From positions 34,174 through 98,173 of the forward strand of contig CAYTMV010000001.1 in assembly GCA_964439015.1 (NCBI GenBank): a DNA stretch of 64,000 nucleotides, read 5' to 3'. Below the pieces are notes generated by a model. It saw only the letters and a program-made list of their open reading frames with translations, did no database searches and had not been told where the DNA came from. This document shows positions 1 through 64,000 of the stretch, piece after piece. This DNA is from an uncultured Gemmobacter sp. (lineage in GTDB: Bacteria; Pseudomonadota; Alphaproteobacteria; Rhodobacterales; Rhodobacteraceae). A program made the position numbers and the translations under genes. Each line of letters begins with the position of its first letter. Position 1 is the first letter of the stretch.

Positions 1-8
1 GCAATCAA

Positions 9-980
9 TCAAAGCACCGCCGCACCGGCAAGAAACAGCGCAAACGCAAGCCCCGCATCACGGTTGGTGCGAAACAGCCGCAGGCAAAGCGCGGGGTCGC
101 GGGTGTCCAGCCGGGCCAGCTGCCACAGCATGTGCAGTCCAAAGACCGCGACGCCCGACAGCGCGAGTTGCCGCGCGCCCCCTGTCGGCAGCGCCACCAG
201 AACCGCGGCTGCCAGTGTCAGCACTGTCAGACCCGCAAAGACAGCCAGCCACCGACGCGTGCCGTGATCGCCAAACAGGCGGGCCGTCGATTTCACGCCG
301 ATCAGGGCGTCATCTTCCTTGTCCTGATGTGCATAGATCGTGTCATAAAACAGCGTCCAGAACAGACCGCCCAGCCACAGCAGGATCGCCGGCAGGCTCA
401 GGCTGCCGGCATGGGCCGCCCAGGCCACCAGCGCGCCCCAGTTGAACGCGATTCCCAGAAATGCCTGCGGCCACCAGGTAAAGCGTTTGGCGAAGGGATA
501 GACCGCGACGGGCAGCAAGGCGATCAGCCCCCAGAGGATCGCCGCGGGCGGAAAGGTCAGCAGCACCGCTCCGCCGATTGCGGTTTGCGCCACCAGCCAC
601 AGCAGCGCGCCCTTGACGCTGACCTGTCCCGATGGGATCGGGCGCGAGCGGGTGCGCGCCACGGCCGCGTCATACTCGCGGTCGGTGATGTCATTCCAGG
701 TGCAGCCCGCGCCGCGCATGACCGCCGATCCGAGGGTGCAGCCGATCAGCACCCACAGGTCGAACAGCCGCGCGCCCGCGGGATCGGCCGCGATTGCCAG
801 CGCCAGGCCCCAGAAGCAGGGGATCAGCAGCAGCCAGGTGCCGATCGGCCGGTCTGCCCGGCTGAGGCGCAGCCAGGGGCGCGTGGCGGGCGGGGCGTAA
901 CGATCCACCCAATTGTCTGGCGGCGCATCCGCGACGATGCCCGCGGGCGTTCCATCTGGCAATCCGTTGGCGGGAGGCAT
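9..980 (-). CDS. ubiA: 4-hydroxybenzoate polyprenyltransferase (UbiA family)
   Basis: 323-aa polytopic membrane ORF. It has the UbiA Asp-rich motifs NDITDREYD and YDTIYAHQDKEDD. Confidence 0.85.
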   Translation of the reverse strand: MPPANGLPDGTPAGIVADAPPDNWVDRYAPPATRPWLRLSRADRPIGTWLLLIPCFWGLALAIAADPAGARLFDLWVLIGCTLGSAVMRGAGCTWNDITDREYDAAVARTRSRPIPSGQVSVKGALLWLVAQTAIGGAVLLTFPPAAILWGLIALLPVAVYPFAKRFTWWPQAFLGIAFNWGALVAWAAHAGSLSLPAILLWLGGLFWTLFYDTIYAHQDKEDDALIGVKSTARLFGDHGTRRWLAVFAGLTVLTLAAAVLVALPTGGARQLALSGVAVFGLHMLWQLARLDTRDPALCLRLFRTNRDAGLAFALFLAGAAVL

Positions 981-991
981 AGGTTTGGACC

Positions 992-1717
992 ATGACGCAG
1001 GAAAAGATCAGGCTCCACATAGACCAGCCGCTGGCGACGGGGCAAGCACTGGCCCTGTCAGAGGGGCAGGCCAACTATCTGTTCGCGGTGATGCGCCTGT
1101 CTTTGGGCGCCACGCTGGCGGTGTTCAATGGCCGCGACGGCGTCTGGCGCGCCCGGGTCGAGGCGGCCGGAAAACGCGCCGGCATCCTGCGGGCCGAGCA
1201 ACAGATCGCCCCGCAGATCGTGCCCCCCGACCTTTGGCTGATCTTCGCACCGCTGAAAAAGGCCCGCACCGATTTTCTGGTGGAAAAGGCGGTCGAGCTG
1301 GGGGTGCGGCGCCTCGTGCCGGTCCAGACCCGCTTTACCAATGCCGAGCGGTTGCGGGCCGACAAGGCGCGCGCCCATGCCGTCGAGGCGGCCGAGCAAT
1401 GCGGTGCCTGTTTCGTGCCCGAAGTGGCCGAGTTGCAGCCCTTGGATCGTCTGTTGGCCAATTGGCCGGCGGATCGTCGCATCCTCTGGGGGGACGAGGC
1501 GTTGGCCGGGGTGGCGACGGTTCTTGCCGATGCGCCGCGCGGGCCATGGGCGATCCTGATCGGGCCGGAGGGCGGCTTTTCCGACGAGGAACGTGCCCGC
1601 CTGCGCGCCCATCCGCAGGTGCTGCCGGCCAGCCTTGGCCCGCGGGTGCTGCGCGCCGAAACCGCGGCACTGGCGGCGATCACGCTGTGGCAGGCCAGCC
1701 TCGGGGACTGGGTGTGA
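992..1717 (+). CDS. rsmE: 16S rRNA (uracil1498-N3)-methyltransferase RsmE
   Basis: 241 aa. It has a PUA-like N-terminus and a C-terminal SPOUT signature (ILIGPEGGFSDEE...LGPRVLRAETA). Confidence 0.85.
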   Translation: MTQEKIRLHIDQPLATGQALALSEGQANYLFAVMRLSLGATLAVFNGRDGVWRARVEAAGKRAGILRAEQQIAPQIVPPDLWLIFAPLKKARTDFLVEKAVELGVRRLVPVQTRFTNAERLRADKARAHAVEAAEQCGACFVPEVAELQPLDRLLANWPADRRILWGDEALAGVATVLADAPRGPWAILIGPEGGFSDEERARLRAHPQVLPASLGPRVLRAETAALAAITLWQASLGDWV

Positions 1718-1731
1718 TCCGCCCCGAGGCC

Positions 1732-2238
1732 ATGGCCTTTCTGCACCGTTGGCACGAGGTGGGGCTGTCTGCCCTGGGCGTGGCGCTGGGCCTGTGGCTG
1801 GCGGCCAAGGGCGGGATCGTGTTGCTGCCCATGGGGCTGGCGCTGGCGGCACTGGCCGCGGCCTTCGGCATTCTGGCCTTGCGGCGCCTGCGCTTTGCCG
1901 GGGCAGGCCAGGACGGCCCCGGTCTGGTCGAGATCGACGAGGGCGAAATCCGCTATTTCAGCCCGGATTTCGGCGGGGTCGCGCCGTTGCGCGACGTGAC
2001 CGAGGTGCGGCTGATCGTCCGCGCCGGCCAGCGATTGTGGCGGTTGCGGCTGGATCAGGGCGCGCTGGAGGTGCCCGTGGATGCTGCCGGGGCCGAGGTG
2101 CTGTTTGACGCGCTGTCGGCCCTGCCAGGCATGGATTCGGCCGGGCTGGTCGCCGCGTTGGAGGCGACAGCGCCCGATGCGCTGGGCGCGGTGATCTGGC
2201 GCAGGCCCGTGGCGCGGTTGCAACATCCGCGCGGGTGA
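1732..2238 (+). CDS. hypothetical membrane protein
   Basis: Internal ATG of the 913..2238 frame, just after the rsmE stop. Two hydrophobic helices (LSALGVALGLWLAA, LLPMGLALAALAAAFGILAL) precede a soluble tail. I recognise no family. Confidence 0.45.
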   Translation: MAFLHRWHEVGLSALGVALGLWLAAKGGIVLLPMGLALAALAAAFGILALRRLRFAGAGQDGPGLVEIDEGEIRYFSPDFGGVAPLRDVTEVRLIVRAGQRLWRLRLDQGALEVPVDAAGAEVLFDALSALPGMDSAGLVAALEATAPDALGAVIWRRPVARLQHPRG

Positions 2239-2345
2239 TCTGTGCAACGCTGCACGGATTGCGGGGGCCGCGCGGCAGGTGGCCGTCTTGACACCGGCCC
2301 GCCGCGCCGTCACCACTACGCGTCCCGAAAGAGCGGAGAGTTGCC

Positions 2346-3692
2346 ATGTCCATTCCTCAGTCCGGCGGCGGCCCGATCGAAAGCCTCGATCAGCTGGCGG
2401 CCTATATGGAAAGCGGCTGCAAACCGCCGGCGGATTGGCGCATTGGCACCGAGCATGAGAAGTTCGGCTGGATCGACAATGGGGCTGCGCCCTTGCCCTG
2501 TGACGGCCCGGCCTCGGTCAAGGCGGTGCTGGAGGGGCTGCGCGACAGGTTCGGCTGGCAGCCGGTGCTGGAGCAGGGCGCGCTGATCGGTCTTAGCCGC
2601 AATGGCGCGAATGTCAGCCTCGAGCCGGGCGGCCAGCTGGAGCTGTCGGGCGCACCGCTGACCGACATCCACGCCGTTGCCGCCGAGCTGGATCAGCATC
2701 TGGCCGAGGTGGCGCAGATTGCCGGACCGTTGGGCATCGGCTTTTCGGGCCTCGGCGCCGCACCGATCTGGCGGCACGAGGACATGCCGGTGATGCCCAA
2801 GGGGCGGTATCGGCTGATGACCGAATATATGGGGCGTGTCGGCACGCACGGCACCCAGATGATGTATCGCACCTGCACCGTGCAGGTGAATCTCGACTAT
2901 GCCTCCGAGGCCGACATGGTGAAGAAGCTGCGCGTGGCGCTGGCTTTGCAGCCGGTGGCGACGGCGCTGTTTGCGTCCTCGCCCTTCTTTGAAGGCAAGC
3001 CCAACGGCCACCGCAGCTGGCGCTCGCGGATCTGGCGCTCGCTCGACGATTCGCGCACGGGCATGCTGCCCTTCGCCTTCGAGTCCGGCATGGGCTTTCA
3101 GGCCTATGTGGACTGGGTTCTGGATGTGCCGATGTATTTCGTCTATCGCGACGGCCAATACATTGATGCCCGCGGCCAGAGTTTCCGCGATTTCCTGAAT
3201 GGCAAGCTGCCGGCGCTGCCGGGCGAAAAGCCCACGCTCAGCGATTGGGCCGACCATATGACGACGGTCTTCCCCGAGGCGAGGGTCAAGAAATACATTG
3301 AGATGCGCGGCGCAGATTGCGGCGACCGCGCGCATATCATCGCGCTGCCGGCCTTCTGGGTGGGGCTGATGTATGACCAGACGGCGCTGGATGCAGCCTG
3401 GGATCTGGTCAAGGGCTTTGACGCCGAGACGCGCGAGGGGCTGCGGGTTGCCGCTTCGGTCTCGGCCCTGGCCGGTGAGGCCGGGGGCGTCAAGCTGATG
3501 GATCTGGCGCGCGCCGCCGTGGGCCTGTCGCATGCTGGTCTGGCCGCGCGGGGCCTGGGCGAAGAGCGTTGGCTGGCGCCGCTGGTCGAAAGCCTCGACC
3601 GGGGCGAGGTGCAGGCCGACCGCTATCTCAAGGCGCTGAAAGGCGAATGGGGTGGCGATCTTGGCCGGATCTACGCCGCCACGCAGTTGTAA
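2346..3692 (+). CDS. gshA: glutamate--cysteine ligase, plant/alphaproteobacterial type (GCS2)
   Basis: 448 aa with the N-terminal RIGTEHEKFG motif. Overall similarity is to GSH1-type ligases. Confidence 0.85.
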   Translation: MSIPQSGGGPIESLDQLAAYMESGCKPPADWRIGTEHEKFGWIDNGAAPLPCDGPASVKAVLEGLRDRFGWQPVLEQGALIGLSRNGANVSLEPGGQLELSGAPLTDIHAVAAELDQHLAEVAQIAGPLGIGFSGLGAAPIWRHEDMPVMPKGRYRLMTEYMGRVGTHGTQMMYRTCTVQVNLDYASEADMVKKLRVALALQPVATALFASSPFFEGKPNGHRSWRSRIWRSLDDSRTGMLPFAFESGMGFQAYVDWVLDVPMYFVYRDGQYIDARGQSFRDFLNGKLPALPGEKPTLSDWADHMTTVFPEARVKKYIEMRGADCGDRAHIIALPAFWVGLMYDQTALDAAWDLVKGFDAETREGLRVAASVSALAGEAGGVKLMDLARAAVGLSHAGLAARGLGEERWLAPLVESLDRGEVQADRYLKALKGEWGGDLGRIYAATQL

Positions 3693-3694
3693 GA

Positions 3695-3725
3695 AAAAAG
3701 GCGCGGCAAATGCCGCGCCTTTCTC
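3695..3725. terminator. bidirectional intrinsic terminator between convergent gshA and plsY
   Basis: GC stem GGCGCGG/CCGCGCC is flanked by AAAAAA on one side and TTTCTCTT on the other. Confidence 0.6.
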
Positions 3726-4331
3726 TTACTTCTTGCCGATCTTCGGCTCGGTCCCGGCTTTGAGGCGGGCGATATTGGCGGCGTGACGCCAATAGACCAG
3801 CAGCGTCAGGATCACGCCCAGAATCATCAACCGGCCATGACCCAGCCCCAGCATCCAGAAGGTTGACGATCCGGCTGCCACCAACGCCGACAGCGACGAG
3901 ATGCGGCTCAGCACCGCCACGACCAGCCAGGTGGCACAGCAGGCCACGCCCACCGGCCAGGCCAGCGCCAGAAGGGTGCCCAGAAAGGTCGCAACCCCCT
4001 TGCCGCCCTTGAAATTCAGAAACACCGGGAACAGATGGCCCAGAAAGGCCGACAGTCCGGCCAATTGGGCGGCATCCTCGGCGACCAGCGCGCGGGCAAG
4101 CAGCACCGCGACGCCGCCCTTAGCGGCATCCAGCAGCAGCGTGGCCGCGGCGGCGGCCTTGTTGCCGGTGCGCAGCACATTTGTTGCGCCGATATTGCCC
4201 GAGCCGATCTGGCGCAGGTCGCCCAGCCCCAGAGAGCGGGTGATCAGGATGCCGAAGGGCACCGAGCCCAGCAGATAGGCCAGCGCCGCAACGATCGCCA
4301 GGGTCGCGCCGGGTGTGACCAGTTCAGGCAT
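3726..4331 (-). CDS. plsY: glycerol-3-phosphate acyltransferase PlsY
   Basis: PlsY signature GSVPFG...[12 protein letters not shown]. The start is set at MPELV, whose ATG overlaps the upstream stop as ATGCCTGA. Confidence 0.9.
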
Positions 4332-5601
4332 TCTGCCCCTCCGCATAGATACGCCGGCCACCGGCCCAGGTGCCCAGCACCTTGCCTTCCATCCGCGCGC
4401 CGTCAAAGGGGGTATTCTTGGATTTCGACATCAGTGTGAAACGGTCCAGCACAAAGGGCGCATCGGTGTCGAACAGCACCAGATCGGCGGGCGCCCCCAC
4501 CGCCAGCCGTCCGACGGGCAGCCCCAGCCGTTGTGCCGGGTTGAAGCTCATTGCGCGCCACAGTTGCGGCAGGCTGAGAAGCCCCGCGTGATACAGCCGC
4601 ATGGCCGCGGGCAGCAGGGTTTGCAGACCCACGGCACCGGCGGCGGCCTCTTCATAGGGCAGGCGCTTGCTTTCCTCATCCGCAGGGGTGTGCATCGAGC
4701 AGATCACATCGATCAGCCCGGTGCCCACCGCATCGACCATGGCCAGCCGGTCATCCTCGGATCGCAGCGGCGGGGTCAGCTTGAAGAAGGTGCGATAATC
4801 GCCCACGTCCAGATCGTTCAGCGTCAGGTGGTGGATCGAGACGCCGGCGGTCACATCCAGCCCGGCGCGCTTGGCCCGCTCCAGCGAGGGCAGGCTGCGT
4901 GCGACGGTGATCTGGTCGGCGTGATAGCGCACGCCCGTCATCTCGACCAGGCCCAGATCGCGGTCCAGCCCGATCCGCTCGGCCATGGGATGCACCGCGG
5001 GCAGGCCGCGCAGCGAGGCAAACTTGCCAGACGTGACTGCGGCGCCCGCCGACAAGCCCGGCTCTTGCGGATGGCCAACCACCAGGGCGCCAAGACTGCG
5101 GGCATAGGTCAGCGCGCGGCCCAGCGCCTTGGTGTCACTGGATACCGCATCGGCATCGGTAAAGGCCACGGCGCCGGCATCCATCAGGAAACCGATCTCG
5201 GTCATCTCATGCCCGCGCCGGCCTTTGGTCAGCGCCGCCATGTGCCGGATGCGCACGGGGCTGGCCTCGGCCGCGCGGCGGGTCACGAACTCCAGCGTTT
5301 CGGGGGTGTCGATGGCGGGGACGGTGTCGGGGCGGGCAATGATCGTGGTCACGCCCCCCGCCGCCGCCGCAAGCCCAGCCGAGCGGAAACTCTCGCGGTG
5401 GCGTTCGCCCGGTTCGCCGATCTTGACGCCCCAATCGACGATGCCGGGGGCGAGGCATTTGCCGCCGCCGTCGATCACCTCGGCCCCGGCGGGGGCGGGG
5501 CCATCGACGGCCGCAATCAGCCCGCCACTGACGGTCAGGCTGCCGGGCTGGTCGCTGAGGCCTTCGGGGTCGATCAGGCGGACATTGGTGAAATGCAGCA
5601 T
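4324..5601 (-). CDS. dihydroorotase-like protein, probably the non-catalytic PyrC-prime type
   Basis: 425-aa amidohydrolase fold encoded downstream of pyrB. The usual metal-binding D-x-H-x-H stretch reads [14 protein letters not shown], with no HxH. Confidence 0.75.
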
Positions 5602-5610
5602 GGTGCCTTC

Positions 5611-6072
5611 TCAGCCTTTCCTGCGCTTGCCGTTGCGGGCATCGGTGATCGCGGCGATGGTTCTTGCGGCCTCGCGCTGGTATTTGATCAAGTGCTTGTC
5701 GCCGCTTTGGGTGATGATCTGGACATCCCCGAAGAACGGGCGCGCCTCGCGGATATCCGCCAGGGCCACCGCCCGCCCGCCGGGGCCCAACAGTCGCCGA
5801 TCGGTCACGCGCCACGCCTGACCCAGCGCCTCGGACCGCAAGTAGGCGGCCCTTATCCCGATCGCCAGCGCCGCGGCCAGCGGGCCGACCCAGGGCGTCG
5901 GGTTGTCGATCCACCACAGCACCACGCCGGCGATGAAACCGAACACGACGACCATGATCAGATGGTTGCGGATATAGGTCTGGCCATCGGCGGTCAGGGT
6001 CGCCAGCAGCCGCTCGCCCTCAGCCAGAGGCTGATCGAGGCCGAGGACCGGGTCGCGCTGGATCTCAGACAT
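5611..6072 (-). CDS. hypothetical membrane protein between pyrB and the pyrC-like gene
   Basis: 153 aa from the internal ATG (MSEIQRD). That ATG overlaps the pyrB stop as ATGTCTGA. Two adjacent TM helices are followed by a soluble domain. Confidence 0.5.
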
Positions 6073-7027
6073 AGGTTTCCACCGCCTTGGCCCCACGTTC
6101 GGCGCGCAGGTTGCGGGCCAGCAGGTCCATGCAGGCCATCCGCACTGCCACGCCCATCTCGACCTGCTCCTGAATGACCGAGCGGTTGATGTCATCGGCA
6201 ATCTCGCCGTCGATCTCGACGCCGCGGTTCATCGGGCCGGGATGCATGACGATCGCATCGGGCGCGGCATGGGCCAGCTTTTCGGCATCCAGCCCGTAGC
6301 GGTGGTAATATTCGCGTTCCGAGGGGATGAAGCCGCCATCCATCCGCTCTTTCTGAAGGCGCAGCATCATGACGACGTCGGCGCCCTTCAGCCCCTCGCG
6401 CATGTCATCGGTCACCTCGCAGCCAAACTCGGCCACGCCGGGCGGCATCAGGGTGGGCGGGCCGACCAGCCGCACTCGGTTTTCCATCTTGCCCAGCAGG
6501 ATCAGGTTGCTGCGCGCCACCCGACTGTGGGCGATGTCGCCACAGATCGCAACGGTCAGGCGCTGGATGCGGCCCTTGGCGCGGCGGATGGTCAGCGCAT
6601 CCAGCAGCGCCTGCGTGGGATGCTCGTGCCGGCCGTCGCCCGCGTTCAGCACCGCGCAATTCACCTTGCTGGCCAGAAGGTTGACCGCACCCGAGGCCGG
6701 ATGCCGCACCACCAGCAGGTCGGGATGCATGGCGTTCAGCGTCAGGGCGGTATCGATCAGGGTTTCGCCCTTTTTCACGCTGGACTGCGACACCGCCATG
6801 TTCATCACATCGGCCCCCAGCCGCTTGCCGGCCAGTTCAAAACTGGCCTGCGTGCGGGTGGAGTTTTCGAAGAACATGTTGATCTGGGTCAGCCCCGCCA
6901 ACGCGTCCGAGGCCTTTACCGTGCGGCGGTTCAGCTCCACATAGCGGTCGGCAAGGTCAAGAACGGTGCGGATTTCATCGGGGGCCAGATGCTCGATGCC
7001 AAGCAGGTGACGGGCGCGGAAGCTCAT
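6065..7027 (-). CDS. pyrB: aspartate carbamoyltransferase catalytic subunit
   Basis: ATCase motifs STRTQASFE and HPTQALLD. The start MSFRARHLL is preceded by a GGGAGA RBS. Confidence 0.9.
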
Positions 7028-7123
7028 GGGCATCTCCCTTGGTTTCGCGCGGTTATAGGAAGGCCGCGCCGAGGGGGCAAGCGCGTGTTGTGCCTTGGCC
7101 CGCCCCGGCATAGCTTGGCGGCC

Positions 7124-7951
7124 ATGGGAATCGCCGCCGACATCACCGCCGATTGGCATGCCAGCCTAGCCGCGCTGGCCTGGCAGCTTGAGATGGGCGT
7201 CGATGAGCTGATGCTGGACGCGCCGCTGGACCGTTTTGCGCTGGCCGAGGCCGAAGCGGCCGCCCGCGCGGCCGAGCCTGCCCCGGCCCCGCGTCAGACG
7301 ACCCGCCAGACCCCATCAGAACCGCCGCCGCCCGCCACCAAGGTTGACCCCGTAGCCGAGGCCGAAGCGGCGGCCGGCCGCGCCACCAGCCTCGAGGCCC
7401 TGCACGACGCGCTGGCCGCCTTTCCGCATTGCGATCTGAAAAAGGGCGCCCGGAACACCGTGTTCTGTGATGGGCGGGCAGATGCGCGCGTGATGCTGAT
7501 CGGCGAGGCGCCGGGACGTGACGAGGATGTGTCCGGCCGCCCCTTCGTGGGCCGGGCCGGGCAGATGCTGGACCGGATGTTTGCGGCGATCGGCCTGTCG
7601 CGCTCCAGCCCTGATGCGCAGGCGGGGATTTACATCACCAATGTCATGCCGTGGCGGCCGCCCGGCAACCGTGACCCCTCGGCTGAAGAAATCGCGATGA
7701 TGCTGCCCTTTCTGCGCCGACATGTGGCGCTGGCCGATCCTGCGTTAATCGTGGTCATGGGCAATACCTCGGCCAAGGCGGTGCTGGGCGTGTCGGGGAT
7801 CACCCGGCTGCGCGGAGAGTGGACGCAAGGGCTTGGCAAGCCGGTCCTGCCGATGCTGCATCCGGCCTATCTGCTCCGGAACCCGTCGGCCAAGCGCGAG
7901 GCCTGGGCCGACCTGCTGTCGTTGCGCGCGCGGCTGGACAGCGTTGGCTGA
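7124..7951 (+). CDS. uracil-DNA glycosylase, family 4
   Basis: The C-terminal domain has the GEAPGRDED and RPFVGRAGQ motifs. An Ala/Pro-rich N-terminal extension is present. The start is the internal ATG (MGIAADI) of the 6242..7951 frame. Confidence 0.8.
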
Positions 7952-7971
7952 CGCTCAGCGTTGGCTGAGGC

Positions 7972-8754
7972 TCAATCGCAGCCGGTGATCTCGACCGCGC
8001 CGTCCTTGCCCAACACGGTCATACGCAGGCCCGTCGTGTCCAGATCGAAGGGCTTTCCCGCCCCCGGCACCAGATCGGCCTCGGCGGTCAGCTTGCCCTC
8101 CTGTTGTTCCAGCACCGCGTCAGACACCCAGATGCCAGCCTCGGCAGGCTCGATCACAACAGCCTGAGGGTCGGTGATCCTCGGCATATCGAACCGTGCC
8201 GTGACGCGGACACCGTCGCTGATCGGCTCGACCGCGCAGGCCACGCCGCCCGTTTCGGTCTCAGGCAGGTGCGCCAGCGCGGCCGCGATGCGCGGGTCTT
8301 CCGTCGGCTGCGGCTGCGCGCCCCCAAGGTTTGCGTCAAGGTCCAGCGCCGCGGGCATGCAGACATCCTCGCAGATGCCAAGGTCGATGCGGGCGGCAAT
8401 CTGCATCGGCTGGGTCGGATCGACCGGGGTCAATTCGATCGGCAGGATCAGCTCGTCGAGATAGCCGATGGTCTGCACCCCGTCGCGCTCAAACACCTGC
8501 GGCGTCGGCCAGTGCAACTGCGCGCCCGCCAGATTGGCCGAGCCCGACCAGTCGAACTGCGGAGGCAGACCGGCATCGCCGGGGCTGCGCCAGTAGGTTT
8601 TCCAGCCGGGGGCCAGTTGAAGGTGCAGCGCAGCCATGCGGGTGCCGCTTTCGGTGGTCCAGCCGGGCAGGATCTCTGCCGCCAGAATCTGCGGCGGGCT
8701 TTCCGCCTGGGCGGGCAGGGCGAGGGCGAGCAGGAGGGCAAAGGCTTTTCTCAT
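7972..8754 (-). CDS. secreted DsbD N-terminal-domain-like (thiol:disulfide interchange related) protein
   Basis: 260 aa with a signal peptide (MRKAFALLLALALPAQA). The GWKTYWRSPGDAGLPP motif is typical of DsbD-alpha/ScsB-like domains. Confidence 0.6.
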   Translation of the reverse strand: MRKAFALLLALALPAQAESPPQILAAEILPGWTTESGTRMAALHLQLAPGWKTYWRSPGDAGLPPQFDWSGSANLAGAQLHWPTPQVFERDGVQTIGYLDELILPIELTPVDPTQPMQIAARIDLGICEDVCMPAALDLDANLGGAQPQPTEDPRIAAALAHLPETETGGVACAVEPISDGVRVTARFDMPRITDPQAVVIEPAEAGIWVSDAVLEQQEGKLTAEADLVPGAGKPFDLDTTGLRMTVLGKDGAVEITGCD

Positions 8755-8876
8755 GCCCCCGATATGGCGCGCCCGAACGATTCAGCAAAATCACATTCGG
8801 GCGACACCGCGTTACAGTGGCCCTCTTGCCGCAGCCCGCCCGCCGGCCCACATTGAAGAAAACGGAGGTGCGGCAC

Positions 8877-9431
8877 ATGGACCTGACTGGCTCGATCCTG
8901 ATTTCGATGCCCGGCATGGGCGATCCACGGTTTGCCCATAGCGTGGTGCTGATCTGCGCCCATTCGGACGAGGGGGCGATGGGGCTGATCGTCAACAAGC
9001 CCCTGCCGGACCTGAACTTTGCCGGGTTGTTGCAGCATCTCAACATCCCGACCAGCCCCGAGGGGCGCGACATCCGCGTGCATTTCGGTGGCCCGGTAGA
9101 ACGCGGGCGCGGTTTCGTGCTGCATTCGACCGATTGGCCGGGCGAGGGTGGCACGCTGGAGGTTGCGGGCGACTACGGCCTGACCGGCACGATGGACGTG
9201 CTGCAATCGCTGGCCACGGGGGGCGGCCCCTCCCGCGCGCTGCTGGCGCTGGGCTACGCCGGCTGGTGGCCAGGGCAGCTGGAGGCCGAGATCGCGCGCA
9301 ACGACTGGCTGACGGCCGACGCCCCGCAGGATCTGGTGTTTGCCGCGGATGATGGCGGCAAATGGGCGGCGGCCTTGAAACAGCTGGGGGTCGACCCGCT
9401 GTCGCTGTCGGCCACCGCCGGGCGGGCCTGA
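8877..9431 (+). CDS. YqgE/AlgH family protein (UPF0301)
   Basis: 184 aa with a GGAGG RBS upstream. The motifs FAHSVVLICAHSDEGAMGLIVNKP and GYAGWWPGQLE are present. Confidence 0.85.
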   Translation: MDLTGSILISMPGMGDPRFAHSVVLICAHSDEGAMGLIVNKPLPDLNFAGLLQHLNIPTSPEGRDIRVHFGGPVERGRGFVLHSTDWPGEGGTLEVAGDYGLTGTMDVLQSLATGGGPSRALLALGYAGWWPGQLEAEIARNDWLTADAPQDLVFAADDGGKWAAALKQLGVDPLSLSATAGRA

Positions 9432-11771
9432 TCACTCGCCGTAAGGCACCCAGACGGTTTTCATCTCGGTCGCCTCGGCCAGAAACGCCGCCGCATCAGC
9501 GCGGGACCAATCGCGTGCCCTGCCGTAGTTGACCCAGGTGCGCTTGAGATTGCCGGCAGATTCGGCCTCGATGAGGCCCGATATATCGGCGCCGGAAAAG
9601 CTCCAGACCGCCTCGACATCCATATGCCCGGCAAGCGCCTTGGCCAGATCGCCATGCGGGCCGCTGATGATGTTGACCACGCCGCCGGGCACGTCCGAGG
9701 TTTCCAGCACCTGCCACAGATCGCAGGCCACCAGCGCGCCGGCCTGTCCCGGCACGATCACGCAGGCATTGCCCATCGCGATCGCCGCCCCCATCACCGA
9801 GACCAGCGCCAGAAGCGGCACCTCCTCGGGCAGCAGCGCACCGATCACGCCCACGGGCTCGGGCATCGCCAGCGCAAGGCCGCGCATCGGCACGGGCTTG
9901 GCACGACCTTCATGCTTGTCGGCCAATGCCGCCCAGGTGAACAGCCGCTCGATGCTGGCCTGCACCTCTGCCGTGCCATCGCGCCCGGTCAGGGCGGTGA
10001 TCCGGGCGGCAAACTCCGCCCCGCGGGCCGAGAGGTTTTCGGCGATGTAATAGACGACCTGCGCCCGGTTCCACGCGGTGGCCTTGGCCCAGCCCTTCTG
10101 CGCGGCTTGCGCGGCCTCCACGGCGTTGCGGATATCCTTGCGGTTGCCGATCGGCGCATGGCCCAACAGTTTGCCCCGCAGGCCAAACACCGCCCGGCAA
10201 TAGCCGCCATCCGGCCGGGCCTGCTTGCCGCCGACATAAAGCTTGGCAGTGCGGTCGATCCCCTCGACCAGCGGCTGCTCGGGCGGGGGCGTGTGGACCG
10301 GCGCGCGCGCTGCGACAGCCTTGGCTGCGGGTTTCAGCCAATGGCGCAACCCCTCGCGTCCGCCTTCGCGGCCAAAACCCGACTCCTTCACCCCGCCGAA
10401 ACCGGCGGCAGCGTCGAACATGTTGGTGCCATTGACCCAGACCACCCCCGCCCGCAGCTTCGGCGCGATATCGAGGGCAAGATTCACATTCTCGCTCCAG
10501 ACCGATGCCGCAAGGCCGTAGCGGCTGTTATTGGCCAGCTCCACCGCCTCGGCTGGCGTGCGGAAGGTCGTGGCCACCAGAACCGGGCCAAAGATTTCTT
10601 CCTGCATCAGCGGATCGGCGGGCGACAGACCGGTGACCAGCGTCGGCGGGAAGAAACACCCGCCCTCCGGCAGGGCGCAGTCCGGCTGCCAGACCACGCC
10701 CCCGCCGCCCGCCACCATCGCGGCGATGCGATCATGCTGCACCCGGTCGATGATCGCGCCGATATCGATGCACTTGTCCAGCGGGTTGCCCAGCCGCAGC
10801 CCGGCCATCCGCCGCTTCAGCTTGTCGACAAAGCGCGGGGCCAGCCCTTCCTGCACCAACAGGCGCGAGCCGGCGCAGCAGACCTGGCCCTGATTGAACC
10901 AGATCGCATCGACCAACCCTTCGATGGCCGAATCGACATCGGCGTCGTCAAAGACGATGAACGGGCTTTTGCCGCCCAACTCCAGCGTCAGGGCCTTGCC
11001 GGTGCCGGCGGTGGCACGGCGGATCGCGCGCCCGACTTCGGTCGAGCCGGTGAAGGCGACCTTGTCAACGCCCGGATGGGCCACCAGCGCCGCCCCGGTT
11101 TCCCCATCACCGGTGACGATGTTCAGCACGCCCTTGGGCAAACCGGCCTCGCGCGCGATCTCGGCAAACAGCAGCGCAGTCAGCGGTGTCTGTTCGGCAG
11201 GCTTGACCACCACGGTATTGCCGGCCGCCAGCGCCGGCGCCACCTTCCATGCCAGCATCAATAGCGGAAAGTTCCACGGGATCACCGCCGCGCACACGCC
11301 ATGCGGCACCATGCCCGGCGCCTCTTCCTCGATCAGCTGCGCAAGGCCCGCGTGATAGCCGAAATGCCGCGCCACCAAGGGCAGGTCGATATCGCGCGAT
11401 TCGCGGATCGGCTTGCCGTTATCCAGCGTCTCCAGCACTACGAACAGCCGCGCGTTTTTCTGCACCAGCCGCCCCAGCGCATACAGCACCCGTGCTCGTT
11501 CCGCGCCCGAGGTTTTTGACCACCGGCCAAAGGCGCGCCGAGCTGCCGCCACCGCCGCCTCCACATCCGCGCCAGTGCCTTGCGTCACCTCGGCCAGCAC
11601 CGCCCCGGTTGCCGGGTTGCGCGTTTCGAAAACCGCACCCTCATGCTGAAACCGGCCATCGACAAAGCAGCCGAACCGCCCGCCATGCCCCTTGATCCAG
11701 TCCAGCGCCTCGGTGGCGCTTTCCGGGGCCGGGCCATAGTCCATGCTTGCAAAGATATCCCGCACCGACAT
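9432..11771 (-). CDS. aldehyde dehydrogenase fused to a second, partial ALDH-like domain
   Basis: The N-terminal ~500 aa is a complete ALDH (ELGGKSP, catalytic VCCAGSR). The C-terminal ~280 aa resembles only the cofactor-binding half of an ALDH. The start is taken at MSVRDIF; an upstream in-frame start at 11798 is possible. Confidence 0.8.
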   Translation of the reverse strand: MSVRDIFASMDYGPAPESATEALDWIKGHGGRFGCFVDGRFQHEGAVFETRNPATGAVLAEVTQGTGADVEAAVAAARRAFGRWSKTSGAERARVLYALGRLVQKNARLFVVLETLDNGKPIRESRDIDLPLVARHFGYHAGLAQLIEEEAPGMVPHGVCAAVIPWNFPLLMLAWKVAPALAAGNTVVVKPAEQTPLTALLFAEIAREAGLPKGVLNIVTGDGETGAALVAHPGVDKVAFTGSTEVGRAIRRATAGTGKALTLELGGKSPFIVFDDADVDSAIEGLVDAIWFNQGQVCCAGSRLLVQEGLAPRFVDKLKRRMAGLRLGNPLDKCIDIGAIIDRVQHDRIAAMVAGGGGVVWQPDCALPEGGCFFPPTLVTGLSPADPLMQEEIFGPVLVATTFRTPAEAVELANNSRYGLAASVWSENVNLALDIAPKLRAGVVWVNGTNMFDAAAGFGGVKESGFGREGGREGLRHWLKPAAKAVAARAPVHTPPPEQPLVEGIDRTAKLYVGGKQARPDGGYCRAVFGLRGKLLGHAPIGNRKDIRNAVEAAQAAQKGWAKATAWNRAQVVYYIAENLSARGAEFAARITALTGRDGTAEVQASIERLFTWAALADKHEGRAKPVPMRGLALAMPEPVGVIGALLPEEVPLLALVSVMGAAIAMGNACVIVPGQAGALVACDLWQVLETSDVPGGVVNIISGPHGDLAKALAGHMDVEAVWSFSGADISGLIEAESAGNLKRTWVNYGRARDWSRADAAAFLAEATEMKTVWVPYGE

Positions 11772-11843
11772 CACAGCGCCCTTTTCATCATGATCCAAAT
11801 ACCCCGGGGTGAGGCCGCAGGCCGAGGGGCAGCGCCCCTTGCC

Positions 11844-12845
11844 TCAGCCCAGCCCATGGCGCCACCCGGCCGAATAATGCCCGGTCAGATGATGCTCCAA
11901 CTGCCGTTCGATATCGCCCAAAAGGCTGGAGGCGCCAAAGCGGAACAGGTCCGGTTGCAGCCAGTCATGGCCCAGCTCGTCCTTCATCAGGCTCAGATAG
12001 ACCAGCGCGTCCTTGGCCTTGGAGATCCCGCCCGCAGGCTTGTAGCCGACCTTGAAACCGGTGCGCGTCTCGTAATCCCGGATCGCGCGGATCATCGTCA
12101 GGCTGACGGGCAGGGTGGCGTTCACCGCTTCCTTGCCCGTCGAGGTCTTGATGAAGTCCGCGCCGGCCATCATGCAGACCAGACTGGCGCGGGCGACGTT
12201 GCGCAGGGTCTGCAACTCGCCCGTCGCAAGGATCGCCTTCACATGGGCCTGCCCGCAGGCGGCCCGCATCTCGCGCATTTCGTCATAGAGCGCCTGCCAG
12301 TTGCCGGTCAGAACATGGCGGCGCGAGATGACGATGTCGATCTCCTGTGCGCCCGCCTTCACGCTTTCGCCGATCTCGGCGATCCGCAGATGCCAAGGCG
12401 ACAGACCGGCGGGAAACCCGGTCGAGACGGCGGCGACCGGTATGCCCGATCCCTCCAGCGCGCGCACCGCCGGTTCCACCATCTCGTGATAGACGCAGAC
12501 CGCGCCCACGGTCAGGCCGGGCATGCCCAACGCCTCAAGCATCGCCGGCGCGATGGGCTGGCGGGCCTTGGCGCACAGCCGCCGCACCCGACCTTCGGTA
12601 TCATCGCCGGACAGGGTGGTCAGGTCGATCAGGCTGACGGCTTTCAACAGCCACGCCGCCTGCCAGTCCTTCTTGATTGACCGTCGCCCCGGCAGGGTGG
12701 CGCAGCGCCGCTCGATCGCCGAGGTGTTGGCCTGAACCGAGGCCACCCAGTCCAGATCCAGATCCATGCCGGGATTGCGCGGATGGCCGGAATGGCCGGT
12801 CAGTTGCGGCAGCGTCTGCATCTGTGTCAGCTGATCGGTCGGCAT
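11844..12845 (-). CDS. deoC: deoxyribose-phosphate aldolase (long form)
   Basis: DeoC-type TIM barrel with LIDLTTLSGDDT and FIKTSTGK (Schiff-base Lys). The ATG at 12845 has a GGAG RBS; an alternative GTG lies at 12860. Confidence 0.8.
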   Translation of the reverse strand: MPTDQLTQMQTLPQLTGHSGHPRNPGMDLDLDWVASVQANTSAIERRCATLPGRRSIKKDWQAAWLLKAVSLIDLTTLSGDDTEGRVRRLCAKARQPIAPAMLEALGMPGLTVGAVCVYHEMVEPAVRALEGSGIPVAAVSTGFPAGLSPWHLRIAEIGESVKAGAQEIDIVISRRHVLTGNWQALYDEMREMRAACGQAHVKAILATGELQTLRNVARASLVCMMAGADFIKTSTGKEAVNATLPVSLTMIRAIRDYETRTGFKVGYKPAGGISKAKDALVYLSLMKDELGHDWLQPDLFRFGASSLLGDIERQLEHHLTGHYSAGWRHGLG

Positions 12846-12922
12846 CGGCCTTTTCTCCACCCGTTCCGCAGGCAGAGTGCCACGCTGCCCCGCCTTTCGG
12901 CAAGGGCGGCAGTCGCGGGATT

Positions 12923-13336
12923 TTACCGTTCGGTCAGGTTTGTCTCCGGCTTGGTCTCGGTCAGGTTGGGCGACAAGTGCTGATCGGGCGCCTCGAAGGT
13001 GGCCCAGAGACTTTCCGTGCCAGTGGCGGGCAAGTTCTCGGTGCGTTCGGCGCCGTGCATATGTGCTTTTGCCAGGAAATTGGCGGTGACCGGCGCTGTC
13101 AGAAAGATGAACAGCGTGATCAGCAGCTCATGCCAGCTCAGATCCCCACGCGCGAACCACATGTAGGTCATCGAGGCCAGCAGCACCCCGCCCAGCCCCA
13201 GGGTCGAGGCCTTGGTCGGCGCATGCAGGCGCGTCATGGTATCTGGCAGGCGGATCAGGCCATAGCTGCCCACCAGCGCGAAGAAGCCACTCACCACCAG
13301 CAGGGCGGAAATGATGATCTCTGCAATCAGGTGCAT
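12923..13336 (-). CDS. phaG: monovalent cation/H+ antiporter subunit G
   Basis: 137 aa with MnhG/PhaG-type N-terminal helices (LRLPDTMTRLHAPTKASTLG). Confidence 0.85.
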   Translation of the reverse strand: MHLIAEIIISALLVVSGFFALVGSYGLIRLPDTMTRLHAPTKASTLGLGGVLLASMTYMWFARGDLSWHELLITLFIFLTAPVTANFLAKAHMHGAERTENLPATGTESLWATFEAPDQHLSPNLTETKPETNLTER

Positions 13337-13343
13337 GTCGCCC

Positions 13344-13613
13344 TCACTCGATGATGTCGCCGCGCAGCAGAAACTTGGCGTAGGCCACGGTCGAGATGAA
13401 CCCGGTCATGGCGAACAGCAGGGCTGCCTCGAAATTCAGGCCGGTGTTCTGCCAGATCCCGTAGGCCACCGTCAGGCCGATCATGTTCATCACCATCGTG
13501 TCCAGCGCCAGGATACGATCCGGTGGCGTCGGGCCGCGCATGAGACGCCAGAGGTTGGCCAGGAGGCCCAGCGTGAAACAGGCGCTGGCAAAGCCGAGGG
13601 CATAGCCGATCAT
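13344..13613 (-). CDS. phaF: monovalent cation/H+ antiporter subunit F
   Basis: 89-aa three-helix membrane protein at the conserved operon position. It overlaps the phaE stop. Confidence 0.8.
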   Translation of the reverse strand: MIGYALGFASACFTLGLLANLWRLMRGPTPPDRILALDTMVMNMIGLTVAYGIWQNTGLNFEAALLFAMTGFISTVAYAKFLLRGDIIE

Positions 13614-14107
13614 TCGAAGATCCTCCGCAAACGAGCCTCATACCGCGCCTTGATTTCGTCGCGCACGCTGTCGGGATCGGGGGCGTGCAGGGCATGGACC
13701 AGCAAGGCGCGGCCGTCCCCGGACATGTCGGCGGTCACGGTGCCGGGGGTCATGGTGATGGTGCCGGCCAACAGCGTGATCGCTTCGGGCGTGCGCAGAT
13801 CGATCGGCACGGTGATCCAGGCGGGACGCAGCGCATGCCGGGGCAGGAACAGCACGATCTTTGCCACCACGAAATTCGACTTCACGATGTCATGCAGCAC
13901 GATCCAAACATATTCGATCATCTGCGGCAGCCGTTTCAGGCGCAATATCGGACGGTCGGGCCACCATGCGGCAGTCAGCCATGGGATCATGATCCCGAGC
14001 AGGATCGCAAAGACCAGACTGCCCCAGCGAAACTCGTTCACAAGGCCAAGCCAGACCAGGATCAGCACCAGCGTCAAACCGGGATGAGGGAACAGGCGGC
14101 GCAGCAT
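13610..14107 (-). CDS. phaE: monovalent cation/H+ antiporter subunit E
   Basis: 165 aa, MnhE-like, at the conserved operon position. Confidence 0.8.
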   Translation of the reverse strand: MLRRLFPHPGLTLVLILVWLGLVNEFRWGSLVFAILLGIMIPWLTAAWWPDRPILRLKRLPQMIEYVWIVLHDIVKSNFVVAKIVLFLPRHALRPAWITVPIDLRTPEAITLLAGTITMTPGTVTADMSGDGRALLVHALHAPDPDSVRDEIKARYEARLRRIFE

Positions 14108-14108
14108 C

Positions 14109-15617
14109 TCAGCCCTCCGGCAGATTGTTGGCGGCGATATAGGCGGCGGGATCGTGCAGCTCGGCGGCGGTCTCGGCCAGCCACGCCGTCACAGGCCCGC
14201 TGGCCACGGTCAGGGTGGCCATCCCGGCCAGCAGCATCAGCACGGCGGCAATGGCCCAAGGTTTGCGCGGCGTGTCGAAATCATCAGCCGCGGGGGCCAC
14301 CGCATGGCTGGACCAGAACAGCAGGCTGCCAGCCCGTGCCATGCCGACGATCACCACAAGGCTGGAGCCGAGGATAGCCGCCCAGCTCAGCACACCTTCG
14401 GACGCTTGCAGGATCATCAACTTGCCGAAAAAGCCGGGCAGGGGCGGAAGCCCCGCTGCCGCCACCGCCGCCGCCATGAACAGGGCCGCGATCAGCCCTT
14501 GCTGCGGAATCGGCGCCACGGCCCGGCGCAGATCGCCCGTGCGGCGCCGTGTTGTCACCAGATCGGCGATCAGGAACAGCGCGCCCGCAGCCAAAGTGGA
14601 GTGCAGCGTGTAATAGAGCGCCGCCGCGGTATCCGGCGCGGTCCCGCCCGAAGCTGCCAGAAACAGCGTGCCCATCGAGGTGACGGCCGCAAAGGCCGCC
14701 AGCCGGTTCAGCGTCACAGCCCCCAGCACGCCTGCCGCGCCCACCACCAGCGTGGCGATCGCCGCCCAGAACATCAGATCCTGCAGCATCGTGCCGATCG
14801 CCGGGACCGAGGCTGGAAAGACCAGGGTCGAATAACGGATCGCCGCATAAGCGCCGATCTTGGTCATCACCGCAAACAGCGCCGAAACCGGCCCGGGCGC
14901 CTGCGCATAGGTGGCCGGCAGCCAGAAATGCAGCGGCACCAGCGCCCCCTTGATGGCAAAGACCATCATCAGCATCACCGCGGTGACGCGGATCAACGCC
15001 GCATCGCCTTCGGGCAGGGTCGTCAGCTTGACCGCCAGATCGGCGATGTTGAGCGTGCCGGCCACGGAATAGAGTGTGGCCAGCCCGAACAGGAACAGCG
15101 TCGAGCCGATCAGGTTATAGGCGATATACTGCACCCCGGCCTTCAGACGTGCCTTTCCGCCCGCATGGATCATCAGCCCATATGAGGCAATCAGCAGAAC
15201 CTCGAAGAACACGAAAAGGTTGAAGGCGTCGCCGGTCAGAAAGGCGCCGCAGATGCCCATCATCTGAAACTGCCACAGCGCATGGAAATGTTGCCCGCGC
15301 GCGTCCCAGCCGGAGCCAGCCGCATAGACCTGCACGACCAGGGCCAGCGCCGCGGCCAATGTCAGCATCATCGCGGCCAGCCGGTCCGCCACCAGCACGA
15401 TGCCGAAGGGCGCGGGCCAATCCCCCAGCGCATACGTCTCGGGCCCGCTGGCCGTGATGGCCGTCAGCAACAGCACCGATACCACCAGCAGCGCCGCCGA
15501 GCCAAAGATCGAGAGGACACGGGACAGCAACAGGTCGTGCCGCGCCACCAGCACGATAAAGGCACCAAGAACCGCCGGCATCACCACCGGCGTGACTATC
15601 AGATGCGACAGGCTCAT
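14109..15617 (-). CDS. phaD: monovalent cation/H+ antiporter subunit D (NuoM/N-like)
   Basis: 502-aa proton-pumping antiporter-like subunit. It overlaps phaC by 4 nt. Confidence 0.85.
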   Translation of the reverse strand: MSLSHLIVTPVVMPAVLGAFIVLVARHDLLLSRVLSIFGSAALLVVSVLLLTAITASGPETYALGDWPAPFGIVLVADRLAAMMLTLAAALALVVQVYAAGSGWDARGQHFHALWQFQMMGICGAFLTGDAFNLFVFFEVLLIASYGLMIHAGGKARLKAGVQYIAYNLIGSTLFLFGLATLYSVAGTLNIADLAVKLTTLPEGDAALIRVTAVMLMMVFAIKGALVPLHFWLPATYAQAPGPVSALFAVMTKIGAYAAIRYSTLVFPASVPAIGTMLQDLMFWAAIATLVVGAAGVLGAVTLNRLAAFAAVTSMGTLFLAASGGTAPDTAAALYYTLHSTLAAGALFLIADLVTTRRRTGDLRRAVAPIPQQGLIAALFMAAAVAAAGLPPLPGFFGKLMILQASEGVLSWAAILGSSLVVIVGMARAGSLLFWSSHAVAPAADDFDTPRKPWAIAAVLMLLAGMATLTVASGPVTAWLAETAAELHDPAAYIAANNLPEG

Positions 15618-15976
15618 GCGCGGCCCTCCGGTTTGGCGGGGGCATCATCCTCGATCCCGTCCATGTCCACGCTGTCAGATCCCGATTCCAGCCAGGCGCC
15701 GAGACCCATCATCACGATCACTGCCGTCATGCCGAAGCCGATCACGATGGCGGTCAGCACCAGGGCCTGCGGCAGGGGATCGGTATGGGCTTGCGCTGCC
15801 GGATCGAGGATCGGTGGCACGCCCACCGCAAGCCGCCCCGACACAAAGATGAACAGGTTGCAGGCATAGGACAGCAGCGCCAGCCCCAGGATCACCGGAA
15901 AGCTGCGCATCCGCAGCACCAGATACACCCCGCCCGCCGTCAGAAGGCCGATGGCCGATGCGATCAGATATTCCAT
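15614..15976 (-). CDS. phaC: monovalent cation/H+ antiporter subunit C (NuoK-like)
   Basis: 120-aa three-helix protein at the conserved operon position. Confidence 0.85.
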   Translation of the reverse strand: MEYLIASAIGLLTAGGVYLVLRMRSFPVILGLALLSYACNLFIFVSGRLAVGVPPILDPAAQAHTDPLPQALVLTAIVIGFGMTAVIVMMGLGAWLESGSDSVDMDGIEDDAPAKPEGRA

Positions 15977-15979
15977 GCC

Positions 15980-18829
15980 TCAGGTCTCCTTGCCGGGTGC
16001 GGACGGATCAATGTCCATCGCATCACGATTCACCCGTTGCCCGGCGCGCCTTGCCATCCGCGTCAACGAGTCCAGCATCAGCATCACCGCGCCCATCACC
16101 GTCAGGAACACACCCAGATCGAACAGCGCCGCGGTCGCCAGCTCGAACTTCTCGATGGGCCAGGGCGGATAGACATACCCGAAGGCCGAGGTCATGAACG
16201 GCTTGCCGTTGAACCAGGCCCCGATCCCGGTGGCAGCGGCGATCAGCACGCCCAGACCGATCAGGGCGTGGTAGTCGAACCTCAGCCGCTGATGCGTCCA
16301 GGCAAAGCCCGAGGCCATGTATTGCATCAACAGCGCGATGGCGAAGATCAGCCCGGCGACAAAGCCGCCGCCGGGCATGTTGTGGCCGCGCAGGAAGATG
16401 TAGATCCCGACAATCATTGTGATCGGCAGCATCAGACGCGTTGCCACCACCATCATCATCGGATGCCGGTCGCCGGCATCGCCCACGGTCATCCGCAACC
16501 CGCGCAGCCGGTCGGCGGCAGCACCGGGGCCAAGGATCCGCTGGGCCAGCGCAAAGATCACCAGGGCAGCGATGCCCAGCACGGTGATTTCGCCGAAGGT
16601 GTCATAGCCGCGGAAGTCCACCAGGATCACGTTCACCACGTTGGTGCCGCCGCCCTCGGTTTTCGCGTTTGCCAGATGCCAGCCGGAAATGCTGGGAAAG
16701 GCAAAATTGCGGGTCATCAAGGCAAAGGCCAGCGCGGCGGCGCCAAGCCCCGCGCCCGCCGCCACCAGCGCATCGCGTCCGCGGCGCAGCGCGCCGCTTT
16801 CACGGGGGCTACGGCGGGGCAGGAAGTTCAGCGCCAACAGCAGCAGGATGATCGTCACCACCTCGACCGAAATCTGGGTCAGCGCCAGATCGGGGGCCGA
16901 GAGATAGGCAAAGCCGACCGAGACCATCAGCCCGATCACGCCCAACAGGACCAACGACAGCAGCCGATCGCGGTGCAGGATCACCACCGCCGCCGTGGCG
17001 GACATCAGCGCCAGCCAGCCCACCAGCATGACACTATTGACCGGTTCGGCAGGGCGGTTGCCGGGGATATGGCCGCCACCGGTCCAGGCCCAGACTCCAA
17101 CCGCAACGATGGCAGCCACGCAGACCGCAAGATACCGGCCCAGCGAACCGTCATGTGCCGCCTCGGTCATGCGGCGCGACAGGGCGGCGAGGGGCTCGAC
17201 AATGCCATCAAAGATCGCTTTGGCCTCGGGGCGCGGGGCACCATCCCAGATCGCCCGCAGCGGGCGATAGGCCGCCAGCACCGCCACGCCAAAACCAAAG
17301 GCCGCCAGTGACATCCACAGCGCCGGGCTGCCCAGCCCGTGCCAGTGCTTGATATGGGCATGGGTCGGCGCGCCGGTCACCGCAGCCGCGGCGGCATCGA
17401 CCAGCGGGGCGGCAACCGTCATCGGGCCTGCGCCCAGCACCAGGACCAGCACCGCCAGAACCGCAGGCGCCGCCCACAGGCCAAAGCCCGGATCATGGGG
17501 CCGGTGCGGATAATCATCGCGCACCGGGCCAAGAAAGCCATGCACGACAAACCGCAGCGCATAGGCAACCGAGAAACCCGCGCCGATGGTGGCCAGCAGC
17601 GGCAGCAGCCAGACCGGGCCGAAAGCGGTATGTGCGGCCTCTTCCAGCATCATTTCCTTGGACAGGAACCCGTTCAGCGGCGGCACGCCCGCCATTGACA
17701 GCGCCGCCAGCGTGGCAATCGCGAAGGTCACCGGCATCAGGCGGCGCAGCCCGCCCAGACGGCTCAGGTCGCGGGTCTGGGCCTCATGGTCCACGATCCC
17801 GGCCGACATGAACAGCGCGGCCTTGAAGCTGGCGTGGTTGAGGATGTGAAACACCGCCGCAATCGCCGCGGCCTTGGTGCCAAATCCCAACAACATCGTC
17901 ACCAGCCCCAGATGCGAGACGGTCGAATATGCCAGCAGCGCCTTCAGGTCATCCTTGAACAGGGCGATCTTGGCGCCCAGCAGCATCGTCACCAGACCGG
18001 CGCCTGTGACCAGCCAGAACCACTCGGGCGTGCCCGAAAGGACGGGCGACAGCCGCGCCAGCAGGAAGATCCCGGCCTTCACCATTGTTGCCGAGTGCAG
18101 ATAGGCCGACACCGGCGTGGGCGCGGCCATTGCGTGCGGCAGCCAGAAATGGAACGGAAACTGCGCGGATTTGGTAAAGGCCCCCAGCAGGATCAGCAGC
18201 AGCGCCGGGACATAGAGGGCATGGGCGCGGATCGCCTCGCCCTTGGTCAGGATCACGCCCAGATCGTACGACCCCGCGATGTGACCCAGCATCAGCATGC
18301 CGCCGATCAGCGCCAGCCCGCCGCCCCCCGTTACCGCCAACGCCATCCGCGCGCCCTGCCGCCCCGCCGGCAGATGCCGCCAATAACCGATCAGCAGAAA
18401 AGAGGACAGCGAGGTCAGCTCCCAGAACACCAGCATCAGCAGGATGTTGTCCGACAGCACGATCCCCAGCATCGCCCCCTGAAACAGCATCAGATAGGTC
18501 AGAAACAGCCCGAAGGGATCGGATTTCGACAGGTAGAAGCGAGCATAAAGCTGGATCAGCAGACCGATACCGAGGATCAGGATCGCAAACAGAAGGCCCA
18601 ACCCGTCGAGGCGAAAATTCGCATTCAGTCCCAGAGCCGGCATCCAGTCGATCCGGGTTTCGACCACACCGCCCGCCAGAACAGCAGGCGCGTGAAGGGC
18701 GATGCCCAGCAGCGCCAAACCGGTAAACAGCGCCGCCACCAATGTTGCGGCATCGCGTCCCGCGCGGGCAATCAGGCCGGGCAAAAGCGCACCGAGGAAG
18801 GGCAGGGCTGCGATCAGGGCAAGCGACAT
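15980..18829 (-). CDS. phaA: monovalent cation/H+ antiporter fused subunit A/B (NuoL-like plus MnhB domain)
   Basis: 949 aa. It has an N-terminal NuoL/MnhA-type antiporter module and a C-terminal MnhB-like region, which is the group-2 Mrp/Pha architecture. Confidence 0.85.
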   Translation of the reverse strand: MSLALIAALPFLGALLPGLIARAGRDAATLVAALFTGLALLGIALHAPAVLAGGVVETRIDWMPALGLNANFRLDGLGLLFAILILGIGLLIQLYARFYLSKSDPFGLFLTYLMLFQGAMLGIVLSDNILLMLVFWELTSLSSFLLIGYWRHLPAGRQGARMALAVTGGGGLALIGGMLMLGHIAGSYDLGVILTKGEAIRAHALYVPALLLILLGAFTKSAQFPFHFWLPHAMAAPTPVSAYLHSATMVKAGIFLLARLSPVLSGTPEWFWLVTGAGLVTMLLGAKIALFKDDLKALLAYSTVSHLGLVTMLLGFGTKAAAIAAVFHILNHASFKAALFMSAGIVDHEAQTRDLSRLGGLRRLMPVTFAIATLAALSMAGVPPLNGFLSKEMMLEEAAHTAFGPVWLLPLLATIGAGFSVAYALRFVVHGFLGPVRDDYPHRPHDPGFGLWAAPAVLAVLVLVLGAGPMTVAAPLVDAAAAAVTGAPTHAHIKHWHGLGSPALWMSLAAFGFGVAVLAAYRPLRAIWDGAPRPEAKAIFDGIVEPLAALSRRMTEAAHDGSLGRYLAVCVAAIVAVGVWAWTGGGHIPGNRPAEPVNSVMLVGWLALMSATAAVVILHRDRLLSLVLLGVIGLMVSVGFAYLSAPDLALTQISVEVVTIILLLLALNFLPRRSPRESGALRRGRDALVAAGAGLGAAALAFALMTRNFAFPSISGWHLANAKTEGGGTNVVNVILVDFRGYDTFGEITVLGIAALVIFALAQRILGPGAAADRLRGLRMTVGDAGDRHPMMMVVATRLMLPITMIVGIYIFLRGHNMPGGGFVAGLIFAIALLMQYMASGFAWTHQRLRFDYHALIGLGVLIAAATGIGAWFNGKPFMTSAFGYVYPPWPIEKFELATAALFDLGVFLTVMGAVMLMLDSLTRMARRAGQRVNRDAMDIDPSAPGKET

Positions 18830-18995
18830 GCGGGTGTCCGTTCTGTTGTCGATCTTGACGAAGAACGGGCTATGTAACTGCCCGCGCTTGGTCTTTCACA
18901 GATGGGGTTCCTGCTTGATGGGTCAAGACAGGCGACCAAGTCAAGCAAGGGCGGGCGCATTTTACCCGCTCGGAACCCTTGGCACAGCGACAACG

Positions 18996-19934
18996 TCAGC
19001 CCTGCGGGGTCATGGCCTTGCGATGTTCTGCGCGCTTCAGCCCCAGCTGCCGCTCGCGCCAGATGATCAGAACGCCTGCCAGCATCACCAGACTTGCGCC
19101 GAACAGCATGGTGCCGGTGGGCACCTCGGAGAAAAAGAACCAGCCGATTGCAAGGGCGAAAATCATCGAGGCGTAGTCGAAGGGCGCCACGACCGAGGCA
19201 TCCGCCTCGCGATAGCTGGAGGTCAGGAAAATCTGCCCGAACCCGCCCAGAATGCCCGCCATGATCAGAATTGTCAGATCCTGCGGTCCGGGAAAGACCC
19301 AGCCGAAGGGCAGGGTAATGAAGGACAGCAGGGTCGCCGTGACAGAAAACCAGAACACGATGGCCGGCGTGCCCTCGGTATCGACCAGCTTGCGCACGAA
19401 GACTTGCGCCAGCGCGGTAAAGATCGCCCCCACCAACACCAGCATTGCCCCCAGTGCCTGTGCGTGGCTGATTGCATCGCCCTGTGTCACGGTCAGCCGA
19501 GGGGCGACGATGATCAGCACACCCGCAAGGCCCAGCGCCACCGCCGACAGCCGGAACAGCCGCACCTCCTCTCCCAGAAACATCGCGGCGAAGATCACGG
19601 TCAGCAGCGGCGCGGCATAGCCGATGGCCGTGACCTCGGGCAGGGGCAGGAAGGCGAGACTGGCAAAGCCGAAGCCCATGGCGCAGGTGCCCATCACCCC
19701 GCGCCACAGATGGCCGATCGGGTTGCGGGTCTTCAATCCCTGCCGCAACTCGCCGCGCAGCAGCAGCCAGACCAGAATCACCGGGATGGCGAAGGCCGAG
19801 CGGAAGAACACCGTCTCGCCCGCCGGCACGCGGCCGCCGGTCGATTTGATCAGCGCCGTCATGGTGATGAAGATCAGCACCGATGTCAGCTTGTAGGCAA
19901 TGCCGCGCAGCGGGCGGCGGGTCCGCGTTTCCAT
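18996..19934 (-). CDS. EamA/DMT family transporter
   Basis: 312 aa from METRTRR. It has ten predicted helices in a two-EamA-repeat layout. The annotated longer ORF start runs into the divergent ade promoter region. Confidence 0.75.
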
Positions 19935-20031
19935 CCGCCGACCGTGGCAGGGGCAGGCCTTCATCGCAAGGGGGGCGCAATCTCTTGCGCGCCGCCGCTC
20001 ATCGCGCTTTGCTGGCCGAAAGGAGTCCCCA

Positions 20032-21744
20032 ATGCCCGGTATCGCCCCCAAAGCCCCGCTGTCAGACCGCATCGCCCAAGGCCGCGGGGATGCGCCCGCC
20101 GATCTGGTGCTGAAGGGCGGGCGGGTCTTCGACCTGATCGCAGGTGACTTGGTCGAAAGCGACGTGGCGATCTGCGGCGATACCATCGTCGGCACCTTCG
20201 GCACCTATAATGGCCGGCGCGAGATCGACGTTGCGGGCCGCGTGCTGGTGCCGGGTTTCATCGACACCCATCTGCACATCGAATCCTCGCTGGTCACGCC
20301 GTTCGAGTTTGATCGCTGCGTGGCCCCGCGCGGCATCACCACCGCCATCTGCGATCCGCACGAGATCGCCAATGTGCTTGGCCTGCCGGGGATCGACTAT
20401 TTCCTTGAGGCATCCGCCCGCACGGTCATGGATATCCGGGTGCAGCTGTCCTCCTGCGTGCCGTCCACGCATATGGAAACCGCCGGCGCCCGGCTTGAGG
20501 CCACAGACCTGATCCCGCTGATCGACCATCCCCGCGTGATCGGGCTGGCCGAGTTCATGAATTTTCCGGGAGTGCTGATGCAGGATCCCGGCTGCATGGC
20601 AAAGTTGTCGGCATGGCAGGGCCGCCATATTGACGGCCACGCGCCCTTGCTGCGCGGCCATGACCTGAACGGCTATATCGCCGCCGGCATGCGCACCGAG
20701 CATGAGGCGACCACCGCCGACGAGGCGCTGGAAAAGCTGCGCAAGGGGATGCGGGTGCTGATCCGCGAGGGCTCTGTCTCAAAGGATCTGCACGCGCTGG
20801 CACCACTGCTGACCGAGCGTCTGTCGCCCTATCTGTGCCTTTGCACCGATGACCGCAACCCGCTGGATATCGCCGAGCATGGCCATCTGGATTACATGAT
20901 TCGTGCGGCCCTCCGCCTGGGCGCGTCGCCGCTGGCGGTCTATCGCGCGGCCAGCCTTTCGGCGGCCGAGGCCTTCGGCCTGAAGGACCGCGGGCTGATT
21001 GCGCCGGGAAAGCGTGCCGATATCGCCGTGATCGACAGTCTTGAGGGTTGCCATGCCAGCCTGGTGCTGGCCGGGGGCGTGGTGGTCGATGACACAGCCT
21101 TTGCCGCCCGCCAGACGATCGCGCCGGTGGGCCGCCACTCGGTCAAGGCGCGCGCGCTGGTGCCTGCCGATTTTCGCACGCCGGGCAACCGGGTCGAGAC
21201 GCCGGTGATCGGCATCCTGCCCGGCAAGATCATCACCGAACATCGCCGTTTCGACATCGCCCCTGTCGATGGAGACAAGCGGCCTGACCCGGCGCGCGAC
21301 CTGATGAAGGTGGCGGTGGTCGAGCGGCACGGCGTGAACGGCAATATCGCCACCGGCTTCGTGCAGGGCTTTGGTCTGCACCGCGGCGCCATCGCGGCCA
21401 CGGTGGCGCATGACCATCACAATATCGTGGTGGTGGGGGCCGATCCCGTGGCGATGGCGCAAGCCTGCAACCGCCTGCGCGAGATCGAGGGGGGCTTTGT
21501 CGTGGCGGATGGCGATTCGGTTCTGGCCGAGCTGGCGCTGCCGGTTGCCGGTCTGATGAGCTTGCAGCCGTTCGAATCGGTGCGTGACAGCCTGGTTACG
21601 CTGCGCGCCGCCGCCCGGTCCCTTGGTGTCACGCTGGAAGAGCCGTTCCTGCAGCTGGCCTTCATCGCCCTGCCGGTGATCCCGCATCTCAAGATCACCG
21701 ATCATGGCATGGTCGATGTCGACCGCTTTGAAATCCTGCCGTGA
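20032..21744 (+). CDS. ade: adenine deaminase
   Basis: 570 aa with an AGGAG RBS. The amidohydrolase metal motif is [13 protein letters not shown], and similarity to Ade runs full length. Confidence 0.85.
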
Positions 21745-21758
21745 AGCGCAAACGAAAA

Positions 21759-21776
21759 GGGCGCCCGAAGGCGCCC
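21759..21776 (+). terminator. intrinsic terminator downstream of ade
   Basis: GGGCGCC-CGAA-GGCGCCC hairpin followed by TTGTTCG...TTTTTT. Confidence 0.6.
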
Positions 21777-21795
21777 TTGTTCGTCAGCGGTTTTT

Positions 21796-21871
<76 letters not shown>

Positions 21872-22041
21872 ACCGGGAACCGCGGCGCTTTTCCTTTTCT
21901 TGGCCGTCTTTCGACGCTTCGATCCGGTCCAGCGCTTCGATGTGCGGCTATTTAGGGGAGGTGTCGGGGGGCTGCAAGTGGAAAATTCATCCCCCCGTCA
22001 CGATTTTTGTCCCGGCCAGTGAAACGGGCCGGCAAAGGACC

Positions 22042-22374
22042 TCAGACTTCTTCCTCGTCGCCGGCCACGTCGGCCAGATCGTCGAGCGAGACGTTGTCGT
22101 CGGCGTCGTCCTCCAGCAGATCATCGTCCAGCTCGGCGTCGTCGGTGACGCCGGCTTCCAGCAGATCATCATCGGCTTCCAGATCGTCGACCAGAACGTC
22201 GTCCTTGTCGGGCGCGACCCGGCTGATGACCGAGGCAGCCATTTTGCGGCGTGCGCTTTCGATATCCACGATCTCGCCGGTGTAGGGGCTGACGATCGGC
22301 GTGCGGTTGAGGTCGTAAAAGCGTTTGCCGGTGGTCGGGCAGACGCGCTTGGTACCCCATTCTTCCTTGGGCAT
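22042..22374 (-). CDS. TIGR02300-type FYDLN_acid protein (zinc-ribbon plus acidic tail)
   Basis: 110 aa from MPKEEWGTKRVCPTTGKRFYDLN, with a very acidic D/E-rich C-terminus. Confidence 0.8.
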   Translation of the reverse strand: MPKEEWGTKRVCPTTGKRFYDLNRTPIVSPYTGEIVDIESARRKMAASVISRVAPDKDDVLVDDLEADDDLLEAGVTDDAELDDDLLEDDADDNVSLDDLADVAGDEEEV

Positions 22375-22498
22375 GGTGCTTCCCTTGCAAGGCCAGGCAA
22401 TCTGGTGAAAACCGGCCCATGCCACAGCATATGGTCCTTGTCAAAGCCTTTCGCACCGCGTGCGGCAGCCCTATGCTGCGCCGTGAAAGCGAGGCCTG

Positions 22499-23191
22499 AT
22501 GCGCGACCTGCCTGCCCTGCCCGGGATCCCTGTCACCCTGCGCCGCTCGGCGCGGGCAAGTCGGTTTTCGTTGCGCGTGTCGCGGCTGGATGGCCGGGTG
22601 ACGCTGACCCTGCCGGTGCGGGCGCGCGAGTCGGATGGCATCGCCTTTCTGCATGCGCAGGAGGATTGGCTGCGGCGGGCGCTGGCGTCCATGCCGCAGA
22701 CGCCGCAGCTGACATTCGGGGTGGCCTTTCCGCTGGAGGGGCAGGCGCTGGTGCTGACCCCCGGCGCTGGCCGCCTGATCCGCACGGAAGGCGCGGCGCT
22801 AGTGGTGCCCGGCGATGCGGCGCGGCTGGGCGCGCGGCTGTCGGCCTGGCTGAAGGCGCGGGCGCGTGACCGTCTGGCTGCGGCCTCGGATCGTCACGCC
22901 GCGGCCCTGGGCCGGCCCTATACTGCGCTGTCCTTGCGCGATACCCGTTCGCGCTGGGGCAGTTGCACCCATGACGGGCGGCTGATGTATAACTGGCGGC
23001 TGATCATGGCCCCGCCCGCGGTGCTGGATTATGTGGCGGCCCATGAGGTGGCGCATCTGGCGCAGATGAATCACTCAGCCGCCTTCTGGTCCACGGTGGC
23101 GCGGTTGCTGCCCGGATACGAGGCACAGCGCCGCTGGCTGAAGGCCCACGGGCAGGAGTTGCAGGGGTGGCGATTCGACACGGGCAATTGA
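22499..23191 (+). CDS. M48/YgjP-like metal-dependent hydrolase (DUF45)
   Basis: 230 aa with the HEVAHL zinc motif near the C-terminus. Confidence 0.75.
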   Translation: MRDLPALPGIPVTLRRSARASRFSLRVSRLDGRVTLTLPVRARESDGIAFLHAQEDWLRRALASMPQTPQLTFGVAFPLEGQALVLTPGAGRLIRTEGAALVVPGDAARLGARLSAWLKARARDRLAAASDRHAAALGRPYTALSLRDTRSRWGSCTHDGRLMYNWRLIMAPPAVLDYVAAHEVAHLAQMNHSAAFWSTVARLLPGYEAQRRWLKAHGQELQGWRFDTGN

Positions 23192-23210
23192 CGTTGCCGC
23201 GTGGCGATGC

Positions 23211-23870
23211 TTGGCTGCGGCCATGAACACCGCCGCCCGCCCTTCGGAAAACGCCGCCGCGCATGAGCGTCTGTATCGCACCCTGCGCGCGCAAGTGATG
23301 CATGGCGAATTGGCGCCGGGGCAGGCGCTGACCCTGCGGGGCCTGGGCAAGCAGTTCAACGTCTCGATGACCCCCGCGCGCGAGGCGGTGCGGCGACTGG
23401 TGGCGGAAGGGGCGCTGACGCTGTCTGCCTCGGGCCGGGTCTCGACGCCGGAACTGACGGCAGAGCGGATCGAGGAGCTTGCGGCGATTCGCGCCCTGCT
23501 GGAGCCCGAGTTGGCCGCCCGCGCCCTGCCGCGCGCCCATTTCGCCTTGATCGACCGGCTGGCCGCGATCAACACGGCCAATGCGGCCGCGGTCGCCCGG
23601 CAGGATGCGGTGGCCTATATCCGCACCAATCTCGAGTTTCACCGCACGCTCTATCTGCGGGCACAGGCGCCGGCGATGCTGGCAATGCTGGAAACGGTCT
23701 GGCTGCAACTGGGGCCGACGATGCGGGCGCTTTACGCACGCCTGCGTCGCAACGAGCCGCCGCCCTATCACCGCATGATCCTCGCCGCCCTGCGGGCGGG
23801 CGACGAGCCGGGATTGCGGTTGGCGGTGCGCACCGATGTGACGCAGGGGCTGAAACACCTGGCGAGTTGA
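23211..23870 (+). CDS. GntR family transcriptional regulator (FadR/FCD subfamily)
   Basis: N-terminal winged HTH (LRGLGKQFNVSMTPAREAVRRLVAEGAL) plus a helical FCD-like C-terminal domain. Confidence 0.8.
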   Translation: MAAAMNTAARPSENAAAHERLYRTLRAQVMHGELAPGQALTLRGLGKQFNVSMTPAREAVRRLVAEGALTLSASGRVSTPELTAERIEELAAIRALLEPELAARALPRAHFALIDRLAAINTANAAAVARQDAVAYIRTNLEFHRTLYLRAQAPAMLAMLETVWLQLGPTMRALYARLRRNEPPPYHRMILAALRAGDEPGLRLAVRTDVTQGLKHLAS

Positions 23871-23876
23871 GCGCGC

Positions 23877-24737
23877 TTACCGCCCGTGGCTTCGGTCATA
23901 ACCGTTGCGGGGCGGGCTGACCCAGCCTTGCGGCAGGGCTGTGGGTTGCCAGACCTCGATCCCCAGCGGATGGCAGGCGGCCACGTCAGATGAATGCTCG
24001 GTCGAGCAATCGCCGCCGGGGCAGGCTGACAGGCCGACCAGCAGGTCGATCTCGGCAAAGAACTCCAGATAGTCGCCCTGCCGCACCGGGCTGGCCTTCA
24101 TGATGTATTGCCCGGTTTCGCGGCTGAAGCCGGTACACATGAAGACGTTCAGCACGTCATGCACCAGCGGCTCGGCCTCGTGAAGGGTGCGGCCCGAGGC
24201 ATCAGCCAGCGCCCGCGTCAGGTTGGAATGGCAGCAATGGTGATACTGCCCGCCATGCGACAGCAGGTTGTGGGTATAGGGATCGCAGCGGGTGCCGATC
24301 ACGTCATGGACCGAGCAGCCGTCGCCATCAAAGCCATACCAGTCCAGGCTGTCATCGGTGACGGTCGCCATCGCCCGCAGATGCGGAAAGGCCGACCACA
24401 GCCGGTCGCCGGTGCTGAGATGGGTGCCATGCAGCGCGCGGGTCTTGCCGGAAAAGAAACGCTCGGTCAGGTCGGCGGACCACAGGTTCAAATCGCCCAC
24501 CTGCGGGCCTTCGGGGCAGGTGATGCGGAAGAACTGCCCGGCCTTCACCGCAGCACATGCCGCGTCTCGCGCCGGAACCACGGTGGTCGAGACCAGCTGT
24601 GCGCCCACGCGCGCCGCCTGCAGGGCTGACAGATTGGCGTCGGGCAGGGTTTCAGGCGGATAGCAGATCACCGGCCGAATCGCGCGGCGGGTGCCGGCAT
24701 CGGCAGGGGCAGGGTGGACGGGGTGGTCAGGCTTCAT
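23877..24737 (-). CDS. DUF1989 / urea-carboxylase-associated family protein
   Basis: 286 aa from MKPDHP. It has a cyclophilin-like DUF1989 pattern (GQFFRI...GDLNLW...DGCSVHD). Confidence 0.65.
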   Translation of the reverse strand: MKPDHPVHPAPADAGTRRAIRPVICYPPETLPDANLSALQAARVGAQLVSTTVVPARDAACAAVKAGQFFRITCPEGPQVGDLNLWSADLTERFFSGKTRALHGTHLSTGDRLWSAFPHLRAMATVTDDSLDWYGFDGDGCSVHDVIGTRCDPYTHNLLSHGGQYHHCCHSNLTRALADASGRTLHEAEPLVHDVLNVFMCTGFSRETGQYIMKASPVRQGDYLEFFAEIDLLVGLSACPGGDCSTEHSSDVAACHPLGIEVWQPTALPQGWVSPPRNGYDRSHGR

Positions 24738-24945
24738 CGCGGTCTCCGGGCTGGTCAGCCCGCAGACAATGGCGCGGGCTTTGCCCGGCTGGCAAGCGCA
24801 TTTCCGCCCCGCAGGCCGCGCAGCGCCAGACACTGCGCGCGCGATCCTCGCGCCAGCGACAGGCGCGGGTCAGTGTCGATCCGCGCCGGCTGAGCCAGAG
24901 GTAGAGAAACACCCCTACCCCCAGCAGGATCAGCAGGATCGGCAC
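24727..24945 (-). CDS. possible small membrane-anchored Cys-rich protein
   Basis: 72-aa ORF with a GTG start 1 nt after the ETF-QO stop. One N-terminal TM helix is followed by C-x13-C-x2-C-x15-C. Third-position GC is high, as in real genes. I recognise no family. Confidence 0.3.
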   Translation of the reverse strand: MPILLILLGVGVFLYLWLSRRGSTLTRACRWREDRARSVWRCAACGAEMRLPAGQSPRHCLRADQPGDRDEA

Positions 24946-26592
24946 TTACATGTTCGGATAGTTCGGGCCGTCGCCACCCTGCGGCGTGGTCCAGACGATG
25001 TTCTGGCTGGGGTCCTTGATGTCGCAGGTCTTGCAGTGGACGCAGTTCTGGAAGTTGATGCGGAAGGTCGCATCCTTGCCCTCGCCCAGCACCTCATAGA
25101 CGCCAGCCGGGCAGTAACGCTGCGCGGGCTCGTCATATTCGGGCAGGTTCACCGTGATCGGCACCGAGGCGTCGCGCAGTTTCAGGTGCGCGGGCTGGTT
25201 TTCATCGTGGTTGGTGAAGCTGAAGGCCACGTTGGTCAGCCGGTCAAAGCTGAGCTTTCCATCGGGCTTCGGATAGTCGATCTTCTTGTGATCCTTGGCC
25301 TTGCCCGTGGCGGCCGCGTCCGATTTGCCGTGGCGCAGCGTGCCGAACAGGCTGAAGCCCAGCGTGTTGGTCCACATGTCGAGGCCCCCGCCCATCAGCG
25401 AGGCTACCAGACCGTATTTCGACCACAGCGGCTTGACGTTACGGACCTTCTTCAGGTCGCGGCTGATCGCGCCGCTGCGGACCTCGGTCTCATAGGCGGT
25501 CAGCTCGTCGCCTTCGCGCCCGGCCCGGATCGCCTCGAACGCGGCTTCGGCCGCGGCCTTGCCCGACAGCATGGCGTTGTGGTTGCCCTTGATGCGCGGC
25601 ACGTTGACCATGCCGACGCTGCACCCCAGCAGCGCCACGCCCGGCGCCACCATCTTGGGCATCGACTGCCAGCCGCCCTCGCTGATCGCGCGGGCGCCAT
25701 AGGCCACGCGCTTACCACCCTTCAGGAGTTCAGCCACCATCGGGTGATGCTTGAAACGCTGGAACTCCATGTAAGGATAGAGGTGCGGGTTGGCGTAGTT
25801 CAGGTGAACCACGAAGCCGATGTAAACCTGATTGTTCTCAAGGTGGTAGATGAAGCTGCCGCCGCCGGCATTCTTGCCCAGCGGCCAGCCCATCGTATGG
25901 GTCACGGTGCCCTCGCGGTGCTTGGCGGGGTCGATCTCCCAGATCTCTTTCATGCCGATGCCGAATTTCTGCGGGCAATGGCCTTTCGAGAGGTCATATT
26001 TGGCGATCACTTCCTTGGCGAGGCTGCCGCGCACGCCTTCGGACAAAAAGACGTATTTGCCGCGCAGCTCCATCCCCGGCTCATAGCTGGGGCCGGGATC
26101 GCCGGTTTCGGGATCACGGCCGAACTCACCGGCCACCACGCCCGCGACGCGGTTGCCGTCAAAGACCAGCTGGCTGGCCGACATGCCGGGGAAAATCTCG
26201 ACCCCCAGCCCCTCGGCCACGCCCGCCATCCAGCGGCAGACATTGGCCATCGAGACGATGTAATTTCCGTGGTTGTTCATCAGGGGCGGCATGGGCCAGT
26301 TGGGGATGCGCACCTGACCGGCCGGGCCCAGCATGTAGAAGTTGTCGTGCTTGACCGGGGTCTTGATCGGCGCGTCCATATTGCGCCAGTCGGGCAGCAG
26401 TGCGTCGAGGCCGCAGGTGTCCAGCACCGCCCCCGACAGGATATGCGCGCCAACCTCGGAGCCCTTCTCGATCACCACCACGTTCAGATCGGGGTCAAGC
26501 TGCTTCAGCCGGATCGCCGCTGACAGACCAGATGGCCCCGCGCCCACGATCACAACGTCATAATCCATGCTCTCGCGTTCGATCTCGGCCAT
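24946..26592 (-). CDS. electron-transfer flavoprotein:ubiquinone oxidoreductase
   Basis: 548 aa with an N-terminal FAD fold (DVVIVGAGPSGLSAA) and a C-terminal 4Fe-4S motif (CVHCKTCDIKDP). Confidence 0.9.
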   Translation of the reverse strand: MAEIERESMDYDVVIVGAGPSGLSAAIRLKQLDPDLNVVVIEKGSEVGAHILSGAVLDTCGLDALLPDWRNMDAPIKTPVKHDNFYMLGPAGQVRIPNWPMPPLMNNHGNYIVSMANVCRWMAGVAEGLGVEIFPGMSASQLVFDGNRVAGVVAGEFGRDPETGDPGPSYEPGMELRGKYVFLSEGVRGSLAKEVIAKYDLSKGHCPQKFGIGMKEIWEIDPAKHREGTVTHTMGWPLGKNAGGGSFIYHLENNQVYIGFVVHLNYANPHLYPYMEFQRFKHHPMVAELLKGGKRVAYGARAISEGGWQSMPKMVAPGVALLGCSVGMVNVPRIKGNHNAMLSGKAAAEAAFEAIRAGREGDELTAYETEVRSGAISRDLKKVRNVKPLWSKYGLVASLMGGGLDMWTNTLGFSLFGTLRHGKSDAAATGKAKDHKKIDYPKPDGKLSFDRLTNVAFSFTNHDENQPAHLKLRDASVPITVNLPEYDEPAQRYCPAGVYEVLGEGKDATFRINFQNCVHCKTCDIKDPSQNIVWTTPQGGDGPNYPNM

Positions 26593-26868
26593 GTATGTCT
26601 CCTCTGGCGGCGGAGGATTCCGCTTGCTGAATCGGCAGGGCTTGTCTGACGCAAGGGACAGCCTGCGTCAACCGCAACGCAACATCGCGACGCTGCGACG
26701 CAGCGGTGTCGCAATTTTATTGCGCAAAGGCCGCAATCCTGCCGGGTGGAGCCGCCGAAATGCCTGTGCCTCTTGCAATTTGGGGGGCAGTGGGGTCAGG
26801 TGCTGAAAAGGAAATGCAGGGTCATGGTGCAGCCGCATCATGGCTCTGATGTTTTTGGTAAGGGACCG

Positions 26869-27339
26869 ATGGAAAAGATTCCGATGACCCGCGCGGGTTT
26901 TGTCGCGCTCGATGAAGAGTTGAAGGTGCTGAAATCGGTCGAACGGCCGGCGGTGATCCGTGCGATTGCCGAAGCGCGCGAGCATGGCGATCTGTCGGAA
27001 AACGCCGAATACCACGCCGCCCGCGAAAAACAGAGCTTCATCGAGGGGCGGATCAAGGAGCTTGAAGGCATCCTGTCGTTGGCCGAGGTGATCGACCCGG
27101 CGAAACTCTCGGGTTCGATCAAGTTCGGCGCCACCATCACCATCGTCGACGAGGACAGCGACGAGGAAAAGACCTATCAGATCGTGGGCGAGGCCGAAGC
27201 CGATCTTGAAAAGGGTTTGCTGAACGTGCGCTCGCCGCTGGCCCGCGCGCTCATCGGCAAGGAGGAGGGCGACTCGGTCGAGGTGCGCACCCCCGGCGGA
27301 CAGCGCAGTTACGAAGTCCTGTCGGTGCGCTATATCTGA
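26869..27339 (+). CDS. greA: transcription elongation factor GreA
   Basis: 156 aa from MEKIPMT. The motif [16 protein letters not shown] is present. Confidence 0.9.
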
Positions 27340-27346
27340 GGCCGCG

Positions 27347-28330
27347 ATGACCGATCCCCTCCACCCTGTCCCGCTCACGACGGACTCTCAGCAGCGGACC
27401 TTCGGGCGGTATGAGGTGATGGGCGCGGCGCTGTCGCTGGTCTGGCTGGTGGCGGTGCTGGCCTATGTCTACCGCGCCTCCAGCGGGGCGGCGCCGGTCG
27501 GGCTGGTGCTGACGCTGCTGCTGGTGTTTCTGCCGATTGCGCTGATCTGGATGACCATCGTCACCCTGCGCAGCGTGCAGGATCTGCGGGCCGAGGCGGC
27601 ACGGCTGCAAGAGGCGGTCGAGGCGATGCGCACCGCCTTCATGGCCGGGCAGGTGCGCCCCGAGGTCGAGAAGAAGCTGGACGAGATCGCCGCCACCGCG
27701 CGCGAAACCGGCGCGGCGTTGGCCACTTTTTCGTCGCGGCGCGATCACGCGCGGGTGGTGCCATCGGCCGACCGCAAGGCTGCCATGCCGCTGCCCGCCG
27801 ATACGCAGGATGATCAGCCCGTATTGGCGCTGGGCACCCCGGCTGACGATCTGAAGGAACCGCTGTCGATTGCAGATTTTGTCCGCGCGCTGAACTTTCC
27901 TGACAATGCCGAGGATCGCGAGGGATTTCGCGCCCTGCGTCTGGCGCTGGAGGATCGGCATGTGGCCAAGCTGATCCGCGCGGCGCAGGACGTGCTGACC
28001 CTTCTGTCGCAAGAGGGGATCTTCATGGACGATCTGCGCCCCGACCGGGCCCGGCCGGAACTCTGGCGGCAGTTTGCCAGCGGTGCCCGTGGACGGGCGA
28101 TTGCCGGGCTGGGCGGCATCCGTGACCGCTCGTCTCTGGCGCTGACGGCGGGGCGGATGCGGGAAGACCCGGTGTTTCGTGATGCGGCGCACCACTTCTT
28201 GCGGACCTTCGACAAGGTTTTTGTCGAGGCTGAAGCCAATGCGACCGATGCCGATCTGGCCGAGCTGTCCGACACCCGCACCGCACGCGCCTTCATGCTG
28301 CTGGGGCGTGTGACCGGTATCTTCGACTGA
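27347..28330 (+). CDS. hypothetical membrane protein with coiled-coil segment
   Basis: 327 aa. Two N-terminal TM helices are followed by a helical/coiled region and a soluble C-terminal domain. It lies 7 nt after greA. Confidence 0.5.
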   Translation: MTDPLHPVPLTTDSQQRTFGRYEVMGAALSLVWLVAVLAYVYRASSGAAPVGLVLTLLLVFLPIALIWMTIVTLRSVQDLRAEAARLQEAVEAMRTAFMAGQVRPEVEKKLDEIAATARETGAALATFSSRRDHARVVPSADRKAAMPLPADTQDDQPVLALGTPADDLKEPLSIADFVRALNFPDNAEDREGFRALRLALEDRHVAKLIRAAQDVLTLLSQEGIFMDDLRPDRARPELWRQFASGARGRAIAGLGGIRDRSSLALTAGRMREDPVFRDAAHHFLRTFDKVFVEAEANATDADLAELSDTRTARAFMLLGRVTGIFD

Positions 28331-28337
28331 CCGGGGC

Positions 28338-28928
28338 TTACAGCGTTTTCACCATCGTCAGGGTCTGTGCTACGCCGATCAGGTGACCGGCCAGGCCCAT
28401 GAGCTGGGTCCCGACGACGGCAAAGCCCTCGCGCTCGTAAAGGGAGCGGGCGCGGAGGTTTTCCGGCAGCACGTCCAACCGGATTTCACGGTAGCCGCGC
28501 GCATACCCGGCATCGTACAGCGCCGCCAGCAGGGCGGTGCCGACGCCCCGGCCCCGCGATGCGCGGGCGACCGAAATGCCGTCGATCAGGAAGCGCGTGT
28601 TGTCCACGTCCTGCTCCAGCGCGCGGAAGGCCAACCGGCGCCAGGTTGCCCCCCAAAGCCCGTAGGTCTGCCGCATCAGCGCCGGTCCCTGGTCGGTCAG
28701 GCCGCCGTCCGGGTCACGAAAGCCGGCAATGCCGATCAGCCGGCCCTTGGGGTCCAGCGCCGCTATGGCGTGATCGTGCCGGATGCCGGCCGCCAGCATC
28801 CGCAGCGCGCGTGCCTCTGGCCCGAGCAGACGGTTCAGCTTGGGGCCGAATGCATGCCAATAGAGGTCCGAGGCCGCGCCCTCCTGCCCTGAGGGCAGGC
28901 CGAGGTGGATGGTAAAGGGCAGGGTCAT
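28338..28928 (-). CDS. GNAT family N-acetyltransferase
   Basis: 196 aa from MTLPFT. It has the acetyl-CoA binding motif RGRGVGTALL and an ATGA overlap with the mobA stop. Confidence 0.75.
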   Translation of the reverse strand: MTLPFTIHLGLPSGQEGAASDLYWHAFGPKLNRLLGPEARALRMLAAGIRHDHAIAALDPKGRLIGIAGFRDPDGGLTDQGPALMRQTYGLWGATWRRLAFRALEQDVDNTRFLIDGISVARASRGRGVGTALLAALYDAGYARGYREIRLDVLPENLRARSLYEREGFAVVGTQLMGLAGHLIGVAQTLTMVKTL

Positions 28929-29491
28929 CGCAGCGCGGCCTCGGCGCGCGCCAGATCCTCGGGGGTGTTGAGGTTGGTGATGCTGCCTGCCGGCAGGTCC
29001 ACCGCATGCGCCGCGATCCGATCCATCAGGGTCATCAGGCGCCGCTCGCCGGCATCGAGCCATTCCTCGATCTCCGGTGCCGCCGATACTGGCCAGAGCG
29101 TAAAAGTCGGATGATCGCGGTCGTCCGACCGGGCCATCGCCGGTGCCCCGGCAGCCGTCAGGCGGGCGACAAGATCGGTGGGAAACAGCGGCGAATCAAC
29201 CGCGACGGTCATCAGCGCCGTTGCGCCCCCCGCCTGGGCCCAGCGCAGGCCTGCCAGCACACCTTCCAGCGGGCCGCGCCCGGCAGCGGCATCGCCCAGC
29301 ACCGGAAGTCCGGTAAAATCCAGCCGCGCCGGATCGCCATTGGCCGAAATGGCCAGCCGGTTTACCTGCGGGGCCAGACGTTCGATGGCATGGGCAACCA
29401 GCGGGCGGCCCGCAAGCCGCAGCAGAGCCTTGTCCGCCCCGCCCATCCTGCGGCCGGCACCGCCCGCGAGGATCAGGCCGAAGATCGCCAT
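28925..29491 (-). CDS. mobA: molybdenum cofactor guanylyltransferase
   Basis: 188 aa with the N-terminal LAGGAGRRMGG motif. Confidence 0.85.
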   Translation of the reverse strand: MAIFGLILAGGAGRRMGGADKALLRLAGRPLVAHAIERLAPQVNRLAISANGDPARLDFTGLPVLGDAAAGRGPLEGVLAGLRWAQAGGATALMTVAVDSPLFPTDLVARLTAAGAPAMARSDDRDHPTFTLWPVSAAPEIEEWLDAGERRLMTLMDRIAAHAVDLPAGSITNLNTPEDLARAEAALR

Positions 29492-29500
29492 GCCATCCCC

Positions 29501-30181
29501 TTATTCGGTGGTCGCAGCCTCAAGCGCGGCCGTGTTCGCGGCATCGCGTGCGGCGTTCTTTGCCATGATCTCGGCTGCCCGCGGGTCGTCCAGCTGGATC
29601 ATCAGCACACCGTGATTGTCGTCGGCGTCAGTATCGGTGATGGTGCGGGATTTGACGCCCGGATACTTGCCGAAGGCGCGCGACAGCACCTTGGGACCAT
29701 AGGTGGCCGGGATCTTCTCGAAGCCGGGCACCTTGCGCAGGATCGACGAAACCGATTGCGCGCAATGCGCCCGCGGCACCGCGCCATAGTTCAACGCCAG
29801 CTCTTGCGCGCGCAGCGCCTGCTCCGGCGTAACCACCAGGCGCTGTTCGATGACGTCATACGATTCGCGCGCGTGATAGTCGATGTAGAAGGCCACCATC
29901 CGGTCCGTCATGCCGCGATGCACGTCGTTGCGCTCGGCCAGAGAGGGCAGATACCAGCTGCCGGCCGGGTCGAACATCAGCCGCTCGGTGCCGTTGATCA
30001 TCAGCGCCGAATGGGCGCCTGCACCGCTGGACTTGTCGATCACCGTGAACAGCGTCAATTCCGGCGGGCCGGAATGGACGTAACGGGCACGGGCCACCTC
30101 TTCATCAGGGGCCCAGCGGGGCTGTGCGCCACAGGCGGCCAATGCAAGGGGCAGGCAAAGACAGATGATCAGCCGGCGCAT
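29501..30181 (-). CDS. hypothetical lipoprotein
   Basis: 226 aa with a lipobox (LALAAC) after a signal peptide. I recognise no family. Confidence 0.55.
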   Translation of the reverse strand: MRRLIICLCLPLALAACGAQPRWAPDEEVARARYVHSGPPELTLFTVIDKSSGAGAHSALMINGTERLMFDPAGSWYLPSLAERNDVHRGMTDRMVAFYIDYHARESYDVIEQRLVVTPEQALRAQELALNYGAVPRAHCAQSVSSILRKVPGFEKIPATYGPKVLSRAFGKYPGVKSRTITDTDADDNHGVLMIQLDDPRAAEIMAKNAARDAANTAALEAATTE

Positions 30182-30217
30182 AAGCGACGCACTCCAAATT
30201 GCAGGCTTGCGGCGGGA

Positions 30218-30352
30218 TCAGGCGTTGGCCAGCGCCATGAAAATCAACACGCCGATCGACAGGCCGGCGACCCAGATCGACATGCGGATAAAACCGGCAA
30301 ATGTCTTCTCGTGTTCACGAATGTCCATCGATCCCTGCTTGTGTTCGGCCAT
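30218..30352 (-). CDS. aa3-type cytochrome c oxidase subunit IV
   Basis: 44 aa from MAEHKQGSMDIREHEKTFAGFI... It closely resembles the single-helix Paracoccus-type subunit IV. The 75-aa ORF call is probably over-extended. Confidence 0.7.
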   Translation of the reverse strand: MAEHKQGSMDIREHEKTFAGFIRMSIWVAGLSIGVLIFMALANA

Positions 30353-30453
30353 GCTGCGTCTCCCTCGGCTGGTCGTCTTTGGGGCCTTGTTAAAGGATGC
30401 GCAAGCCGCTGTCACGCCCGCTTGCGAGATTTGCCGGGCGGTCATGGCAAAGA

Positions 30454-30482
30454 CGCCGCAGGGGGCGTTTGCCCCCGCGGCG
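30454..30482 (-). terminator. intrinsic terminator downstream of the usp gene
   Basis: On the minus strand, CGCCGCGGGGGC-AAAC-GCCCCCTGCGGCG is followed by TCTTTG. Confidence 0.55.
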
Positions 30483-30503
30483 CGTTTCGGAAATGGGTGG
30501 ACT

Positions 30504-31349
30504 TCAATGCGCCATCAGCACCGGAACTTCGGCATTTTCCAGCATGTTGCGGGTGGCGCCGCCCAGAATCGCCTCGCGGAAGCGCGAGTGGCCATAGGCA
30601 CCCATGACCAGCATGTCGCCATCCAGATCGCGCACGTGACGGTTCAGCACGTCGGAAATCCGCGGCATCGAGCGCGCCAGCACCGAAACCTCGGCCTTCA
30701 CGCCATGCCGCACCAACATCTGGCACAGCGCCCCGCCCGGGTCCGAGCGTTCCGGCCCGTGCGCCGGCGGGTCGATCACCGCGATGTTCACCAATGCGGC
30801 TTTCTTCAGGAAAGGCAGGGCACGGCGCACCGCCACCATCGCCTCGCGGCTCTGGTTCCAGCCGATCACGATCCGCGAGGGCAGGGCGGTACCCATCGGT
30901 TTGTTGGGTAGCACCAGCACCGGGGCCTGACCCTCGAACAGCGCCGCCTCGACAACGGCTTCGGCCTCGGCGCCGACGCCTTCGCCATAAGGTTGGGGCA
31001 GCACTACAAGGTCGGCAAAGCGGGCGCGCAGGGCGACCAGATCCACCAGTCCGCCCATCTGCGCCACCGCACCTTCGACGGCCCAGCGCAAAGTGGCGGG
31101 TTGCGCCTCAAGCGCCTTGCGGGTTGCAGCCTCGGCGGCCTTGGCGTCAGCCTCTGCCCTGTCCATGGCCACCTGAAGCATGACCGCGCCGCCACCCACA
31201 TAGGAATAACCGACCTGTGTGCGATCCAGACCCAACGCCAGCACATCGAGATGAGCGTCCAGCGCCAGCGCCATTCTGGCGGCGGCATCAACACTGGCCT
31301 GAGCCCGGTCGGCCTGAGTCACGATCGTGGAAATCGTCTTGTAGGACAT
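30504..31349 (-). CDS. universal stress protein (tandem UspA domains)
   Basis: 281 aa with two Usp repeats. The C-terminal ATP-binding-like motif is GAYGHSRFREAILGGATR. Confidence 0.8.
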   Translation of the reverse strand: MSYKTISTIVTQADRAQASVDAAARMALALDAHLDVLALGLDRTQVGYSYVGGGAVMLQVAMDRAEADAKAAEAATRKALEAQPATLRWAVEGAVAQMGGLVDLVALRARFADLVVLPQPYGEGVGAEAEAVVEAALFEGQAPVLVLPNKPMGTALPSRIVIGWNQSREAMVAVRRALPFLKKAALVNIAVIDPPAHGPERSDPGGALCQMLVRHGVKAEVSVLARSMPRISDVLNRHVRDLDGDMLVMGAYGHSRFREAILGGATRNMLENAEVPVLMAH

Positions 31350-31411
31350 CGTCCGAACCTCATGATGGGAAAAACGTGTATGCAGAATGCAAGATGCGGC
31401 AATCCGGCGCC

Positions 31412-31425
31412 TTGACCTTGATCAA
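31412..31425. promoter_or_regulatory. FNR/FnrL box TTGACCTTGATCAA
   Basis: Matches TTGAT-N4-ATCAA at 13 of the 14 positions, i.e. one mismatch. It lies in the divergent usp-ccoN intergenic region. Confidence 0.7.
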
Positions 31426-31443
31426 AGAGGATGAACCCTTCTG

Positions 31444-31457
31444 TTGACATGGATCAA
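31444..31457. promoter_or_regulatory. FNR/FnrL box TTGACATGGATCAA
   Basis: Second box, 32 bp centre-to-centre from the first and about 100 bp upstream of the ccoN ATG. Confidence 0.7.
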
Positions 31458-31554
31458 AGCGTGGCTCGCCGCCAGGCTGCATTGCATGTATGTCGAAAGT
31501 GCCCGGGCGGGAGGATTCCCCCTTTTGCACCGGGCCAGGACGAAGGGACGCAAA

Positions 31555-33153
31555 ATGTGGGATTACGTTAAACTGGTCGCGCTGGGGGTCGTGGCGGTCT
31601 TTGCCGCTTACGCCGCCAACAATGCGCATGACCTCGCCTATTTGGTGAACGCGATCGTCGTCATGCTTGCCGCCGCTGCCGCTTTCATCGCGGTTGCGCG
31701 CAACATGGGTTACGAAAAGGTCACCAATGTTAATGAATATAACGACGGTGTCGTGCGCGCCGGCGTGATCGCGACCACCTTCTGGGGGGTCGTGGGCTTT
31801 CTGGTTGGCGTGGTCATCGCGCTGCAGCTGGCCTTCCCGTCGCTGAACATTCCTGGCGTCGAGGGCATCCTGAACTTCGGTCGCCTGCGGCCGCTGCACA
31901 CCTCGGCGGTGATCTTCGCCTTTGGTGGCAACGCGCTGATCATGACCGCGTTCTACGTCGTGCAGCGCACCTCGGCCGTGCGGCTGTGGGGCGGTGGTCT
32001 GGCGTGGTTCGTGTTCTGGGGCTGGCAGGTGATGATCCTTCTTGCCGCGACCTCCTATGTTCTGGGCGGCACGCAGAGCAGGGAATATGCCGAGACCGTC
32101 TGGTATATCGACTGGTGGATCGTGGTGGTCTGGGTTGCCTTCCTGGCGGTGTTCTTCGGCACCATCCTGATGCGGAAAGAGCCCCATATCTACGTCGCCA
32201 ACTGGTTCTACCTTTCGTTCATCATCACCATTGCCATGCTGCATGTGGTGAACAACCTCGCGATCCCGGTCTCGATCTTCTCGTCCAAGTCGGTCTCGCT
32301 GTTCTCGGGCGTGCAGGATGCGATGACGCAGTGGTGGTATGGCCACAATGCGGTGGGCTTCTTCCTGACCGCGGGCTTCCTGGGGATGATGTATTACTTC
32401 GTGCCCAAGCAGGCCGAACGTCCGGTCTTCAGCTACAAGCTGTCGATCATCCACTTCTGGGCGCTGATCTTCCTCTATATCTGGGCCGGTCCGCACCACC
32501 TGCACTACACTGCACTGCCTGAATGGGCCGCGACGCTGGGCATGACCTTCTCGATCATGCTGTGGATGCCGTCCTGGGGTGGCATGATCAACGGCCTGAT
32601 GACGCTGTCGGGCGCCTGGGACAAGCTGCGCACCGACCCGATCATCCGCATGATGGTGGTGTCGATCGGCTTCTACGGCATGTCGACCTTCGAAGGCCCG
32701 ATGATGTCGATCAAGGCCGTGAACTCGCTGTCGCACTACACTGACTGGACCATCGGCCACGTCCACTCCGGCGCGTTGGGCTGGAACGGCATGATCACCT
32801 TCGGTGCGCTGTACTTCCTGACGCCGCGCCTGTGGAACCGCGAACGCCTCTACAGCCTGTCGCTGGTCAGCTGGCACTTCTGGCTCGCCACCATCGGCAT
32901 CGTGCTCTACGCCTCGTCGATGTGGGTGACCGGTATCATGGAAGGCCTGATGTGGCGTGAAGTTGACGCCAACGGCTTCTTGGTCAACGCGTTCGCCGAC
33001 ACCGTGGCCGCGAAATACCCGATGTATGTGGTGCGTGCGCTGGGCGGTCTGATGTTCCTGGCTGGTGCCTGCATCATGGCCTACAACCTGTGGATGACCG
33101 TCAAGGCTGCGCCTGCCAAGGTGCAATCGCCTGCGGCCGTTCCGGCTGAATGA
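31555..33153 (+). CDS. ccoN: cbb3-type cytochrome c oxidase subunit I
   Basis: 532 aa from MWDYVKL. It is a 12+ helix haem-copper oxidase with conserved His ligands and is followed by ccoOQP. Confidence 0.95.
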
Positions 33154-33167
33154 GGGAGGGGTAAGAC

Positions 33168-33893
33168 ATGGCTTTCCTCGACAAGCACAAGAAACTTGAA
33201 ACCAACGCCACGCTGCTGTTGATCTTCGCCTTTCTGGTGGTGACCATCGGTGGTCTGGTTCAGATCGTGCCGCTGTTCTATCTTGAGAACACCATCGAAA
33301 AGGTAGAGGGCATGCGCCCCTACGCGCCGCTGGAACTGGCGGGCCGCGAAATCTACATCCGCGAAGGCTGCTACGTCTGCCACAGCCAGATGATCCGCCC
33401 GATGCGGGACGAGGTGGAGCGTTATGGCCACTACTCGCTGGCGGCCGAGTCGATGTATGACCATCCGTTCCAGTGGGGCTCCAAGCGCACCGGGCCGGAT
33501 CTGGCCCGTGTGGGTGGCCGCTATTCGGACGACTGGCATGTGGATCACCTGATGAGCCCGCAGTCGGTCGTGCCGGAATCGGTGATGCCGAAATACGAGT
33601 ATCTGATGGGCAACGTCATCGACGCCCGCTACATCAAGGATTCGATGTGGGCCAATCAGGTCGTGGGTGTGCCCTACACCGACGAGATGATGGAAAATGC
33701 CGAGGCCGACTTTGCGGCGCAGGCTGATCCGAATGCCGACACCGAGGGCCTGATGGCGCGCTATCCCAAGGCGCAGGTCCGCAACTTCGACGGCCAGCCC
33801 GAGCTGACCGAAATGGATGCGCTGATCGCCTATCTGCAGATGCTGGGCACGCTGGTCGACTTCTCGACCTTCCAGCCCGATCCGGGCCGGTGA
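33168..33893 (+). CDS. ccoO: cbb3-type cytochrome c oxidase subunit II (monohaem)
   Basis: 241 aa with a CYVCH haem-c motif and an N-terminal anchor. Confidence 0.95.
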
Positions 33894-33903
33894 GGAGGCA
33901 AGG

Positions 33904-34113
33904 ATGGATACCTATTCCTTCCTTCGCCAATTCGCCGACAGCTGGATGCTTCTGGCCATGACGCTGGGGTTCGTGGGGATCGTTCTCTACGCGTTCCGGC
34001 CCGGCTCGAAGCCGCTGCACGACGATGCCGCCGCCGTGATCTTCCGCAACGAAAAGCGCCCTGTGGGCGAAGCGGCGGACGATCAGGCAAGCCGCAACTT
34101 CAAGGAGGCGTGA
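33904..34113 (+). CDS. ccoQ: cbb3-type cytochrome c oxidase subunit CcoQ
   Basis: 69-aa single-helix protein between ccoO and ccoP. Confidence 0.85.
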   Translation: MDTYSFLRQFADSWMLLAMTLGFVGIVLYAFRPGSKPLHDDAAAVIFRNEKRPVGEAADDQASRNFKEA

Positions 34114-34116
34114 AGC

Positions 34117-35028
34117 ATGTGCGCCAAACAAGTCAAGACCAAGCCGGGTGAGATCGAGACCACCGGCCATTCCTGGGACGGGATCGAGGAATACAACAAC
34201 CCGCTGCCGCGCTGGTGGTTGTGGACCTTTTACCTGACGATCATCTGGTCGATCGGCTACATGATCGTCTATCCGGCCTGGCCACTGGTGACCAAAGCCA
34301 CGGACGGGCTGTGGGGCAGGGAACCTGCCGGCGATACCCGCATGGCGGTTGCCGCCGAAATCAAGCGCTTTGACGACGCGAATGCCGAGATCAAGGCCAA
34401 GCTGGTCGCGGCCGACCTGAACGCGATCATCGGCAATGCCGAGCTGGAAGGCTATGCCAAGTCGGCGGGCGCTGCGGTGTTCCGCACCTGGTGCGCACAG
34501 TGCCACGGTTCGGGCGGCGCTGGCGTGCAGGCGGGCGGCTATCCCAACCTGCTGGACGATGACTGGATCTGGGGCGGCGATATCGAGTCGATCCATACGA
34601 CCATCGCCCATGGCATCCGTAACCCTGAAGACCCGGATGCCCGGTACTCGCAAATGCCGAGCTTTGGTGTCGACGGCCTGCTTGAGCCGGCCCAGATCGA
34701 CGACGTGACCGAGTATGTGCTGAAGATCTCGGGTCAGGAAGCTGACGCTGCCAAGGCCGCTGCCGGTGAGGTCGTGTTTGCCGAAAACTGCGTGGCTTGC
34801 CACGGCGAGGCCGGTCAGGGTGATCGCCTGCAGGGCGCGCCGAACCTGACGGATCCGATCTGGCTCTATGGCGGCGACCGTGAAACCGTGCGCGCGTCGA
34901 TCCATCAGGCCCGCTTCGGTGTGATGCCGTCGTGGTCCTGGGCGCCGCCCGGTGGCCAGTCCCGCCTGACGGAAGACGAGATCCGCTCGGTGGCGGTCTA
35001 CGTCCACAGCCTGGGTGGCGGCGAGTAA
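34117..35028 (+). CDS. ccoP: cbb3-type cytochrome c oxidase subunit III (dihaem)
   Basis: 303 aa with the [17 protein letters not shown] motif and two CxxCH motifs (CAQCH, CVACH). Confidence 0.95.
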
Positions 35029-35055
35029 ACGCGCCTCTCACCTGAATCGCATCAG

Positions 35056-35090
35056 AAAGGCCCCCCATAATCGCGGGGGCCTTTCGCGTT
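35056..35090 (+). terminator. intrinsic terminator after ccoP
   Basis: AAAGGCCCCC-loop-GGGGGCCTTT followed by CGCGTTTG. Confidence 0.65.
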
Positions 35091-35157
35091 TGAGATTCCG
35101 CCATGGCGTCGTGACGAAGGCCAAAAGGCGATCAGAGGGGCATTCGCGCCCGCGCGA

Positions 35158-35171
35158 TTGATATGGATCAA
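35158..35171. promoter_or_regulatory. perfect FNR box TTGATATGGATCAA with class-II geometry
   Basis: The box centre is 41.5 bp upstream of the start predicted from the -10 hexamer TATGAT (35194..35199). Confidence 0.7.
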
Positions 35172-35205
35172 CGGCGGCGCTCCAAACGCGTCCTATGATG
35201 AAAAC

Positions 35206-35286
35206 TGACCTGAGGGGCTGCCCTTCGGTCCGGCACCGGCGCCCCATCCTGTTCGCGCGTTTCCTGGGGGGGCCGGTGCCTTTTTC
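35206..35286 (+). ncRNA. candidate FNR-dependent small RNA or terminated leader
   Basis: The predicted TSS is about 35206. A 9+4 bp GC stem (35232..35245 with 35067-equivalent arm 35267..35280) is followed by TTTTT (35281..35285). No credible ORF starts downstream of the TSS. Confidence 0.35.
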
Positions 35287-35371
35287 ATTCCGTCTTGCCG
35301 TGTCTGATGGGGGCGCCCAGCGCGGTGCGGCTAAAATGCCGCATGGAATTGTTGTATATCCAATTCTAATT

Positions 35372-35385
35372 TTGATGCATGTCAA
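35372..35385. promoter_or_regulatory. FNR box TTGATGCATGTCAA upstream of ccoG
   Basis: One mismatch to consensus. A -10-like TATCAA (35409..35414) places the box centre within 1 bp of -41.5. Confidence 0.65.
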
Positions 35386-35506
35386 AGTTGAGACCGCCAC
35401 CGATCCGCTATCAAGCATCATAGGCGGTCTCGACCCGCCAGATTTCAAGGGATGACTCGCGGCCCACCCCCGCGCTGCCAGCCAGAACGCCAGTCGGAGA
35501 ATCTCC

Positions 35507-36934
35507 TTGTCCAACCCCGAATCCCAGCCCGAAATCCTCTACAAAACACGCGAGCCGGTTTTCCCCAAGCGCGTCAAGGGCACCTTTCGTAGTCTGAAAT
35601 GGTGGCTGATGGCGCTGATGTTAGGCGCCTATTACCTTGTGCCGTTCATCCGCTGGGATCGTGGCCCGGCACTGCCGGACCAGGCGGTGCTGATCGACAT
35701 GGCCAACCGCCGGTTTTTCTTTTTCATGATCGAGATATGGCCGCATGAGTTTTATTTCGTGGCCGGGCTTCTGATCATGGCGGGGCTGGGGCTGTTTCTG
35801 TTCACCTCGGCGGCCGGGCGGGTCTGGTGCGGCTATGCCTGCCCGCAGACCGTCTGGACCGACCTGATGATTCTGGTCGAACGCTGGGTGGAGGGAGACC
35901 GCAATGCGCGGCTGCGGTTGCATCGTCAGGGCTGGGATTTCGAAAAGATCCGCAAGCGGGCGCTGAAATGGACGCTGTGGCTGCTGATCGCCGTGGCGAC
36001 GGGCGGCGCCTGGGTCTTCTACTTCACCGACGCGCCCACGCTGGCCCGCGATCTTGTGGCGGGCACGGCGCATCCGATTGCCTACACGACCATCGCAGTC
36101 CTGACCGCGACCACATTCCTGTTCGGCGGCTTTTTCCGCGAGCAGGTTTGCATTTATGCCTGCCCCTGGCCGCGTATCCAGGCGGCGATGATGGACGAGG
36201 ACACGCTGACCATCGGCTATCGTGAATGGCGGGGCGAGCCGCGCGGCAAGCTGGCCAAGGGGGCCGTGGCCGAAGGGCAGGGTGATTGCATCGATTGCAT
36301 GGCTTGCGTGAACGTCTGCCCGATGGGTATCGACATCCGCAATGGCCAGCAGCTGGCCTGCATCACCTGCGGTCTTTGCATCGACGCCTGCAATGAGATC
36401 ATGGACAAGATCGGCAAGCCGCGCGACCTGATCGGCTACATGGCCTTGACCGACGAGGTGCGCGAGCGCAAGGGCCTGCCGCCGAAATCGGTTTGGAAGC
36501 ACGTGTTCCGGCCGCGCACGATCCTTTACACTACACTGTGGGCGGCGGTCGGCATCGGCCTGACGGTCGCGCTGTTCCTGCGTTCGGATATCGACATTAA
36601 CCTCACTCCGGTGCGCAACCCGACCTTCGTGACGCTGTCGGACGGCACGATCCGCAACACCTATGAACTGCGGCTGCGCAACAAGCTGGGTTCTGAAGCA
36701 GAATATGTGATCTCGGTGGACGGTGCCGATCTTGCCGTGCGGCTGGAAGGCGAAGATGATGCCACCGTCGCCGTGCCGGCAAACGAGATGCTGTCGCAGC
36801 GCGTCTATCTCGAGGCCGCGCCGGGAACCCCGGCTGCCGAGGGTGACCGGACCGACGTGACGATCTGGGTGGCAAGCCCGGACGGCACCACGCGGGTGCA
36901 GGCGGGCACGGTCTTCAACGGCAAGGCGCATTGA
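35507..36934 (+). CDS. ccoG: cbb3 oxidase accessory protein CcoG (RdxB-type polyferredoxin)
   Basis: 475 aa with a TTG start and GGAGA RBS. It has TM helices plus two 4Fe-4S motifs (CIDCMACVNVCP, CITCGLCIDAC). Confidence 0.9.
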   Translation: MSNPESQPEILYKTREPVFPKRVKGTFRSLKWWLMALMLGAYYLVPFIRWDRGPALPDQAVLIDMANRRFFFFMIEIWPHEFYFVAGLLIMAGLGLFLFTSAAGRVWCGYACPQTVWTDLMILVERWVEGDRNARLRLHRQGWDFEKIRKRALKWTLWLLIAVATGGAWVFYFTDAPTLARDLVAGTAHPIAYTTIAVLTATTFLFGGFFREQVCIYACPWPRIQAAMMDEDTLTIGYREWRGEPRGKLAKGAVAEGQGDCIDCMACVNVCPMGIDIRNGQQLACITCGLCIDACNEIMDKIGKPRDLIGYMALTDEVRERKGLPPKSVWKHVFRPRTILYTTLWAAVGIGLTVALFLRSDIDINLTPVRNPTFVTLSDGTIRNTYELRLRNKLGSEAEYVISVDGADLAVRLEGEDDATVAVPANEMLSQRVYLEAAPGTPAAEGDRTDVTIWVASPDGTTRVQAGTVFNGKAH

Positions 36935-37013
36935 GCGCGGTGGCGAAAAAATGACGGGACGGCGCGGCCCCCCTGGGGGCCGCAAATCATGACGGACAGC
37001 AAAGGAAAGCCCT

Positions 37014-37472
37014 ATGGGAGAGATCACCGGCCGCAAGGTTTTTGCCATTACCGCAAGTGCCTTTGCGGTGATCATCGCGGTGAACGTCTTCATGGCGGTC
37101 AAGGCGGTCTCGACATTTCCGGGGCTTGAGGTCGGCAATTCCTACGTTGCCTCGCAAAGTTTTGACGCGGACCGCAACGCGCAGGCAATGCTCGACTGGA
37201 CGCTGACTCACGAGTTCGACGCTGCCGCCAAACAATTGCGACTCACCTTTCTCGATGCCAATGGCCAGCCCGCGCAGCTGTCAGACTTGCAGGTTCTGGT
37301 AGGCCGGCCCACTTCGGCAGCCGATGACATGCGGCCCGAGTTCATCCGCCAGGGGGGCGCCTATATCGCCGGGGTTGATCTGCAGCCCGGCAAGTGGATG
37401 CTGCATGTCGAGGCCCGCTCGCAAAGCGGTGTGCACTTCAAGCAGCGGCTCGATCTGTTGATCAAGGGGTGA
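37014..37472 (+). CDS. ccoH: FixH/CcoH family protein
   Basis: 152 aa with a single N-terminal helix, at the conserved position. Confidence 0.85.
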   Translation: MGEITGRKVFAITASAFAVIIAVNVFMAVKAVSTFPGLEVGNSYVASQSFDADRNAQAMLDWTLTHEFDAAAKQLRLTFLDANGQPAQLSDLQVLVGRPTSAADDMRPEFIRQGGAYIAGVDLQPGKWMLHVEARSQSGVHFKQRLDLLIKG

Positions 37473-37476
37473 TGCG

Positions 37477-39699
37477 ATGACACTGGCGCAGCCGATCCAG
37501 CCCACTGTGCAGGAGGATGACGGCCACATCGGCCCGTCGGCTTGCCCGGCCTGTGTCGTTGCCCCCTCGGCCGAGCGGTTGGCGCAAATGTCGGCGGTGG
37601 GGCAAGCGCGGCTGATGCTGTCGATCCCCACCGCGCATTGCGCCGCCTGCATGGTGACGGTCGAGGATGCGCTGCAGGCGTTGCCCGGTGTGCATTCGGC
37701 CCGCGTGAACCTGACGCTGAAGCGTGTTTCAGTCGATGCCGACCCCGACGTGACACCCGAGGCCGCGATCGCCGCGCTGAAGGGCGTTGGCTATGAGGCG
37801 CATGAGCTGGACCCCGGTCTGCTGTCCGCGACCGAGACCGACCGTCAGGGCCGCGACTTGCTGATGCGGCTGGGTGTGGCCTTCTTTGCGATGATGAACG
37901 TCATGCTGCTGTCGGTCGCCGTCTGGTCGGGGGCCGAGGACGCAACGCGCGACATGTTCCACTGGATTTCGGCGGCCATCGCGCTGCCGACCGTGGTGTT
38001 CGTGGGGCAACCCTTCTTCAAATCGGCCTGGGCCTCGCTGCGGGTGGGGCGGCTGGGCATGGATGTGCCGATCAGCCTGGCGTTGATCCTCGCCTCGGGC
38101 ATCTCGCTGTTCGAGACCTTCAAGGGCGGGCATCACGCCTATTTCGACGCGGCGGTGATGCTGGCCTTCTTTTTGCTGGGCGGGCGCTATCTGGACCATC
38201 GCACGCGCGCCGTGGCGCGCTCGGCCGCAGAAGAACTGGCCGCGCTGGAAGTGCCGCGCGCCCTGCGCGTGACGGAGGCCGGCGACGAAACCGTGGCGAT
38301 CTCGGATCTGGTGGTGGGCGATCTGGTCCGGGTGCGGCCGGGCGCGCGGATGCCGGTCGATGGAATCGTGGTCGAGGGCACCTCCGAGGTGGACCGCTCG
38401 CTTCTGACTGGCGAAAGCCTGCCGGTCTGGGCCGGGCCTGAGGCTGTGGTTTCGGCCGGCGAGGTCAACCTGACGGGCCCGTTGCTGGTGCGCGTCACCG
38501 CTGCGGGACGGGATTCAAGCCTGCACCGCATGGCGGATCTGGTCGCCGTGGCCGAGGCCGCCAAGACCCGCTACACCAGTCTGGCCGAGCAGGCATCGCG
38601 CCTCTATTCGCCCTTGGTGCATCTGCTGTCGTTTACCGCCTTCGGCTACTGGATGTGGCGCACCGGCGGCGATCTGCGCTATGCGGTGAACATCTCGGCG
38701 GCGGTGCTGATCATCACCTGCCCCTGCGCCCTGGGCCTTGCCGTGCCGGCGGTGGTTACATCGGCCAGCGGCAAGCTGTTCCGCAAGGGGCTGCTGATCA
38801 AGGAAGGCACCGCGCTGGAGCGGTTGGCCGAGGTGGACACGGTGGTCTTCGACAAGACCGGCACGCTGACCATGGGCACACCGCAGCCGACCAATCTTGG
38901 CGATCACCCGCGGCAGGCGGCCGAAGTGGCGCTGGCGCTGGCCGAGGCCTCGGGCCATCCGCTGGCGCGCGCCTTGGTCGAGGGCGCCCGCGCAGCCGGA
39001 CTGCATCCCGCCCGGGTGGACGATCTGCGCGAGGTGCCGGGTTACGGAATCGAGGGCGTCTGGCGTGGCCAGCGCGTGCGGCTGGGGCGCGCGTCGTGGT
39101 GTGGTGCGGATGAGCTGGACGTGACGGCGACCTATCTCTGCCTGTCCGAGGGCCGCCCGCGGCCCTTTACCTTTATCGACTCCCCCCGCCCCGGGGCCGA
39201 GGCGCTGGTCAAGGCGCTGAAGGATCAGGGCAAGCGGGTGATGCTGGTTTCGGGGGACAGCGCGGCTGCGGTGGCGGCGACCGCCGCGCGGCTGGGGATC
39301 GACGAATGGCAGGCGGGTGCCCTGCCGGCCGAGAAATCGGCGCTGGTGTCGCAACTGACCGCCGACGGGGCAAGGGTGCTGATGGTGGGCGACGGGCTGA
39401 ACGATACCGCGGCGCTGGCCGCGGCGCATGTCTCGATCTCGCCGGCTTCGGCGCTGGATGCGGCGCGCGTGGCCTCGGACATGGTGCTGCTGGGGCAGGA
39501 CATCGCGCCGATTGCCGATGCCGCCCGGATCGCCCGGCAGGCGCGCGCCCGGATCAAGGAAAACTTTGCTGCTTCGGCCTTGTATAACGTGATCGCCGTG
39601 CCGTTGGCTCTGGTGGGGCTGGCCACGCCCTTGGCGGCGGCGGCGGCAATGTCGATCAGTTCCATCACCGTGTCGCTGAACGCGCTGCGGCTGAAATGA
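37477..39699 (+). CDS. ccoI: copper-translocating P1B-type ATPase CcoI/FixI
   Basis: 740 aa with the CPC motif (ITCPCALG), DKTGTLT phosphorylation site and GDGLNDTAAL hinge. Confidence 0.9.
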   Translation: MTLAQPIQPTVQEDDGHIGPSACPACVVAPSAERLAQMSAVGQARLMLSIPTAHCAACMVTVEDALQALPGVHSARVNLTLKRVSVDADPDVTPEAAIAALKGVGYEAHELDPGLLSATETDRQGRDLLMRLGVAFFAMMNVMLLSVAVWSGAEDATRDMFHWISAAIALPTVVFVGQPFFKSAWASLRVGRLGMDVPISLALILASGISLFETFKGGHHAYFDAAVMLAFFLLGGRYLDHRTRAVARSAAEELAALEVPRALRVTEAGDETVAISDLVVGDLVRVRPGARMPVDGIVVEGTSEVDRSLLTGESLPVWAGPEAVVSAGEVNLTGPLLVRVTAAGRDSSLHRMADLVAVAEAAKTRYTSLAEQASRLYSPLVHLLSFTAFGYWMWRTGGDLRYAVNISAAVLIITCPCALGLAVPAVVTSASGKLFRKGLLIKEGTALERLAEVDTVVFDKTGTLTMGTPQPTNLGDHPRQAAEVALALAEASGHPLARALVEGARAAGLHPARVDDLREVPGYGIEGVWRGQRVRLGRASWCGADELDVTATYLCLSEGRPRPFTFIDSPRPGAEALVKALKDQGKRVMLVSGDSAAAVAATAARLGIDEWQAGALPAEKSALVSQLTADGARVLMVGDGLNDTAALAAAHVSISPASALDAARVASDMVLLGQDIAPIADAARIARQARARIKENFAASALYNVIAVPLALVGLATPLAAAAAMSISSITVSLNALRLK

Positions 39700-39706
39700 G
39701 GGTTAC

Positions 39707-39895
39707 ATGGGTATTCTGGCTTATCTGATCCCGATTTCGCTGTTCATGGGCGGTGTGGGTCTGGCGGCGTTTTTCTGGGCGATGCGGACCCGGCAATTCG
39801 ATGATCCGCAGGGCAATGCCAACCGCATCCTGACCACGAAATACGACGACCGGCCCGCGACGGGGCCGGTCGGCGTCAAGTCGGATCAGGACTGA
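39707..39895 (+). CDS. ccoS: cbb3 oxidase maturation protein CcoS/FixS
   Basis: 62 aa with a single helix and the FFWAMRTRQFDD motif. Confidence 0.85.
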   Translation: MGILAYLIPISLFMGGVGLAAFFWAMRTRQFDDPQGNANRILTTKYDDRPATGPVGVKSDQD

Positions 39896-39896
39896 C

Positions 39897-40853
39897 TCAG
39901 CGCCAGTCGAAGAAGCCCTTCGGGGCCTGGGCCAGCAGGCGGCGGGCCAGATCGGCCCCCAGTGCTGCGCCATCGGCAATCATGCCGCGGGCTTCGCCAG
40001 CGATGACTTCGGATCCGTCGGGACGCAGGATTTCGCCCCGTAGCCAGATCTCGCCCCCTTCCAGCAGTGCCAGCCCGGCAATCGGCGTCTCGCAAGAGCC
40101 GTCGAGGGTCGCGAGATAGGCGCGCTCGGCGGCGAGGCGGTGCCCGGTTTCGGTGTGGTGGATCGCGGCCAGCATGGCCTCGGCCCGCGTGTCGTCCAGC
40201 CGACGCTCGATGCCGATGGCGCCTTGGGCTACCGCGGGCAGCATCTCATCCACCGCGATGGCCGAGCGTGCCACATCGGCCATGCCCAGCCGGTTCAGTC
40301 CGGCCATGGCGAGGAAGGTGGCAACCGCCACGCCATCCTCGAGTTTTTTCATCCGGGTCTGCACATTGCCCCGAAACTCGACCAGTTTCAGGTCGGGCCG
40401 GCGATGGGCCAGTTGCGCGCGGCGGCGCAGGCTGGAGGAGCCGACGGTCGCGCCCTGCGGCAGATCGGCCAGCCGGGCGACAGAGGGCGAGACAAAGGCA
40501 TCGCGCACATCTTCGCGCGGCAGGTAGGTGTCGAGGATCAGCCCCGCGGGCTGGGCGACCGGCATGTCCTTCATCGAATGGACGGCGATGTCGATCCCCC
40601 CCGACAGCAGCGCCTCTTCGATCTCCTTGGTAAACAGCCCCTTGCCGCCGATCTCTTTCAGCGGGCGGTCCAGCACCCGGTCGCCGGTGGTCTTGATCAC
40701 CACGATCTCGAAGGCGGCCTCGGGCAGGCCGAAGGCCGCCATCAGCCGGCGGCGGGTCTCATGGGCCTGCGCCAGAGCCAGCGGCGAGCCGCGGGTGCCG
40801 ATCTTCAGGGGCTGGGCGGGGGTGGGGAGAGGCTTGGTCATGACCGAAGGCAT
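39897..40853 (-). CDS. hemC: hydroxymethylbilane synthase
   Basis: Motifs are KIGTRGSPLALAQA and the cofactor-binding GSCETPIAG. The start is at MPSVMTKP; an alternative ATG lies at 40841. The 497-aa ORF call is over-extended. Confidence 0.85.
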   Translation of the reverse strand: MPSVMTKPLPTPAQPLKIGTRGSPLALAQAHETRRRLMAAFGLPEAAFEIVVIKTTGDRVLDRPLKEIGGKGLFTKEIEEALLSGGIDIAVHSMKDMPVAQPAGLILDTYLPREDVRDAFVSPSVARLADLPQGATVGSSSLRRRAQLAHRRPDLKLVEFRGNVQTRMKKLEDGVAVATFLAMAGLNRLGMADVARSAIAVDEMLPAVAQGAIGIERRLDDTRAEAMLAAIHHTETGHRLAAERAYLATLDGSCETPIAGLALLEGGEIWLRGEILRPDGSEVIAGEARGMIADGAALGADLARRLLAQAPKGFFDWR

Positions 40854-41045
40854 AGCGGCAAGGCGATGGCGTTTCAACTGTGGCAGGCGCGCGCGGGGGG
40901 CTTTGCCCCCCTCTTGGCCTGCGGCCAATTCACCCCCCAGGATATTTGCGCCTGAATGATGGGCAAGCACATGGCGACACCCTGACACGCTTGACCTTCC
41001 GGGGCCGGACAGGCAGACCGGTTGGCGACTGGACAGGAGCCCGCC

Positions 41046-42077
41046 ATGACTGAAAAGCTGATCCTCCGTGCGCTGAAGGGCGAGATTCTGCCAACGCCGC
41101 CGATCTGGATGATGCGGCAGGCAGGGCGCTATCTGCCGGAATACCGGGCAACGCGGGCAGAGGCCGGAGATTTTCTTTCGCTGTGCTATAACCCGGAATT
41201 GGCGGCCGAGGTGACCTTGCAGCCGATCCGGCGCTATGGCTTTGATGCGGCGATCCTCTTTGCCGACATCCTGCTGTTGCCGCAGGCGCTGGGACCGAAG
41301 CTGTGGTTTGAAACCGGCGAAGGTCCGCGGATGGAGACGACCACGACGATGGCGCAGGTGCAGGCGTTGAAGCCGAAAGAGGCGATCCATGACATGCTGG
41401 CACCGGTCTATGAAACCGTGCGTATCCTGTCACGAGAGCTGCCGCGCGAGACCACGCTGATCGGGTTTGCCGGGGCGCCCTGGACGGTCGCCACCTACAT
41501 GATTGCCGGGCGCGGGTCAAAGGATCAGGGCGCGGCGCATCGGCTGAAGGATAGCGACCGGGCGACCTTTGTTGCGCTGATCGAGGTGATTACCGAGGCG
41601 ACCATCGACTACCTCTCCGAGCAGGTGAAGGCCGGGGCCGAGGTGGTCAAGCTGTTCGACAGTTGGGCCGGCAGCCTGAAGGGGGCGGATTTTACCGATT
41701 TCGCGCTGAAGCCCGCCGCCCGCATCATTGCGGAACTCAAGGCGCGCCACCCCGGTCTGCCGATCATCGCCTTTCCGCGCGAGGCGGGGCAGGGCTATAT
41801 CGGGTTTGCCAAGGCGACCGGGGCCGATTGCGTGGCAATCGACAATTCCGTCACGCCCGAATGGGCGGCGGCAAATGTGCAGGTCGATGGCTGCGTGCAG
41901 GGTAATCTGGCGCCGCACCATCTGGTGACCGGGGGTGAGGCGCTGGTGCGCGAAACCCGGCGCGTGGTCGAGGCCTTCCGCAACGGTCCGCATATCTTCA
42001 ACCTCGGCCATGGCATTACGCCGGACGCTGACCCCGAGAATGTGGCGCGGATGATCGCGGCGGTGCGGGGGGCGTGA
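41046..42077 (+). CDS. hemE: uroporphyrinogen decarboxylase
   Basis: 343 aa with a CAGGAG RBS and the [15 protein letters not shown] motif. Confidence 0.9.
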
Positions 42078-42086
42078 CGCCCCCAC

Positions 42087-42422
42087 TCAGACCGTCAGCC
42101 CCATCTCGCGCAGCGCGGTCAGGGCGGCTTCGGCCCCCTCGCAGGTTTTCAGCCGCACGGCCACCGTGCCTGCATAGCCGAAGCGGCCCGACAGCGCGGG
42201 GCGGATCGTCGCTTCCAGACCCAGCGGGCCAAGGGTCAGCGCGTCCAACGCATCCTCGGCGCCAAAGCCTTCGTCATTCACCTCGAACCAGATCGGGCCG
42301 CCGTCGAGGGCTTGGCTGAACAGCACGTAATCGTCGCGCTTCGGGTCGACGAAGCCAACGAAACGCCGGCCATCCTCTGCCGTCACAGTGGCATAGCCCG
42401 CCTTCACCACGATATCCGCCAT
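42087..42422 (-). CDS. hypothetical small cytoplasmic protein
   Basis: 111 aa from MADIVVKAGY. It has no TM helix and I recognise no family. It sits at the hemE-proximal edge of the accessory block, divergent from the diflavin reductase. Confidence 0.4.
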   Translation of the reverse strand: MADIVVKAGYATVTAEDGRRFVGFVDPKRDDYVLFSQALDGGPIWFEVNDEGFGAEDALDALTLGPLGLEATIRPALSGRFGYAGTVAVRLKTCEGAEAALTALREMGLTV

Positions 42423-42588
42423 CTTGCCGTCCTCCATTCTGTCGGGTGCATACGCGGTTTGGCGCTCTTTCACCACGTCGTTTTCCGGGGCGTGGCCTTG
42501 GTGGAGGCGCGTGGACGGCACGCACCTGTTCCGAGTGCAGCGTTCCGGAAGGATGGATGTGCCGGTTGTTTTACCCCCCTGCGCAATC

Positions 42589-42604
42589 TGGCACAGGTCT
42601 TGCA
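42589..42604 (+). promoter_or_regulatory. sigma-54 (-24/-12) promoter TGGCAC-AGGTC-TTGCA
   Basis: Perfect match to TGGCAC-N5-TTGCA, 26-38 nt upstream of the reductase start codons. A 21-nt stretch including it is identical to the promoter at 56279..56299. Confidence 0.75.
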
Positions 42605-42641
42605 TGGGGAGGGAAAGGTTTCCGTCAAGATGAGATGTCCC

Positions 42642-44309
42642 ATGCAGCAGGTAGTTCCCGTCGCGCAGAGCCAGCAGGGCGCGGCTTCGATTCATGTATT
42701 GTTCGGCACCCAGACCGGCACGACCGAAATGGTCGCATCGGATATCGAGGACGCGCTGGCGGCCAAGGGCTTTGCGGTCTCTGCCCCGCGCGGTCTGGAT
42801 GAGGTGACCATGGCCGAGCTTTCCGGTCTGGGCACGGTGCTGGTTGTCTGCTCAAGCTATGGCGATGGCTGGTTTCCGGATGCGGCGGTCGATTTCTACG
42901 AGGCGCTGACCGCGCCGGATGCGCCGGATCTGACGGGTCTCAGCTTTGCTGTGCTTGGGTTTGGCGACAGCGGTTATGATGATTTCTGCGCGGCCGGTCG
43001 TCTGCTGGACGAGGCGTTGGCGGCCTGTGGGGCCTTGCGTATCCACCCTCGCGGCAGCTGCGACATTGTCTATGAGCAGGCTGCCGAAACCTGGACGGAG
43101 GGCGTGCTGTCGGTGCTGCAAACACGCCGCGCCGAGGGTGCGGTGGCGGCCGTGGCCGCGCCCGTGGTGCTGCGGGAAAAAGGTGAGCGCCCGAAATGGA
43201 CCCGCGCCCATCCCTGCGCGGCGCGGCTGGTGGAAAACCGTCTGTTGTCCGATCCCGCCTCGGACAAGGAAATCCGGCATTTCCGCATCGAGCTGGGCGA
43301 GGACGGGCCGGCTTATGAGGTCGGGGATGCGCTGAACATCCTGCCGGAAAACGATCCGGCACTGGTCGAGGCTTGGCTTGACCGCAGCGGCGTCGCGCCC
43401 GAGACGGTCCTTCCGGGCCATGATCGCCCCTTTGCCGACATGCTGCGGGATGGTCTGGAGATCGTGACCCCCTCGCGGGAATTGCTGGAGTTGATGGCCA
43501 AACGCGCAGCGGGGGGGGAACTTGGGCGGCTGATGGCACAAGGCGACCGCGCCGGGCTTGAGGCCTGGCTGTGGGGGCGCGATGCGCTGGACCTTCTGAC
43601 GGAGGTGCCCGAAGTCACGCTGTCGCCTGAGGAGCTTGTATCGGTGCTGCGTCCGCTGCAGCATCGGTCCTATTCGATTGCCTCCAGTGCGCGGGTCTTG
43701 CCGCATGCAGTGGATCTGACGGTGTCGGTGGTGCGCTTTGACAGAAATGGGCGGGCCCATGGCGGGGTCTGCTCGACCTATCTGGCAGACCGGCTGCCGG
43801 TCGGTGGCGCGGTGAACGTGTTTGTTACGCCCAATTCGGCGTTCCGGGTGCCGTCGGACCCGGCGGTGCCGATGATCATGGTTGGTCCCGGCGCCGGCAT
43901 CGCCCCGTTCATCGGCTTTTTGCAGGAGCGTGCGGCGGTCGGCGCAACGGGCAGCAACTGGCTGTTCTTCGGTGATCGGCGCCGCGCGCATGACTTCATC
44001 TATCGCGCCGAGCTGGAGGCGTGGCAGCAGCAGGGGGTTTTGACCCGGCTGGATCTGGCCTTCTCGCGCGATGGCGCGGAAAAGGTCTATGTGCAGGACC
44101 GGATGCGCGCCGCCGGGGCCGATCTTTTTGCCGCACTGGAGGCAGGGGGGCATTTTTACGTCTGCGGTGACGCGCAGCGCATGGCCCCCGATGTCGAGGC
44201 GGCGCTGCTTGAGGTCATTGCCGAGCATGGCGGTCTGGATGCTGCGGGGGCGCAGGAATATCTGGCGCGGTTGCGGCGCGAAAGGCGCTATCTGCGCGAC
44301 GTTTACTGA
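42642..44309 (+). CDS. diflavin reductase (flavodoxin + FAD/NADPH domains, CysJ/CPR-like)
   Basis: FMN motifs are VLFGTQTGTTE and SSYGDGWFPD. The FAD motif is RSYSIASS and the NADPH motif is GPGAGIAPFIGF, with a C-terminal RYLRDVY. The start is at MQQVV; an alternative ATG lies at 42630. Confidence 0.8.
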   Translation: MQQVVPVAQSQQGAASIHVLFGTQTGTTEMVASDIEDALAAKGFAVSAPRGLDEVTMAELSGLGTVLVVCSSYGDGWFPDAAVDFYEALTAPDAPDLTGLSFAVLGFGDSGYDDFCAAGRLLDEALAACGALRIHPRGSCDIVYEQAAETWTEGVLSVLQTRRAEGAVAAVAAPVVLREKGERPKWTRAHPCAARLVENRLLSDPASDKEIRHFRIELGEDGPAYEVGDALNILPENDPALVEAWLDRSGVAPETVLPGHDRPFADMLRDGLEIVTPSRELLELMAKRAAGGELGRLMAQGDRAGLEAWLWGRDALDLLTEVPEVTLSPEELVSVLRPLQHRSYSIASSARVLPHAVDLTVSVVRFDRNGRAHGGVCSTYLADRLPVGGAVNVFVTPNSAFRVPSDPAVPMIMVGPGAGIAPFIGFLQERAAVGATGSNWLFFGDRRRAHDFIYRAELEAWQQQGVLTRLDLAFSRDGAEKVYVQDRMRAAGADLFAALEAGGHFYVCGDAQRMAPDVEAALLEVIAEHGGLDAAGAQEYLARLRRERRYLRDVY

Positions 44310-44330
44310 TCGCACTCCTTCAGGATGGCA

Positions 44331-44365
44331 AAGGCCGCGCCCCGGTCAAGGGCGCGGCCTTTTCG
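44331..44365. terminator. bidirectional terminator between the reductase and the amidotransferase-like gene
   Basis: 12-bp stem AAGGCCGCGCCC/GGGCGCGGCCTT followed by TTTCGG. Confidence 0.6.
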
Positions 44366-44384
44366 GTTTCAAGGGGCGCGCGGA

Positions 44385-45101
44385 TCAGCCGGCCTTCGCC
44401 TCGATACCTGCGCCGCGCATCAGGGCGGCGACCTTGCGGGCAAGCGGGGCATTGTCGACCTCAGACTGCGCGAGTTTGCCCTTGGCTTCGGCGGCGTGGT
44501 CGTGGCTGATCCACTCACCCGCCAGATCATCCGTCAGATCCTGCATGAATTCCTTTGTGAATTCAGGGTGAAACTGGACACTCAAGGCAGGGAAGTCATA
44601 GGCAATGACGCCAAAGGGGCAGAAATCATTGCCCCCGGACGAGCGGGCCGAGGGTGGCAGAACCTCGACCTGATCCTGATGGAAGACCAGGACGTCCTGA
44701 GGGGCGAGGCCAAGATCGCCGAAATGATAGGGCTGCGGTCCGGTGGCCACGCCCTTGTCGGATTTGCGCACCGCGCCGCCAAAGGCTGCCGCCATGATCT
44801 GATGGCCAAAGCAGATGCCGAACATCGGGATGCGCGCCTCGGCCAGACGGTTGAGGAAACGCTGCACATCCAGCATCCAGGGCAGGTTTTCATAGACGCC
44901 ATGCTTTGAGCCGGTCAGCAGATAGCCATCATAGTCCGCCGGATCTTCTGGCAGGGCCTCGCCCGAGACGACGCTGATAGTGGTAAATGTGGCTTCTGGC
45001 AGGGCCGGGCCAAGCCAGTTGCGCGCCATCTGCGGATATGTCCCGTGCTGGTCACGCAATTGCTCGGGGGTAAGGCCGTTTTCAATGATGCAGATTTTCA
45101 T
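44385..45101 (-). CDS. class I glutamine amidotransferase-like protein (PuuD-type gamma-glutamyl amide hydrolase candidate)
   Basis: 238 aa with the GATase1 nucleophile elbow GICFGHQ and a His (FHPE) near the C-terminus. Confidence 0.7.
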   Translation of the reverse strand: MKICIIENGLTPEQLRDQHGTYPQMARNWLGPALPEATFTTISVVSGEALPEDPADYDGYLLTGSKHGVYENLPWMLDVQRFLNRLAEARIPMFGICFGHQIMAAAFGGAVRKSDKGVATGPQPYHFGDLGLAPQDVLVFHQDQVEVLPPSARSSGGNDFCPFGVIAYDFPALSVQFHPEFTKEFMQDLTDDLAGEWISHDHAAEAKGKLAQSEVDNAPLARKVAALMRGAGIEAKAG

Positions 45102-45120
45102 CGCGTCTTCCTTTTGCGGT

Positions 45121-46632
45121 TCAGCCGCCGAGATGGATCCAGACCGATTTGGTCTGGGAATACTGGTGCAGGGCTTCTAGGCACTTGTCGCGGCCGTTGC
45201 CAGATTGCTTGACGCCGCCCCAAGGCGCCGTGGCATCGCGGTCGAAATAGGTGTTCACCCAGACCATGCCGCTTTCGACATCGCGGGCAAAACGGTGGGC
45301 GCGGCCCAGGTCGCGGGTCCAGACCGAGGCGCCCAGACCGAAGATCGAGCTGTTGGCCAGTTCCAACCCATGTTCCATGTCGCGGATGGGCAGCACGACG
45401 CCCACCGGCCCAAAGATCTCGTGCGCGGCAATCGTCATGTCGTTGCGCGCCTCGGTGAACAGGGTGGGCGAGATGTAGAGGCCATCCTCCAGCCCCTCGG
45501 GTGCGCCCCCGCCCATGGCCAGATGCGCGCCCTCTTCCCGGCCCTTGGCGATATAGCTGCAGACCGTCCGGTGCTGGCGGTCATCCACCATTGGCCCCAT
45601 GCTGGTGGCCGGGTCCAGTGGATCGCCGGGCTGATAAAGTGCTGCGGTTCTGTCGATGAAACGCTGCAGAAATTCATCATGGATCGACCGTTCGACCATG
45701 ATCCGCGATCCGGCGGCGCAAACCTCGCCCTGATTGGAATAGATGCCATGCACGGCGTTTTCCACGGCGCGATCCAGATCGCAATCGGCCAGGATGATCT
45801 GGGGCGACTTGCCGCCACACTCGGTGGTGACATGCTTGAGGTTGGACTCGCCGGCATAGCGCATCATCAGCCCGCCGACCGGCACCGATCCGGTAAAGCC
45901 GATCTTGTCCACGTCCATGTGCCGGGCCAGCGCCTGCCCGGCATCCGAACCCGAGCCATTGACGACGCTGAACACCCCCGCCGGCCCGCCGGCCTCGGCA
46001 AACAGCCGCGCCAGCAGCACGGCCGACATGCCGGTCTGTTGGGCGGGCTTCAGCACCACCGAGTTGCCCATCGCCAACGCCGGACCCAGTTTCCAGCAGG
46101 CCATCAGCATCGGATAGTTCCACGGCACGATCAGCCCGACGACCCCCAGCGGCTGGCGCAGCACATAGTGCAGGGCGCCTGGGTCGGTATTGGTCACGGC
46201 CCCTTCGATCTTGTCGATCGCCTCGGCGGCGAAGCGGATGTTGGCGACCGCCGAAGGCACGTCAAAGCCCAGCATCCCCGATACGGTCTTGCCCATCTCG
46301 ACACTGTCCAGCAGCGCAAATTCAGCCGCGTGGGCGCCGATCAGATCGGTAAAGCGCAGCAGCACATCCATGCGCGCGCGCGGCGGCAGGCGCGACCAGA
46401 CGCCCTCGCGGAAGGCGCGGCGGGCGGCTTTTACCGCGCGATCGACATCTTCCGCCGTGCCCGCGGCCATCGCGGCAATCACCTGCCCGGTGGCAGGGTT
46501 GACGCTGTCATAGCGGCCACCGGCAGCGGCATCGCAAAGCGCGCCGTCGATGAACATCCGGGTTTCATAGGCGTGGCTGGCGGCAAGGGCGTGCCATTCG
46601 GTCTTGCTGGCAGGGATGGGGCGCGAAGTCAT
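45121..46632 (-). CDS. NAD(P)-dependent aldehyde dehydrogenase
   Basis: 503 aa from MTSRPIP with an AGGAG RBS. It has ECGGKSP and the catalytic Cys in GEVCAAGSR. Confidence 0.85.
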   Translation of the reverse strand: MTSRPIPASKTEWHALAASHAYETRMFIDGALCDAAAGGRYDSVNPATGQVIAAMAAGTAEDVDRAVKAARRAFREGVWSRLPPRARMDVLLRFTDLIGAHAAEFALLDSVEMGKTVSGMLGFDVPSAVANIRFAAEAIDKIEGAVTNTDPGALHYVLRQPLGVVGLIVPWNYPMLMACWKLGPALAMGNSVVLKPAQQTGMSAVLLARLFAEAGGPAGVFSVVNGSGSDAGQALARHMDVDKIGFTGSVPVGGLMMRYAGESNLKHVTTECGGKSPQIILADCDLDRAVENAVHGIYSNQGEVCAAGSRIMVERSIHDEFLQRFIDRTAALYQPGDPLDPATSMGPMVDDRQHRTVCSYIAKGREEGAHLAMGGGAPEGLEDGLYISPTLFTEARNDMTIAAHEIFGPVGVVLPIRDMEHGLELANSSIFGLGASVWTRDLGRAHRFARDVESGMVWVNTYFDRDATAPWGGVKQSGNGRDKCLEALHQYSQTKSVWIHLGG

Positions 46633-46649
46633 GTGGGCTCCTGAGGATG

Positions 46650-46678
46650 AAAAAGGGGGCGCGCCGATGCGCGCCCCC
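46650..46678 (-). terminator. intrinsic terminator/attenuator inside the P450-ligase-ALDH gene string
   Basis: 10-bp perfect GC stem GGGGGCGCGC/GCGCGCCCCC with a 4-nt loop. On the minus strand it is followed by TTTTT, and it lies 17 nt before the ALDH start. Confidence 0.55.
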
Positions 46679-46697
46679 GATGCCGGAAAGGCGGGTG

Positions 46698-48200
46698 TCA
46701 GGGCAGGCAGTTCATGTAACGCCCGATGTCCCAATTGGTGACTTCCTTCAGGAAACGCTGCCAATCGTCGCGCTTCATCAGGTCATACAGCTCGTAGAGG
46801 CGGCCAGGCATGGCCTCCAGCACGATCGGGTCGGCCGCCAACGCGTCCAGCGCCTCTTTGAGGTTCATCGGGATCAGGTCGACATGCTCACCGGCCTTCA
46901 TCACCTCGACCACGTTGCGGGTTTCCGCCGGGCCGGGGTCGATGCCTTCGCGGATGCCTTCGTCGATCGCCTTCAGCAGCGCGCCGCAGAACAGGTAGGG
47001 GTTCACCATCGCATCCACCGCGCGGAACTCGAACCGGTCGGGCGAGGAGATGCGGATGGTGCAAGAGCGGTTCTGCGGACCCCAGTTGGCCCCGATCGGC
47101 GCCCAGAGGCCGACATCGGCAAAGCGGCGATAGGAGTTGACGGTCGAGGCCCCGATGGCGGTCAGCGCACCGATATGCTTCAGCGCACCGCCAAGGGCAT
47201 GCAGACCCAGTTGCGACGGCATCCAGCTGCCGTCCTTGCCCTCGAACTCGTTGGTGCCGCCGCGGTTATAGGTGAACACCTCTTCCATGCCCGGCAGATC
47301 GCCCTCGACCGAGCGGACGATCTCGTCGCCGTCGCCGCGCCACAGCGAGCAGTTGTGGTGGCATCCCAGCGCCGGATAGCCGACCATCGGCTTGGCCATG
47401 AAGCAGGCCTTCAGCCCGTGCTGCCGCGCCACCTCGTCGGCGATCTGGCGATAAGTGGTCAGGCGGTCGCAGGTGCGCAGCGCGTTGTCGAAGCTGAAAT
47501 TCAGCTCCAGCAGGCCCGGCGCATCCTCGACATCGCCCTGAACCATATCGAGGCCCATCGCCTCGGCATATTCATAGACCTGGGTCCACAGACCGCGCAC
47601 CGACTCGAACTGGCCGATGTGATAGGCATGCGGACCGGTGATCCCTTCATAGGGGAAGGCGCTGCCGTCATTGGTGGGGCGCAGCCACAGCATCTCGGGC
47701 TCCAGCCCCAGACGCAGGTGCAGACCGTCATGGGCGGCGCGGAATTCGCGCTCGAAACGCTTGAGGTTGCCGCGCACGTCGCATTCGAAATACATGCCCG
47801 GATTGACGTCTTCCTCAAGGCTGCGGAACAGCGTGCAGAACACCCGGCCGACATTCTTGTCCCACGGCAGTTGCACGAAGGTTTCCGGGTCGGGCAGGGC
47901 CAGCAACTCGCCGTCATTGGCCGAAAAGCCGTAAAGCTGGCCGTGGATGTCGCTGGCCACGTCGGTCACGCCGCCGATCCAGGTCTGGATGCCTTTCTTG
48001 GCGGTCCGTTCCCAATGGCGGGCGGGCAGCGCCTTGCCCAGAACGCGACCGGTGATCGTCACGAATTGGTAGTAGATGTATTTCACGCCGGTGGCGTTGA
48101 TCTTCTCGCGCACCCGGGCAATCCGCTCCTGACGCTGCGGGTCCGCGATTTCGCGGAACAGATCGCATTCTGCCAGTGTGGAAAAGTGATCTTTTGCCAT
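46698..48200 (-). CDS. glutamine synthetase family ligase (gamma-glutamyl-amide synthetase candidate)
   Basis: 500 aa. GS catalytic-domain motifs are retained: LEPEMLWL, DVEDAPGLLELNF, KPMVGYPALGCHHNCSLW, NSYRRF and FEFRAVDAMVNPY. Confidence 0.8.
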   Translation of the reverse strand: MAKDHFSTLAECDLFREIADPQRQERIARVREKINATGVKYIYYQFVTITGRVLGKALPARHWERTAKKGIQTWIGGVTDVASDIHGQLYGFSANDGELLALPDPETFVQLPWDKNVGRVFCTLFRSLEEDVNPGMYFECDVRGNLKRFEREFRAAHDGLHLRLGLEPEMLWLRPTNDGSAFPYEGITGPHAYHIGQFESVRGLWTQVYEYAEAMGLDMVQGDVEDAPGLLELNFSFDNALRTCDRLTTYRQIADEVARQHGLKACFMAKPMVGYPALGCHHNCSLWRGDGDEIVRSVEGDLPGMEEVFTYNRGGTNEFEGKDGSWMPSQLGLHALGGALKHIGALTAIGASTVNSYRRFADVGLWAPIGANWGPQNRSCTIRISSPDRFEFRAVDAMVNPYLFCGALLKAIDEGIREGIDPGPAETRNVVEVMKAGEHVDLIPMNLKEALDALAADPIVLEAMPGRLYELYDLMKRDDWQRFLKEVTNWDIGRYMNCLP

Positions 48201-48239
48201 CTTGTTTCTCCCTGTGAATGGCTGGTCTTGTTTGGCGCG

Positions 48240-49550
48240 TCACCCTTCGAGGTAACGGCGTCTTTCGGCATCGCTGACCTCGCGGGCGAGGCTGGCGGTT
48301 TCGGCGGCGCAAAAGGCCGTGAAATTGTCGATGAAGGCCCCGCCGAACAGGCGGCGGGCATGATCGCTGGCGGCCAGGCGGGCGGCGGCCTCGGGCAGGG
48401 TGCCAGGCAGACGCGCGCCCACGATGTCATCCGGGCCGGAATTGGGGCTGGGATCGGGGGCCTGCAGCCCGCGTGCGATGCCGTCGAGGCCCGCGCCCAG
48501 CATCAGCGCCAGCGTCAGATGGGTGTTGCAATCCGTGCCGGGCAGGCGGAACTCCAACCGCGCGGTGTCGCCGGCCGAGGGGCAGGAGCGGACCGCCGTG
48601 GTAAAGCACCAATCCGACCAGCTGACCGATTTCGGCGCCCAGGTCCCCGGCGCGAAGCGGCGATAGGCGTTGACGGTGTGGGCGCAAAGCGCAAACGCTT
48701 CGGGCACGATCTGGGTCATGCCGCCGATGAAATTGCGGGCCAGCGCGTTGGTTTCGCCTGCGGGATCGGCAAACAGGTTGCGCCCCGTCGCCTTGTCGAT
48801 CAGCGACAGCGTGACGTGACCGCCCAGCCCCGGATAATCCGGCCCCAGCGAGGGCATGAACGTCGCGGTCATGTTGCGCTGGCGGGCAAAGGCGCGGCTG
48901 GCCAGCCGGAAGAAACTGGCGTCATCCGCGGCCTTGAGGCCGTTGGTTGCGCCCAGCGTGGCCTCGAAACAGCCCGGCCCCAGCTCGCCGCCGACGCCGA
49001 ACAGGTCGATGCCATGGGCCAGCAGCGCCTGTTCCCATGCGGTGACAAAGGCTGCCTCGGTCGCGGCGGTCGTGCCGGACCAGCACTTGTTGTCGGCGGC
49101 AAACTGGGCCGGCGGCGCAAAGCCCCTGGCGCGCAGGCTGGACGCAGTTTCATTGAGAAAGATCACCTCGAACTCGAAGGCGGCGCGCACGTCAAAGCCC
49201 ATCTCGGCCGCACGGGCGATCTGCGCTTTCAGCACGTTGCGCGGCATGATCGGCGCATATTGGCCCGCCAGATCGGCGATGATCGCGGCCGAGCGCGCCT
49301 CGAACCCGAAGGGGCGCAAAGACGCGGTGTCGATCTCCAGCTCTTCGGTGCGATAGGGGCCGCCGCCGAACAGGGCTTCGCCCGCATCCCAATGGCCGAC
49401 GACATTGGCAAAGCGCGGCTCTGCGGCCCATTGCAGAAACTGGTCGCGGCGCAGCCTGCGTTCGCGAAACAGGCCCATATTGTCGAACTGGCCGACATGG
49501 ATGATGTCGTAACCGTGGTCATGCAGCAGTTGGCTGAGGCTTTTGGCCAT
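48240..49550 (-). CDS. glutamine synthetase family protein, divergent paralog
   Basis: 436 aa. It has the GS fold motifs FEFEVIFL, GGELGPGCFEATL, NAYRRF and LEFRLPGTD. The ATP/His motif reads GLGGHVTLSL, so the second His of the GS H-x-H pair is not conserved. Confidence 0.75.
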   Translation of the reverse strand: MAKSLSQLLHDHGYDIIHVGQFDNMGLFRERRLRRDQFLQWAAEPRFANVVGHWDAGEALFGGGPYRTEELEIDTASLRPFGFEARSAAIIADLAGQYAPIMPRNVLKAQIARAAEMGFDVRAAFEFEVIFLNETASSLRARGFAPPAQFAADNKCWSGTTAATEAAFVTAWEQALLAHGIDLFGVGGELGPGCFEATLGATNGLKAADDASFFRLASRAFARQRNMTATFMPSLGPDYPGLGGHVTLSLIDKATGRNLFADPAGETNALARNFIGGMTQIVPEAFALCAHTVNAYRRFAPGTWAPKSVSWSDWCFTTAVRSCPSAGDTARLEFRLPGTDCNTHLTLALMLGAGLDGIARGLQAPDPSPNSGPDDIVGARLPGTLPEAAARLAASDHARRLFGGAFIDNFTAFCAAETASLAREVSDAERRRYLEG

Positions 49551-49613
49551 GGAATTTCGGTCCTGTTGGGGAAGGGGGCGCGCGGAGCCGCAGCCCCGCG
49601 CGTGGCTTGGCGT

Positions 49614-50822
49614 TCAGACTTCGGGATCGAAGGCCATCGGCATCGTCAGCGGGCCGGTATTGCCGCTGTCGCGCAGGAAGGTCGGCTCGGCGCTGTAGCG
49701 CGGGTTGCGGATGCGTTGCGCCAGCAGCGACAGCGCCTCGGTCATGTCGCCACGGGCGATGAAGTGGCCGATGCAGTGATGCGGCCCCAGCCCGAAGCCG
49801 AAATGGTTCTTGCGGTCGGTGACGGTGATGTCGAAGCCGGGAGTGTCGAAGGCGCGCGGGTCCGAGCAGGCAGACTGGCTGAAGATGTGGACGGTGGTGC
49901 CCTTCTTGATCGCCAGATCCTGAAACTCGAAATCCTCCAGCGCCTCGCGCGTGACCCAGGTGACGGTGGGGCGCACGCGCATCACCTCTTCCACTGCCAC
50001 CCGCGCCAGATCGGGGTTCTGGCCCAGCAGCGCCCATTGATCCGGGTGGCGCAGGAAGGTGTCCATCGCCAGACCGATCTGGTTGCGGGTGGTGTCGATG
50101 CCGCCAAAGACCGACAGCACGATCATGTCGATCATTTCCTGTTCGCTCAGCGCATCGGCGCTTTCCTGATTGGCGCGGATCAGGGATGAGACAAAGCCGT
50201 CATCCAGCCCCTTGGCGCGCAGATCGTCGACGATCCCCTGCGCATAGGCGAACATCATGTCAGTGGCCGCGTTGATCTGGTCCTGATCCTGTTTGTAGCT
50301 GGTGCCCAAGGCCATGCCCATCTGCACGGCCAGATCGACCAGATACTCCCAATCGCCCTGATTGGTGCCCAGCAGCAGGCAGATCACCCGCGTCGCATAG
50401 GGCTCGGCAAAGGCGCGGACAAAGTCGCACTCGCCCTTTTTGGCGAAACCGTCGATCAGCTCATTCGCGAGGTTCTGGAATTCGGGGCGCAGCACCTTGA
50501 CCAGCTTGGGCGAAAAGGCGGGGTTGGCCAGCTTGCGCAGGCGCTGATGGTCCGCGCCCTCGCGGTTCAGCATGATGCGCAGCCACCAGTCGGCCCAGCT
50601 GCCGGTCGCCTGATTATGCGCAGGCCAGGCGTAGGAGCCCTGCCGCAGCCGCGTGTCGCGGATCAGTTGCGAGACCTCTGCATAGCGCAGCACGGCGATG
50701 CCATAGGGGGTGCGCGCATACCAGCTGCGTTCGCGCGCATCCGCGACCTCCTGCGACCGCATCGAGAAGTTCGGGTCGGTCAGATCAAGGTAAGGGGCAT
50801 TGTCGAGTGTGGCGGTATCCAT
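49614..50822 (-). CDS. cytochrome P450
   Basis: 402 aa from MDTATL with a GGGAGA RBS. The I-helix is GGIDTT, the ExxR is EEVMRVRP and the haem ligand loop is FGFGLGPHHCIGHF. Confidence 0.85.
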   Translation of the reverse strand: MDTATLDNAPYLDLTDPNFSMRSQEVADARERSWYARTPYGIAVLRYAEVSQLIRDTRLRQGSYAWPAHNQATGSWADWWLRIMLNREGADHQRLRKLANPAFSPKLVKVLRPEFQNLANELIDGFAKKGECDFVRAFAEPYATRVICLLLGTNQGDWEYLVDLAVQMGMALGTSYKQDQDQINAATDMMFAYAQGIVDDLRAKGLDDGFVSSLIRANQESADALSEQEMIDMIVLSVFGGIDTTRNQIGLAMDTFLRHPDQWALLGQNPDLARVAVEEVMRVRPTVTWVTREALEDFEFQDLAIKKGTTVHIFSQSACSDPRAFDTPGFDITVTDRKNHFGFGLGPHHCIGHFIARGDMTEALSLLAQRIRNPRYSAEPTFLRDSGNTGPLTMPMAFDPEV

Positions 50823-50872
50823 CGGTATCTCCCTGATGCATGCGTTCTGGCTGCGCGTGTCATCAGGGCCTA

Positions 50873-50889
50873 TGAAATTGCCGTGCCAG
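50873..50889 (-). promoter_or_regulatory. sigma-54-like promoter CTGGCACG-GCAA-TTTCA
   Basis: The -24 element TGGCACG is perfect. The -12 element is TTTCA instead of TTGCA, so the conserved G is replaced. It lies 50 nt upstream of the P450 ATG, immediately after the rpoN paralog. Confidence 0.45.
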
Positions 50890-50960
50890 TTTGCCAAAAT
50901 GGGCAAGCACGCGGGATGCTGCCGCGGCCGGGTGCAGGCGCATCCTTTTGAGAAAATGTT

Positions 50961-52271
50961 TTATTTCAGATACTTGCGCCGGTCTGATGTGGCCGGGATG
51001 CCCATTTGCGCGCGATATTTCGCGATGGTGCGCCGCGCAATGGACAGGCCGCGCTGCGACAGACGCGCGGCTATTGCCGCATCGCTGACGGGCTTTCGGG
51101 GGTTCTCGGCGTCAATCTGGGCGCGGATCGCCCCGCAGAGCCATGCGGCAGACACCCCTTCCGCCGCATCATCGCCGCCGATGGATTGCAGGAAAAATCG
51201 TTTCAGGGCCAGAGTGCCGGTCGGCGTCTGGATGAAAACCGCATTGACCACACGGCTGACAGTGCTTTCGCTGAGATTGAGCTGCTCGGCGAGGCTGCGC
51301 TGCGACAGGGGCCGCAGATTGCCGGGGCCGCGTTCCAGAAAATCACGTTGGTGCTGCACCAGTGCAGCGCCAATATTCAGCACGGTCCGTTGCCGGCGGG
51401 CGACGGCCTCTACCAGCCAGCGCGCGGTGCCATAAGCCGCCCGCAGTTCGGGCGAGGGCTTGCCGCGCTCCAACCGCTGCATCAGCGTTTCATCAACCGC
51501 GACAGTGGGCAAAATCGACCGGTCCAGCCGCACCTGCCACGCGCCGGTCGCATTCTGCTCTGCCAGCAGATCGGGGCGGATGGTTTGCACGGGCGGGATC
51601 GAGAAGGCGAGGCCCGGCTTTGGGTCCAGCCGCCGCAGCCGCTGCAAAACCGCATCAACGGATGCGCGAGGCAATCCGGTTGCGCGGGTCAACGCGTTGG
51701 GGCCGCCGCGTTCCAGTTCTGGCAGATGGGTCAGCACCGTCTCGGCGGCTGCGTCCAAGGCCCCTGCCTCGGCCAGTTGCAGGCGCAGACAGTCGGCCAG
51801 GTTGCGGGCGAAGAGCCCGGTGGGTTCGATCCGCTGCAATTTTTCCAGCACGGTTTCCAGGCGCCGCACCGGCACACCATGGCGGGCAGCGATCTGCTCG
51901 GGGGGCTCGGCCAGCCAACCAGCGGGCAGCAGCGCATCCGTCAGCAGAAGCGCGAGGCCACGCTCGGCCTGTGAAACCCCGCAAAGCCCCATCTGCGCCA
52001 GAACGTGATCCATCAGGCAGGGGCCATCGGCCGAACCGGCGGCAAAGGGCAGGTCGTCAGCGTCCAGCCCGCCCGGCGAGGGGCTGCGCGAAAAAGGCAG
52101 CTCGAGTGGCGGGGCGCTGATGCGCAGCAGGGGGTTTGCATCCGCCTCGCGCTGCAGCATCGCTGTCAGTTCGATGGCATTCATCTGCAGGATTGCAAGG
52201 GCCCGCTGCATGTCCGGGGTCAGCGCCAGCAGCCGCTTTTGTCGAAGATCGAGGCCCGGATTGATCTTCAT
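50961..52271 (-). CDS. rpoN: RNA polymerase sigma-54 factor, short paralog
   Basis: 436 aa from MKINPGLDLRQ. It has region I (LALTPDMQRALAILQMN), an HTH (LNLSESTVSRVV) and the RpoN box (ARRTIAKYR). Confidence 0.85.
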   Translation of the reverse strand: MKINPGLDLRQKRLLALTPDMQRALAILQMNAIELTAMLQREADANPLLRISAPPLELPFSRSPSPGGLDADDLPFAAGSADGPCLMDHVLAQMGLCGVSQAERGLALLLTDALLPAGWLAEPPEQIAARHGVPVRRLETVLEKLQRIEPTGLFARNLADCLRLQLAEAGALDAAAETVLTHLPELERGGPNALTRATGLPRASVDAVLQRLRRLDPKPGLAFSIPPVQTIRPDLLAEQNATGAWQVRLDRSILPTVAVDETLMQRLERGKPSPELRAAYGTARWLVEAVARRQRTVLNIGAALVQHQRDFLERGPGNLRPLSQRSLAEQLNLSESTVSRVVNAVFIQTPTGTLALKRFFLQSIGGDDAAEGVSAAWLCGAIRAQIDAENPRKPVSDAAIAARLSQRGLSIARRTIAKYRAQMGIPATSDRRKYLK

Positions 52272-52281
52272 GGTGGTGGCG

Positions 52282-53676
52282 TCAGTCGGCCGGTTTGGTC
52301 TTGCGGACGATCGTGCCGATATCGACATCAAGGGCCGCGGCCGCCTTGCGCTTGCTGCCATGCATCGCAATTGCGGACTCGATCAGTTGACGCTCGTAGC
52401 GGGCGACCATCTCCTTGAGGGTCTTGCCTTCGATCGGTGTGACCGGGGGCGGGGCATCCGCGGTGACGGTGCCGCCTTCAAGGACGGGCGTCAGCTCATC
52501 TTCGCCCATGATCGAGATCTGCTGGATGATGTTGTAGAGTTCGCGGATATTGCCGGGATAATCATAGGTCATCAGCCGGGCGTGGAGTTCGGCGCTGAGG
52601 ACCAGCGGCTCTGACCGGCGCTGATTGACGATGGCGACAAACCGCTCGATCAGATGCGCGATCAGTTCGGGCGTGTCGCGCAGCGGGCGGATCGGCAGCT
52701 TGACCACCGCCAGCCGGTGATAGAGATCGCGCCGGAAGGTCCGGTCGTTCACCATCTCCAGCAATTCGCGATTGGTGGCCGAAATCACCCGCACATGCAC
52801 GGCCCGCGGCTTTGAGCCGCCAACGCGCTGCACCGTGCCATCCTCCAGAAACGACAGCAGTTTGGATTGCAGATGCAGAGGGATCTCGCCGACCTCGTCG
52901 AGAAACAGCGTGCCGCCCTCGGCCTGCTCGATCAGCCCCTTCTTGCCCGAGCTGAGCGCGCCGGTGAACGCGCCTTTCTCATAGCCGAACAGCTCGGATT
53001 CAAACAGCGTATCGGGAATGGCCGCGCAATTCACGACGATGAAGGGGTCAGAGGCGTCGCTGACGTGGCGGTGCAGGTGGCGGGCGATCTCGGTCTTGCC
53101 GACGCCGCTTTCGCCCGTGATGATGACCCGCGCATCCTGCACCAACGCGCGTTCGTCCAGGGCAATGATGCGGTCGAGGTAGGAGCAGATCTGCCGCTGG
53201 CGCAGGAAATCCGGGCGCACCTTGCGTTCGGCGCCGGGGGTGCGGCCCGCATGGGGCAGGCCAGTCGCGCGGCGTCGGGCATGGTCAAAGACCTCGAGGT
53301 CGCGCAGCTGCATCACCATGCCGCCATCCCCGCCCATCACCCGCCGCAGGGTCACGAAAACCGCCCCGCGGATCCCGCCGCGCAGCACGAAATCGCCATT
53401 GCCCTGCCGTTCGACCGCGCCCAGCACGGTATCCCAGTCATAGCCCCCCACGGAGCCCAGCGCCTCGGCATCCTGACCGGCCAGATCGGCGCCCTTGATG
53501 CCAAGGATCTGCCCGGCCTCGGCATTGATGAACACAAGGCGGCGGTCGCGGTTGATGACGACGATCCCGTCGGCAAAAGAGGCAACGCTGCGCAGGATCA
53601 GGTCGGTTGCGTCGCCCAGAGTGGGCGGGCGCGACCTGTGGGAAGGTGCCGTTTCCTCTGGGCGGGGGCTGGTCAT
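52282..53676 (-). CDS. sigma-54-dependent transcriptional activator (PAS-AAA+-HTH)
   Basis: 464 aa with Walker A GESGVGKT, the GAFTGA loop, Walker B LFLDEVGE and a C-terminal Fis-type HTH. Its ATG overlaps the stop of the upstream PAS gene (ATGA). Confidence 0.85.
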   Translation of the reverse strand: MTSPRPEETAPSHRSRPPTLGDATDLILRSVASFADGIVVINRDRRLVFINAEAGQILGIKGADLAGQDAEALGSVGGYDWDTVLGAVERQGNGDFVLRGGIRGAVFVTLRRVMGGDGGMVMQLRDLEVFDHARRRATGLPHAGRTPGAERKVRPDFLRQRQICSYLDRIIALDERALVQDARVIITGESGVGKTEIARHLHRHVSDASDPFIVVNCAAIPDTLFESELFGYEKGAFTGALSSGKKGLIEQAEGGTLFLDEVGEIPLHLQSKLLSFLEDGTVQRVGGSKPRAVHVRVISATNRELLEMVNDRTFRRDLYHRLAVVKLPIRPLRDTPELIAHLIERFVAIVNQRRSEPLVLSAELHARLMTYDYPGNIRELYNIIQQISIMGEDELTPVLEGGTVTADAPPPVTPIEGKTLKEMVARYERQLIESAIAMHGSKRKAAAALDVDIGTIVRKTKPAD

Positions 53677-54875
53677 TTTGCCAGGATCTCGTCTTGCTGG
53701 GGATCATCGGGCATCCGCGCCTGCGGCTTGCGGAGGGTGACGGCCAGATAGGGCAGGCCGCGCGTCTCGAACCGGCGGGCGTTCACTTCAGCCTGGATCG
53801 GCCCGTCATGGTGCTGGGCGTCGACCAGGATCGGCGCCCGCAGCGCCCCGGTCACGCTTTGCTCGGTCAGGGTCATCAGGCGATGCGGATGCGCGGCGGC
53901 GCTGACCAGCTTTTCCAGCGGCTGGCCGACGATCATGTCGGTGTTCATGCCAAAGAAAACCCGGGCGGCGGTGTTGGCCAGCAGGATCAGGCCGCTGCCA
54001 TCGACCAGCAGCAGGGCCTCGGGCACTGCCACGAGGGCCAGTTCCAGATCGCCCATCCGCTTGCGCAGCTCGTCATTGCGGCGCAGGTGCTTGGAGACAT
54101 CGCGCACCGTGCCCCACATCCTGTGCAGCTGGTTGTTGCGGATCAGCCCGCGCACGTCGTTTTCGACATCGACCGTGGTGCCGTCGTAACGGGTGTCGTG
54201 GGACAGCGCGCGCACCACGTCAAAGTTGTTGCGCAGCAGGAAAAGCGCGAAGGCCTCGTTTCCCGGGTTGCGGTCGAAGATCTCTCGCACCGGCCGGTCA
54301 TTCAGATCCTGATCATCCGGCAGCCGGTAAAACCGCCCCATCGCGGCGTTGCAAAACCGCCAATGCCGGCGGTTCTCGAACATCTGGCGTACGATCTCCT
54401 GCTCCGGGGCGGACAGGTCAACCGGCTCGGCATATTCGATGCACCAGCTGGGATCGTCCGAGGCGTTGAGGATGTCGATCAACACCGCCTTGCCCTCGGC
54501 AAGGGCGTCGCGGTCGGCAAAAGAGGCGTGATGCCATTTGAAGGTCCGCAGGGTCCGTGTCGGACCCGAGCCCTCAACCTCGACGACCGCACAGACGTTC
54601 TGTGGCCTTCCATCGGCGCGGCGCAGTTCAAGCACAAGGGCCTTGGGCGCGTTTTGGGGGTGGTCAAGGATGTTGGAAAGATGTGCGCGGGCGCTGCGGC
54701 TGTAGATCCGCGACCAGTCGGCGCCCGTGATCTCTTCTGTCGCATAACCCAGCCATGCGGCCTGACGGTCGTCGCAAGCCAGGATGATCCCCTGATCCGA
54801 AATGCGGTCGATCATCGCCACGTTCTCATCCTCTGGCGAGGGGATCGGGGAAGATGCGGCGGAAACGGGTGTCAT
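53673..54875 (-). CDS. multi-PAS-domain protein without output domain
   Basis: 400 aa with PAS-like repeats (for example ILACDDRQAAWLGYATEEITG and LLVDGSGLILLANTAARVFFG). I detect no kinase, GGDEF, HTH or receiver motif. The start codon is uncertain because there is no clear RBS. Confidence 0.6.
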   Translation of the reverse strand: MTPVSAASSPIPSPEDENVAMIDRISDQGIILACDDRQAAWLGYATEEITGADWSRIYSRSARAHLSNILDHPQNAPKALVLELRRADGRPQNVCAVVEVEGSGPTRTLRTFKWHHASFADRDALAEGKAVLIDILNASDDPSWCIEYAEPVDLSAPEQEIVRQMFENRRHWRFCNAAMGRFYRLPDDQDLNDRPVREIFDRNPGNEAFALFLLRNNFDVVRALSHDTRYDGTTVDVENDVRGLIRNNQLHRMWGTVRDVSKHLRRNDELRKRMGDLELALVAVPEALLLVDGSGLILLANTAARVFFGMNTDMIVGQPLEKLVSAAAHPHRLMTLTEQSVTGALRAPILVDAQHHDGPIQAEVNARRFETRGLPYLAVTLRKPQARMPDDPQQDEILAK

Positions 54876-54965
54876 GGCGGGGCCTGCGATGCGTCGGGGA
54901 TACTGCGTTCCGTCAATGCTGGCGCTGACGGATACAGGCGGTCAAGGGGCTTGTTGTGGGTGATG

Positions 54966-54999
54966 TAAGTATGCGCTGCAAAACTGCAGCGCATACTTA
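54966..54999. repeat. perfect 15-bp-arm inverted repeat TAAGTATGCGCTGCA-AAAC-TGCAGCGCATACTTA
   Basis: Base pairing was checked position by position (54966-54980 with 54985-54999). It is relatively AT-rich for this genome and lies between the MFS stop and the PAS gene start. Confidence 0.8.
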
Positions 55000-55023
55000 A
55001 TTTTGCAGCGGATGAGTCCGATT

Positions 55024-56238
55024 TCAGGCCGCGCTTGGCACGCGCCGACGCAGGCCCCGCAGGCTGCGATAGGCGATGAACGCGCCGCCAAGCGTGGCGA
55101 GGATCAGCAGGTTATTCACATGCCCGACAATGACATAGCTGCCATCCGCGATCAGCGCGCCCCCAAGGCTGGGCCCGACGAACAGGCCGACCATCAGCGC
55201 GCTGCCTGCCGCGGCCGCCACCCGGCCCTCCACATCCATCTCGGCGGCAAGGGCCGTCAGATAGGACAGGCAGAAGAAATAGCTGCCAACCCAGAACAGC
55301 GCCGAAATCGAATAGAGCGTGGCATCATTGGACGCCTGGCTGACCAGATAGGTCACCAGACCCGAGGCGATGATTCCGACGACCAGTGGCAGACGCAGGC
55401 CAAACCGCGCCCCGATCACCGTTGCCAGCAGCGGACCGACAAGCCCGAACAGCGCCGAGTTCGCCAGAAGCGCGCCAACCTCGGCTTCGCTCAGTCCCGC
55501 TTCCATGCCGGTCGTGGCGATGAACGCCCACGAAATGGTGTCGCGCAACGAGAAGCAGAAGAAGGCGATCAGGATGGCGATGCCGCCCATGTCGAGGATC
55601 GAGAAGTGGCCACGATCGGTCTGGTGCGCCTTCACGAACTCCTGGGTCGGTGCGGCTTTCGGCAGAAACACCAGCAAAGGCGACAGGACGGCAACGGTGC
55701 CGGCCAATGCCAGATAGACCCCGGTTTGCCCGTAGGCCTCGCTGATCGGGCCGAAGATCCGGGAAATGACCGCCATCACGAAGACGAACAGCACGGTCAT
55801 GTGGCCGGCAAACTTTTCGGGCTGCTCTGCATTGGCGACGGTTGCATTGCCGGTGGCCAGCGCCAGACCCGCGCCCAGACCAGCGCAGGTCCGCAGCACC
55901 ATCAGCGACTCATAGCTGCCCCAGATGGCGCTGGCGAGGTTGGCCAGGACGACGATGGCCGCGCCTGCCATCGCAACCGTGCGGCGGTTGATGACCGCGA
56001 CCCGCGGCGCAAGCAGCACCGAAGTCACGAAGACGCCGGCAAATTCCAATGTGCTGAGCAAACCGGCCTGGGCCTCGTCAAGGCCGAGGCTGGCCATGTT
56101 GGCACCCACCATGAAGGGCAGCGCGATCAGCGCCAGCAATCCGGTGCCATAGGCAGCGGCAAAGGCGGCCAGCAAGGTGCCCCAGTTGTTGGGCATCAAA
56201 TCCCTGAGCCCTCCGGGGGCGAGGGGTCTTTCGGTCAT
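55024..56238 (-). CDS. MFS transporter
   Basis: 404 aa from MTERPLAP with a GGGAGA RBS and a 12-helix profile. The longer ORF call (to 56313) would swallow the sigma-54 promoter. Confidence 0.75.
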   Translation of the reverse strand: MTERPLAPGGLRDLMPNNWGTLLAAFAAAYGTGLLALIALPFMVGANMASLGLDEAQAGLLSTLEFAGVFVTSVLLAPRVAVINRRTVAMAGAAIVVLANLASAIWGSYESLMVLRTCAGLGAGLALATGNATVANAEQPEKFAGHMTVLFVFVMAVISRIFGPISEAYGQTGVYLALAGTVAVLSPLLVFLPKAAPTQEFVKAHQTDRGHFSILDMGGIAILIAFFCFSLRDTISWAFIATTGMEAGLSEAEVGALLANSALFGLVGPLLATVIGARFGLRLPLVVGIIASGLVTYLVSQASNDATLYSISALFWVGSYFFCLSYLTALAAEMDVEGRVAAAAGSALMVGLFVGPSLGGALIADGSYVIVGHVNNLLILATLGGAFIAYRSLRGLRRRVPSAA

Positions 56239-56279
56239 GGCAGTCTCCCTGTTTGTCTTGTTTTTCTGTTGATCGGGGA

Positions 56280-56295
56280 TGCAAGACCTGTGCCA
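56280..56295 (-). promoter_or_regulatory. sigma-54 (-24/-12) promoter TGGCAC-AGGTC-TTGCA
   Basis: Perfect consensus on the minus strand, 42 nt upstream of the MFS ATG. It lies within a 21-nt stretch identical to 42585..42605. Confidence 0.75.
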
Positions 56296-56370
56296 GATTT
56301 GTCCACCTGACAAGAAACCTGTCGTTTCAACACGCTAGGCTTGCGGGGCGGTTGGTGTTGTATCCAGTGG

Positions 56371-56395
56371 TGCAGCAGGGCTGCATCACGTGATG
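56371..56395. promoter_or_regulatory. candidate upstream activator sites: TGCAGC-AGG-GCTGCA and CATCACGTGATG
   Basis: Two adjacent or overlapping perfect palindromes lie 76-100 bp upstream of the -24 element, which is the usual distance for an enhancer-binding protein. Confidence 0.3.
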
Positions 56396-56768
56396 AGGTT
56401 GCGCTTCCGTTGGCGGCCCGGCCTTGGCGCCGGGAGGGATGTGGATGGTCTGGATCTCGCGGTGGGCTGTGCTGCGCCTGCATCCGGGCCCTGTGGCGAC
56501 GGGCCTGAGCGCCGACTTTGCAGCCAATCATCCGACCATTTCGGCGCGGGCTTCGGCCCCGGCGCTGTTGGAGGTGATGAACCGCCTGACCCCGGCCGAC
56601 AGCGGCACCTTCCGGGACTGGAAGGGCCGGCCGGTGCCGTGGGGAGGTCAGTCTGCGAGGACGTGGCGTAGTTTCATCGCCTCTGCCGGTGTGAGTCCGG
56701 TTGGCCATCGAAGTGAATGGTGGAGATGGAGTTTGAAGGCTTCAACCAAGGACCGTGCGAAGTCGCCG

Positions 56769-56930
56769 ATGACCAATACCACCATGGACCTGTCCGGGTT
56801 TCTGCCAAGGGAGTATCACGAAGACTGCTTGCACGGCATCGCCGAAGCCGTGCTGCGACTTTTCACGAAGACCGAGGTGGAAGGCATCGTCGGCGCCGGA
56901 CGACTCGAACGCAGCGGCTACCGAACCCAG
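56769..56930 (+). pseudogene. IS256-family (mutator-type) transposase N-terminal remnant
   Basis: MTNTTMDLSGFLPREYHEDCLHGIAEAVLRLFTKTEVEGIVGAGRLERSGYRTQ follows the pattern of IS256 transposase N-termini (..DLL.E.I....QRLMELEVE...GA...ERS...R.GYR). It stops after about 55 aa at the hemF 3-prime end. Confidence 0.5.
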
Positions 56931-56936
56931 CTGGGA

Positions 56937-57791
56937 TCAAATCCACTTGGCCAGCGGCGGCAGGCTCATCAACACGGCATCCGGGTTATGTCCGGTCTCC
57001 AGCCCGAACTTCGTGCCACGGTCGTAGACAAGATTGTATTCGGCATAAAGCCCGCGGTGGATCAGTTGCGTCTCGCGATCTGCATCGGTGAAAGGTTGGG
57101 CATGATGCCTTTCGGCCAGCGGCAGGAAGGCCGGCAGGAAGGCGCGGCCCACATCCTGCGTGAAGGCGAAATCTGCCGCCCAATCGCCGGTGTTCAGATC
57201 GTCGTAGAAGATCCCGCCCACGCCCCGTGCCCGCCCCCGGTGGGGGATGAAGAAATACTCATCTGCCCAGGCCTTGAAGCGCGGATAGCGGTCTGCGCCA
57301 TGGGCCTCGCAGGCAAGGCGCAGCGTGGCGTGGAAATGGGCGGTATCCTCGGGGTATTCGATGCAGGGATTGAGGTCGGCGCCACCGCCGAACCACCAGG
57401 CGCCCGGGGTCCAGAACATCCGCGTGTTCATGTGAACCGCCGGCGCGTGGGGGTTTTGCATATGGGCGACAAGGCTGATGCCGCTGGCCCAGAAACGCGG
57501 GTCCTCGGCCATGCCGGGCACGCCGCGCGCCGCCATCGCGGCCTGCGCCCGCGCGCCAAGGCTGCCCCAGACGGTCGAGATGTTGACGCCCACCTTTTCG
57601 AACACCCGGCCGCCGCGCATCACGCTCATCAATCCGCCGCCGCCATCCGGGCGGGAGGTGGGCGTGACCTCGAAGCGGCCTGCCGGACAAGCGCCGCCCG
57701 CCTGATCCTCCAGCCCTTCGAAGGCTGCAACGATCTGGTCGCGCAGGCTGGAAAACCACGCGGCTGCCTCGGTCTTTTCGCTGTCCATCAT
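56937..57791 (-). CDS. hemF: oxygen-dependent coproporphyrinogen III oxidase
   Basis: 284 aa from MMDSEKT. The HemF motifs are VFEKVGVNIS, HMNTRMF, WFGGGADL, RGRARGVGGIFYDD and GLYAEYNLVYDRGTKFGL. Confidence 0.9.
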   Translation of the reverse strand: MMDSEKTEAAAWFSSLRDQIVAAFEGLEDQAGGACPAGRFEVTPTSRPDGGGGLMSVMRGGRVFEKVGVNISTVWGSLGARAQAAMAARGVPGMAEDPRFWASGISLVAHMQNPHAPAVHMNTRMFWTPGAWWFGGGADLNPCIEYPEDTAHFHATLRLACEAHGADRYPRFKAWADEYFFIPHRGRARGVGGIFYDDLNTGDWAADFAFTQDVGRAFLPAFLPLAERHHAQPFTDADRETQLIHRGLYAEYNLVYDRGTKFGLETGHNPDAVLMSLPPLAKWI

Positions 57792-57900
57792 CCTCGCCCC
57801 TCCGGTTCGCACGGCGGCTTCTAACCGCATTGCCGCGCGCTTTCCAGAAACGGTTTGTCTGAGGCCCCTGCGCGCGCTAGCATTTGCGGGCAAGCAAAGG

Positions 57901-58308
57901 ATGTCCCCCATGAAACCGATCCACCCGCTGATCGCCATTCTGCCGCTGCTGGCCGCTTGCGGCACCCCGCAAGAGCAGTGCATCGCCCGCGAAACCCGCG
58001 ACCTGCGCGTGGTCGAGCAACTGATTGCGGAAAGCGAGCGCAATCTGGCGCGCGGTTATGCAATGGTCGAGACGACGGTCTGGCGGACAGACTGGGAGCC
58101 CTGCGGTCCCGTGATCGTCGACAAGAATGGCAAGGTGCTTCCGCGGCGCATGTGCCTTGAAGATGTGCCCGAAACGGTGCGCCGTCCCAAGGCGATCGAC
58201 CTGAACGCCGAGGCGGCGGCGCTGAAACAGCTGAAGGCCAAGCGGCTGTCGCTGCAAAAGGCGGCAGAGCCGGCGATTGCCGCCTGCCGCCGCGCCTATC
58301 CCCAGTGA
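57901..58308 (+). CDS. hypothetical lipoprotein
   Basis: 135 aa with the lipobox LLAAC. I recognise no family. Confidence 0.5.
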   Translation: MSPMKPIHPLIAILPLLAACGTPQEQCIARETRDLRVVEQLIAESERNLARGYAMVETTVWRTDWEPCGPVIVDKNGKVLPRRMCLEDVPETVRRPKAIDLNAEAAALKQLKAKRLSLQKAAEPAIAACRRAYPQ

Positions 58309-59112
58309 TCAGAACGCCGGGACGCGCACCGGATCCAGCAGCCCGCGGCCGCCATCCACCGTCAACACCTGCCCGGTGACGAACCCGGCGCCGTCCGAGG
58401 CCAGAAACTGCACCGCATCCACCAGTTCCGCCGGGGGCGCAATGCGGTGCAGGGGCGTGCCGTCGACGATCACCTGTCGCCACTCGGGGTGATCTTTCAG
58501 CTTGTATTGCAGGCAGGCCGACATGACCGAGCCGAAGGCGATCGCATTGACGCGGATGCCCTTGGGGGCCAGCGCGACCGCCATGGCGCGGGTCATCTGT
58601 TCGACCGCAGCAGCCGCGATCGAAAACCCAAGCAATTCCGGCTGCACCTGCCGAGCGGCGGTTGACGATAGGTTGATGATCGAACCTGAAGGGGCCTCGC
58701 CGGCGGCCTCGGCCTGCGCGATCATCCGCTTGGCTGTCATCTGGGTCAGGCGCAGGGCAGTCATCAGGTTTTGCTGAAGCATCTCCTCCACTGCGTCCTC
58801 ATCGGGGGAAAGCGGGTTGGAGGTCAGCATCTGCCGGCTGGCGTTGACCAACACATCCACGCGGCCAAAGGCATCTATCGTGGCGGACAAAAGGTTGGTG
58901 ATCGTCAGTTTCTTGCGCAGATCACCCGCAAACATCCGCACCGGACCCTCGGCCCGGGCGGCGGCGCCCAGCTCGGCGTCAAGCCGGGCCTCGTCGATAT
59001 CGGCAAAGACGACATTGGCGCCCCGGTCCTGAAAATGCCGGGCGATGGCCAGACCGACGCCATTGGCGGCCCCGGTGACAATGCAAGTCTTGCCGGTGAT
59101 GATCAGCGACAT
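58309..59112 (-). CDS. SDR family oxidoreductase
   Basis: 267 aa with the TGAANGVG cofactor motif and short-chain dehydrogenase length. Confidence 0.8.
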   Translation of the reverse strand: MSLIITGKTCIVTGAANGVGLAIARHFQDRGANVVFADIDEARLDAELGAAARAEGPVRMFAGDLRKKLTITNLLSATIDAFGRVDVLVNASRQMLTSNPLSPDEDAVEEMLQQNLMTALRLTQMTAKRMIAQAEAAGEAPSGSIINLSSTAARQVQPELLGFSIAAAAVEQMTRAMAVALAPKGIRVNAIAFGSVMSACLQYKLKDHPEWRQVIVDGTPLHRIAPPAELVDAVQFLASDGAGFVTGQVLTVDGGRGLLDPVRVPAF

Positions 59113-59121
59113 GGGATATCC

Positions 59122-60126
59122 TCAGAGGCGGCGCTTCACGGGGCGGCGCGCATGGGTCAGGCGGAAAGTGCCGTTGCCGCCAAGGTCTTCCACCTCCCGG
59201 AAGTGCTGGCGCAGCACCGCATCATAGGGCAGGTGGCGGTTGGCGACCATCCACAGATCGCCCTCGGGCGACAGGATGCGCGCCGCCGCAACGATGAATT
59301 CCGCCCCCAGCGCCGGATCGGCCTTGCGTGTGGTGTGGAACGGCGGGTTCATCACCACATGATCGGCGTGACCGTCGGCGCGGAACTGGGTGGCATCAGC
59401 CCAGACAAACCGCACCCGCGGATCGGCGCAGTTTTCGCGCGCGCAGGCCAGTGCATCAGCCTCGGCCTCGACCAGATCGAGACGCTTTACGCCCTTGCGT
59501 GCCAGCACGGCGCGGCCCAGATACCCCCAGCCTGCCCCCAGATCGACGGTGTAGCCGGGCAGATAATCCGGCAGCACCCCCGCCAGCAGGACCGAGGCAG
59601 GGTCGGGGCCATCGGCCGAGAAGACGCCCGGTCGGGTAACGAAATCCCCCTCGATCCGGATGGGCTGGGCGGCCCAATCTGAAAGTCGGTCGGTGGCGGC
59701 AAAATGCGCCAGCTTGCCATGCGCCTTTGCCACCGGTTTCGACAGCGCCACGCGGGTCCGCAGGTCTTTCAGCAGCGAATCGACGCCGTCGGTCTTGAAC
59801 CCGTCCACCACGACAAGCCCGCTGGGGACCACGGCCGCGCAGGCGGCCGCGATCAGGGCGCGGGCCTCGGCCTTGGCGCGGGGCAGGAACACGATCGCCC
59901 CCGCATGCCCCTGGCCCGCCTCGGTGGCGACGGTGAAACCGCGGGCGGCAAGCTGGTCATGGACGACCTTGTTGCCCTGCACCACGGTCAGCCGCGCGCG
60001 CGGCAGGCTGGCCAGCCCGTCCTCGGGGCGGGCGCGAAACAGCACGAGGCTGCCAGTTTCAGGCAGCGCCAGCGCACCGGTGTCCAGCGCATGGGCCAGA
60101 CGGGTATCTCGGTCGATCTCGGCCAT
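59122..60126 (-). CDS. class I SAM-dependent methyltransferase (RsmC/RlmG-like, NPPFH motif)
   Basis: 334 aa with a two-lobed layout. The C-terminal MTS domain has VDLGAGWG and VVMNPPFH. Confidence 0.7.
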   Translation of the reverse strand: MAEIDRDTRLAHALDTGALALPETGSLVLFRARPEDGLASLPRARLTVVQGNKVVHDQLAARGFTVATEAGQGHAGAIVFLPRAKAEARALIAAACAAVVPSGLVVVDGFKTDGVDSLLKDLRTRVALSKPVAKAHGKLAHFAATDRLSDWAAQPIRIEGDFVTRPGVFSADGPDPASVLLAGVLPDYLPGYTVDLGAGWGYLGRAVLARKGVKRLDLVEAEADALACARENCADPRVRFVWADATQFRADGHADHVVMNPPFHTTRKADPALGAEFIVAAARILSPEGDLWMVANRHLPYDAVLRQHFREVEDLGGNGTFRLTHARRPVKRRL

Positions 60127-60134
60127 GGTCCGGC

Positions 60135-61586
60135 TTATGACTCTCTGAACGCTCGGTTGAAGTAGTCGGTGAACGGCTTGATGAGGTAGGCAAGCGGGGT
60201 TCTGTCGTCGGTCTTGATGAAGGCTTCGACAGGCATGCCCGGCAGCAGCGTCAGACCTTCGAGCTTTTCGATCTCGCCTTGGTCCAGCGTGATTTCGGCG
60301 CGGTAGAAGGTCGCGCCGCTGCGCTGATCCGACAGGGCGTCGGCCGAAACTTTCGTGACATGGCCGGTCAGTTCCGGCGTGGTGCGCGAGGAAAAGGCCG
60401 AGAAGATCAGCTTGGCTTCCTGCCCCGCATAGACCTGATCGACATGGATCGGCGAAACCTGCGCCGCGATCACCAGCGGGCGGTCCTGAGGGATCAGATA
60501 CAGCACCGGATCGGCGGGGCGCAGCACCGAGCGCGGCGTTGTGGTCTGCAAGCCCAGCACCACCCCCGAAACCGGGGCGCGGATATCCAGCCGGGCCACC
60601 TGTTCCGTCAGGGCGCGGCGACGCTCGGCCAGCTCAAGCTCCTGGCTGCCGATGTCGCGCAGCTGGGTCGAGGCCTCTTCGCGGCGGGTGGAGGCCATGC
60701 GCAGCATCTCGATCTCGATTTCCGAAATGCTCTCGCGGGCCTGTGCCGCACTGGCCTCCAGCTCGCCCACTTGCCCGGCCAGCCGGGCCTCTTCGCGTTG
60801 CAGCGCCAGAACCCGGCTGGATTGCGCCAGCCCCTTGTCCAGCAGCGCCTGCTGATCGCCCAGTTCCTGACTGATCAGATTTTGCTGGGTGGTCAGGGCT
60901 GCGGATTGGGCGGTGATGCCCTTGATCTGCGACTCGATCTGGGCGCGGCGTTCGGTCAGTTGGGCCATCTGCCGCGAGAGGGTCTCGGCACGAGCCTCGA
61001 ACAGCAGCACCTGACCCTCCATCAGCTCGGCCACCTCTGGACGGGTCTTGGCCATGTCCTGAAGTTCGGCCGGGAAGGTGAACTCTGTCGCGTCGTCACG
61101 TTCGGCGGTCAGCCGGGCGCGGCGCGCCATGATCTCGAACAGCTGCCCCTCGACGATCGCAAGTTCCGATTTCACCAGCGATCCGTCCAGCGTCAGCAAC
61201 AGGTCGCCCGCCGCGACCTTATCGCCCTCCTTGACGGCGATGGACGCCACCACCCCGCCATCGGGATGCTGCACGACCTGGCGCGAGCTTTCGACCTCGA
61301 TCTGGCCCGGCGCGATCACCGCGCCGGCAATGTTGGTCGCGACCGACCAGATGCCAAAGCCGCCCAGCAGCACGGCCAATGAGACAAAGCCCACGATCAG
61401 GTGGCGACGCGGCGACCAGGCCTCGGCGGCGCCATCGACCGTGGGGCCGGAGGTTTTGAACGGCACCTTGGGCGCCTCGGCCGGGGTGGGGGCTGGGGCG
61501 GTGGCCTTGGCCACGGTGTCGGGCCGCGACTCCGGTTGCAGGATTGTCACGGCGGCGGCGTCGGGGCGTTTCGGGGACTCGCTCAT
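60135..61586 (-). CDS. HlyD family type I secretion periplasmic adaptor
   Basis: 483 aa with a single N-terminal TM helix, long coiled-coil and C-terminal barrel. It has an ATGA overlap with the upstream ABC gene. Confidence 0.85.
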   Translation of the reverse strand: MSESPKRPDAAAVTILQPESRPDTVAKATAPAPTPAEAPKVPFKTSGPTVDGAAEAWSPRRHLIVGFVSLAVLLGGFGIWSVATNIAGAVIAPGQIEVESSRQVVQHPDGGVVASIAVKEGDKVAAGDLLLTLDGSLVKSELAIVEGQLFEIMARRARLTAERDDATEFTFPAELQDMAKTRPEVAELMEGQVLLFEARAETLSRQMAQLTERRAQIESQIKGITAQSAALTTQQNLISQELGDQQALLDKGLAQSSRVLALQREEARLAGQVGELEASAAQARESISEIEIEMLRMASTRREEASTQLRDIGSQELELAERRRALTEQVARLDIRAPVSGVVLGLQTTTPRSVLRPADPVLYLIPQDRPLVIAAQVSPIHVDQVYAGQEAKLIFSAFSSRTTPELTGHVTKVSADALSDQRSGATFYRAEITLDQGEIEKLEGLTLLPGMPVEAFIKTDDRTPLAYLIKPFTDYFNRAFRES

Positions 61587-63331
61587 ACCACACCTCCGGG
61601 GGCAGCACTGGACTGGATCTCGTTGGCGTTCTTGACCATTTCGCGCAGCACCTGATCGCGGGGGCCAAAGGCACGGCGCATGCCGTCCTCGATCACCATC
61701 AGCAGGTCACACTCCTGGATGGCGGCGGGGCGGTGGGCCATGATGATCACCGATTTTCCCTGTTCCTTCATGGTCTTGATGGCGATGTTCAGCGCCACCG
61801 ACCCCTCGTTGTCGAGGTTCGAGTTCGGCTCGTCCAGCACCAGGATCACCGGGTCGCCATACATGGCGCGCGCAAGGCCGATCCGTTGGATCTGCCCGCC
61901 CGACAGCCGCCCGCCCAAGGCGGATACGCGGGTGTCATACCCTTCGGGCAGGCGCAGGATCATGTCATGCGCAGCGGCGCGCTGGGCGGCCTCGACCACC
62001 TTTGCCCCGTCCGGGTTACCCTGCAGGCGGGCGATATTCTCGGCGATCGTGCCCTCAAACAGCGTCACGCGCTGCGGCAGATAGCCGATATAGCTGCCGA
62101 AGGTGTCCGGGTCATATTGCTCGAGTGCCGCTCCATCGAGGCGCACCTTGCCGCCAGCGGGCCGCCAGACCCCGGTGATGGCCCGGGCCAGCGACGACTT
62201 GCCCGAGCCGGAGGGGCCGATGATCCCCAGCGCCTGACCCGGTTCCAACCGGAACGAGACCATCCGCAGCACCGCGGCCTGTTCGCCCGGCGGCACCACC
62301 GTCAGGTTCTGCGCCTCCAGCAGCGCGCGGGGGCGGGGCAGCCGGGTGCGTGGCGCTTCTTTGGGCACGCGGGTATAAAGTTCGGCCAGCCGGTTCCAGC
62401 CCTCCTGCGCGCGCTGCACCACCGCCCATTGGCCCACCGCCATCTCGATCGGCGACAGCGCACGGCCCATCAGGATCGAGCCCGCGATCATCGCCCCCGC
62501 CGACAACTCCTGTTGCAGCACCAGCCAGGCGCCGAGGCCCAGCATCGCCGATTGCAGGAACAGCCGGAAGGTCTTGGTCAGGGTGGAATAGCCGCCGCCG
62601 ATATCGGCCGCCGACATGGTCTCGGCCAGCGCCGCGCCGCGGGCGCGTTGCCAGCGGTCAAAGCCCGCGCCCTGCATCCCCAACGCCTGCACCACCTCGG
62701 ATTCGGCCTTGAGGTTTTCGGCAAAGCGTTCGGCCGCGAGGGTCGCGCTGTTGGCGCGATTGAGGGGGGTCTTGGTGGCGCGCTGGTTCATCACGGTCAT
62801 GGCGATCAGGATCGCCCCGCCCAGCACGGCCAGCCAGCCCATCCAGAAATGGAAAACGAAGATCGCGGCGATGTAAAGCGGCGTCCAGGGAATGTCGAAC
62901 AACGCCAGCAGCACCGGCGAGGCCCAGAGCCGTTGCAGCGATTCGAGGTCGCGTTGCGCGGCGATGGCGGCCGGATCGCCCGGGGCCATCTGGCTGCGGC
63001 GCAGCGCAGCCTCGAAGGTGCGCCGGTCCAGCCGGTCCTGAAAGCGCGCGCCGATTCGCGCCATGATACGCCCGCGCACATGATCGAGGATGCCCATCAT
63101 CAGGAACAGGAACACCACCAGCACCGACAGCGCCACCAGCGTGGCCTCGGACCGGCTGCCCAGCACCCGGTCATAGACTTGCAGCATGTAAAGCGGTCCG
63201 GTCAGCATCAGCAGGTTCACCACCACACTGAAGACAAACACCGCAAGGATCAGCCGCCGGGATTCTGCCCGCGCAGCCTTCAACTCCGCATATCCCGCCG
63301 CAAACAGACTTCCGGCATCAATCCGCGTCAT
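61583..63331 (-). CDS. type I secretion system permease/ATPase (PrtD-type, no C39 peptidase domain)
   Basis: Walker A is GPSGSGKSS, the signature is LSGGQIQR and Walker B is ILVLDEP. The ATG at 63331 has a GGAAGGA RBS; an upstream TTG at 63370 is possible. Confidence 0.85.
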   Translation of the reverse strand: MTRIDAGSLFAAGYAELKAARAESRRLILAVFVFSVVVNLLMLTGPLYMLQVYDRVLGSRSEATLVALSVLVVFLFLMMGILDHVRGRIMARIGARFQDRLDRRTFEAALRRSQMAPGDPAAIAAQRDLESLQRLWASPVLLALFDIPWTPLYIAAIFVFHFWMGWLAVLGGAILIAMTVMNQRATKTPLNRANSATLAAERFAENLKAESEVVQALGMQGAGFDRWQRARGAALAETMSAADIGGGYSTLTKTFRLFLQSAMLGLGAWLVLQQELSAGAMIAGSILMGRALSPIEMAVGQWAVVQRAQEGWNRLAELYTRVPKEAPRTRLPRPRALLEAQNLTVVPPGEQAAVLRMVSFRLEPGQALGIIGPSGSGKSSLARAITGVWRPAGGKVRLDGAALEQYDPDTFGSYIGYLPQRVTLFEGTIAENIARLQGNPDGAKVVEAAQRAAAHDMILRLPEGYDTRVSALGGRLSGGQIQRIGLARAMYGDPVILVLDEPNSNLDNEGSVALNIAIKTMKEQGKSVIIMAHRPAAIQECDLLMVIEDGMRRAFGPRDQVLREMVKNANEIQSSAAPGGVV

Positions 63332-63533
63332 AAAGCGTCCTTCCTTGCCCTGGGCGGTTGTCCGCGCCAATCGGCCAAAATCACCACATCGTGGACCACA
63401 GATCCGCGGGCGCGGATTGTCATTGCCGGTCGCTGCCTTTATGCCTGCGTCGAAAGATCGCCGCCGTCGTGGCGGGGGCGGTCAGGCGGGCATGGCGTCG
63501 GACAACGGTTTTCCACATTCATCGGGTTCTGTG

Positions 63534-64000
63534 ATGATTCAGAATAAAGGCATTCGCAAGGCTGGAATTGGCGCCGTCATGGCGACAATCCTGTTGGCAG
63601 GCTGCGCAGCCCCTCCGCCCGGTCCGATCGAGAACGATCCGAACGAGGCGCTGAACCGCAAGGTGCATGCCTTCAACAAGGGGTTGGACCGGGCGTTGTT
63701 GCGGCCGGCCTCGGATGTCTATGGCGTGGTGCCCAATCCCGTGCAGCGGGGGATCGGCAACTTTGCCGCCAACCTCGACCTGCCGGGCGATGTGCTGAAC
63801 AACCTGTTGCAGAACAACGGCCCTGATGCCGCCAACAATGCCGGTCGTTTTGTCATCAACACCGTGTTTGGTCTGGCGGGTATCCTCGATCCGGCCTCGG
63901 TGATGGGGCTGCCGCATCGCAAGACCGATTTCGGCGAGACGCTGCATCATTACGGCATGGCCGAAGGGGCCTATGTCGAGTTGCCCGGCTTTGGCCCGTC
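63534..64000 (+). CDS. mlaA: MlaA/VacJ family lipoprotein (3-prime end outside the window)
   Basis: I translated this frame by hand; it is not in the ORF track because it runs off the window. It reads MIQNKGIRKAGIGAVMATILLAGC..NEALNRKVHAFNKGLDRALLRP..GNFAANL..VINTVFGLAGILD. Confidence 0.75.
   Translation, partial: MIQNKGIRKAGIGAVMATILLAGCAAPPPGPIENDPNEALNRKVHAFNKGLDRALLRPASDVYGVVPNPVQRGIGNFAANLDLPGDVLNNLLQNNGPDAANNAGRFVINTVFGLAGILDPASVMGLPHRKTDFGETLHHYGMAEGAYVELPGFGP

Follow-up and report, generated by a model that had tools for sequence, protein, structure and literature searches.

Between ccoP and ccoG, the genome of an uncultured Gemmobacter sp. carries a short segment that begins with an FNR box and ends with a GC-rich hairpin, which raises the question of whether the segment is an oxygen-controlled small-RNA gene, a control element of one of the two neighboring operons, or an ordinary terminator. 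An earlier note on this DNA had proposed an FNR-activated small RNA, or a terminated leader, of about 80 nt. The window that we analyzed is the whole stretch of 64,000 nt (GCA_964439015.1 CAYTMV010000001.1:34174-98173), and all positions are counted from its first letter. Based on Pfam matches in the window, ccoN, ccoO, ccoQ, and ccoP lie upstream of the segment (~31.5 to 35.0 kb), ccoG, ccoH, and ccoI lie downstream, and a usp gene (30504 to 31349, minus strand) is divergent from ccoN. The features of the segment and its borders are collected in Table 1. A terminator hairpin behind ccoP, at which only subthreshold, terminator-like Rfam alignments were found, lies between ccoP and the small-RNA unit.

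Table 1. Features of the ccoP-ccoG interval and its flanking genes, in window coordinates
Feature	Position	Strand	Description
ccoP, last gene of ccoNOQP	34117-35028	+	Pfam FixP_N + Cytochrome_CBB3
ccoNOQP terminator hairpin	35056-35092	+	GGCCCCC...GGGGGCC, then TTTCGCGTTT; read from the sequence
FNR box 1	35158-35171	.	TTGATATGGATCAA, perfect; center 35164.5, 41.5 bp upstream of the predicted start
-10 hexamer TATGAT	35194-35199	+	Predicted start ~35206, 7 nt downstream
Hairpin 1	35207-35230	+	GACCUGAGGGG-CUGC-CCCUUCGGUC; structure conserved, sequence variable
Hairpin 2 (fits the HRC-8-4 motif)	35232-35280	+	13-bp covarying stem, 21-nt apical loop
Loop core	35248-35264	+	CCUGUUCGCGCGUUUCC, 17 nt, near-invariant; two CCU motifs around a CGCGCG palindrome
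U-tract	35281-35285	+	UUUUU directly after hairpin 2; the window reads UUUUUC
FNR box 2	35372-35385	.	TTGATGCATGTCAA, one mismatch; predicted ccoG promoter
ccoG -10 TATCAA	35409-35414		Predicted start ~35420
ccoG, first gene of ccoGHIS	35507-36934	+	Pfam Fer4_18 + FixG_C

Class-II FNR-dependent promoters have a TTGAT-N4-ATCAA box centered near -41.5 and lack a -35 element. The predicted promoter in front of the segment (promoter 1) follows this layout: the perfect box, the TATGAT hexamer, and the 41.5-bp spacing to the start that the hexamer implies could all be read where the earlier note had placed them, and the box, TTGATATGGATCAA, is the sole perfect TTGATNNNNATCAA within the 64 kb. When one mismatch was allowed, the window contained six FNR boxes (0.93 expected; six were reached in 0 of 100 shuffles), four of which are at cco promoters, namely two upstream of ccoN, box 1, and one upstream of ccoG. 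The two boxes upstream of ccoN (TTGACCTTGATCAA at 31412 to 31425 and TTGACATGGATCAA at 31444 to 31457; one mismatch each, 32 bp apart) sit between the divergent usp gene and ccoN. Since the listed start of the ccoN open reading frame (ORF) (TTG, 31444) falls inside the second of these boxes, the true ccoN start lies further downstream. The other one-mismatch FNR-like boxes are found at 56186 to 56199 (TTGTTGGGCATCAA) and, inside ccoN, at 32701 to 32714 (ATGATGTCGATCAA). A generic sigma-70 promoter and terminator scan of the window made no call at the element, which is expected because class-II FNR promoters have no -35 element and the 21-nt loop of the hairpin exceeds the scanner limit of 8.

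The RNA from 35206 to 35290 folds at -45.1 kcal/mol (z = -3.6), and 0 of 200 shuffles folded as well. The long GC hairpin followed by TTTTT that the earlier note described is present as hairpin 2, and this part of its fold stands; the 5' hairpin directly before it (hairpin 1) had been overlooked. Together with its U-tract, hairpin 2 of the window looks like an intrinsic terminator, and the predicted RNA would be ~81 nt long (35206 to 35286). The two CCU motifs of the loop resemble anti-Shine-Dalgarno sequences.

Conservation was examined at 80 loci around CcoG relatives, taken from contigs of one genome per species, with CcoG proteins 69 to 79% identical to that of the window; the CcoG of the window has at most 79% identity to Gemmobacter and Rhodobacter proteins. 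The loci belong to Gemmobacter, Tabrizicola, Thioclava, Pseudorhodobacter, Cereibacter, and related genera, all Paracoccaceae/Rhodobacterales. Among these 80 loci, blastn found only positions 35221 to 35290 conserved within the ccoP-ccoG spacer (~76 to 96% nucleotide identity, 36 loci). Comparison of the spacers revealed no conserved flanking sequence outside the hairpin that could form an alternative pairing. A first set of 37 genome copies, gathered by blastn similarity to the element region and aligned independently with MAFFT (alignment A1), had 94% of its cells paired, versus 43 to 54% in slid controls; eight pairs change on both sides, and the covariation score was reached by 0 of 500 shuffles. 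Across these 37 copies, the loop core CCUGUUCGCGCGUUUCC shows little or no variation.

A search with a covariance model (R1) detected 40 copies near ccoG, including the diverged copies of Cereibacter johrii and C. azotoformans, and the element of the window scored 80.9 bits against it. Scanning metagenomes for the 17-nt core and filtering with R1 added 33 further copies. The set compared below holds 75 copies from Rhodobacterales genomes and metagenomes. In the 74 copies aligned to the model, compensatory changes occur in all 13 stem pairs and 95.9% of cells are paired, compared with 42 to 50% for slid partner columns (observed values reached by 0 of 500 shuffles), in an alignment that was fitted to the model and is hence biased toward the structure. 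Every position of the loop core is at least 92% conserved in the same alignment, in which the metagenome copies carry the core by construction, so that the 37-copy genome alignment is the less biased test. The conservation and covariation in relatives that the earlier note had suggested looking for are therefore present, and the comparison indicates that the segment is a conserved structured RNA on the plus strand. That strand is indicated alike by the G-U pairs, by such U-tracts as the copies have, and by RNA ends with poly(A) tails.

The element was found in 40 of the 80 ccoG loci; in roughly the other half, none lies near ccoG. Degenerate look-alikes, not scored by the model, were seen in the ccoP-ccoG spacers of four loci (L012, L017, L079, and L075), for example, GCGTTCGCGCGCGTCCC in L012 and CGTTCGCGCGTGTTTGC in L079, the latter ~90 nt after an FNR box. 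Given these look-alikes in unscored loci, the family is probably wider than 75 copies.

The earlier note had recognized no known RNA at this locus. The hairpin fits the HRC-8-4 motif, which was described from 160 representatives found only in Rhodobacterales (Brewer et al. 2021, RNA Biol 18:2417, PMC8632094). According to the accessible text of that paper, HRC-8-4 occupies the interval between ccoNOQP and ccoGHIS; its upstream neighbor is usually ccoP and its downstream neighbor ccoG, and hvrB or other genes are sometimes inserted. Its shape is that of a terminator-like stem whose tip carries conserved nucleotides. The motif is an orphan without an assigned function, for which the authors speculate about an ON riboswitch embedded in a terminator, by analogy with riboswitches of the HMP-PP and guanidine-IV types, or about HvrB binding (PMC8632094, accessible text). 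Our element agrees with the motif in taxon (all 80 ccoG relatives, including the 40 with the element, are Paracoccaceae/Rhodobacterales), in location (between ccoP and ccoG in the window, with the same context in genome and metagenome copies), and in shape (the 13-bp covarying stem, the near-invariant loop core, and the UUUUU of the window). The element is assigned to the motif by these three features, as given in the accessible text. Nothing in the accessible text of the HRC-8-4 paper refers to FNR boxes, to a split between 3' untranslated region (3'UTR) copies and copies with their own promoter, or to expression data (PMC8632094). A full-text literature search found no further papers naming HRC-8-4, and literature searches found no named small RNA at ccoP-rdxB or ccoP-ccoG in Rhodobacter, Paracoccus, or Dinoroseobacter. 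The only small-RNA promoters reported from R. sphaeroides FnrL chromatin immunoprecipitation sequencing (ChIP-seq) are those of RSs0019 and RSs2461. Rfam 15 gave no match on the element at gathering scores in the window, and a permissive scan (E up to 10) of 35000 to 35520 placed no match on it.

The 75 copies fall largely into two classes, a split of HRC-8-4-like copies that seems to be a new result. Type B comprises 47 of the 75 copies; these lack an FNR box, their model match begins 26 to 61 nt behind the ccoP coding sequence, and a short GC hairpin separates the conserved hairpin from the ccoP stop codon. Type A copies (22 of 75, the window included) are at least 186 nt from ccoP, kilobases off, or have no ccoP in reach, and all 22 have an FNR box centered 75.5 to 90.5 nt upstream of the conserved core. 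FNR box, class-II-spaced -10, and two-hairpin RNA are kept together as a unit in the 22 copies. The class-II spacing recurs across relatives: an A is found at box end +24 in 19 of the 22 type A copies and a T at box end +28 in 11 of 22, positions that correspond to -11 and -7 of a -10 hexamer with a start 41.5 bp from the box center. Across type A copies, the opposite side of the palindromic box is GC-rich and carries no -10 signal, and a minus-strand promoter from the box was rejected for this reason. A 5' hairpin of variable sequence directly precedes the conserved hairpin in most copies of both types. The remaining copies are two truncated and four odd ones: in L109 the box is at 130.5, and no box accompanies L148, L158, or the second of the L090 copies. 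Tandem arrangements were found in L156, where a type B copy is followed by an FNR box (TTGACGCAAATCAA) and then by a type A copy (element-oriented positions 2302 to 2361 and 2482 to 2541), and in L090 (3309 to 3371 and 3630 to 3691), where the second copy has no recognizable FNR box within 140 nt.

FNR appears to reach the RNA by two routes. A 41-fold FnrL ChIP peak has been found at ccoNOQP in R. sphaeroides (PMC4263372), and two boxes lie upstream of ccoN in the window. Since ccoNOQP is itself FNR activated, the RNA would be FNR controlled either way. Comparison of the copies by position shows that in most lineages the RNA forms the 3' end of the ccoNOQP mRNA, which FNR activates, and that in the Gemmobacter/Tabrizicola-like lineage, to which the window belongs, it is uncoupled from ccoP and carries its own FNR box. 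The arrangement of the 75 copies suggests that the RNA is always placed under FNR control, via ccoNOQP or via its own box. That the box is missing exactly where the element adjoins FNR-activated ccoNOQP (47 copies) argues that selection keeps the RNA under FNR. The FNR control that the earlier note had proposed for a short RNA is well supported by this comparison, whereas its trans action and clean termination stay proposals.

The terminator role that had been given to hairpin 2 also needs to be broadened. A U-tract (at least five T's in the 8 nt after the stem) follows only 22 of the 75 copies, and 32 of the other 53 have a separate terminator-like hairpin behind the element, within ~90 nt. 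Judging from its conservation, hairpin 2 is a functional module and more than a mere terminator.

The genes after the element vary. The second FNR box that the earlier note had assigned to ccoG is present in the window, and an FNR box 64.5 to 128.5 nt upstream of ccoG and downstream of the element was found in all 40 genome loci. Pfam matches placed a Phd/YefM antitoxin gene and a PIN-domain toxin gene between the RNA and ccoG in L009 (2271 to 2887) and in the same region of L023, and a convergent gene for a DUF2270 membrane protein in L008 (2112 to 2831, minus strand) and L070 (929 to 1636, minus strand). In L070, a LysR-type regulator gene (1970 to 2869, plus strand) also lies between the RNA and ccoG, possibly an instance of the association with hvrB that Brewer et al. 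described.

Transcript evidence came from assembled contigs of coded runs (X numbers), in which contig depth is a crude measure, and from one run of raw reads. For Cereibacter, the contigs share 90 to 99% identity with L050, a C. johrii locus, and with L077. In run X23, word depth was 46 over ccoP, 1,053 to 4,151 over L050:2795-2853, and 24 downstream, so that a ~70-nt hairpin fragment stood 25 to 90 times above its flanks; X23 was the sole library with such strong accumulation of a short species. Several X23 contigs have nontemplated poly(A) after L050:2859/2860, which is 2 to 3 nt past the stem, and X47 has poly(A) after L077:2862. Contigs of ccoP run unbroken into the hairpin and end there in X49 (at 2859) and X48 (at 2850). 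Taken together, the ends in these four runs indicate that Cereibacter ccoNOQP transcripts end at the hairpin and that a ~70-nt fragment can accumulate, which seems to be a new result. The high-depth unitig of X23 starts at ~L050:2791, within the 5' arm of hairpin 1 and toward its apex; this start, away from the base of the hairpin, suggests endonucleolytic processing of the ccoP 3'UTR. A metatranscriptome contig from X2 has a similar adapter-flanked start, 13 nt before hairpin 2. Most Cereibacter runs gave long contigs of flat depth, which hold no local information. The short transcript expected by the earlier note has a counterpart in Cereibacter RNA-seq, a stable short RNA with its end immediately behind the hairpin; only in Cereibacter was a discrete stable transcript seen. 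In the metatranscriptome X2, the element of related species had a depth of 32 to 48, versus ~5 for the flanks.

For the window itself, the contigs give a mixed picture. In two activated-sludge metatranscriptomes (X1 and X6), ccoP contigs end at 35048 to 35058 and depth is zero over 35070 to 35217, which is compatible with a class-II FNR promoter; with X9 included, ccoP contig ends fall within 35048 to 35102, at the ccoP terminator. In X6, a contig of ccoG has its first position at 35429, close to the start that box 2 predicts (~35420). The claim that promoter 1 drives only the short RNA fared less well. An exact-match X1 contig (35291 to 35544) extends into ccoG from a point 5 nt past the U-tract, upstream of the predicted box 2 start. 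Read-through with subsequent processing, a different start, or a break in assembly at a hairpin conserved among several species could each account for it. Window-exact contigs from wastewater runs (35144 to 35325, 35151 to 35300, and 35185 to 35417; depth 2 to 9), whose origin from RNA or DNA is uncertain, cross the predicted start and the U-tract; an RNA origin would imply upstream starts or read-through and would argue against a clean 81-nt unit. The raw-read run contributed a single read pair, on the conserved hairpin only.

Several explanations of the element can be weighed against these results. A plain terminator next to a fortuitous FNR-like palindrome, or a small coding ORF, might be considered, since hairpins are plentiful in GC-rich genomes and ORFs overlap the region on either strand. 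This reading is effectively refuted by the strong covariation, the order-wide conservation, and the recurrence of the FNR box at fixed spacing, and a covarying stem with an invariant loop is the pattern of an RNA rather than of a coding sequence. Of the two ORFs, the one on the plus strand (35195 to 35455, 86 amino acids) starts upstream of the predicted transcription start, has no Pfam match, and is not conserved, and neither the G-U pairs nor the stem covariation can be reconciled with the 31-codon minus-strand ORF; both ORFs were rejected. A more serious proposal is that of a cis-acting attenuator that gates read-through from ccoNOQP or promoter 1 into ccoGHIS or hvrB, with the short RNA as a by-product. 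The terminator-like stem with its conserved tip (PMC8632094, accessible text), a likeness shared with riboswitches of the HMP-PP and guanidine-IV types, speaks for it, as does the constant placement of the type A element 124 to 220 nt upstream of ccoG, and both the X1 contig and those crossing the U-tract are compatible with partial read-through. However, because U-tracts are so few and separate terminators follow many of the remaining copies, the hairpin cannot be a switchable terminator in most copies. Unlike riboswitches of the HMP-PP and guanidine-IV types, the element has no conserved partner for an alternative fold, its flanks being unconserved, and the genes behind it vary and are sometimes convergent (DUF2270) or unrelated (toxin-antitoxin), while ccoG has a predicted FNR promoter of its own in all 40 genome loci. 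The rarity of U-tracts, the missing pairing partner, and the varying downstream genes weaken the case for a riboswitch or attenuator, which we regard as improbable.

It is also conceivable that the element serves the ccoNOQP mRNA from which most copies would be transcribed, as a 3'-end element that mainly terminates the message or blocks 3' exonucleases, and that stabilizes or localizes the mRNA, for example, through a docking protein. The abundant fragment would then be a decay remnant, and the copies with their own promoter would be secondary or relics. Such a role would suit the 47 copies directly behind ccoP and the Cereibacter ccoP contigs that continue into the hairpin and end there, and a 3' end 2 to 3 nt past the stem, where no U-tract follows, is typical of exonucleolytic trimming. 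It does not explain why 22 copies with no upstream mRNA retain the invariant loop and covarying stem as well as hairpin 1 and an FNR promoter at constant spacing, nor does it explain the tandem second copies in L156 and L090. The window also has a separate ccoP terminator, and a mere stability hairpin needs no invariant 17-nt loop. We consider this role unlikely.

The reading that we prefer, with somewhat better than even confidence, is that the segment is a separate FNR-controlled small-RNA gene of ~81 nt (35206 to 35286) whose product acts in trans. A trans-acting small RNA under FNR control is favored by the FNR box that ccoG has for itself at all 40 loci and by the changing identity of the next gene, and it is the FNR wiring, the separate promoter of ccoG, and the stable short RNA in Cereibacter that together shift the favored reading from a riboswitch to a small RNA. 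Under oxygen limitation, promoter 1 of the window would fire and yield an ~81-nt RNA ended by its own hairpin, so that the conserved hairpin would double as an intrinsic terminator. The stable RNA would then act in trans through its exposed loop as the working surface, in the likeliest mode by base pairing of the CCU motifs and the GC core with the ribosome-binding regions of mRNAs; alternatively, a protein may dock on the loop. At 17 nt, the invariant loop is longer than the usual small-RNA seed, and a protein or ligand site fits equally.

Predictions of pairing partners gave no target for the FnrS-like trans action to which the earlier note had alluded, either in the window or in 41 cco loci. 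The best duplexes between the loop and RNA from both strands of the window had energies of -29 to -31 kcal/mol, equal to those of shuffled loops, and loop-mRNA duplexes in the 41 cco loci did not rise above the shuffled-loop background. Clustered duplex sites in the ccoG and ccoI coding regions were rejected as targets because they are not conserved between genera, and one apparent hit in the 41 loci was rejected as the ccoG terminator. A ccoI coding segment, CUGGGCCGCGCGAACUGGAUCGGGG, at ~+3514 from the ccoG start in L067, L069, and L068, shows partial complementarity to the loop (-34 to -39 kcal/mol); this segment is found in some genera only, is absent from the window, and is probably a chance match in GC-rich coding sequence.

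FnrS of Escherichia coli and AniS of Neisseria are FNR-activated small RNAs that act in trans, and the mechanism proposed here would share their functional logic, a short RNA from a class-II FNR promoter (here a predicted one) under oxygen limitation, without any sequence relationship to either. Neither sequence nor structure is similar, and Rfam cmscan gave no match to the FnrS family (RF01796) or to AniS, at gathering scores or at E up to 10. The candidate seed is in the loop of a 3' hairpin rather than in a single-stranded 5' region, and, in contrast to FnrS and AniS, most copies have no U-tail and many come from a 3'UTR. In this last respect, the element resembles 3'UTR-derived small RNAs such as NarS of Salmonella and SorX, PcrX, and UdsC of Rhodobacter sphaeroides, since the type B RNA is an mRNA 3' end from which a short stable species accumulates. 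It differs from them in that 3'UTR copies alternate with independent genes under the same regulator, FNR. As a motif, the element is already known (HRC-8-4); as an FNR-regulated small RNA, it would be new and unrelated to FnrS and AniS.

More tentatively, and as a reading that we hold less likely than not, HRC-8-4 RNA may be the low-oxygen riboregulator of the whole Rhodobacterales, whose loop has an equally conserved partner in mRNAs, a protein, or a ligand. Such a partner, if a protein or ligand, would be tied to the biogenesis or signaling of the cbb3 oxidase. Within a single order, the family would then document how an RNA derived from a 3'UTR turns into an independent gene without a change of transcription factor, with tandem intermediates such as L156 as steps on the way.

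The high-affinity cbb3 oxidase is central to redox signaling (PrrBA), to the control of photosynthesis genes, and to denitrification in Rhodobacterales. The orphan motif HRC-8-4 now gains a concrete regulatory context, that of oxygen limitation through FNR/FnrL, and the presence of both 3'UTR-derived copies and independent ones makes the family informative about evolution. If the small RNA is confirmed, Rhodobacterales would have a cbb3 oxidase-linked counterpart of FnrS, and the family would be a clean example of 3'UTR-derived small RNAs becoming independent genes.

Follow-up and report, generated by a model that had tools for sequence, protein, structure and literature searches.

Gene content of the block

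Between hemE and hemF, the window (the whole 64-kb stretch of DNA that was analysed) carries a block at 42.1-56.9 kb in which a paralogue of the sigma factor RpoN stands beside a cytochrome P450 and two glutamine synthetase (GS)-like ligases. What does this block do, and does the sigma factor belong to it? With a probability of roughly 0.7, we read it as a horizontally acquired amine-catabolic island with a gamma-glutamyl pathway and local sigma-54 regulation.

The block measures about 14 kb (the island about 13.7 kb). When Pfam and NCBIfam were applied, all ten genes were identified with their expected domains (Table 1), which bears out the gene list of an earlier sequence-only reading, including the GAFTGA motif of the PAS-AAA+-HTH activator. 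The same span also holds a 112-aa ORF and, at the junction, fragments of an IS256-family transposase and of a putative SDR. The IS256 remnant was 62 % identical to transposases on Paracoccus plasmids (tblastn, E 2e-11). In the case of the SDR fragment, Pfam gave no match and the assignment is our reading of the translation.

Several hairpins were found between the genes. The intercistronic hairpin between the 500-aa ligase and aldehyde dehydrogenase (ALDH) genes may be an attenuator or mRNA-stability element. The stem-loop directly 3' of the MFS gene is likely a terminator or RNA hairpin, and hairpins of differing sequence occupy the equivalent position in Stappia and Paracoccus.

Table 1 Features of the block and its flanking genes, with positions in the window
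Feature	Position	Strand	Evidence and remarks
hemE (flank)	41022-42077	+	
ORF, 112 aa, no assigned function	42090-42425	-	
Sigma-54 promoter of the reductase, TGGCACAGGTCTTGCA	42589-42604 (21-nt element 42585..42605)	+	perfect consensus; -12 element ends 26 nt before the ATG at 42630
Diflavin reductase, CysJ-type, 559 aa	42630-44309	+	Pfam Flavodoxin_1, FAD_binding_1, NAD_binding_1; alternative start at 42642
Bidirectional terminator hairpin between convergent reductase and hydrolase genes	44330..44362	both	fold; -43 kcal/mol on either strand (z -4.3 and -5.6); T-run on the + strand
Class-I glutamine-amidotransferase-like hydrolase, 238 aa	44385-45101	-	Pfam GATase, Peptidase_C26
Aldehyde dehydrogenase, PuuC-like, 503 aa	45121-46632	-	Pfam Aldedh, E 1e-165; start codon set from sequence
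Intercistronic 10-bp GC hairpin with U5	46655..46678	-	fold; -29 kcal/mol, z -3.9
GS-like ligase, 500 aa	46698-48200	-	Gln-synt_C
Second GS-like ligase, 436 aa	48240-49550	-	only Gln-synt_C
Element related to the hairpin 46655..46678	49572-49598		
Cytochrome P450, 402 aa	49614-50822	-	Pfam p450
Sigma-54 promoter of the P450 operon, TGGCACGGCAATTTCA	50873-50888 (element 50872..50888)	-	TGGCAC GGCAA TTTCA T; 51 nt upstream of the P450 ATG
rpoN paralogue, 436 aa	50961-52271	-	Pfam AID, CBD, DBD
Activator (bEBP), 464 aa	52282-53676	-	N-terminal PAS, AAA+, C-terminal HTH; GESGVGKT, GAFTGA
Stand-alone PAS protein, 400 aa	53673-54875	-	PAS, family-specific middle domain, PAS; possibly 380 aa with start Met21 at 54815
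15-bp perfect stem-loop 3' of the MFS gene	54966..54999	-	z -7.2; doubles as a CTGCA-type palindrome
MFS transporter, 404 aa	55024-56238	-	Pfam MFS_1
Sigma-54 promoter of the MFS gene, TGGCACAGGTCTTGCA	56280-56295 (element 56279..56299)	-	perfect consensus; -12 element ends 41 nt before the MFS ATG
Perfect palindrome TGCAGC-N3-GCTGCA	56371..56385		lies 90 nt 5' of the -24 element in the MFS promoter
Putative SDR, C-terminal fragment	56463-56648	+	translation
IS256-family transposase, N-terminal 53 aa	56769-56939	+	translation, tblastn
hemF (flank)	56937-57791	-	

Regulatory genes and sigma-54 promoters

All three domains of sigma-54 and an RpoN box (ARRTIAKYR) are present in the RpoN paralogue, which scored 324.5 in TIGR02395 (cut-off 277). 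Its ATG lies 10 nt after the stop codon of the bEBP gene, whose start is in turn overlapped by the stop codon of the PAS gene (ATGA). The family profile of the PAS protein (73 representatives at E<1e-30) matched PAS structures at both ends; for the conserved middle domain this profile matched no known family or structure. No promoter of the PAS-bEBP-rpoN operon was found in the window.

The -24/-12 promoters that the sequence-only reading had placed before the transporter, the P450 string and the reductase were confirmed by position, orientation and an excess of perfect sites. Each lies between genes in the correct orientation, with a start codon 26-51 nt downstream. The reductase and MFS promoters are exact inverted copies of one 21-nt element (AATC TGGCAC AGGTC TTGCA T, as read at the reductase). 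Perfect TGGCAC-N5-TTGCA occurred twice in the 64-kb window versus 0.04 expected, and four sites were found versus 1.7 expected when one mismatch was allowed, three of the four being in the island.

Promoter positions are conserved among related loci. At least 20 equivalent -24/-12 sites precede P450, reductase, transporter or PAS genes there (the background was 6 perfect sites in 637 kb). The site upstream of the P450 recurs in every cassette locus containing that region, and in Stappia and Oricola a promoter precedes the reductase gene. In Oricola and four further loci (L053, L055, L062 and L064) a -24/-12 promoter also precedes the regulatory operon, so some sigma-54 would be needed beforehand.

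The palindrome upstream of the MFS promoter may tentatively be considered a candidate activator binding site. Four promoters of other loci have similar CTGCA palindromes at -90 to -113, and some promoters have none; no binding site shared across the promoters could be established.

Distribution of the cassette and specificity of the RpoN

In a neighbour-joining tree, the island RpoN fell into a small monophyletic clade. Loci with PAS protein, bEBP and P450 were found in all ten lineages of this clade that were examined (the window, Stappia, Oricola, Paracoccus sp. TOH plasmid p2, L053, L054, L055, L057 and two Tara Oceans types), whereas none of the 42 loci around RpoNs from outside the clade contained any part of the module. 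In addition, P450s with at least 75 % identity are all rpoN-linked, and those with 70 % or less (the Pseudomonas type) have neither an rpoN link nor -24/-12 sites. The regulon proposed in the sequence-only reading is supported by this comparative evidence (10/10 versus 0/42) and by the recurring promoters. Its words "private" and "self-contained" agree with the exclusive co-occurrence, which is their sole basis; the promoter consensus is canonical, so a host sigma-54 may also read these promoters, perhaps equally well.

It is rather unlikely, in our judgement, that the RpoN is not dedicated, i.e. that it is a general or redundant sigma-54 of the host and that any sigma-54 serves the island promoters. 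Such an arrangement would fit promoters that match the universal consensus, an rpoN-containing operon that is itself sigma-54-dependent in several loci, and the other rpoN genes of the host's relatives. However, it does not agree with the exclusive co-occurrence, with the plasmid location of the Paracoccus copy, or with the closest RpoN relatives being in another order, outside the host lineage. Sequence divergence also argues against it: between the window and Stappia, the RpoN is 65 % identical versus 87-91 % for the enzymes. The RpoN evolves faster, which fits a small, dedicated promoter set.

A further argument against a non-dedicated RpoN comes from Cereibacter (Rhodobacter) sphaeroides, in which RpoN1/NifA, RpoN2/FleQ and RpoN3/AprX form pairs (PMC11999139; PMC3162934). 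These paralogues function only with their cognate activators and, in the cases cited, serve nitrogen fixation, the flagella or a gene that encodes a repressor (PMC11999139). The island, in the same bacterial order, resembles this system in having an extra sigma-54 paired with a single activator for a small set of promoters. Unlike in Cereibacter, the sigma factor of the island travels across orders and onto a plasmid together with the activator, the PAS protein and the catabolic targets, and the island RpoN makes up a separate clade. Plasmid-borne extra rpoN copies, and extra copies that come with a cognate activator, are known from other bacteria. The packaging of an own sigma-54, activator and sensor with an amine module was seen in about ten bacterial lineages and was not found in the literature searched.

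The position of a separate PAS protein gene directly upstream of the activator gene recalls NifL-NifA, and the overlap of start and stop codons suggests stoichiometric control between partners. Unlike NifL, the island PAS protein has no histidine-kinase-like C-terminal domain and carries the unmatched middle domain.

Probable horizontal transfer

The block was probably acquired horizontally. By its ETF-QO (92 % identical), the host is Gemmobacter/Tabrizicola-like, but the island enzymes are 86-90 % identical to their counterparts in Stappia, a member of another order, and the RpoNs of the host's relatives share only 36-41 % identity with the island RpoN. In Paracoccus sp. TOH the cassette lies on a plasmid that also carries Trb/TraA transfer genes. 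The IS256 remnant at the island junction was also counted for horizontal transfer. The island showed no compositional anomaly, and no empty insertion site was found.

Catabolic enzymes and transporter

All biochemical activities described here we infer from homology. The P450 contains the haem motif FGLGPHHCIG, ExxR and the I-helix D-T pair. It matches bacterial class-I P450s (AurH, CYP125; best PDB match AurH, E 3e-76), was not reported as CYP102-like, and is proposed as the hydroxylase of a gamma-glutamylated amine. The 500-aa ligase, in which the catalytic motifs are kept, is proposed as a gamma-glutamyl-amine synthetase. The 436-aa ligase, only 26 % identical to it, has no recognisable beta-grasp N-domain. 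It also lacks the conserved active-site arginine and the N-R/K-S/T motif, which is lost in 8/8 orthologues, and its metal ligands are kept; its divergence parallels that of the 500-aa ligase (r 0.95). Both ligases fall below every GS model cut-off in NCBIfam, and the 500-aa ligase also below that of PuuA. We therefore concluded that they are not ordinary glutamine synthetases, a possibility raised in the sequence-only reading.

The best NCBIfam model for the ALDH, which is 86 % identical to a Stappia protein, was PuuC (541 bits; cut-off 850). The hydrolase has an intact triad of Cys (GICFGHQ) and His-Glu (FHPE), and would act as a gamma-glutamyl-amide hydrolase in a PuuD/IpuF-like role. The MFS transporter (82 % identical to a Stappia protein) is proposed to serve substrate uptake; Oricola, L054, L055 and L064 have a PotABCD-like ABC importer instead.

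A convergent plus-strand diflavin reductase is present as described earlier, but the label "eukaryote-style" proved too specific, since the best PDB match is CysJ (6efv, E 8e-115). The protein has the FMN and FAD/NADPH architecture, lacks the CysJ N-terminal domain and scored 524 bits (cysJ cut-off 668). We also considered a sulfite reductase subunit; it was ruled out because of this score, the missing N-terminus and the absence from the island of cysI, the sulfite-reductase haemoprotein gene.

We propose that the reductase is the redox partner of the P450. This partnership is supported because the orthologues on Paracoccus sp. TOH p2 (P450 61 %, reductase 47 % identical) are fused in one 970-aa ORF, which is preceded by a perfect -24/-12 promoter. 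CYP102/P450 BM3, also a true P450-reductase fusion, and CysJ share the FMN and FAD/NADPH architecture of the island reductase. Unlike in CYP102/P450 BM3, the P450 and reductase genes in the window are separate and convergently transcribed.

Related pathways and the probable substrate

The closest known system is the cluster of Pseudomonas sp. KU43P, a piperidine degrader; we take this cluster to be a pip operon for piperidine/pyrrolidine degradation with the gamma-glutamylpiperidide synthetase PipA and the P450 PipBa. Its P450 (66 % identity), ligase (39 % to the 500-aa ligase over the full length, 26 % to the 436-aa ligase), GATase-type hydrolase (48 %), ALDH (47 %) and nearby MFS (41 %) are homologous to those of the island, and electrons pass via FMN and FAD in both. 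However, KU43P has a single ligase where the island has two, and an FAD reductase and flavodoxin (33 % identical to the FMN domain of the island reductase) as separate proteins where the island has one diflavin protein. Its regulator is of GntR type, and rpoN, bEBP, PAS protein and -24/-12 promoters are all missing.

The sequence-only reading missed this cluster, but its analogy with Puu and Ipu is apt. In the ipu route, isopropylamine is handled by a gamma-glutamyl amide synthetase, a P450 acting on the glutamylated intermediate and an amidotransferase-like hydrolase, with ALDHs downstream (PMC6776027). Ipu of Pseudomonas sp. KIE171 and Arthrobacter aurescens TC1 shares the logic of the island, a likeness of gene roles and not of compared sequences; the Ipu P450 uses ferredoxin and ferredoxin reductase, and Ipu has no sigma-54 cassette. 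Puu of E. coli (PuuA, PuuB, PuuC and PuuD) has the same order of glutamylation, oxidation to an aldehyde, aldehyde dehydrogenation and deglutamylation. Unlike Puu, the island has no PuuB oxidase and has the P450 and reductase at that step, and its ligases and ALDH fall below the Puu model cut-offs.

It had been stated that the substrate cannot be read from the sequence. The homologues in KU43P and Paracoccus sp. TOH nevertheless narrow its class, and a saturated N-heterocyclic secondary amine (pyrrolidine, piperidine, piperazine or similar) is most likely. Piperazine degradation by Paracoccus sp. TOH has been published (Cai et al. 2013, as cited in PMC5172442), and GS-like genes have been described next to P450 genes for piperidine and morpholine (PMC9477822). 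The presence of the cassette in Tara Oceans plankton speaks against a substrate of purely man-made origin such as piperazine.

An open-chain alkylamine, primary or secondary, could be processed by the same enzymes in an ipu- or theanine-like manner, as the enzyme set of the ipu route suggests. The alpha-hydroxylated gamma-glutamyl alkylamide would then yield an aldehyde and glutamine, the ALDH would take the free aldehyde and the amidotransferase-like protein would be a glutaminase. ALDH, acetate kinase and phosphotransacetylase genes just upstream of the cassette in Oricola and L055 fit small-aldehyde products, but ack/pta are placed 5' of the sigma-54 promoter and may have no connection with the cassette. 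We consider such a substrate unlikely, as the P450 is close to that of a piperidine degrader with its partners conserved, and PuuC, the closest match of the ALDH, has a gamma-glutamyl aminoaldehyde as its substrate.

Still less probable is a polyamine (putrescine, spermidine or diaminopropane) in a Puu/Pau-type island, with the P450 replacing PuuB and two ligases for two amino ends. Several loci have, in place of the MFS transporter, PotABCD-like importers whose binding proteins are of PotD type, Paracoccus has a gene of the gamma-Glu-GABA-hydrolase family, and the PuuC-like ALDH, the paired ligases and the occurrence in marine plankton would also agree with this. However, the ligases (196 and 131 bits) are far below the gamma-glutamylputrescine synthetase cut-off of 650, a PuuB-type oxidase is absent from the window and the P450 homology indicates N-heterocycles. 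A biosynthetic cluster making a natural product via gamma-glutamyl-protected intermediates is hardly credible: AurH belongs to aureothin biosynthesis and GS-like ligases occur in such clusters too, but the cassette loci have transporters (several being ABC importers with periplasmic binding proteins), the block includes an ALDH and a deglutamylating hydrolase, scaffold-forming enzymes are absent and the homologous clusters are those of isolates growing on piperidine or piperazine.

Proposed pathway and regulation

In the catabolic island that we favour, the MFS transporter would bring in the amine, and the 500-aa ligase would join it to the gamma-carboxyl of glutamate with ATP. The P450 would hydroxylate the gamma-glutamyl amide with NADPH electrons delivered via the separately encoded diflavin reductase; a ring amine hydroxylated at the carbon adjoining N would open to an aldehyde. 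The PuuC-like ALDH would convert this aldehyde to a gamma-glutamyl amino acid, which the amidotransferase-like hydrolase would split into glutamate and the amino acid.

The regulatory operon, with its three tightly packed genes for the PAS-only protein, the PAS-AAA+-HTH activator and the divergent RpoN, would control the three effector units (MFS; P450-ligase-ligase-ALDH-hydrolase; reductase), all of which have a sigma-54 promoter. We infer both the sensing mechanism and the dependence on the local RpoN: the PAS protein would sense the inducer via its conserved middle domain and gate the activator by PAS-PAS contact, and the activator would remodel RNA polymerase bearing the island RpoN. As the sigma factor moves with its promoters, the island would work in hosts where the resident sigma-54 is absent, specialised or unexpressed.

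Gene content and layout of the island

Six-frame ORFs together with Pfam and NCBIfam scans bore out the gene list that the sequence-only reading had given for the ~14-kb island between hemE and hemF, and the coordinates are collected in the table. The PAS and activator genes overlap (ATGA) and only 10 nt separate the activator stop codon from the rpoN start codon, so that the three regulatory genes lie close-packed in a single operon. The convergent reductase gene is parted from the minus-strand string by a strong bidirectional terminator hairpin, and a 15-bp perfect hairpin lies directly 3' of the MFS gene. Two related GC-rich hairpins were observed between cistrons of the P450 operon. The one before the ALDH gene is followed by U5 and resembles an intrinsic terminator in mid-operon. 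No promoter of their own was found for the ALDH and hydrolase genes. A 112-aa ORF between hemE and the reductase promoter has the codon bias of a gene (GC3 0.82); Pfam gave no match for it, and none of the other cassette loci has a counterpart. The Pfam scan of short gene fragments in the window gave no match, nor did Rfam within 40-59 kb, and the sole tRNA is far off at 21.8 kb.

Coordinates of island features, with selected features of comparison loci (window positions unless a locus is named)
Feature	Position	Strand	Remark
hemE	41022-42077		flank
112-aa ORF	42090-42425	minus	
Outer promoter repeat, first copy	42585-42605		AATCTGGCACAGGTCTTGCAT
Perfect -24/-12 site, reductase	42589-42604	plus	
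Diflavin reductase, CysJ-type	42630-44309	plus	converges on minus-strand string
Hydrolase (class-I amidotransferase-like)	44385-45101	minus	Cys-His-Glu triad intact
Aldehyde dehydrogenase (ALDH), PuuC-like	45121-46632	minus	start codon fixed
GC-rich hairpin	46655-46678	minus	
Glutamine-synthetase-like, 500 aa	46698-48200	minus	
Glutamine-synthetase-like, 436 aa	48240-49550	minus	
GC-rich hairpin	49572-49598	minus	
P450	49614-50822	minus	haem-thiolate motif intact
One-mismatch -24/-12 site, P450	50873-50888	minus	TTTCA
RpoN, 436 aa	50961-52271	minus	three sigma-54 domains, RpoN box
Activator, PAS-AAA+-HTH enhancer-binding protein	52282-53676	minus	GESGVGKT, GAFTGA
PAS protein, 400 aa	53673-54875	minus	PAS the sole recognised domain type
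Hairpin after MFS gene	54966-54999		contains CTGCA-type palindrome
MFS transporter	55024-56238	minus	
Outer promoter repeat, second copy	56279-56299		inverted
Perfect -24/-12 site, MFS gene	56280-56295	minus	
CTGCA-type palindrome	56371-56385		
Short-chain dehydrogenase C-terminus-like stretch	56463-56648	plus	
IS256-family transposase, N-terminal 53 aa	56769-56939	plus	abuts hemF stop codon
hemF	56937-57791	minus	flank
CTGCA-type palindrome, L051	11332-11347		
CTGCA-type palindrome, L054	4723-4738		
CTGCA-type palindrome, L055	3066-3081		
P450-reductase fusion ORF, L060	7136-10048		NZ_CP098363.1
Acetate kinase and phosphotransacetylase, L051	964-2981		
Acetate kinase and phosphotransacetylase, L055	294-2310		

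The RpoN clade and its cassette

The island RpoN scored above cut-off for the Pfam AID, CBD and DBD models and for TIGR02395 (324.5 against 277.35), and ARRTIAKYR is present. With all three domains and the RpoN box it is predicted to be a sigma-54 factor. In a search of 5.8 billion proteins, close relatives fell into only about a dozen clusters (42-99% identity), which grade into ordinary alphaproteobacterial RpoNs at ~40% identity, and a neighbour-joining tree without bootstrap values placed the close relatives in one clade. The context of every reachable clade member was inspected, namely Stappia sp. (L048), Oricola nitratireducens (L051), plasmid p2 of Paracoccus sp. TOH (L049/L060), the metagenomic contigs L053, L054, L055 and L057, and two Tara Oceans types (L062/L063 and L064). 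In all of the clade loci examined the same PAS protein and activator adjoin RpoN. Where the contig reaches, the P450, both ligases, the ALDH, the hydrolase and the reductase are also present. The transporter varies: an MFS protein is found in the window, Stappia, Paracoccus and L062, and a PotABCD-like ABC importer in Oricola, L054, L055 and L064.

The cassette thus accompanies RpoN in 10/10 clade loci compared with 0/42 loci around other RpoNs. The latter (637 kb) surround distant RpoNs (<=41% identity) taken from an RpoN scan of genome contigs, and contain no island protein, generic AAA+ similarity aside. This co-occurrence suggests a dedicated RpoN paralogue, one that its target promoters would require and that another sigma-54 of the cell could not replace. 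P450s at least 75% identical to that of the window are always linked to this rpoN, and those of the tier at or below 70% (Pseudomonas and relatives) never are. Between the window and Stappia, the enzymes share 87-91% identity but the activator 74%, RpoN 65% and the PAS protein 62%, which indicates that the regulators evolve faster than their targets.

The Tara Oceans contigs (L062/L063, CEVO01125111.1 and CEVK01086481.1; L064, a TARA_R110002110 scaffold) carry the complete cassette with a P450 80% identical to that of the window. The module is therefore not confined to sludge or freshwater bacteria but extends to marine plankton. In L062, rpoN and the PAS-activator pair are transcribed divergently.

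Predicted sigma-54-dependent promoters

Promoters of the -24/-12 type had been proposed before the transporter, P450 and reductase genes, and all three were confirmed as sequence features, being intergenic and correctly oriented. A site was accepted when its GG and GC elements were exactly 10 nt apart (TGGCAC-N5-TTGCA) and it lay upstream of a gene in that gene's orientation. Two perfect matches were found in the 64-kb window (0.04 expected). The third island site has one mismatch, and the sole other one-mismatch site of the window falls within an unrelated gene. The three sites lie 26-51 nt 5' of start codons that have Shine-Dalgarno-like sequences. Around the other RpoNs, 6 perfect sites occur per 637 kb, and in all cassette loci such promoters recur before the P450, the reductase (or fusion) and the transporter, in some also before the PAS gene. 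The three island sites are thus predicted sigma-54-dependent promoters, positionally conserved in related loci, and an origin by chance is rejected.

The two outer promoters form an exact 21-nt inverted repeat bracketing the whole conserved module. We rejected a reading of them as transposon ends, as the corresponding outer promoters of Stappia are not identical to each other. The identity more likely stems from a recent gene conversion or from selection that keeps the two promoters equally strong.

Upstream of the PAS-activator-rpoN operon of the window, neither a -24/-12 site nor a convincing sigma-70 site was found. The regulatory operon lacks a -24/-12 promoter in Stappia and Paracoccus as well, but has one in Oricola, L053, L055, L062 and L064, where it would imply positive feedback and a need for pre-existing sigma-54.

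K-mer counting in 10 upstream regions gave GC-rich noise only and no activator site. CTGCA-type palindromes (TGCAGC-N3-GCTGCA or GCTGCA-N4-TGCAGC) lie ~90-113 nt 5' of the -24 element at four promoters and are possible candidate activator sites. However, they are missing at the other promoters and k-mers yielded noise, so no activator site is claimed. One such palindrome is also found inside the hairpin after the MFS gene.

Activator and PAS protein

The activator matched Sigma54_activat (E-value 3.5e-62), AAA_lid_14 and HTH_50, and GESGVGKT and GAFTGA were read in its sequence. An AAA+ domain with GAFTGA and an HTH domain make it a predicted bacterial enhancer-binding protein (bEBP).

When the family profile of the PAS protein was compared with solved PAS domains, the N-terminal end resembled PAS kinase and HIF types and the C-terminal end FixL and DosP types. 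The middle part (residues ~125-265, WCIEF...RMWGTVRDV) is the most conserved stretch of the family. It contains two near-invariant cysteines (Cys145 and Cys175), matched no Pfam model or PDB structure by sequence, and may be a ligand- or redox-sensing module. The AlphaFold single-sequence model of the protein had a pLDDT of 37. With about 73 representatives at E<1e-30, the family extends beyond the RpoN clade. By analogy with NifL-NifA, the PAS protein could be a ligand sensor that gates the activator. It is not a NifL-type anti-activator in composition: NifL combines PAS domains with a C-terminal H/GHKL domain, whereas the protein here has PAS-type domains and the middle domain but no C-terminal H/GHKL or other kinase-like domain.

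The diflavin reductase as the proposed P450 partner

On plasmid p2 of Paracoccus sp. TOH, one 970-aa ORF fuses the P450 to the diflavin reductase and is preceded by a perfect -24/-12 promoter. The P450 part (residues 12-400) is 61% and the reductase part (residues 430-970) 47% identical to the window proteins. Gene fusion is standard evidence for a functional partnership of genes that are separate elsewhere, and it points to the window reductase as the P450's partner. The incomplete PLSDB gene table of the plasmid, from which pseudogenes are left out, has an entry for the reductase half alone ('sulfite reductase flavoprotein subunit alpha') and none for a P450.

The window reductase is closest to CysJ (E-value 8e-115 with the structure 6efv, aligned from residue 39 of the solved construct) and lacks the CysJ N-terminal domain. 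It differs from the CysJ of assimilatory sulfite reductase in scoring below the cysJ cut-offs (524 vs 668 bits for TIGR01931; 438 vs 838 bits for NF008197) and in having no CysI pair, as no cysI-like (sulfite-reductase haemoprotein) gene was found among the island ORFs scanned.

Ligases and predicted pathway

The pathway drawn in the sequence-only reading depends on the ligases not being ordinary glutamine synthetases, and this holds because both stay well short of the cut-off of each glutamine synthetase or gamma-glutamylputrescine synthetase model. The two ligases obtained 219 and 126 bits with the GlnA model TIGR00653 (cut-off 429) and 271 and 166 bits with the type III model TIGR03105 (cut-off 470), so neither is a glutamine synthetase proper of type I or III. 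With the models of the E. coli Puu pathway (PuuA/B/C/D), GGputSyn gave 196 and 131 bits against 650 and PuuC 541 against 850, and no PuuB-type FAD oxidase gene was found among the island ORFs. Since they fall below the cut-offs of those families, the island enzymes are not members of Puu, CysJ or glutamine synthetase.

Among cultured bacteria outside the cassette clade, the nearest comparator is the piperidine degrader Pseudomonas sp. KU43P. Over the full length, its P450 is 66%, its amidotransferase-like protein 48% and its ligase 39% (to the 500-aa protein) identical to those of the window. The ALDH and a nearby MFS protein share 47% and 41%, respectively. KU43P has a separate FAD reductase and flavodoxin, the latter 33% identical to the FMN domain of the window reductase. 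By gene content (clustered P450, ligase, hydrolase and flavin electron supply) the island is a KU43P-type cluster, whose ligase would be predicted to make a gamma-glutamyl amide of a cyclic secondary amine and whose P450 would oxidise it. We take the KU43P cluster to be the pip operon, with PipA as the synthetase of gamma-glutamylpiperidide and the P450 PipBa as the enzyme that oxidises this amide. In the isopropylamine (ipu) route, too, a gamma-glutamyl amide synthetase works together with a P450 system for the glutamylated compound and an amidotransferase-like hydrolase (PMC6776027). In mycobacteria, the P450s PipA and MorA serve piperidine and morpholine utilisation, and related P450 genes adjoin glutamine-synthetase genes in Gulosibacter (PMC9477822).

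The logic of the island resembles these ipu/pip routes, the likeness to Ipu being by description of the route. A ligase would attach the amine to glutamate and the P450 would hydroxylate it. In a ring amine hydroxylated next to the nitrogen, the ring would open to an aldehyde, which the ALDH would oxidise before deglutamylation released the product.

No recognisable beta-grasp N-domain was observed in the 436-aa protein (8/8 orthologues), and its N-R/K-S/T motif, kept in the nearest solved relatives 5dm3 and 11zs, is also missing (8/8). The metal-binding glutamates, the histidine and the other arginines are kept. Pseudomonas-type clusters are without this protein. It diverges in step with the 500-aa ligase (r 0.95, from a few, non-independent pairs (10)). 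Its role may be that of an active ligase for another acceptor, or that of a partner without catalytic activity.

Origin and mobility

Ordinary chromosomal genes (ubiA, pyr, mrp, ETF-QO, cco and hem) flank the island. ETF-QO shares 92% identity with the Gemmobacter denitrificans protein, which places the host among Gemmobacter/Tabrizicola-like Paracoccaceae. Host-lineage RpoNs share only 36-41% identity with the island RpoN, whereas the island enzymes share 86-90% with those of Stappia, a member of another order. The right junction carries mobile-DNA debris in the form of an IS256-family transposase remnant, 62% identical to copies on Paracoccus plasmids, and the Paracoccus copy of the cassette is on a plasmid with Trb/TraA transfer genes. 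Horizontal transfer is therefore indicated, although GC content, skew and GC3 of the island genes are no different from those of the flanks. No empty insertion site was seen, as contigs with the exact HemF were the same strain with the island or too short. Before the IS256 remnant, a stretch reads like the C-terminus of a short-chain dehydrogenase.

Candidate substrates

Cai et al. 2013, as cited in PMC5172442, isolated Paracoccus sp. TOH for its degradation of piperazine. Its plasmid cluster has three -24/-12 promoters and additionally encodes a second ALDH, a gamma-Glu-GABA-hydrolase family protein, a DAO-type FAD oxidase, a serine hydroxymethyltransferase and a cupin. By conjecture, these genes would suit a route that opens the ring of glutamylated piperazine and then splits the product into two-carbon units, with glycine at the end, and the two nitrogens of piperazine would, equally conjecturally, rationalise two ligases. 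The window carries only the core without these extras. A natural substrate is likely because the cassette is also found in open-ocean metagenomes. We slightly favour a saturated N-heterocyclic secondary amine as the substrate; piperazine specifically is a doubtful choice.

Acetate kinase and phosphotransacetylase genes lie directly upstream of the PAS gene in two loci with ABC-type transporters, L051 (with an ALDH gene beside them) and L055. These neighbours may hint at short-chain acyl products.

Relation to known systems and significance

Sigma-54 is normally single-copy and genome-wide in action, with extra copies known from nitrogen fixation, flagella and some further functions. An RpoN homologue is encoded on 338 plasmids in PLSDB. 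Extra rpoN copies have been described in Rhizobiales, Burkholderiales, Xanthomonadales and Rhodobacter (PMC3162934), and each studied RpoN paralogue of Cereibacter sphaeroides pairs with its own activator (PMC11999139). Amine routes with gamma-glutamylation and a P450 are already known. In the searchable literature, from which subscription journals may differ, nothing links sigma-54 with a P450 catabolic island, no piperazine catabolic genes are described, and KU43P is not mentioned. As far as that literature goes, what is new is the combination of a mobile catabolic island carrying its own sigma-54, activator and PAS partner with a stand-alone CysJ-type P450 reductase and a second glutamine-synthetase-like protein.

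A bolder combined reading, rather unlikely at a probability of roughly 0.3, is that the cassette is a plug-and-play regulon whose RpoN is orthogonal to the host sigma-54, so that the mobile module carries promoter recognition, activation and sensing across orders. In the same reading the PAS-only protein represents an undescribed class of ligand-sensing bEBP partners, and the cluster is the as yet undescribed genetic basis of bacterial degradation of piperazine and related N-heterocycles, with two ligases for a two-nitrogen ring.

The analysis provides concrete candidate genes for saturated N-heterocycle degradation in the cultured Paracoccus sp. TOH, Stappia sp. and Oricola nitratireducens, and draws attention to an unexplained second glutamine-synthetase-like protein. 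A further prediction is that a class-I-like bacterial P450 has a stand-alone CysJ-type reductase as its partner in the cell. From the occurrence of the cassette in Tara Oceans contigs, a natural substrate in the sea is suggested. Three regulatory genes and a 16-bp promoter would make up a compact natural, insulated and transferable expression system, and a horizontally inherited sigma-54 with its activator and sensor partner would extend the roles of extra copies to mobile degradative functions.

Follow-up and report, generated by a model that had tools for sequence, protein, structure and literature searches.

The window analysed here, a 64-kb stretch of DNA, belongs to a Gemmobacter-like chromosome and carries an island of about 13.7–14 kb. 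The gene cluster of the island is located between hemE and hemF, and its gene content was assigned by Pfam and NCBIfam profiles. It consists of a four-gene operon for transport and regulation, a five-gene catabolic operon and a reductase gene on the opposite strand. An SDR-like gene remnant at about 56460–56650, downstream of hemF, was considered and dropped, as Pfam gave no match.

Genes of the island and their likely pathway

The operon for transport and regulation runs on the minus strand and starts with an MFS transporter gene (mfs, 55024–56241). Next comes the gene for a 400-aa PAS-domain protein (pas, 53673–54875), presumably a sensor or modulator, whose stop codon overlaps the start of a sigma-54 activator gene (bEBP, 52282–53676). 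The activator has an N-terminal PAS domain, a Walker A motif (GESGVGKT), the GAFTGA motif (EKGAFTGA) and a C-terminal HTH (HTH_50), and matches Sigma54_activat with E = 3.5e-62, so a GAFTGA-loop AAA+ activator is encoded in the cluster. The fourth gene (rpoN, 50961–52271) encodes a 436-aa sigma-54 factor in which the RpoN box is intact and region I is altered. This RpoN has the Pfam domains Sigma54_AID, Sigma54_CBD and Sigma54_DBD, and scores 324.8 with TIGR02395, above the cut-off of 277.35.

The catabolic operon, also on the minus strand, begins with a 402-aa cytochrome P450 (49614–50822). Two glutamine-synthetase (GS)-like ligases of 436 aa (ligase 1, 48240–49550) and 500 aa (ligase 2, 46698–48200) follow, and then an aldehyde dehydrogenase (aldh, 45121–46644), the best NCBIfam match of which is PuuC, under its cut-off. 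The last gene (GATase, 44385–45101) encodes a class-I glutamine amidotransferase or peptidase C26-type hydrolase, similar to PuuD and IpuF.

A 555-aa CysJ-like diflavin reductase with flavodoxin, FAD and NAD(P) domains is encoded on the plus strand (42642–44309). Its start codon, ATG 42642, is kept in the relatives, although translation might instead begin at an in-frame ATG at 42630. A longer, 665-aa frame that would contain the promoter described below was set aside, its extra length bringing no homology. The reductase gene is convergent with the p450-GS-GS-aldh-GATase operon, and a bidirectional intrinsic terminator separates them, as the initial annotation had assumed. Its hairpin, AAA-GGCCGCGCCC-cggtcaa-GGGCGCGGCC-TTTT at 44330–44363, has an A-run, a 10-bp GC stem and a T-run (z = −3.7), and is placed between the two convergent stop codons. 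An Rfam scan of 41–58 kb found no known RNA family.

Judged by its domains, the catabolic operon may encode a gamma-glutamylation pathway for an amine-type substrate. Amines are gamma-glutamylated in the Ipu pathway for isopropylamine (Pseudomonas sp. KIE171) and the Puu pathway for putrescine (E. coli). A GS-like ligase, an oxidising enzyme, an aldehyde dehydrogenase and a hydrolase are all present at the domain level; the ligase, the P450 (as in Ipu), the dehydrogenase and the class-I amidotransferase-type hydrolase match those of Ipu and Puu at that level, while the pathway enzymes score under the equivalog cut-offs (GGputSyn, 196 versus 650; PuuC, 541 versus 850). In contrast to Ipu and Puu, the window has two GS-like genes, and its electrons would be supplied by the CysJ-like diflavin reductase rather than a separate reductase and a flavodoxin. 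The Pseudomonas P450 relatives (64–70% identity) are grouped with GS-like and GATase genes, and in their clusters a separate flavoprotein reductase and a flavodoxin come directly after the P450.

The reductase is the probable electron donor of the P450. It has the Flavodoxin, FAD_binding_1 and NAD_binding_1 architecture, common also to the P450 BM3/CYP102 fusions and E. coli CysJ, and its best solved-structure matches are CysJ (6efv) and NADPH-P450 reductases. In Ciceribacter, a 969-aa protein (P0194) is 65% identical to the window P450 in its N-terminal part and 51% identical to the window reductase in its C-terminal part. Since the orthologous P450 and reductase are fused there, the two appear to be redox partners.

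More P450-reductase fusions are P0151 and P0188, and another of 970 aa, known as a gene call only, adjoins the mfs-pas-bEBP-rpoN module of Paracoccus (CP098363). Thus, the P450 family of the window has natural fusions to its reductase family, as in the BM3/CYP102 type, whereas the window encodes them separately, one on each strand. Moreover, wherever an alphaproteobacterial cluster reaches past the amidotransferase gene, the reductase and P450 genes are found together.

An assimilatory sulfite reductase CysJ was considered and rejected. The TIGR01931 score is 524 bits, below the cut-off of 668, and the alignment begins at profile position 52–53, the first ~50 residues of the profile, and the N-terminal oligomerisation segment expected of CysJ, being missing. 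No cysI or other sulfite reductase hemoprotein gene is found among the neighbour genes in the window. A gene annotated as a sulfite reductase alpha subunit is thereby reassigned as a probable P450 electron donor, and a two-component P450/diflavin-reductase system with natural fusions would be of interest to P450 enzymologists.

Promoters and their conserved placement

Two copies of a 21-mer, AATCTGGCACAGGTCTTGCAT, are found in the 64-kb window, exactly as initially annotated: one at 42585–42605 on the plus strand (P_CPR) preceding the reductase gene, and the other at 56279–56299 on the minus strand (P_MFS). Both contain TGGCAC-N5-TTGCA, placed in P_CPR at 42589–42594 and 42600–42604, and both are identical in the spacer (AGGTC) and the 21-mer flank bases (AAT among them) as well (21/21). 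The sigma-54 doublets GG and GC are exactly ten bases apart at 42589–42604 (+) and 56295–56280 (−). No further copy exists in the window even with up to three mismatches, and 0 of 100 dinucleotide shuffles produced any match with three mismatches allowed. The two copies are also the only perfect TGGCAC-N5-TTGCW sites in the 64 kb.

Both 21-mers are intergenic, of the canonical −24/−12 promoter type and facing into the island. The −12 element is 37 nt from the reductase ATG at 42642 and 41 nt from the mfs ATG at 56241, the latter interval including a GGGAG ribosome-binding site. Transcription from P_CPR is predicted to start near 42615. A sigma-70 consensus scan gave matches at chance level.

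P_MFS had been described as a transporter promoter; it in fact heads the whole mfs-pas-bEBP-rpoN operon. The regulon would therefore be autoregulatory.

A third sigma-54-like site, P_P450 (CTGGCAC-GGCAA-TTTCAT, 50872–50889, −), follows the rpoN stop codon and precedes the start of the P450 gene, and was absent from the initial annotation. Its −12 element (TTTCA) is imperfect and makes it the weakest of the three promoters in the window. The weakest promoter being on the P450 itself would be odd if tight co-expression were the aim.

The promoter placement is conserved. Clusters with sigma-54 sites at three homologous places are found in Oricola (L001), Stappia (L047) and two metagenomic relatives (L048, L058). 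A sigma-54 site is present upstream of the reductase gene in six of the six clusters showing that region (the window, these four and L059), with the −12 element 36–38 nt from the start codon in the four clusters counted. In L059, the reductase gene is split from the operon by IS elements and still has its sigma-54 site. Ten relatives, L051–L055 among them, have a sigma-54 site at the homologous P450 place.

Hence, the initial proposal that the opposite-strand reductase gene is in the same sigma-54 regulon is strengthened by the conserved placement, by the in-cluster GAFTGA activator and rpoN, and by the gene fusions. We are fairly confident on these grounds that P_CPR is a functional sigma-54 promoter, co-regulating the reductase of the P450 with the cluster. 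Because the reductase gene is convergent with the operon and behind a bidirectional terminator, it would need its own promoter.

Mechanistically, an inducer would be sensed and the activator would then remodel the sigma-54 holoenzyme at P_MFS, P_P450 and P_CPR. Transport and regulation (with positive feedback), the catabolic enzymes and the reductase would rise together. P_CPR would yield a monocistronic mRNA for the reductase, and the gene of its probable P450 partner lies on the opposite strand at a distance of 5 kb.

Candidate activator-binding sites also appear upstream of the promoters. A 42-nt block at 56359–56400 (−), a candidate upstream activator site of P_MFS, contains the CATCACGTGATG and TGCAGC-N3-GCTGCA palindromes and is unchanged in a sister strain that has substitutions on both its sides. 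GCTGCA-N4-TGCAGC is found 89–113 nt upstream of four relatives' promoters, and a variant of it upstream of the window P_MFS. The motif, picked post hoc, has 22 matches against ~2.8 in shuffles, and the hexamer TGCAGC/GCTGCA, likewise picked post hoc and statistically the weaker of the two, is ~3-fold enriched upstream of the promoters.

Upstream of the window P_CPR, the full GCTGCA-N4-TGCAGC is not found and a half-site is at about −53. An unbiased 8-mer search of 12 promoter regions gave no shared upstream motif better than those in shuffles, owing to the GC-rich background. A perfect palindrome (15+4+15) at 54966–54999, in the mfs-pas gap, also holds GCTGCA-N4-TGCAGC, and a conserved TTGACC comes after it; a regulator may bind there, or the region may contain an internal promoter.

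Origin of the identical pair

The identity exceeds what the consensus requires, as initially claimed. In a table of 21 cluster-family promoters, the consensus fixes about 12 of the 21 positions, which makes some agreement of two independent near-consensus sites expected. At the nine variable positions, however, two independent sites would agree with p ~7e-5 by our hand calculation from this table. With the shuffles also giving no match, chance is effectively refuted by statistics and its probability is negligible.

The inverted 21-mers could instead be terminal inverted repeats, the ends of a mobile element with the 13.7-kb cluster as its cargo, and have no regulatory role. They are indeed inverted and bracket the whole cluster, and the cluster is clearly mobile by its differing genomic sites among the relatives: it is elsewhere in Stappia and Oricola, by conjugation genes in Paracoccus and amid IS elements in L059. 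However, each 21-mer forms a perfect sigma-54 promoter whose distance to the start codon is fixed, and the sigma-54 sites of the relatives are at the same places and mutually non-identical. No transposase or integrase is found in or beside the cluster of the window, and neither target-site duplication nor further flank similarity is seen. We thus consider such repeats very improbable.

The homology stops at the 21-mer. The base directly upstream is c at one copy and a at the other, the downstream bases are gggg and cccc, and alignment of 280 nt around each copy finds no homology beyond the 21-mer. Duplication of a promoter cassette, one of the two origins first suggested, is therefore unsupported by the flanks.

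A common dispersed repeat was another early concern, and the core 18-mer does not behave as one in a metagenome scan. It occurs in 24 contigs, and only two of them (L042, L045), from a 99%-identical sister strain, have flanks in common with the window. The remaining contigs are from unrelated organisms with 29–65% GC. In the sister strain, substitutions are found in the flanking intergenic DNA and none in either 21-mer or leader.

A recent short-tract copy, by gene conversion or templated repair or insertion, could also leave two working promoters with an identity of no selective meaning, the relatives having undergone the same homogenisation. As a recent shared origin predicts, none of the other family promoters in the table of 21 has the A that the two window sites carry at the first spacer position. 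The outer promoters of the relatives are alike but not identical and the relatives function with them, so exact identity is not needed for function, and the sister strain is too close to reveal constraint on the non-consensus bases.

Yet the homology ending exactly at the 21-mer on both sides leaves scant flanking identity to guide recombination, and the third promoter of the window took no part. The within-genome similarity in five other genomes would moreover need repeated independent conversions. A short-tract copy is possible on this balance, though on the unlikely side.

That similarity is quantifiable at the non-consensus positions, with a mean agreement of promoters of 5.05 within genomes and 3.29 between them (p < 2e-5), in a test on six genomes only and 12 positions hand-picked by us. 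Without the window, the values are 4.83 and 3.09 (p = 1.6e-4), and a composition-preserving control gives p = 4e-5. The identity in the window is thus an extreme case of a family tendency, that the island promoters are alike within a genome.

The local sigma factor and its probable promoters

Whether selection by one specialised holoenzyme explains this tendency, the other origin first suggested, depends on the island RpoN. Its gene adjoins pas-bEBP and P450 in 13 of 13 related loci, in several families and including one plasmid. The functional cores, namely region I, the core-binding motif, the HTH and the RpoN box, are kept and the linkers vary, so purifying selection on function appears to act; the RpoN box ARRTxAKYR is invariant in the alignment. 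Between the window and L048, the enzymes are 90–96% identical and RpoN, PAS and the reductase are 66%, 65% and 68% identical, respectively. The nearest non-cluster relative of the island RpoN (P0014) is 40% identical to it and is encoded in a flagellar gene cluster.

The constant pas-bEBP-P450 linkage in the 13 loci and the altered region I lend indirect support to reading this RpoN as a specialised paralogue. The within-genome promoter similarity in the five other genomes and the fast evolution of the local RpoN would both fit selection by a specialised holoenzyme. The 21-mer itself differs little from the general sigma-54 consensus and would probably be bound by any sigma-54. Nothing in its sequence demands a specialised sigma.

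Alternatively, the housekeeping sigma-54 of the host may serve both promoters, with the island RpoN redundant, decaying or otherwise used. The sites match the universal consensus TGGCAC-N5-TTGCA, the same 18-mer core is at sigma-54-like sites of unrelated organisms, and the fast evolution of the island RpoN could mean relaxed constraint. However, rpoN is kept beside pas-bEBP and P450 in every related locus, and its conserved functional cores point to purifying selection. Moreover, Rhodobacter capsulatus is not known to have any RpoN other than a nif-dedicated one. Use of the host factor is therefore judged unlikely, and use of the local RpoN at these promoters somewhat favoured.

Co-adaptation with the fast-diverging RpoN and activator of the island is the favoured cause of the 21/21 identity, if short of an even chance. 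If the promoter similarity does reflect it, the family would be a source of naturally orthogonal sigma-54 parts and would lend itself well to studying how a sigma factor with very few targets evolves.

The control scheme resembles several known ones. In the XylR/Pu and DmpR/Po systems, the −24/−12 promoters of a degradative pathway, several per regulon, are activated by a cluster-encoded bEBP whose N-terminal domain is sensory, and the systems depend on the single RpoN of the host. The island differs in bringing its own RpoN, set behind one regulated promoter. The NifR4 of R. capsulatus is the RpoN of the nif cluster, its gene embedded in the cluster that it controls and itself under sigma-54/activator control for positive feedback, with NifA as the activator and nitrogen fixation as the pathway. 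The same arrangement, rpoN inside the controlled cluster with positive feedback, is proposed for the island, whose pathway is catabolic. We know of no evidence that the NifR4 system is horizontally transferred as a unit.

Cereibacter (Rhodobacter) sphaeroides, like the host of the window a member of Rhodobacterales, has specialised RpoN paralogues with cognate activators, RpoN1/NifA, RpoN2/FleQ and RpoN3/AprX (PMC11999139). There, a sigma-54 paralogue serves only a small set of genes and has a bEBP of its own (PMC11999139), as appears to be the case in the island. RpoN2 is linked to flagellar genes, as is the relative P0014 of the island RpoN. In contrast to C. sphaeroides, the island rpoN, bEBP, PAS protein and all the target promoters travel together in several families, and the targets are a P450 pathway rather than nif, fla and xrpA.

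One sigma-54 promoter common to two transcription units of a catabolic regulon is ordinary by itself. With a fast-evolving sigma-54 factor and an activator of its own, the cluster is a self-contained version of a known scheme of control rather than an element of a new kind. Searches of the literature for it or for the P450/rpoN/GS-like combination found nothing relevant.

A bolder and rather doubtful reading is that the island is a naturally insulated, portable sigma-54 circuit with its own sigma, activator, sensor and three cognate promoters. Having no more than these few sites to serve, the sigma would drift together with its promoters. If true, this accounts for RpoN outpacing the enzymes and for the non-consensus promoter bases being homogenised within genomes, and the family would supply sigma-54/promoter pairs that are orthogonal to one another and ready for use. 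It would also illustrate how sigma and promoters co-evolve when such an island moves horizontally into hosts perhaps without a general RpoN.

By bringing along its own sigma-54, a degradative island would be independent of the sigma-54 of the host. This may explain the spread of sigma-54-controlled pathways among Rhodobacterales and their relatives.

Two identical promoters on opposite strands

According to the initial annotation, the diflavin reductase gene carries a perfect sigma-54 promoter identical over 21 nt to the transporter promoter 13.7 kb away, and the identity is indeed exact. The 64-kb window contains the 21-mer AATCTGGCACAGGTCTTGCAT exactly twice, at 42585–42605 on the plus strand (P_CPR, before the reductase) and at 56279–56299 on the minus strand (P_MFS, before the transporter gene mfs), with no further copy there at up to three mismatches. 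None of 100 dinucleotide-preserving shuffles contained a match, and the two 21-mers are the only perfect TGGCAC-N5-TTGCW sites of the window. The distance to the start codon is 41 nt from P_MFS to mfs and 37 nt from P_CPR to the reductase, whose start is conserved. The upstream open frame given to the reductase by some gene callers (665–717 aa) adds no homology, so P_CPR is not inside a coding region.

Gene context was read by GC3 analysis and Pfam/NCBIfam scans. On sequence grounds the window comes from the chromosome of a Gemmobacter-like Rhodobacterales bacterium, its CcoO protein clustering with Gemmobacter species at ≥90%. A ~14-kb island is located between the core genes hemE and hemF, with ccoNOP-ccoG-ccoI and hemC, also core genes, on the hemE side. 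Its minus-strand array, from 56241 down to 44385, encodes an MFS transporter, a 400-aa PAS protein, a sigma-54 activator (bEBP) with PAS, Walker A, GAFTGA and HTH, a 436-aa RpoN (50961–52271, above the TIGR02395 cut-off), a P450, two glutamine-synthetase-like proteins (GS1 and GS2), an aldehyde dehydrogenase with PuuC as best match and, at the 44385 end, a class-I amidotransferase/C26-type hydrolase. The plus-strand reductase (42642–44309; 555 aa, flavodoxin-FAD-NAD(P)) converges on this array. Between the two convergent stop codons is a hairpin with an A-run on one flank and a T-run on the other (44330–44363), which bears out the bidirectional terminator of the initial annotation.

Several other features accompany these genes. 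A 111-aa minus-strand ORF between hemE and P_CPR (42087–42422) is 99% conserved in a sister strain of the window (L042 and L045, ~99% identity) and has no Pfam or NCBIfam match. Downstream of hemF, 186 nt (56461–56646) are identical in the sister strain, with many substitutions on both sides; the plus-strand reading resembles a protein fragment, for which a Pfam search returned nothing. Two similar GC-rich minus-strand hairpins, GGGGGCGCGC...GCGCGCCCCC, occupy gaps of the catabolic operon after GS2 (46655–46678) and after the P450 (49572–49598), and the first, with a T-run, looks like an internal terminator or attenuator. At 14000–20000 an AT skew of +0.26 coincides with minus-strand genes of a Mrp-type cation/proton antiporter and is probably due to the T-rich codon usage of membrane proteins.

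Conserved placement of the sigma-54 sites

A P450 scan of the genome collection yielded 22 loci, the closest being that of Oricola nitratireducens (L001), whose layout matches except that an ABC transporter replaces the MFS. Further relatives came from protein searches with the island RpoN and subsequent gene-context look-ups. The same linkage recurs in Stappia sp. (L047), the metagenomic contigs L048, L051–L056, L058 and L059, and Paracoccus sp. TOH (L049), where the regulatory module is near TraD/MobA conjugation genes on replicon CP098363. The recurring order is pas-bEBP-(transporter)-rpoN-p450-GS-GS-aldh-GATase, with the reductase convergent or nearby.

The sigma-54 sites stand at homologous places, ahead of the regulatory operon, of the P450 gene and of the reductase gene. 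Upstream of the reductase, a site is present in each of the six clusters that cover this region (window, L001, L047, L048, L058 and L059), and the –12 element is 36–38 nt from the start codon in the four counted (window, L001, L047 and L048). Insertion sequences part the reductase from the operon in L059, yet a perfect site is retained. This placement is the main evidence that the 21-mer is a real promoter, and it supports the earlier proposal that the reductase, on the opposite strand, belongs to the same sigma-54 regulon as the cluster. In the sister strain, the intergenic DNA around both promoters carries ~6–7% substitutions and the 21-mers and leaders none, which is weak evidence of constraint.

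The elements in L059 are IS66 and IS110 (6184–9558 and 12404–14950), and a CBASS-like defence set (SMODS, patatin and Cap15) adjoins. L058, an abundant marine-metagenome variant, has mfs and the reductase divergent, with back-to-back sigma-54 sites only ~55 nt apart (9876–9963), and pas-bEBP divergent from rpoN-p450.

A third sigma-54-like site, absent from the initial annotation, precedes the P450 gene. This P_P450, CTGGCAC-GGCAA-TTTCAT at 50889..50872 on the minus strand, lies after the rpoN stop (50961) and ahead of the P450 start (50822), and a sigma-54 site is found at this position in 10 of the 10 relatives covering it. The imperfect –12 element is missing the conserved G, which leaves the catabolic genes with the weakest promoter of the three.

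Probable electron donor, pathway and a model of regulation

The reductase is CysJ-like by sequence, yet it scores below the equivalog cut-off (524 vs 668 bits); it is without the first ~50 CysJ profile positions and has no cysI among its neighbours. Among solved structures it matches CysJ and NADPH-P450 reductases best. Natural fusions of the P450 family to the diflavin reductase family span 964–970 aa. In the 969-aa fusion of Ciceribacter naphthalenivorans (P0194), residues 9–401 are 65% identical to the window P450 and residues 433–969 are 51% identical to the window reductase; P0151 and P0188 are similar, and a 970-aa P450-flavodoxin-FAD-NAD gene adjoins the Paracoccus regulatory module. 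Such fusions may constitute an undescribed group of self-sufficient P450s.

The gamma- and betaproteobacterial P450 clusters (L002–L022; Pseudomonas, Halomonas, Zobellella, Vitreoscilla and others) have no rpoN, and a perfect sigma-54 site is lacking in 17 of their 20 full clusters. The gammaproteobacterial P450s are 64–70% identical to that of the window and come without a diflavin reductase; there, and also in betaproteobacterial clusters, a Pyr_redox_2 flavoprotein and a small flavodoxin directly follow the P450. By gene content, the electron chain and the regulation have both undergone non-orthologous replacement. Taken together, the fusions and the gene replacement point to the diflavin reductase as the electron donor of the P450.

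Gamma-glutamylation routes are known for isopropylamine (Ipu) and putrescine (Puu). The island likewise has GS-like ligases, a P450, an aldehyde dehydrogenase and an amidotransferase-type hydrolase, an enzyme set that resembles a gamma-glutamylation-like pathway. No pathway protein reached an equivalog cut-off in the NCBIfam scan, and a literature search for this cluster found no paper.

In our model, the PAS protein and/or the PAS domain of the activator would sense an inducer, which is presumably the amine substrate or one of its gamma-glutamyl derivatives, and the activator would bring the sigma-54 holoenzyme to open complexes at P_MFS, P_P450 and P_CPR. P_MFS would raise the transporter, sensor, activator and RpoN in positive feedback, P_P450 the enzymes, and P_CPR the reductase, which is not co-transcribable because it converges on the operon across the terminator. 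A basal promoter would be needed to prime the loop, and the mfs-pas gap holds a candidate.

This gap contains a perfect 34-nt palindrome at 54966–54999 (15+4+15; z = –5.6), TAAGTATGCGCTGCA-GTTT-TGCAGCGCATACTTA, that includes GCTGCA-N4-TGCAGC and has no T-run after it. Some 25 nt further downstream on the minus strand is a TTGACC, which five loci share and which could serve as the –35 element for internal transcription by sigma-70; the two may form an operator and promoter priming pas-bEBP-rpoN. Palindromes of the GCTGCA-N4-TGCAGC type are 89–113 nt upstream of the –24 element in four relatives (L001 9855, L054 4723, L052 5354 and L056 3066), and a variant (window 56371) is in a 42-nt block upstream of P_MFS (56359–56400) that is unchanged in the sister strain. 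No full copy is found upstream of P_CPR. With 22 matches over 206 kb vs ~2.8 in shuffles, for a motif picked post hoc, the palindrome is a candidate activator-binding site.

Promoter likeness and the island's own sigma

The family consensus from 21 promoters is C-TGGCAC-(C/G)G-N3-TTGCAT-A. By the position frequencies of these promoters, the chance that two independent sites would match at all nine variable 21-mer positions is ~7e-5, and no other promoter of the family has the A that both window sites carry at the first spacer position. Hence the copies are not independent, and their identity exceeds the consensus as first claimed. The suggested duplication of a promoter cassette fares worse: a 280-nt alignment around both copies has no similarity outside the 21-mers and the bases on either side differ, so the missing flanking homology argues against a larger duplicated cassette.

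Six genomes have at least two promoters each; for these, identity at the 12 non-consensus positions averages 5.05 within vs 3.29 between genomes (label permutation, p < 2e-5). It is 4.83 vs 3.09 with the window left out (p = 1.6e-4), and a control keeping each promoter's base composition gives p = 4e-5.

Evolution of the regulatory proteins far outpaces that of the enzymes. The window and L048 share 96% identity in GS2, 92% in GS1, 91% in the aldehyde dehydrogenase and 90% in the P450, against 78% in the bEBP, 68% in the reductase, 66% in RpoN and 65% in the PAS protein. RpoN ranks lowest in conservation against Stappia, Oricola, L053 and L054, shares that rank with the PAS protein in L051 and L052, and in L048 and Paracoccus stands just above the PAS protein; its identity is 45–66% across relatives whose enzymes share 75–96%. 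The region I core, core-binding motif, HTH and invariant RpoN box are conserved, so rpoN is under selection and not decaying. The next relative outside the set, P0014 of a flagellar cluster, is 40% identical, and thus the island RpoNs form their own group.

A sigma factor serving only three promoters could drift with them, and this would produce both the promoter similarity and the fast regulatory evolution. Repeated copying of short tracts is the main alternative. The promoters as such are canonical, and their 18-mer core is seen in unrelated metagenomic organisms about as often as expected by chance on a rough estimate, so the sequence demands no special sigma. A specialised holoenzyme for the island promoters is plausible, with some indirect support. 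Repeated near-identical sigma-54-like sites have another example in L030, an unrelated metagenomic contig of 36% GC with the core twice in similar flanks (5606–5623 and 7670–7687).

Among the closest regulatory precedents is the RpoN encoded in the nif cluster of Rhodobacter capsulatus. Cereibacter sphaeroides offers another in its dedicated RpoN/activator pairs (PMC11999139). The XylR/Pu-type sigma-54 catabolic operons are functionally similar but use the host RpoN, whereas the sigma, activator, sensor, promoters and pathway of the island make one transferable block, found in Paracoccaceae, Stappiaceae and Phyllobacteriaceae and on a plasmid-like replicon. Sigma-54 catabolic regulons are already known; this variant brings its own sigma.
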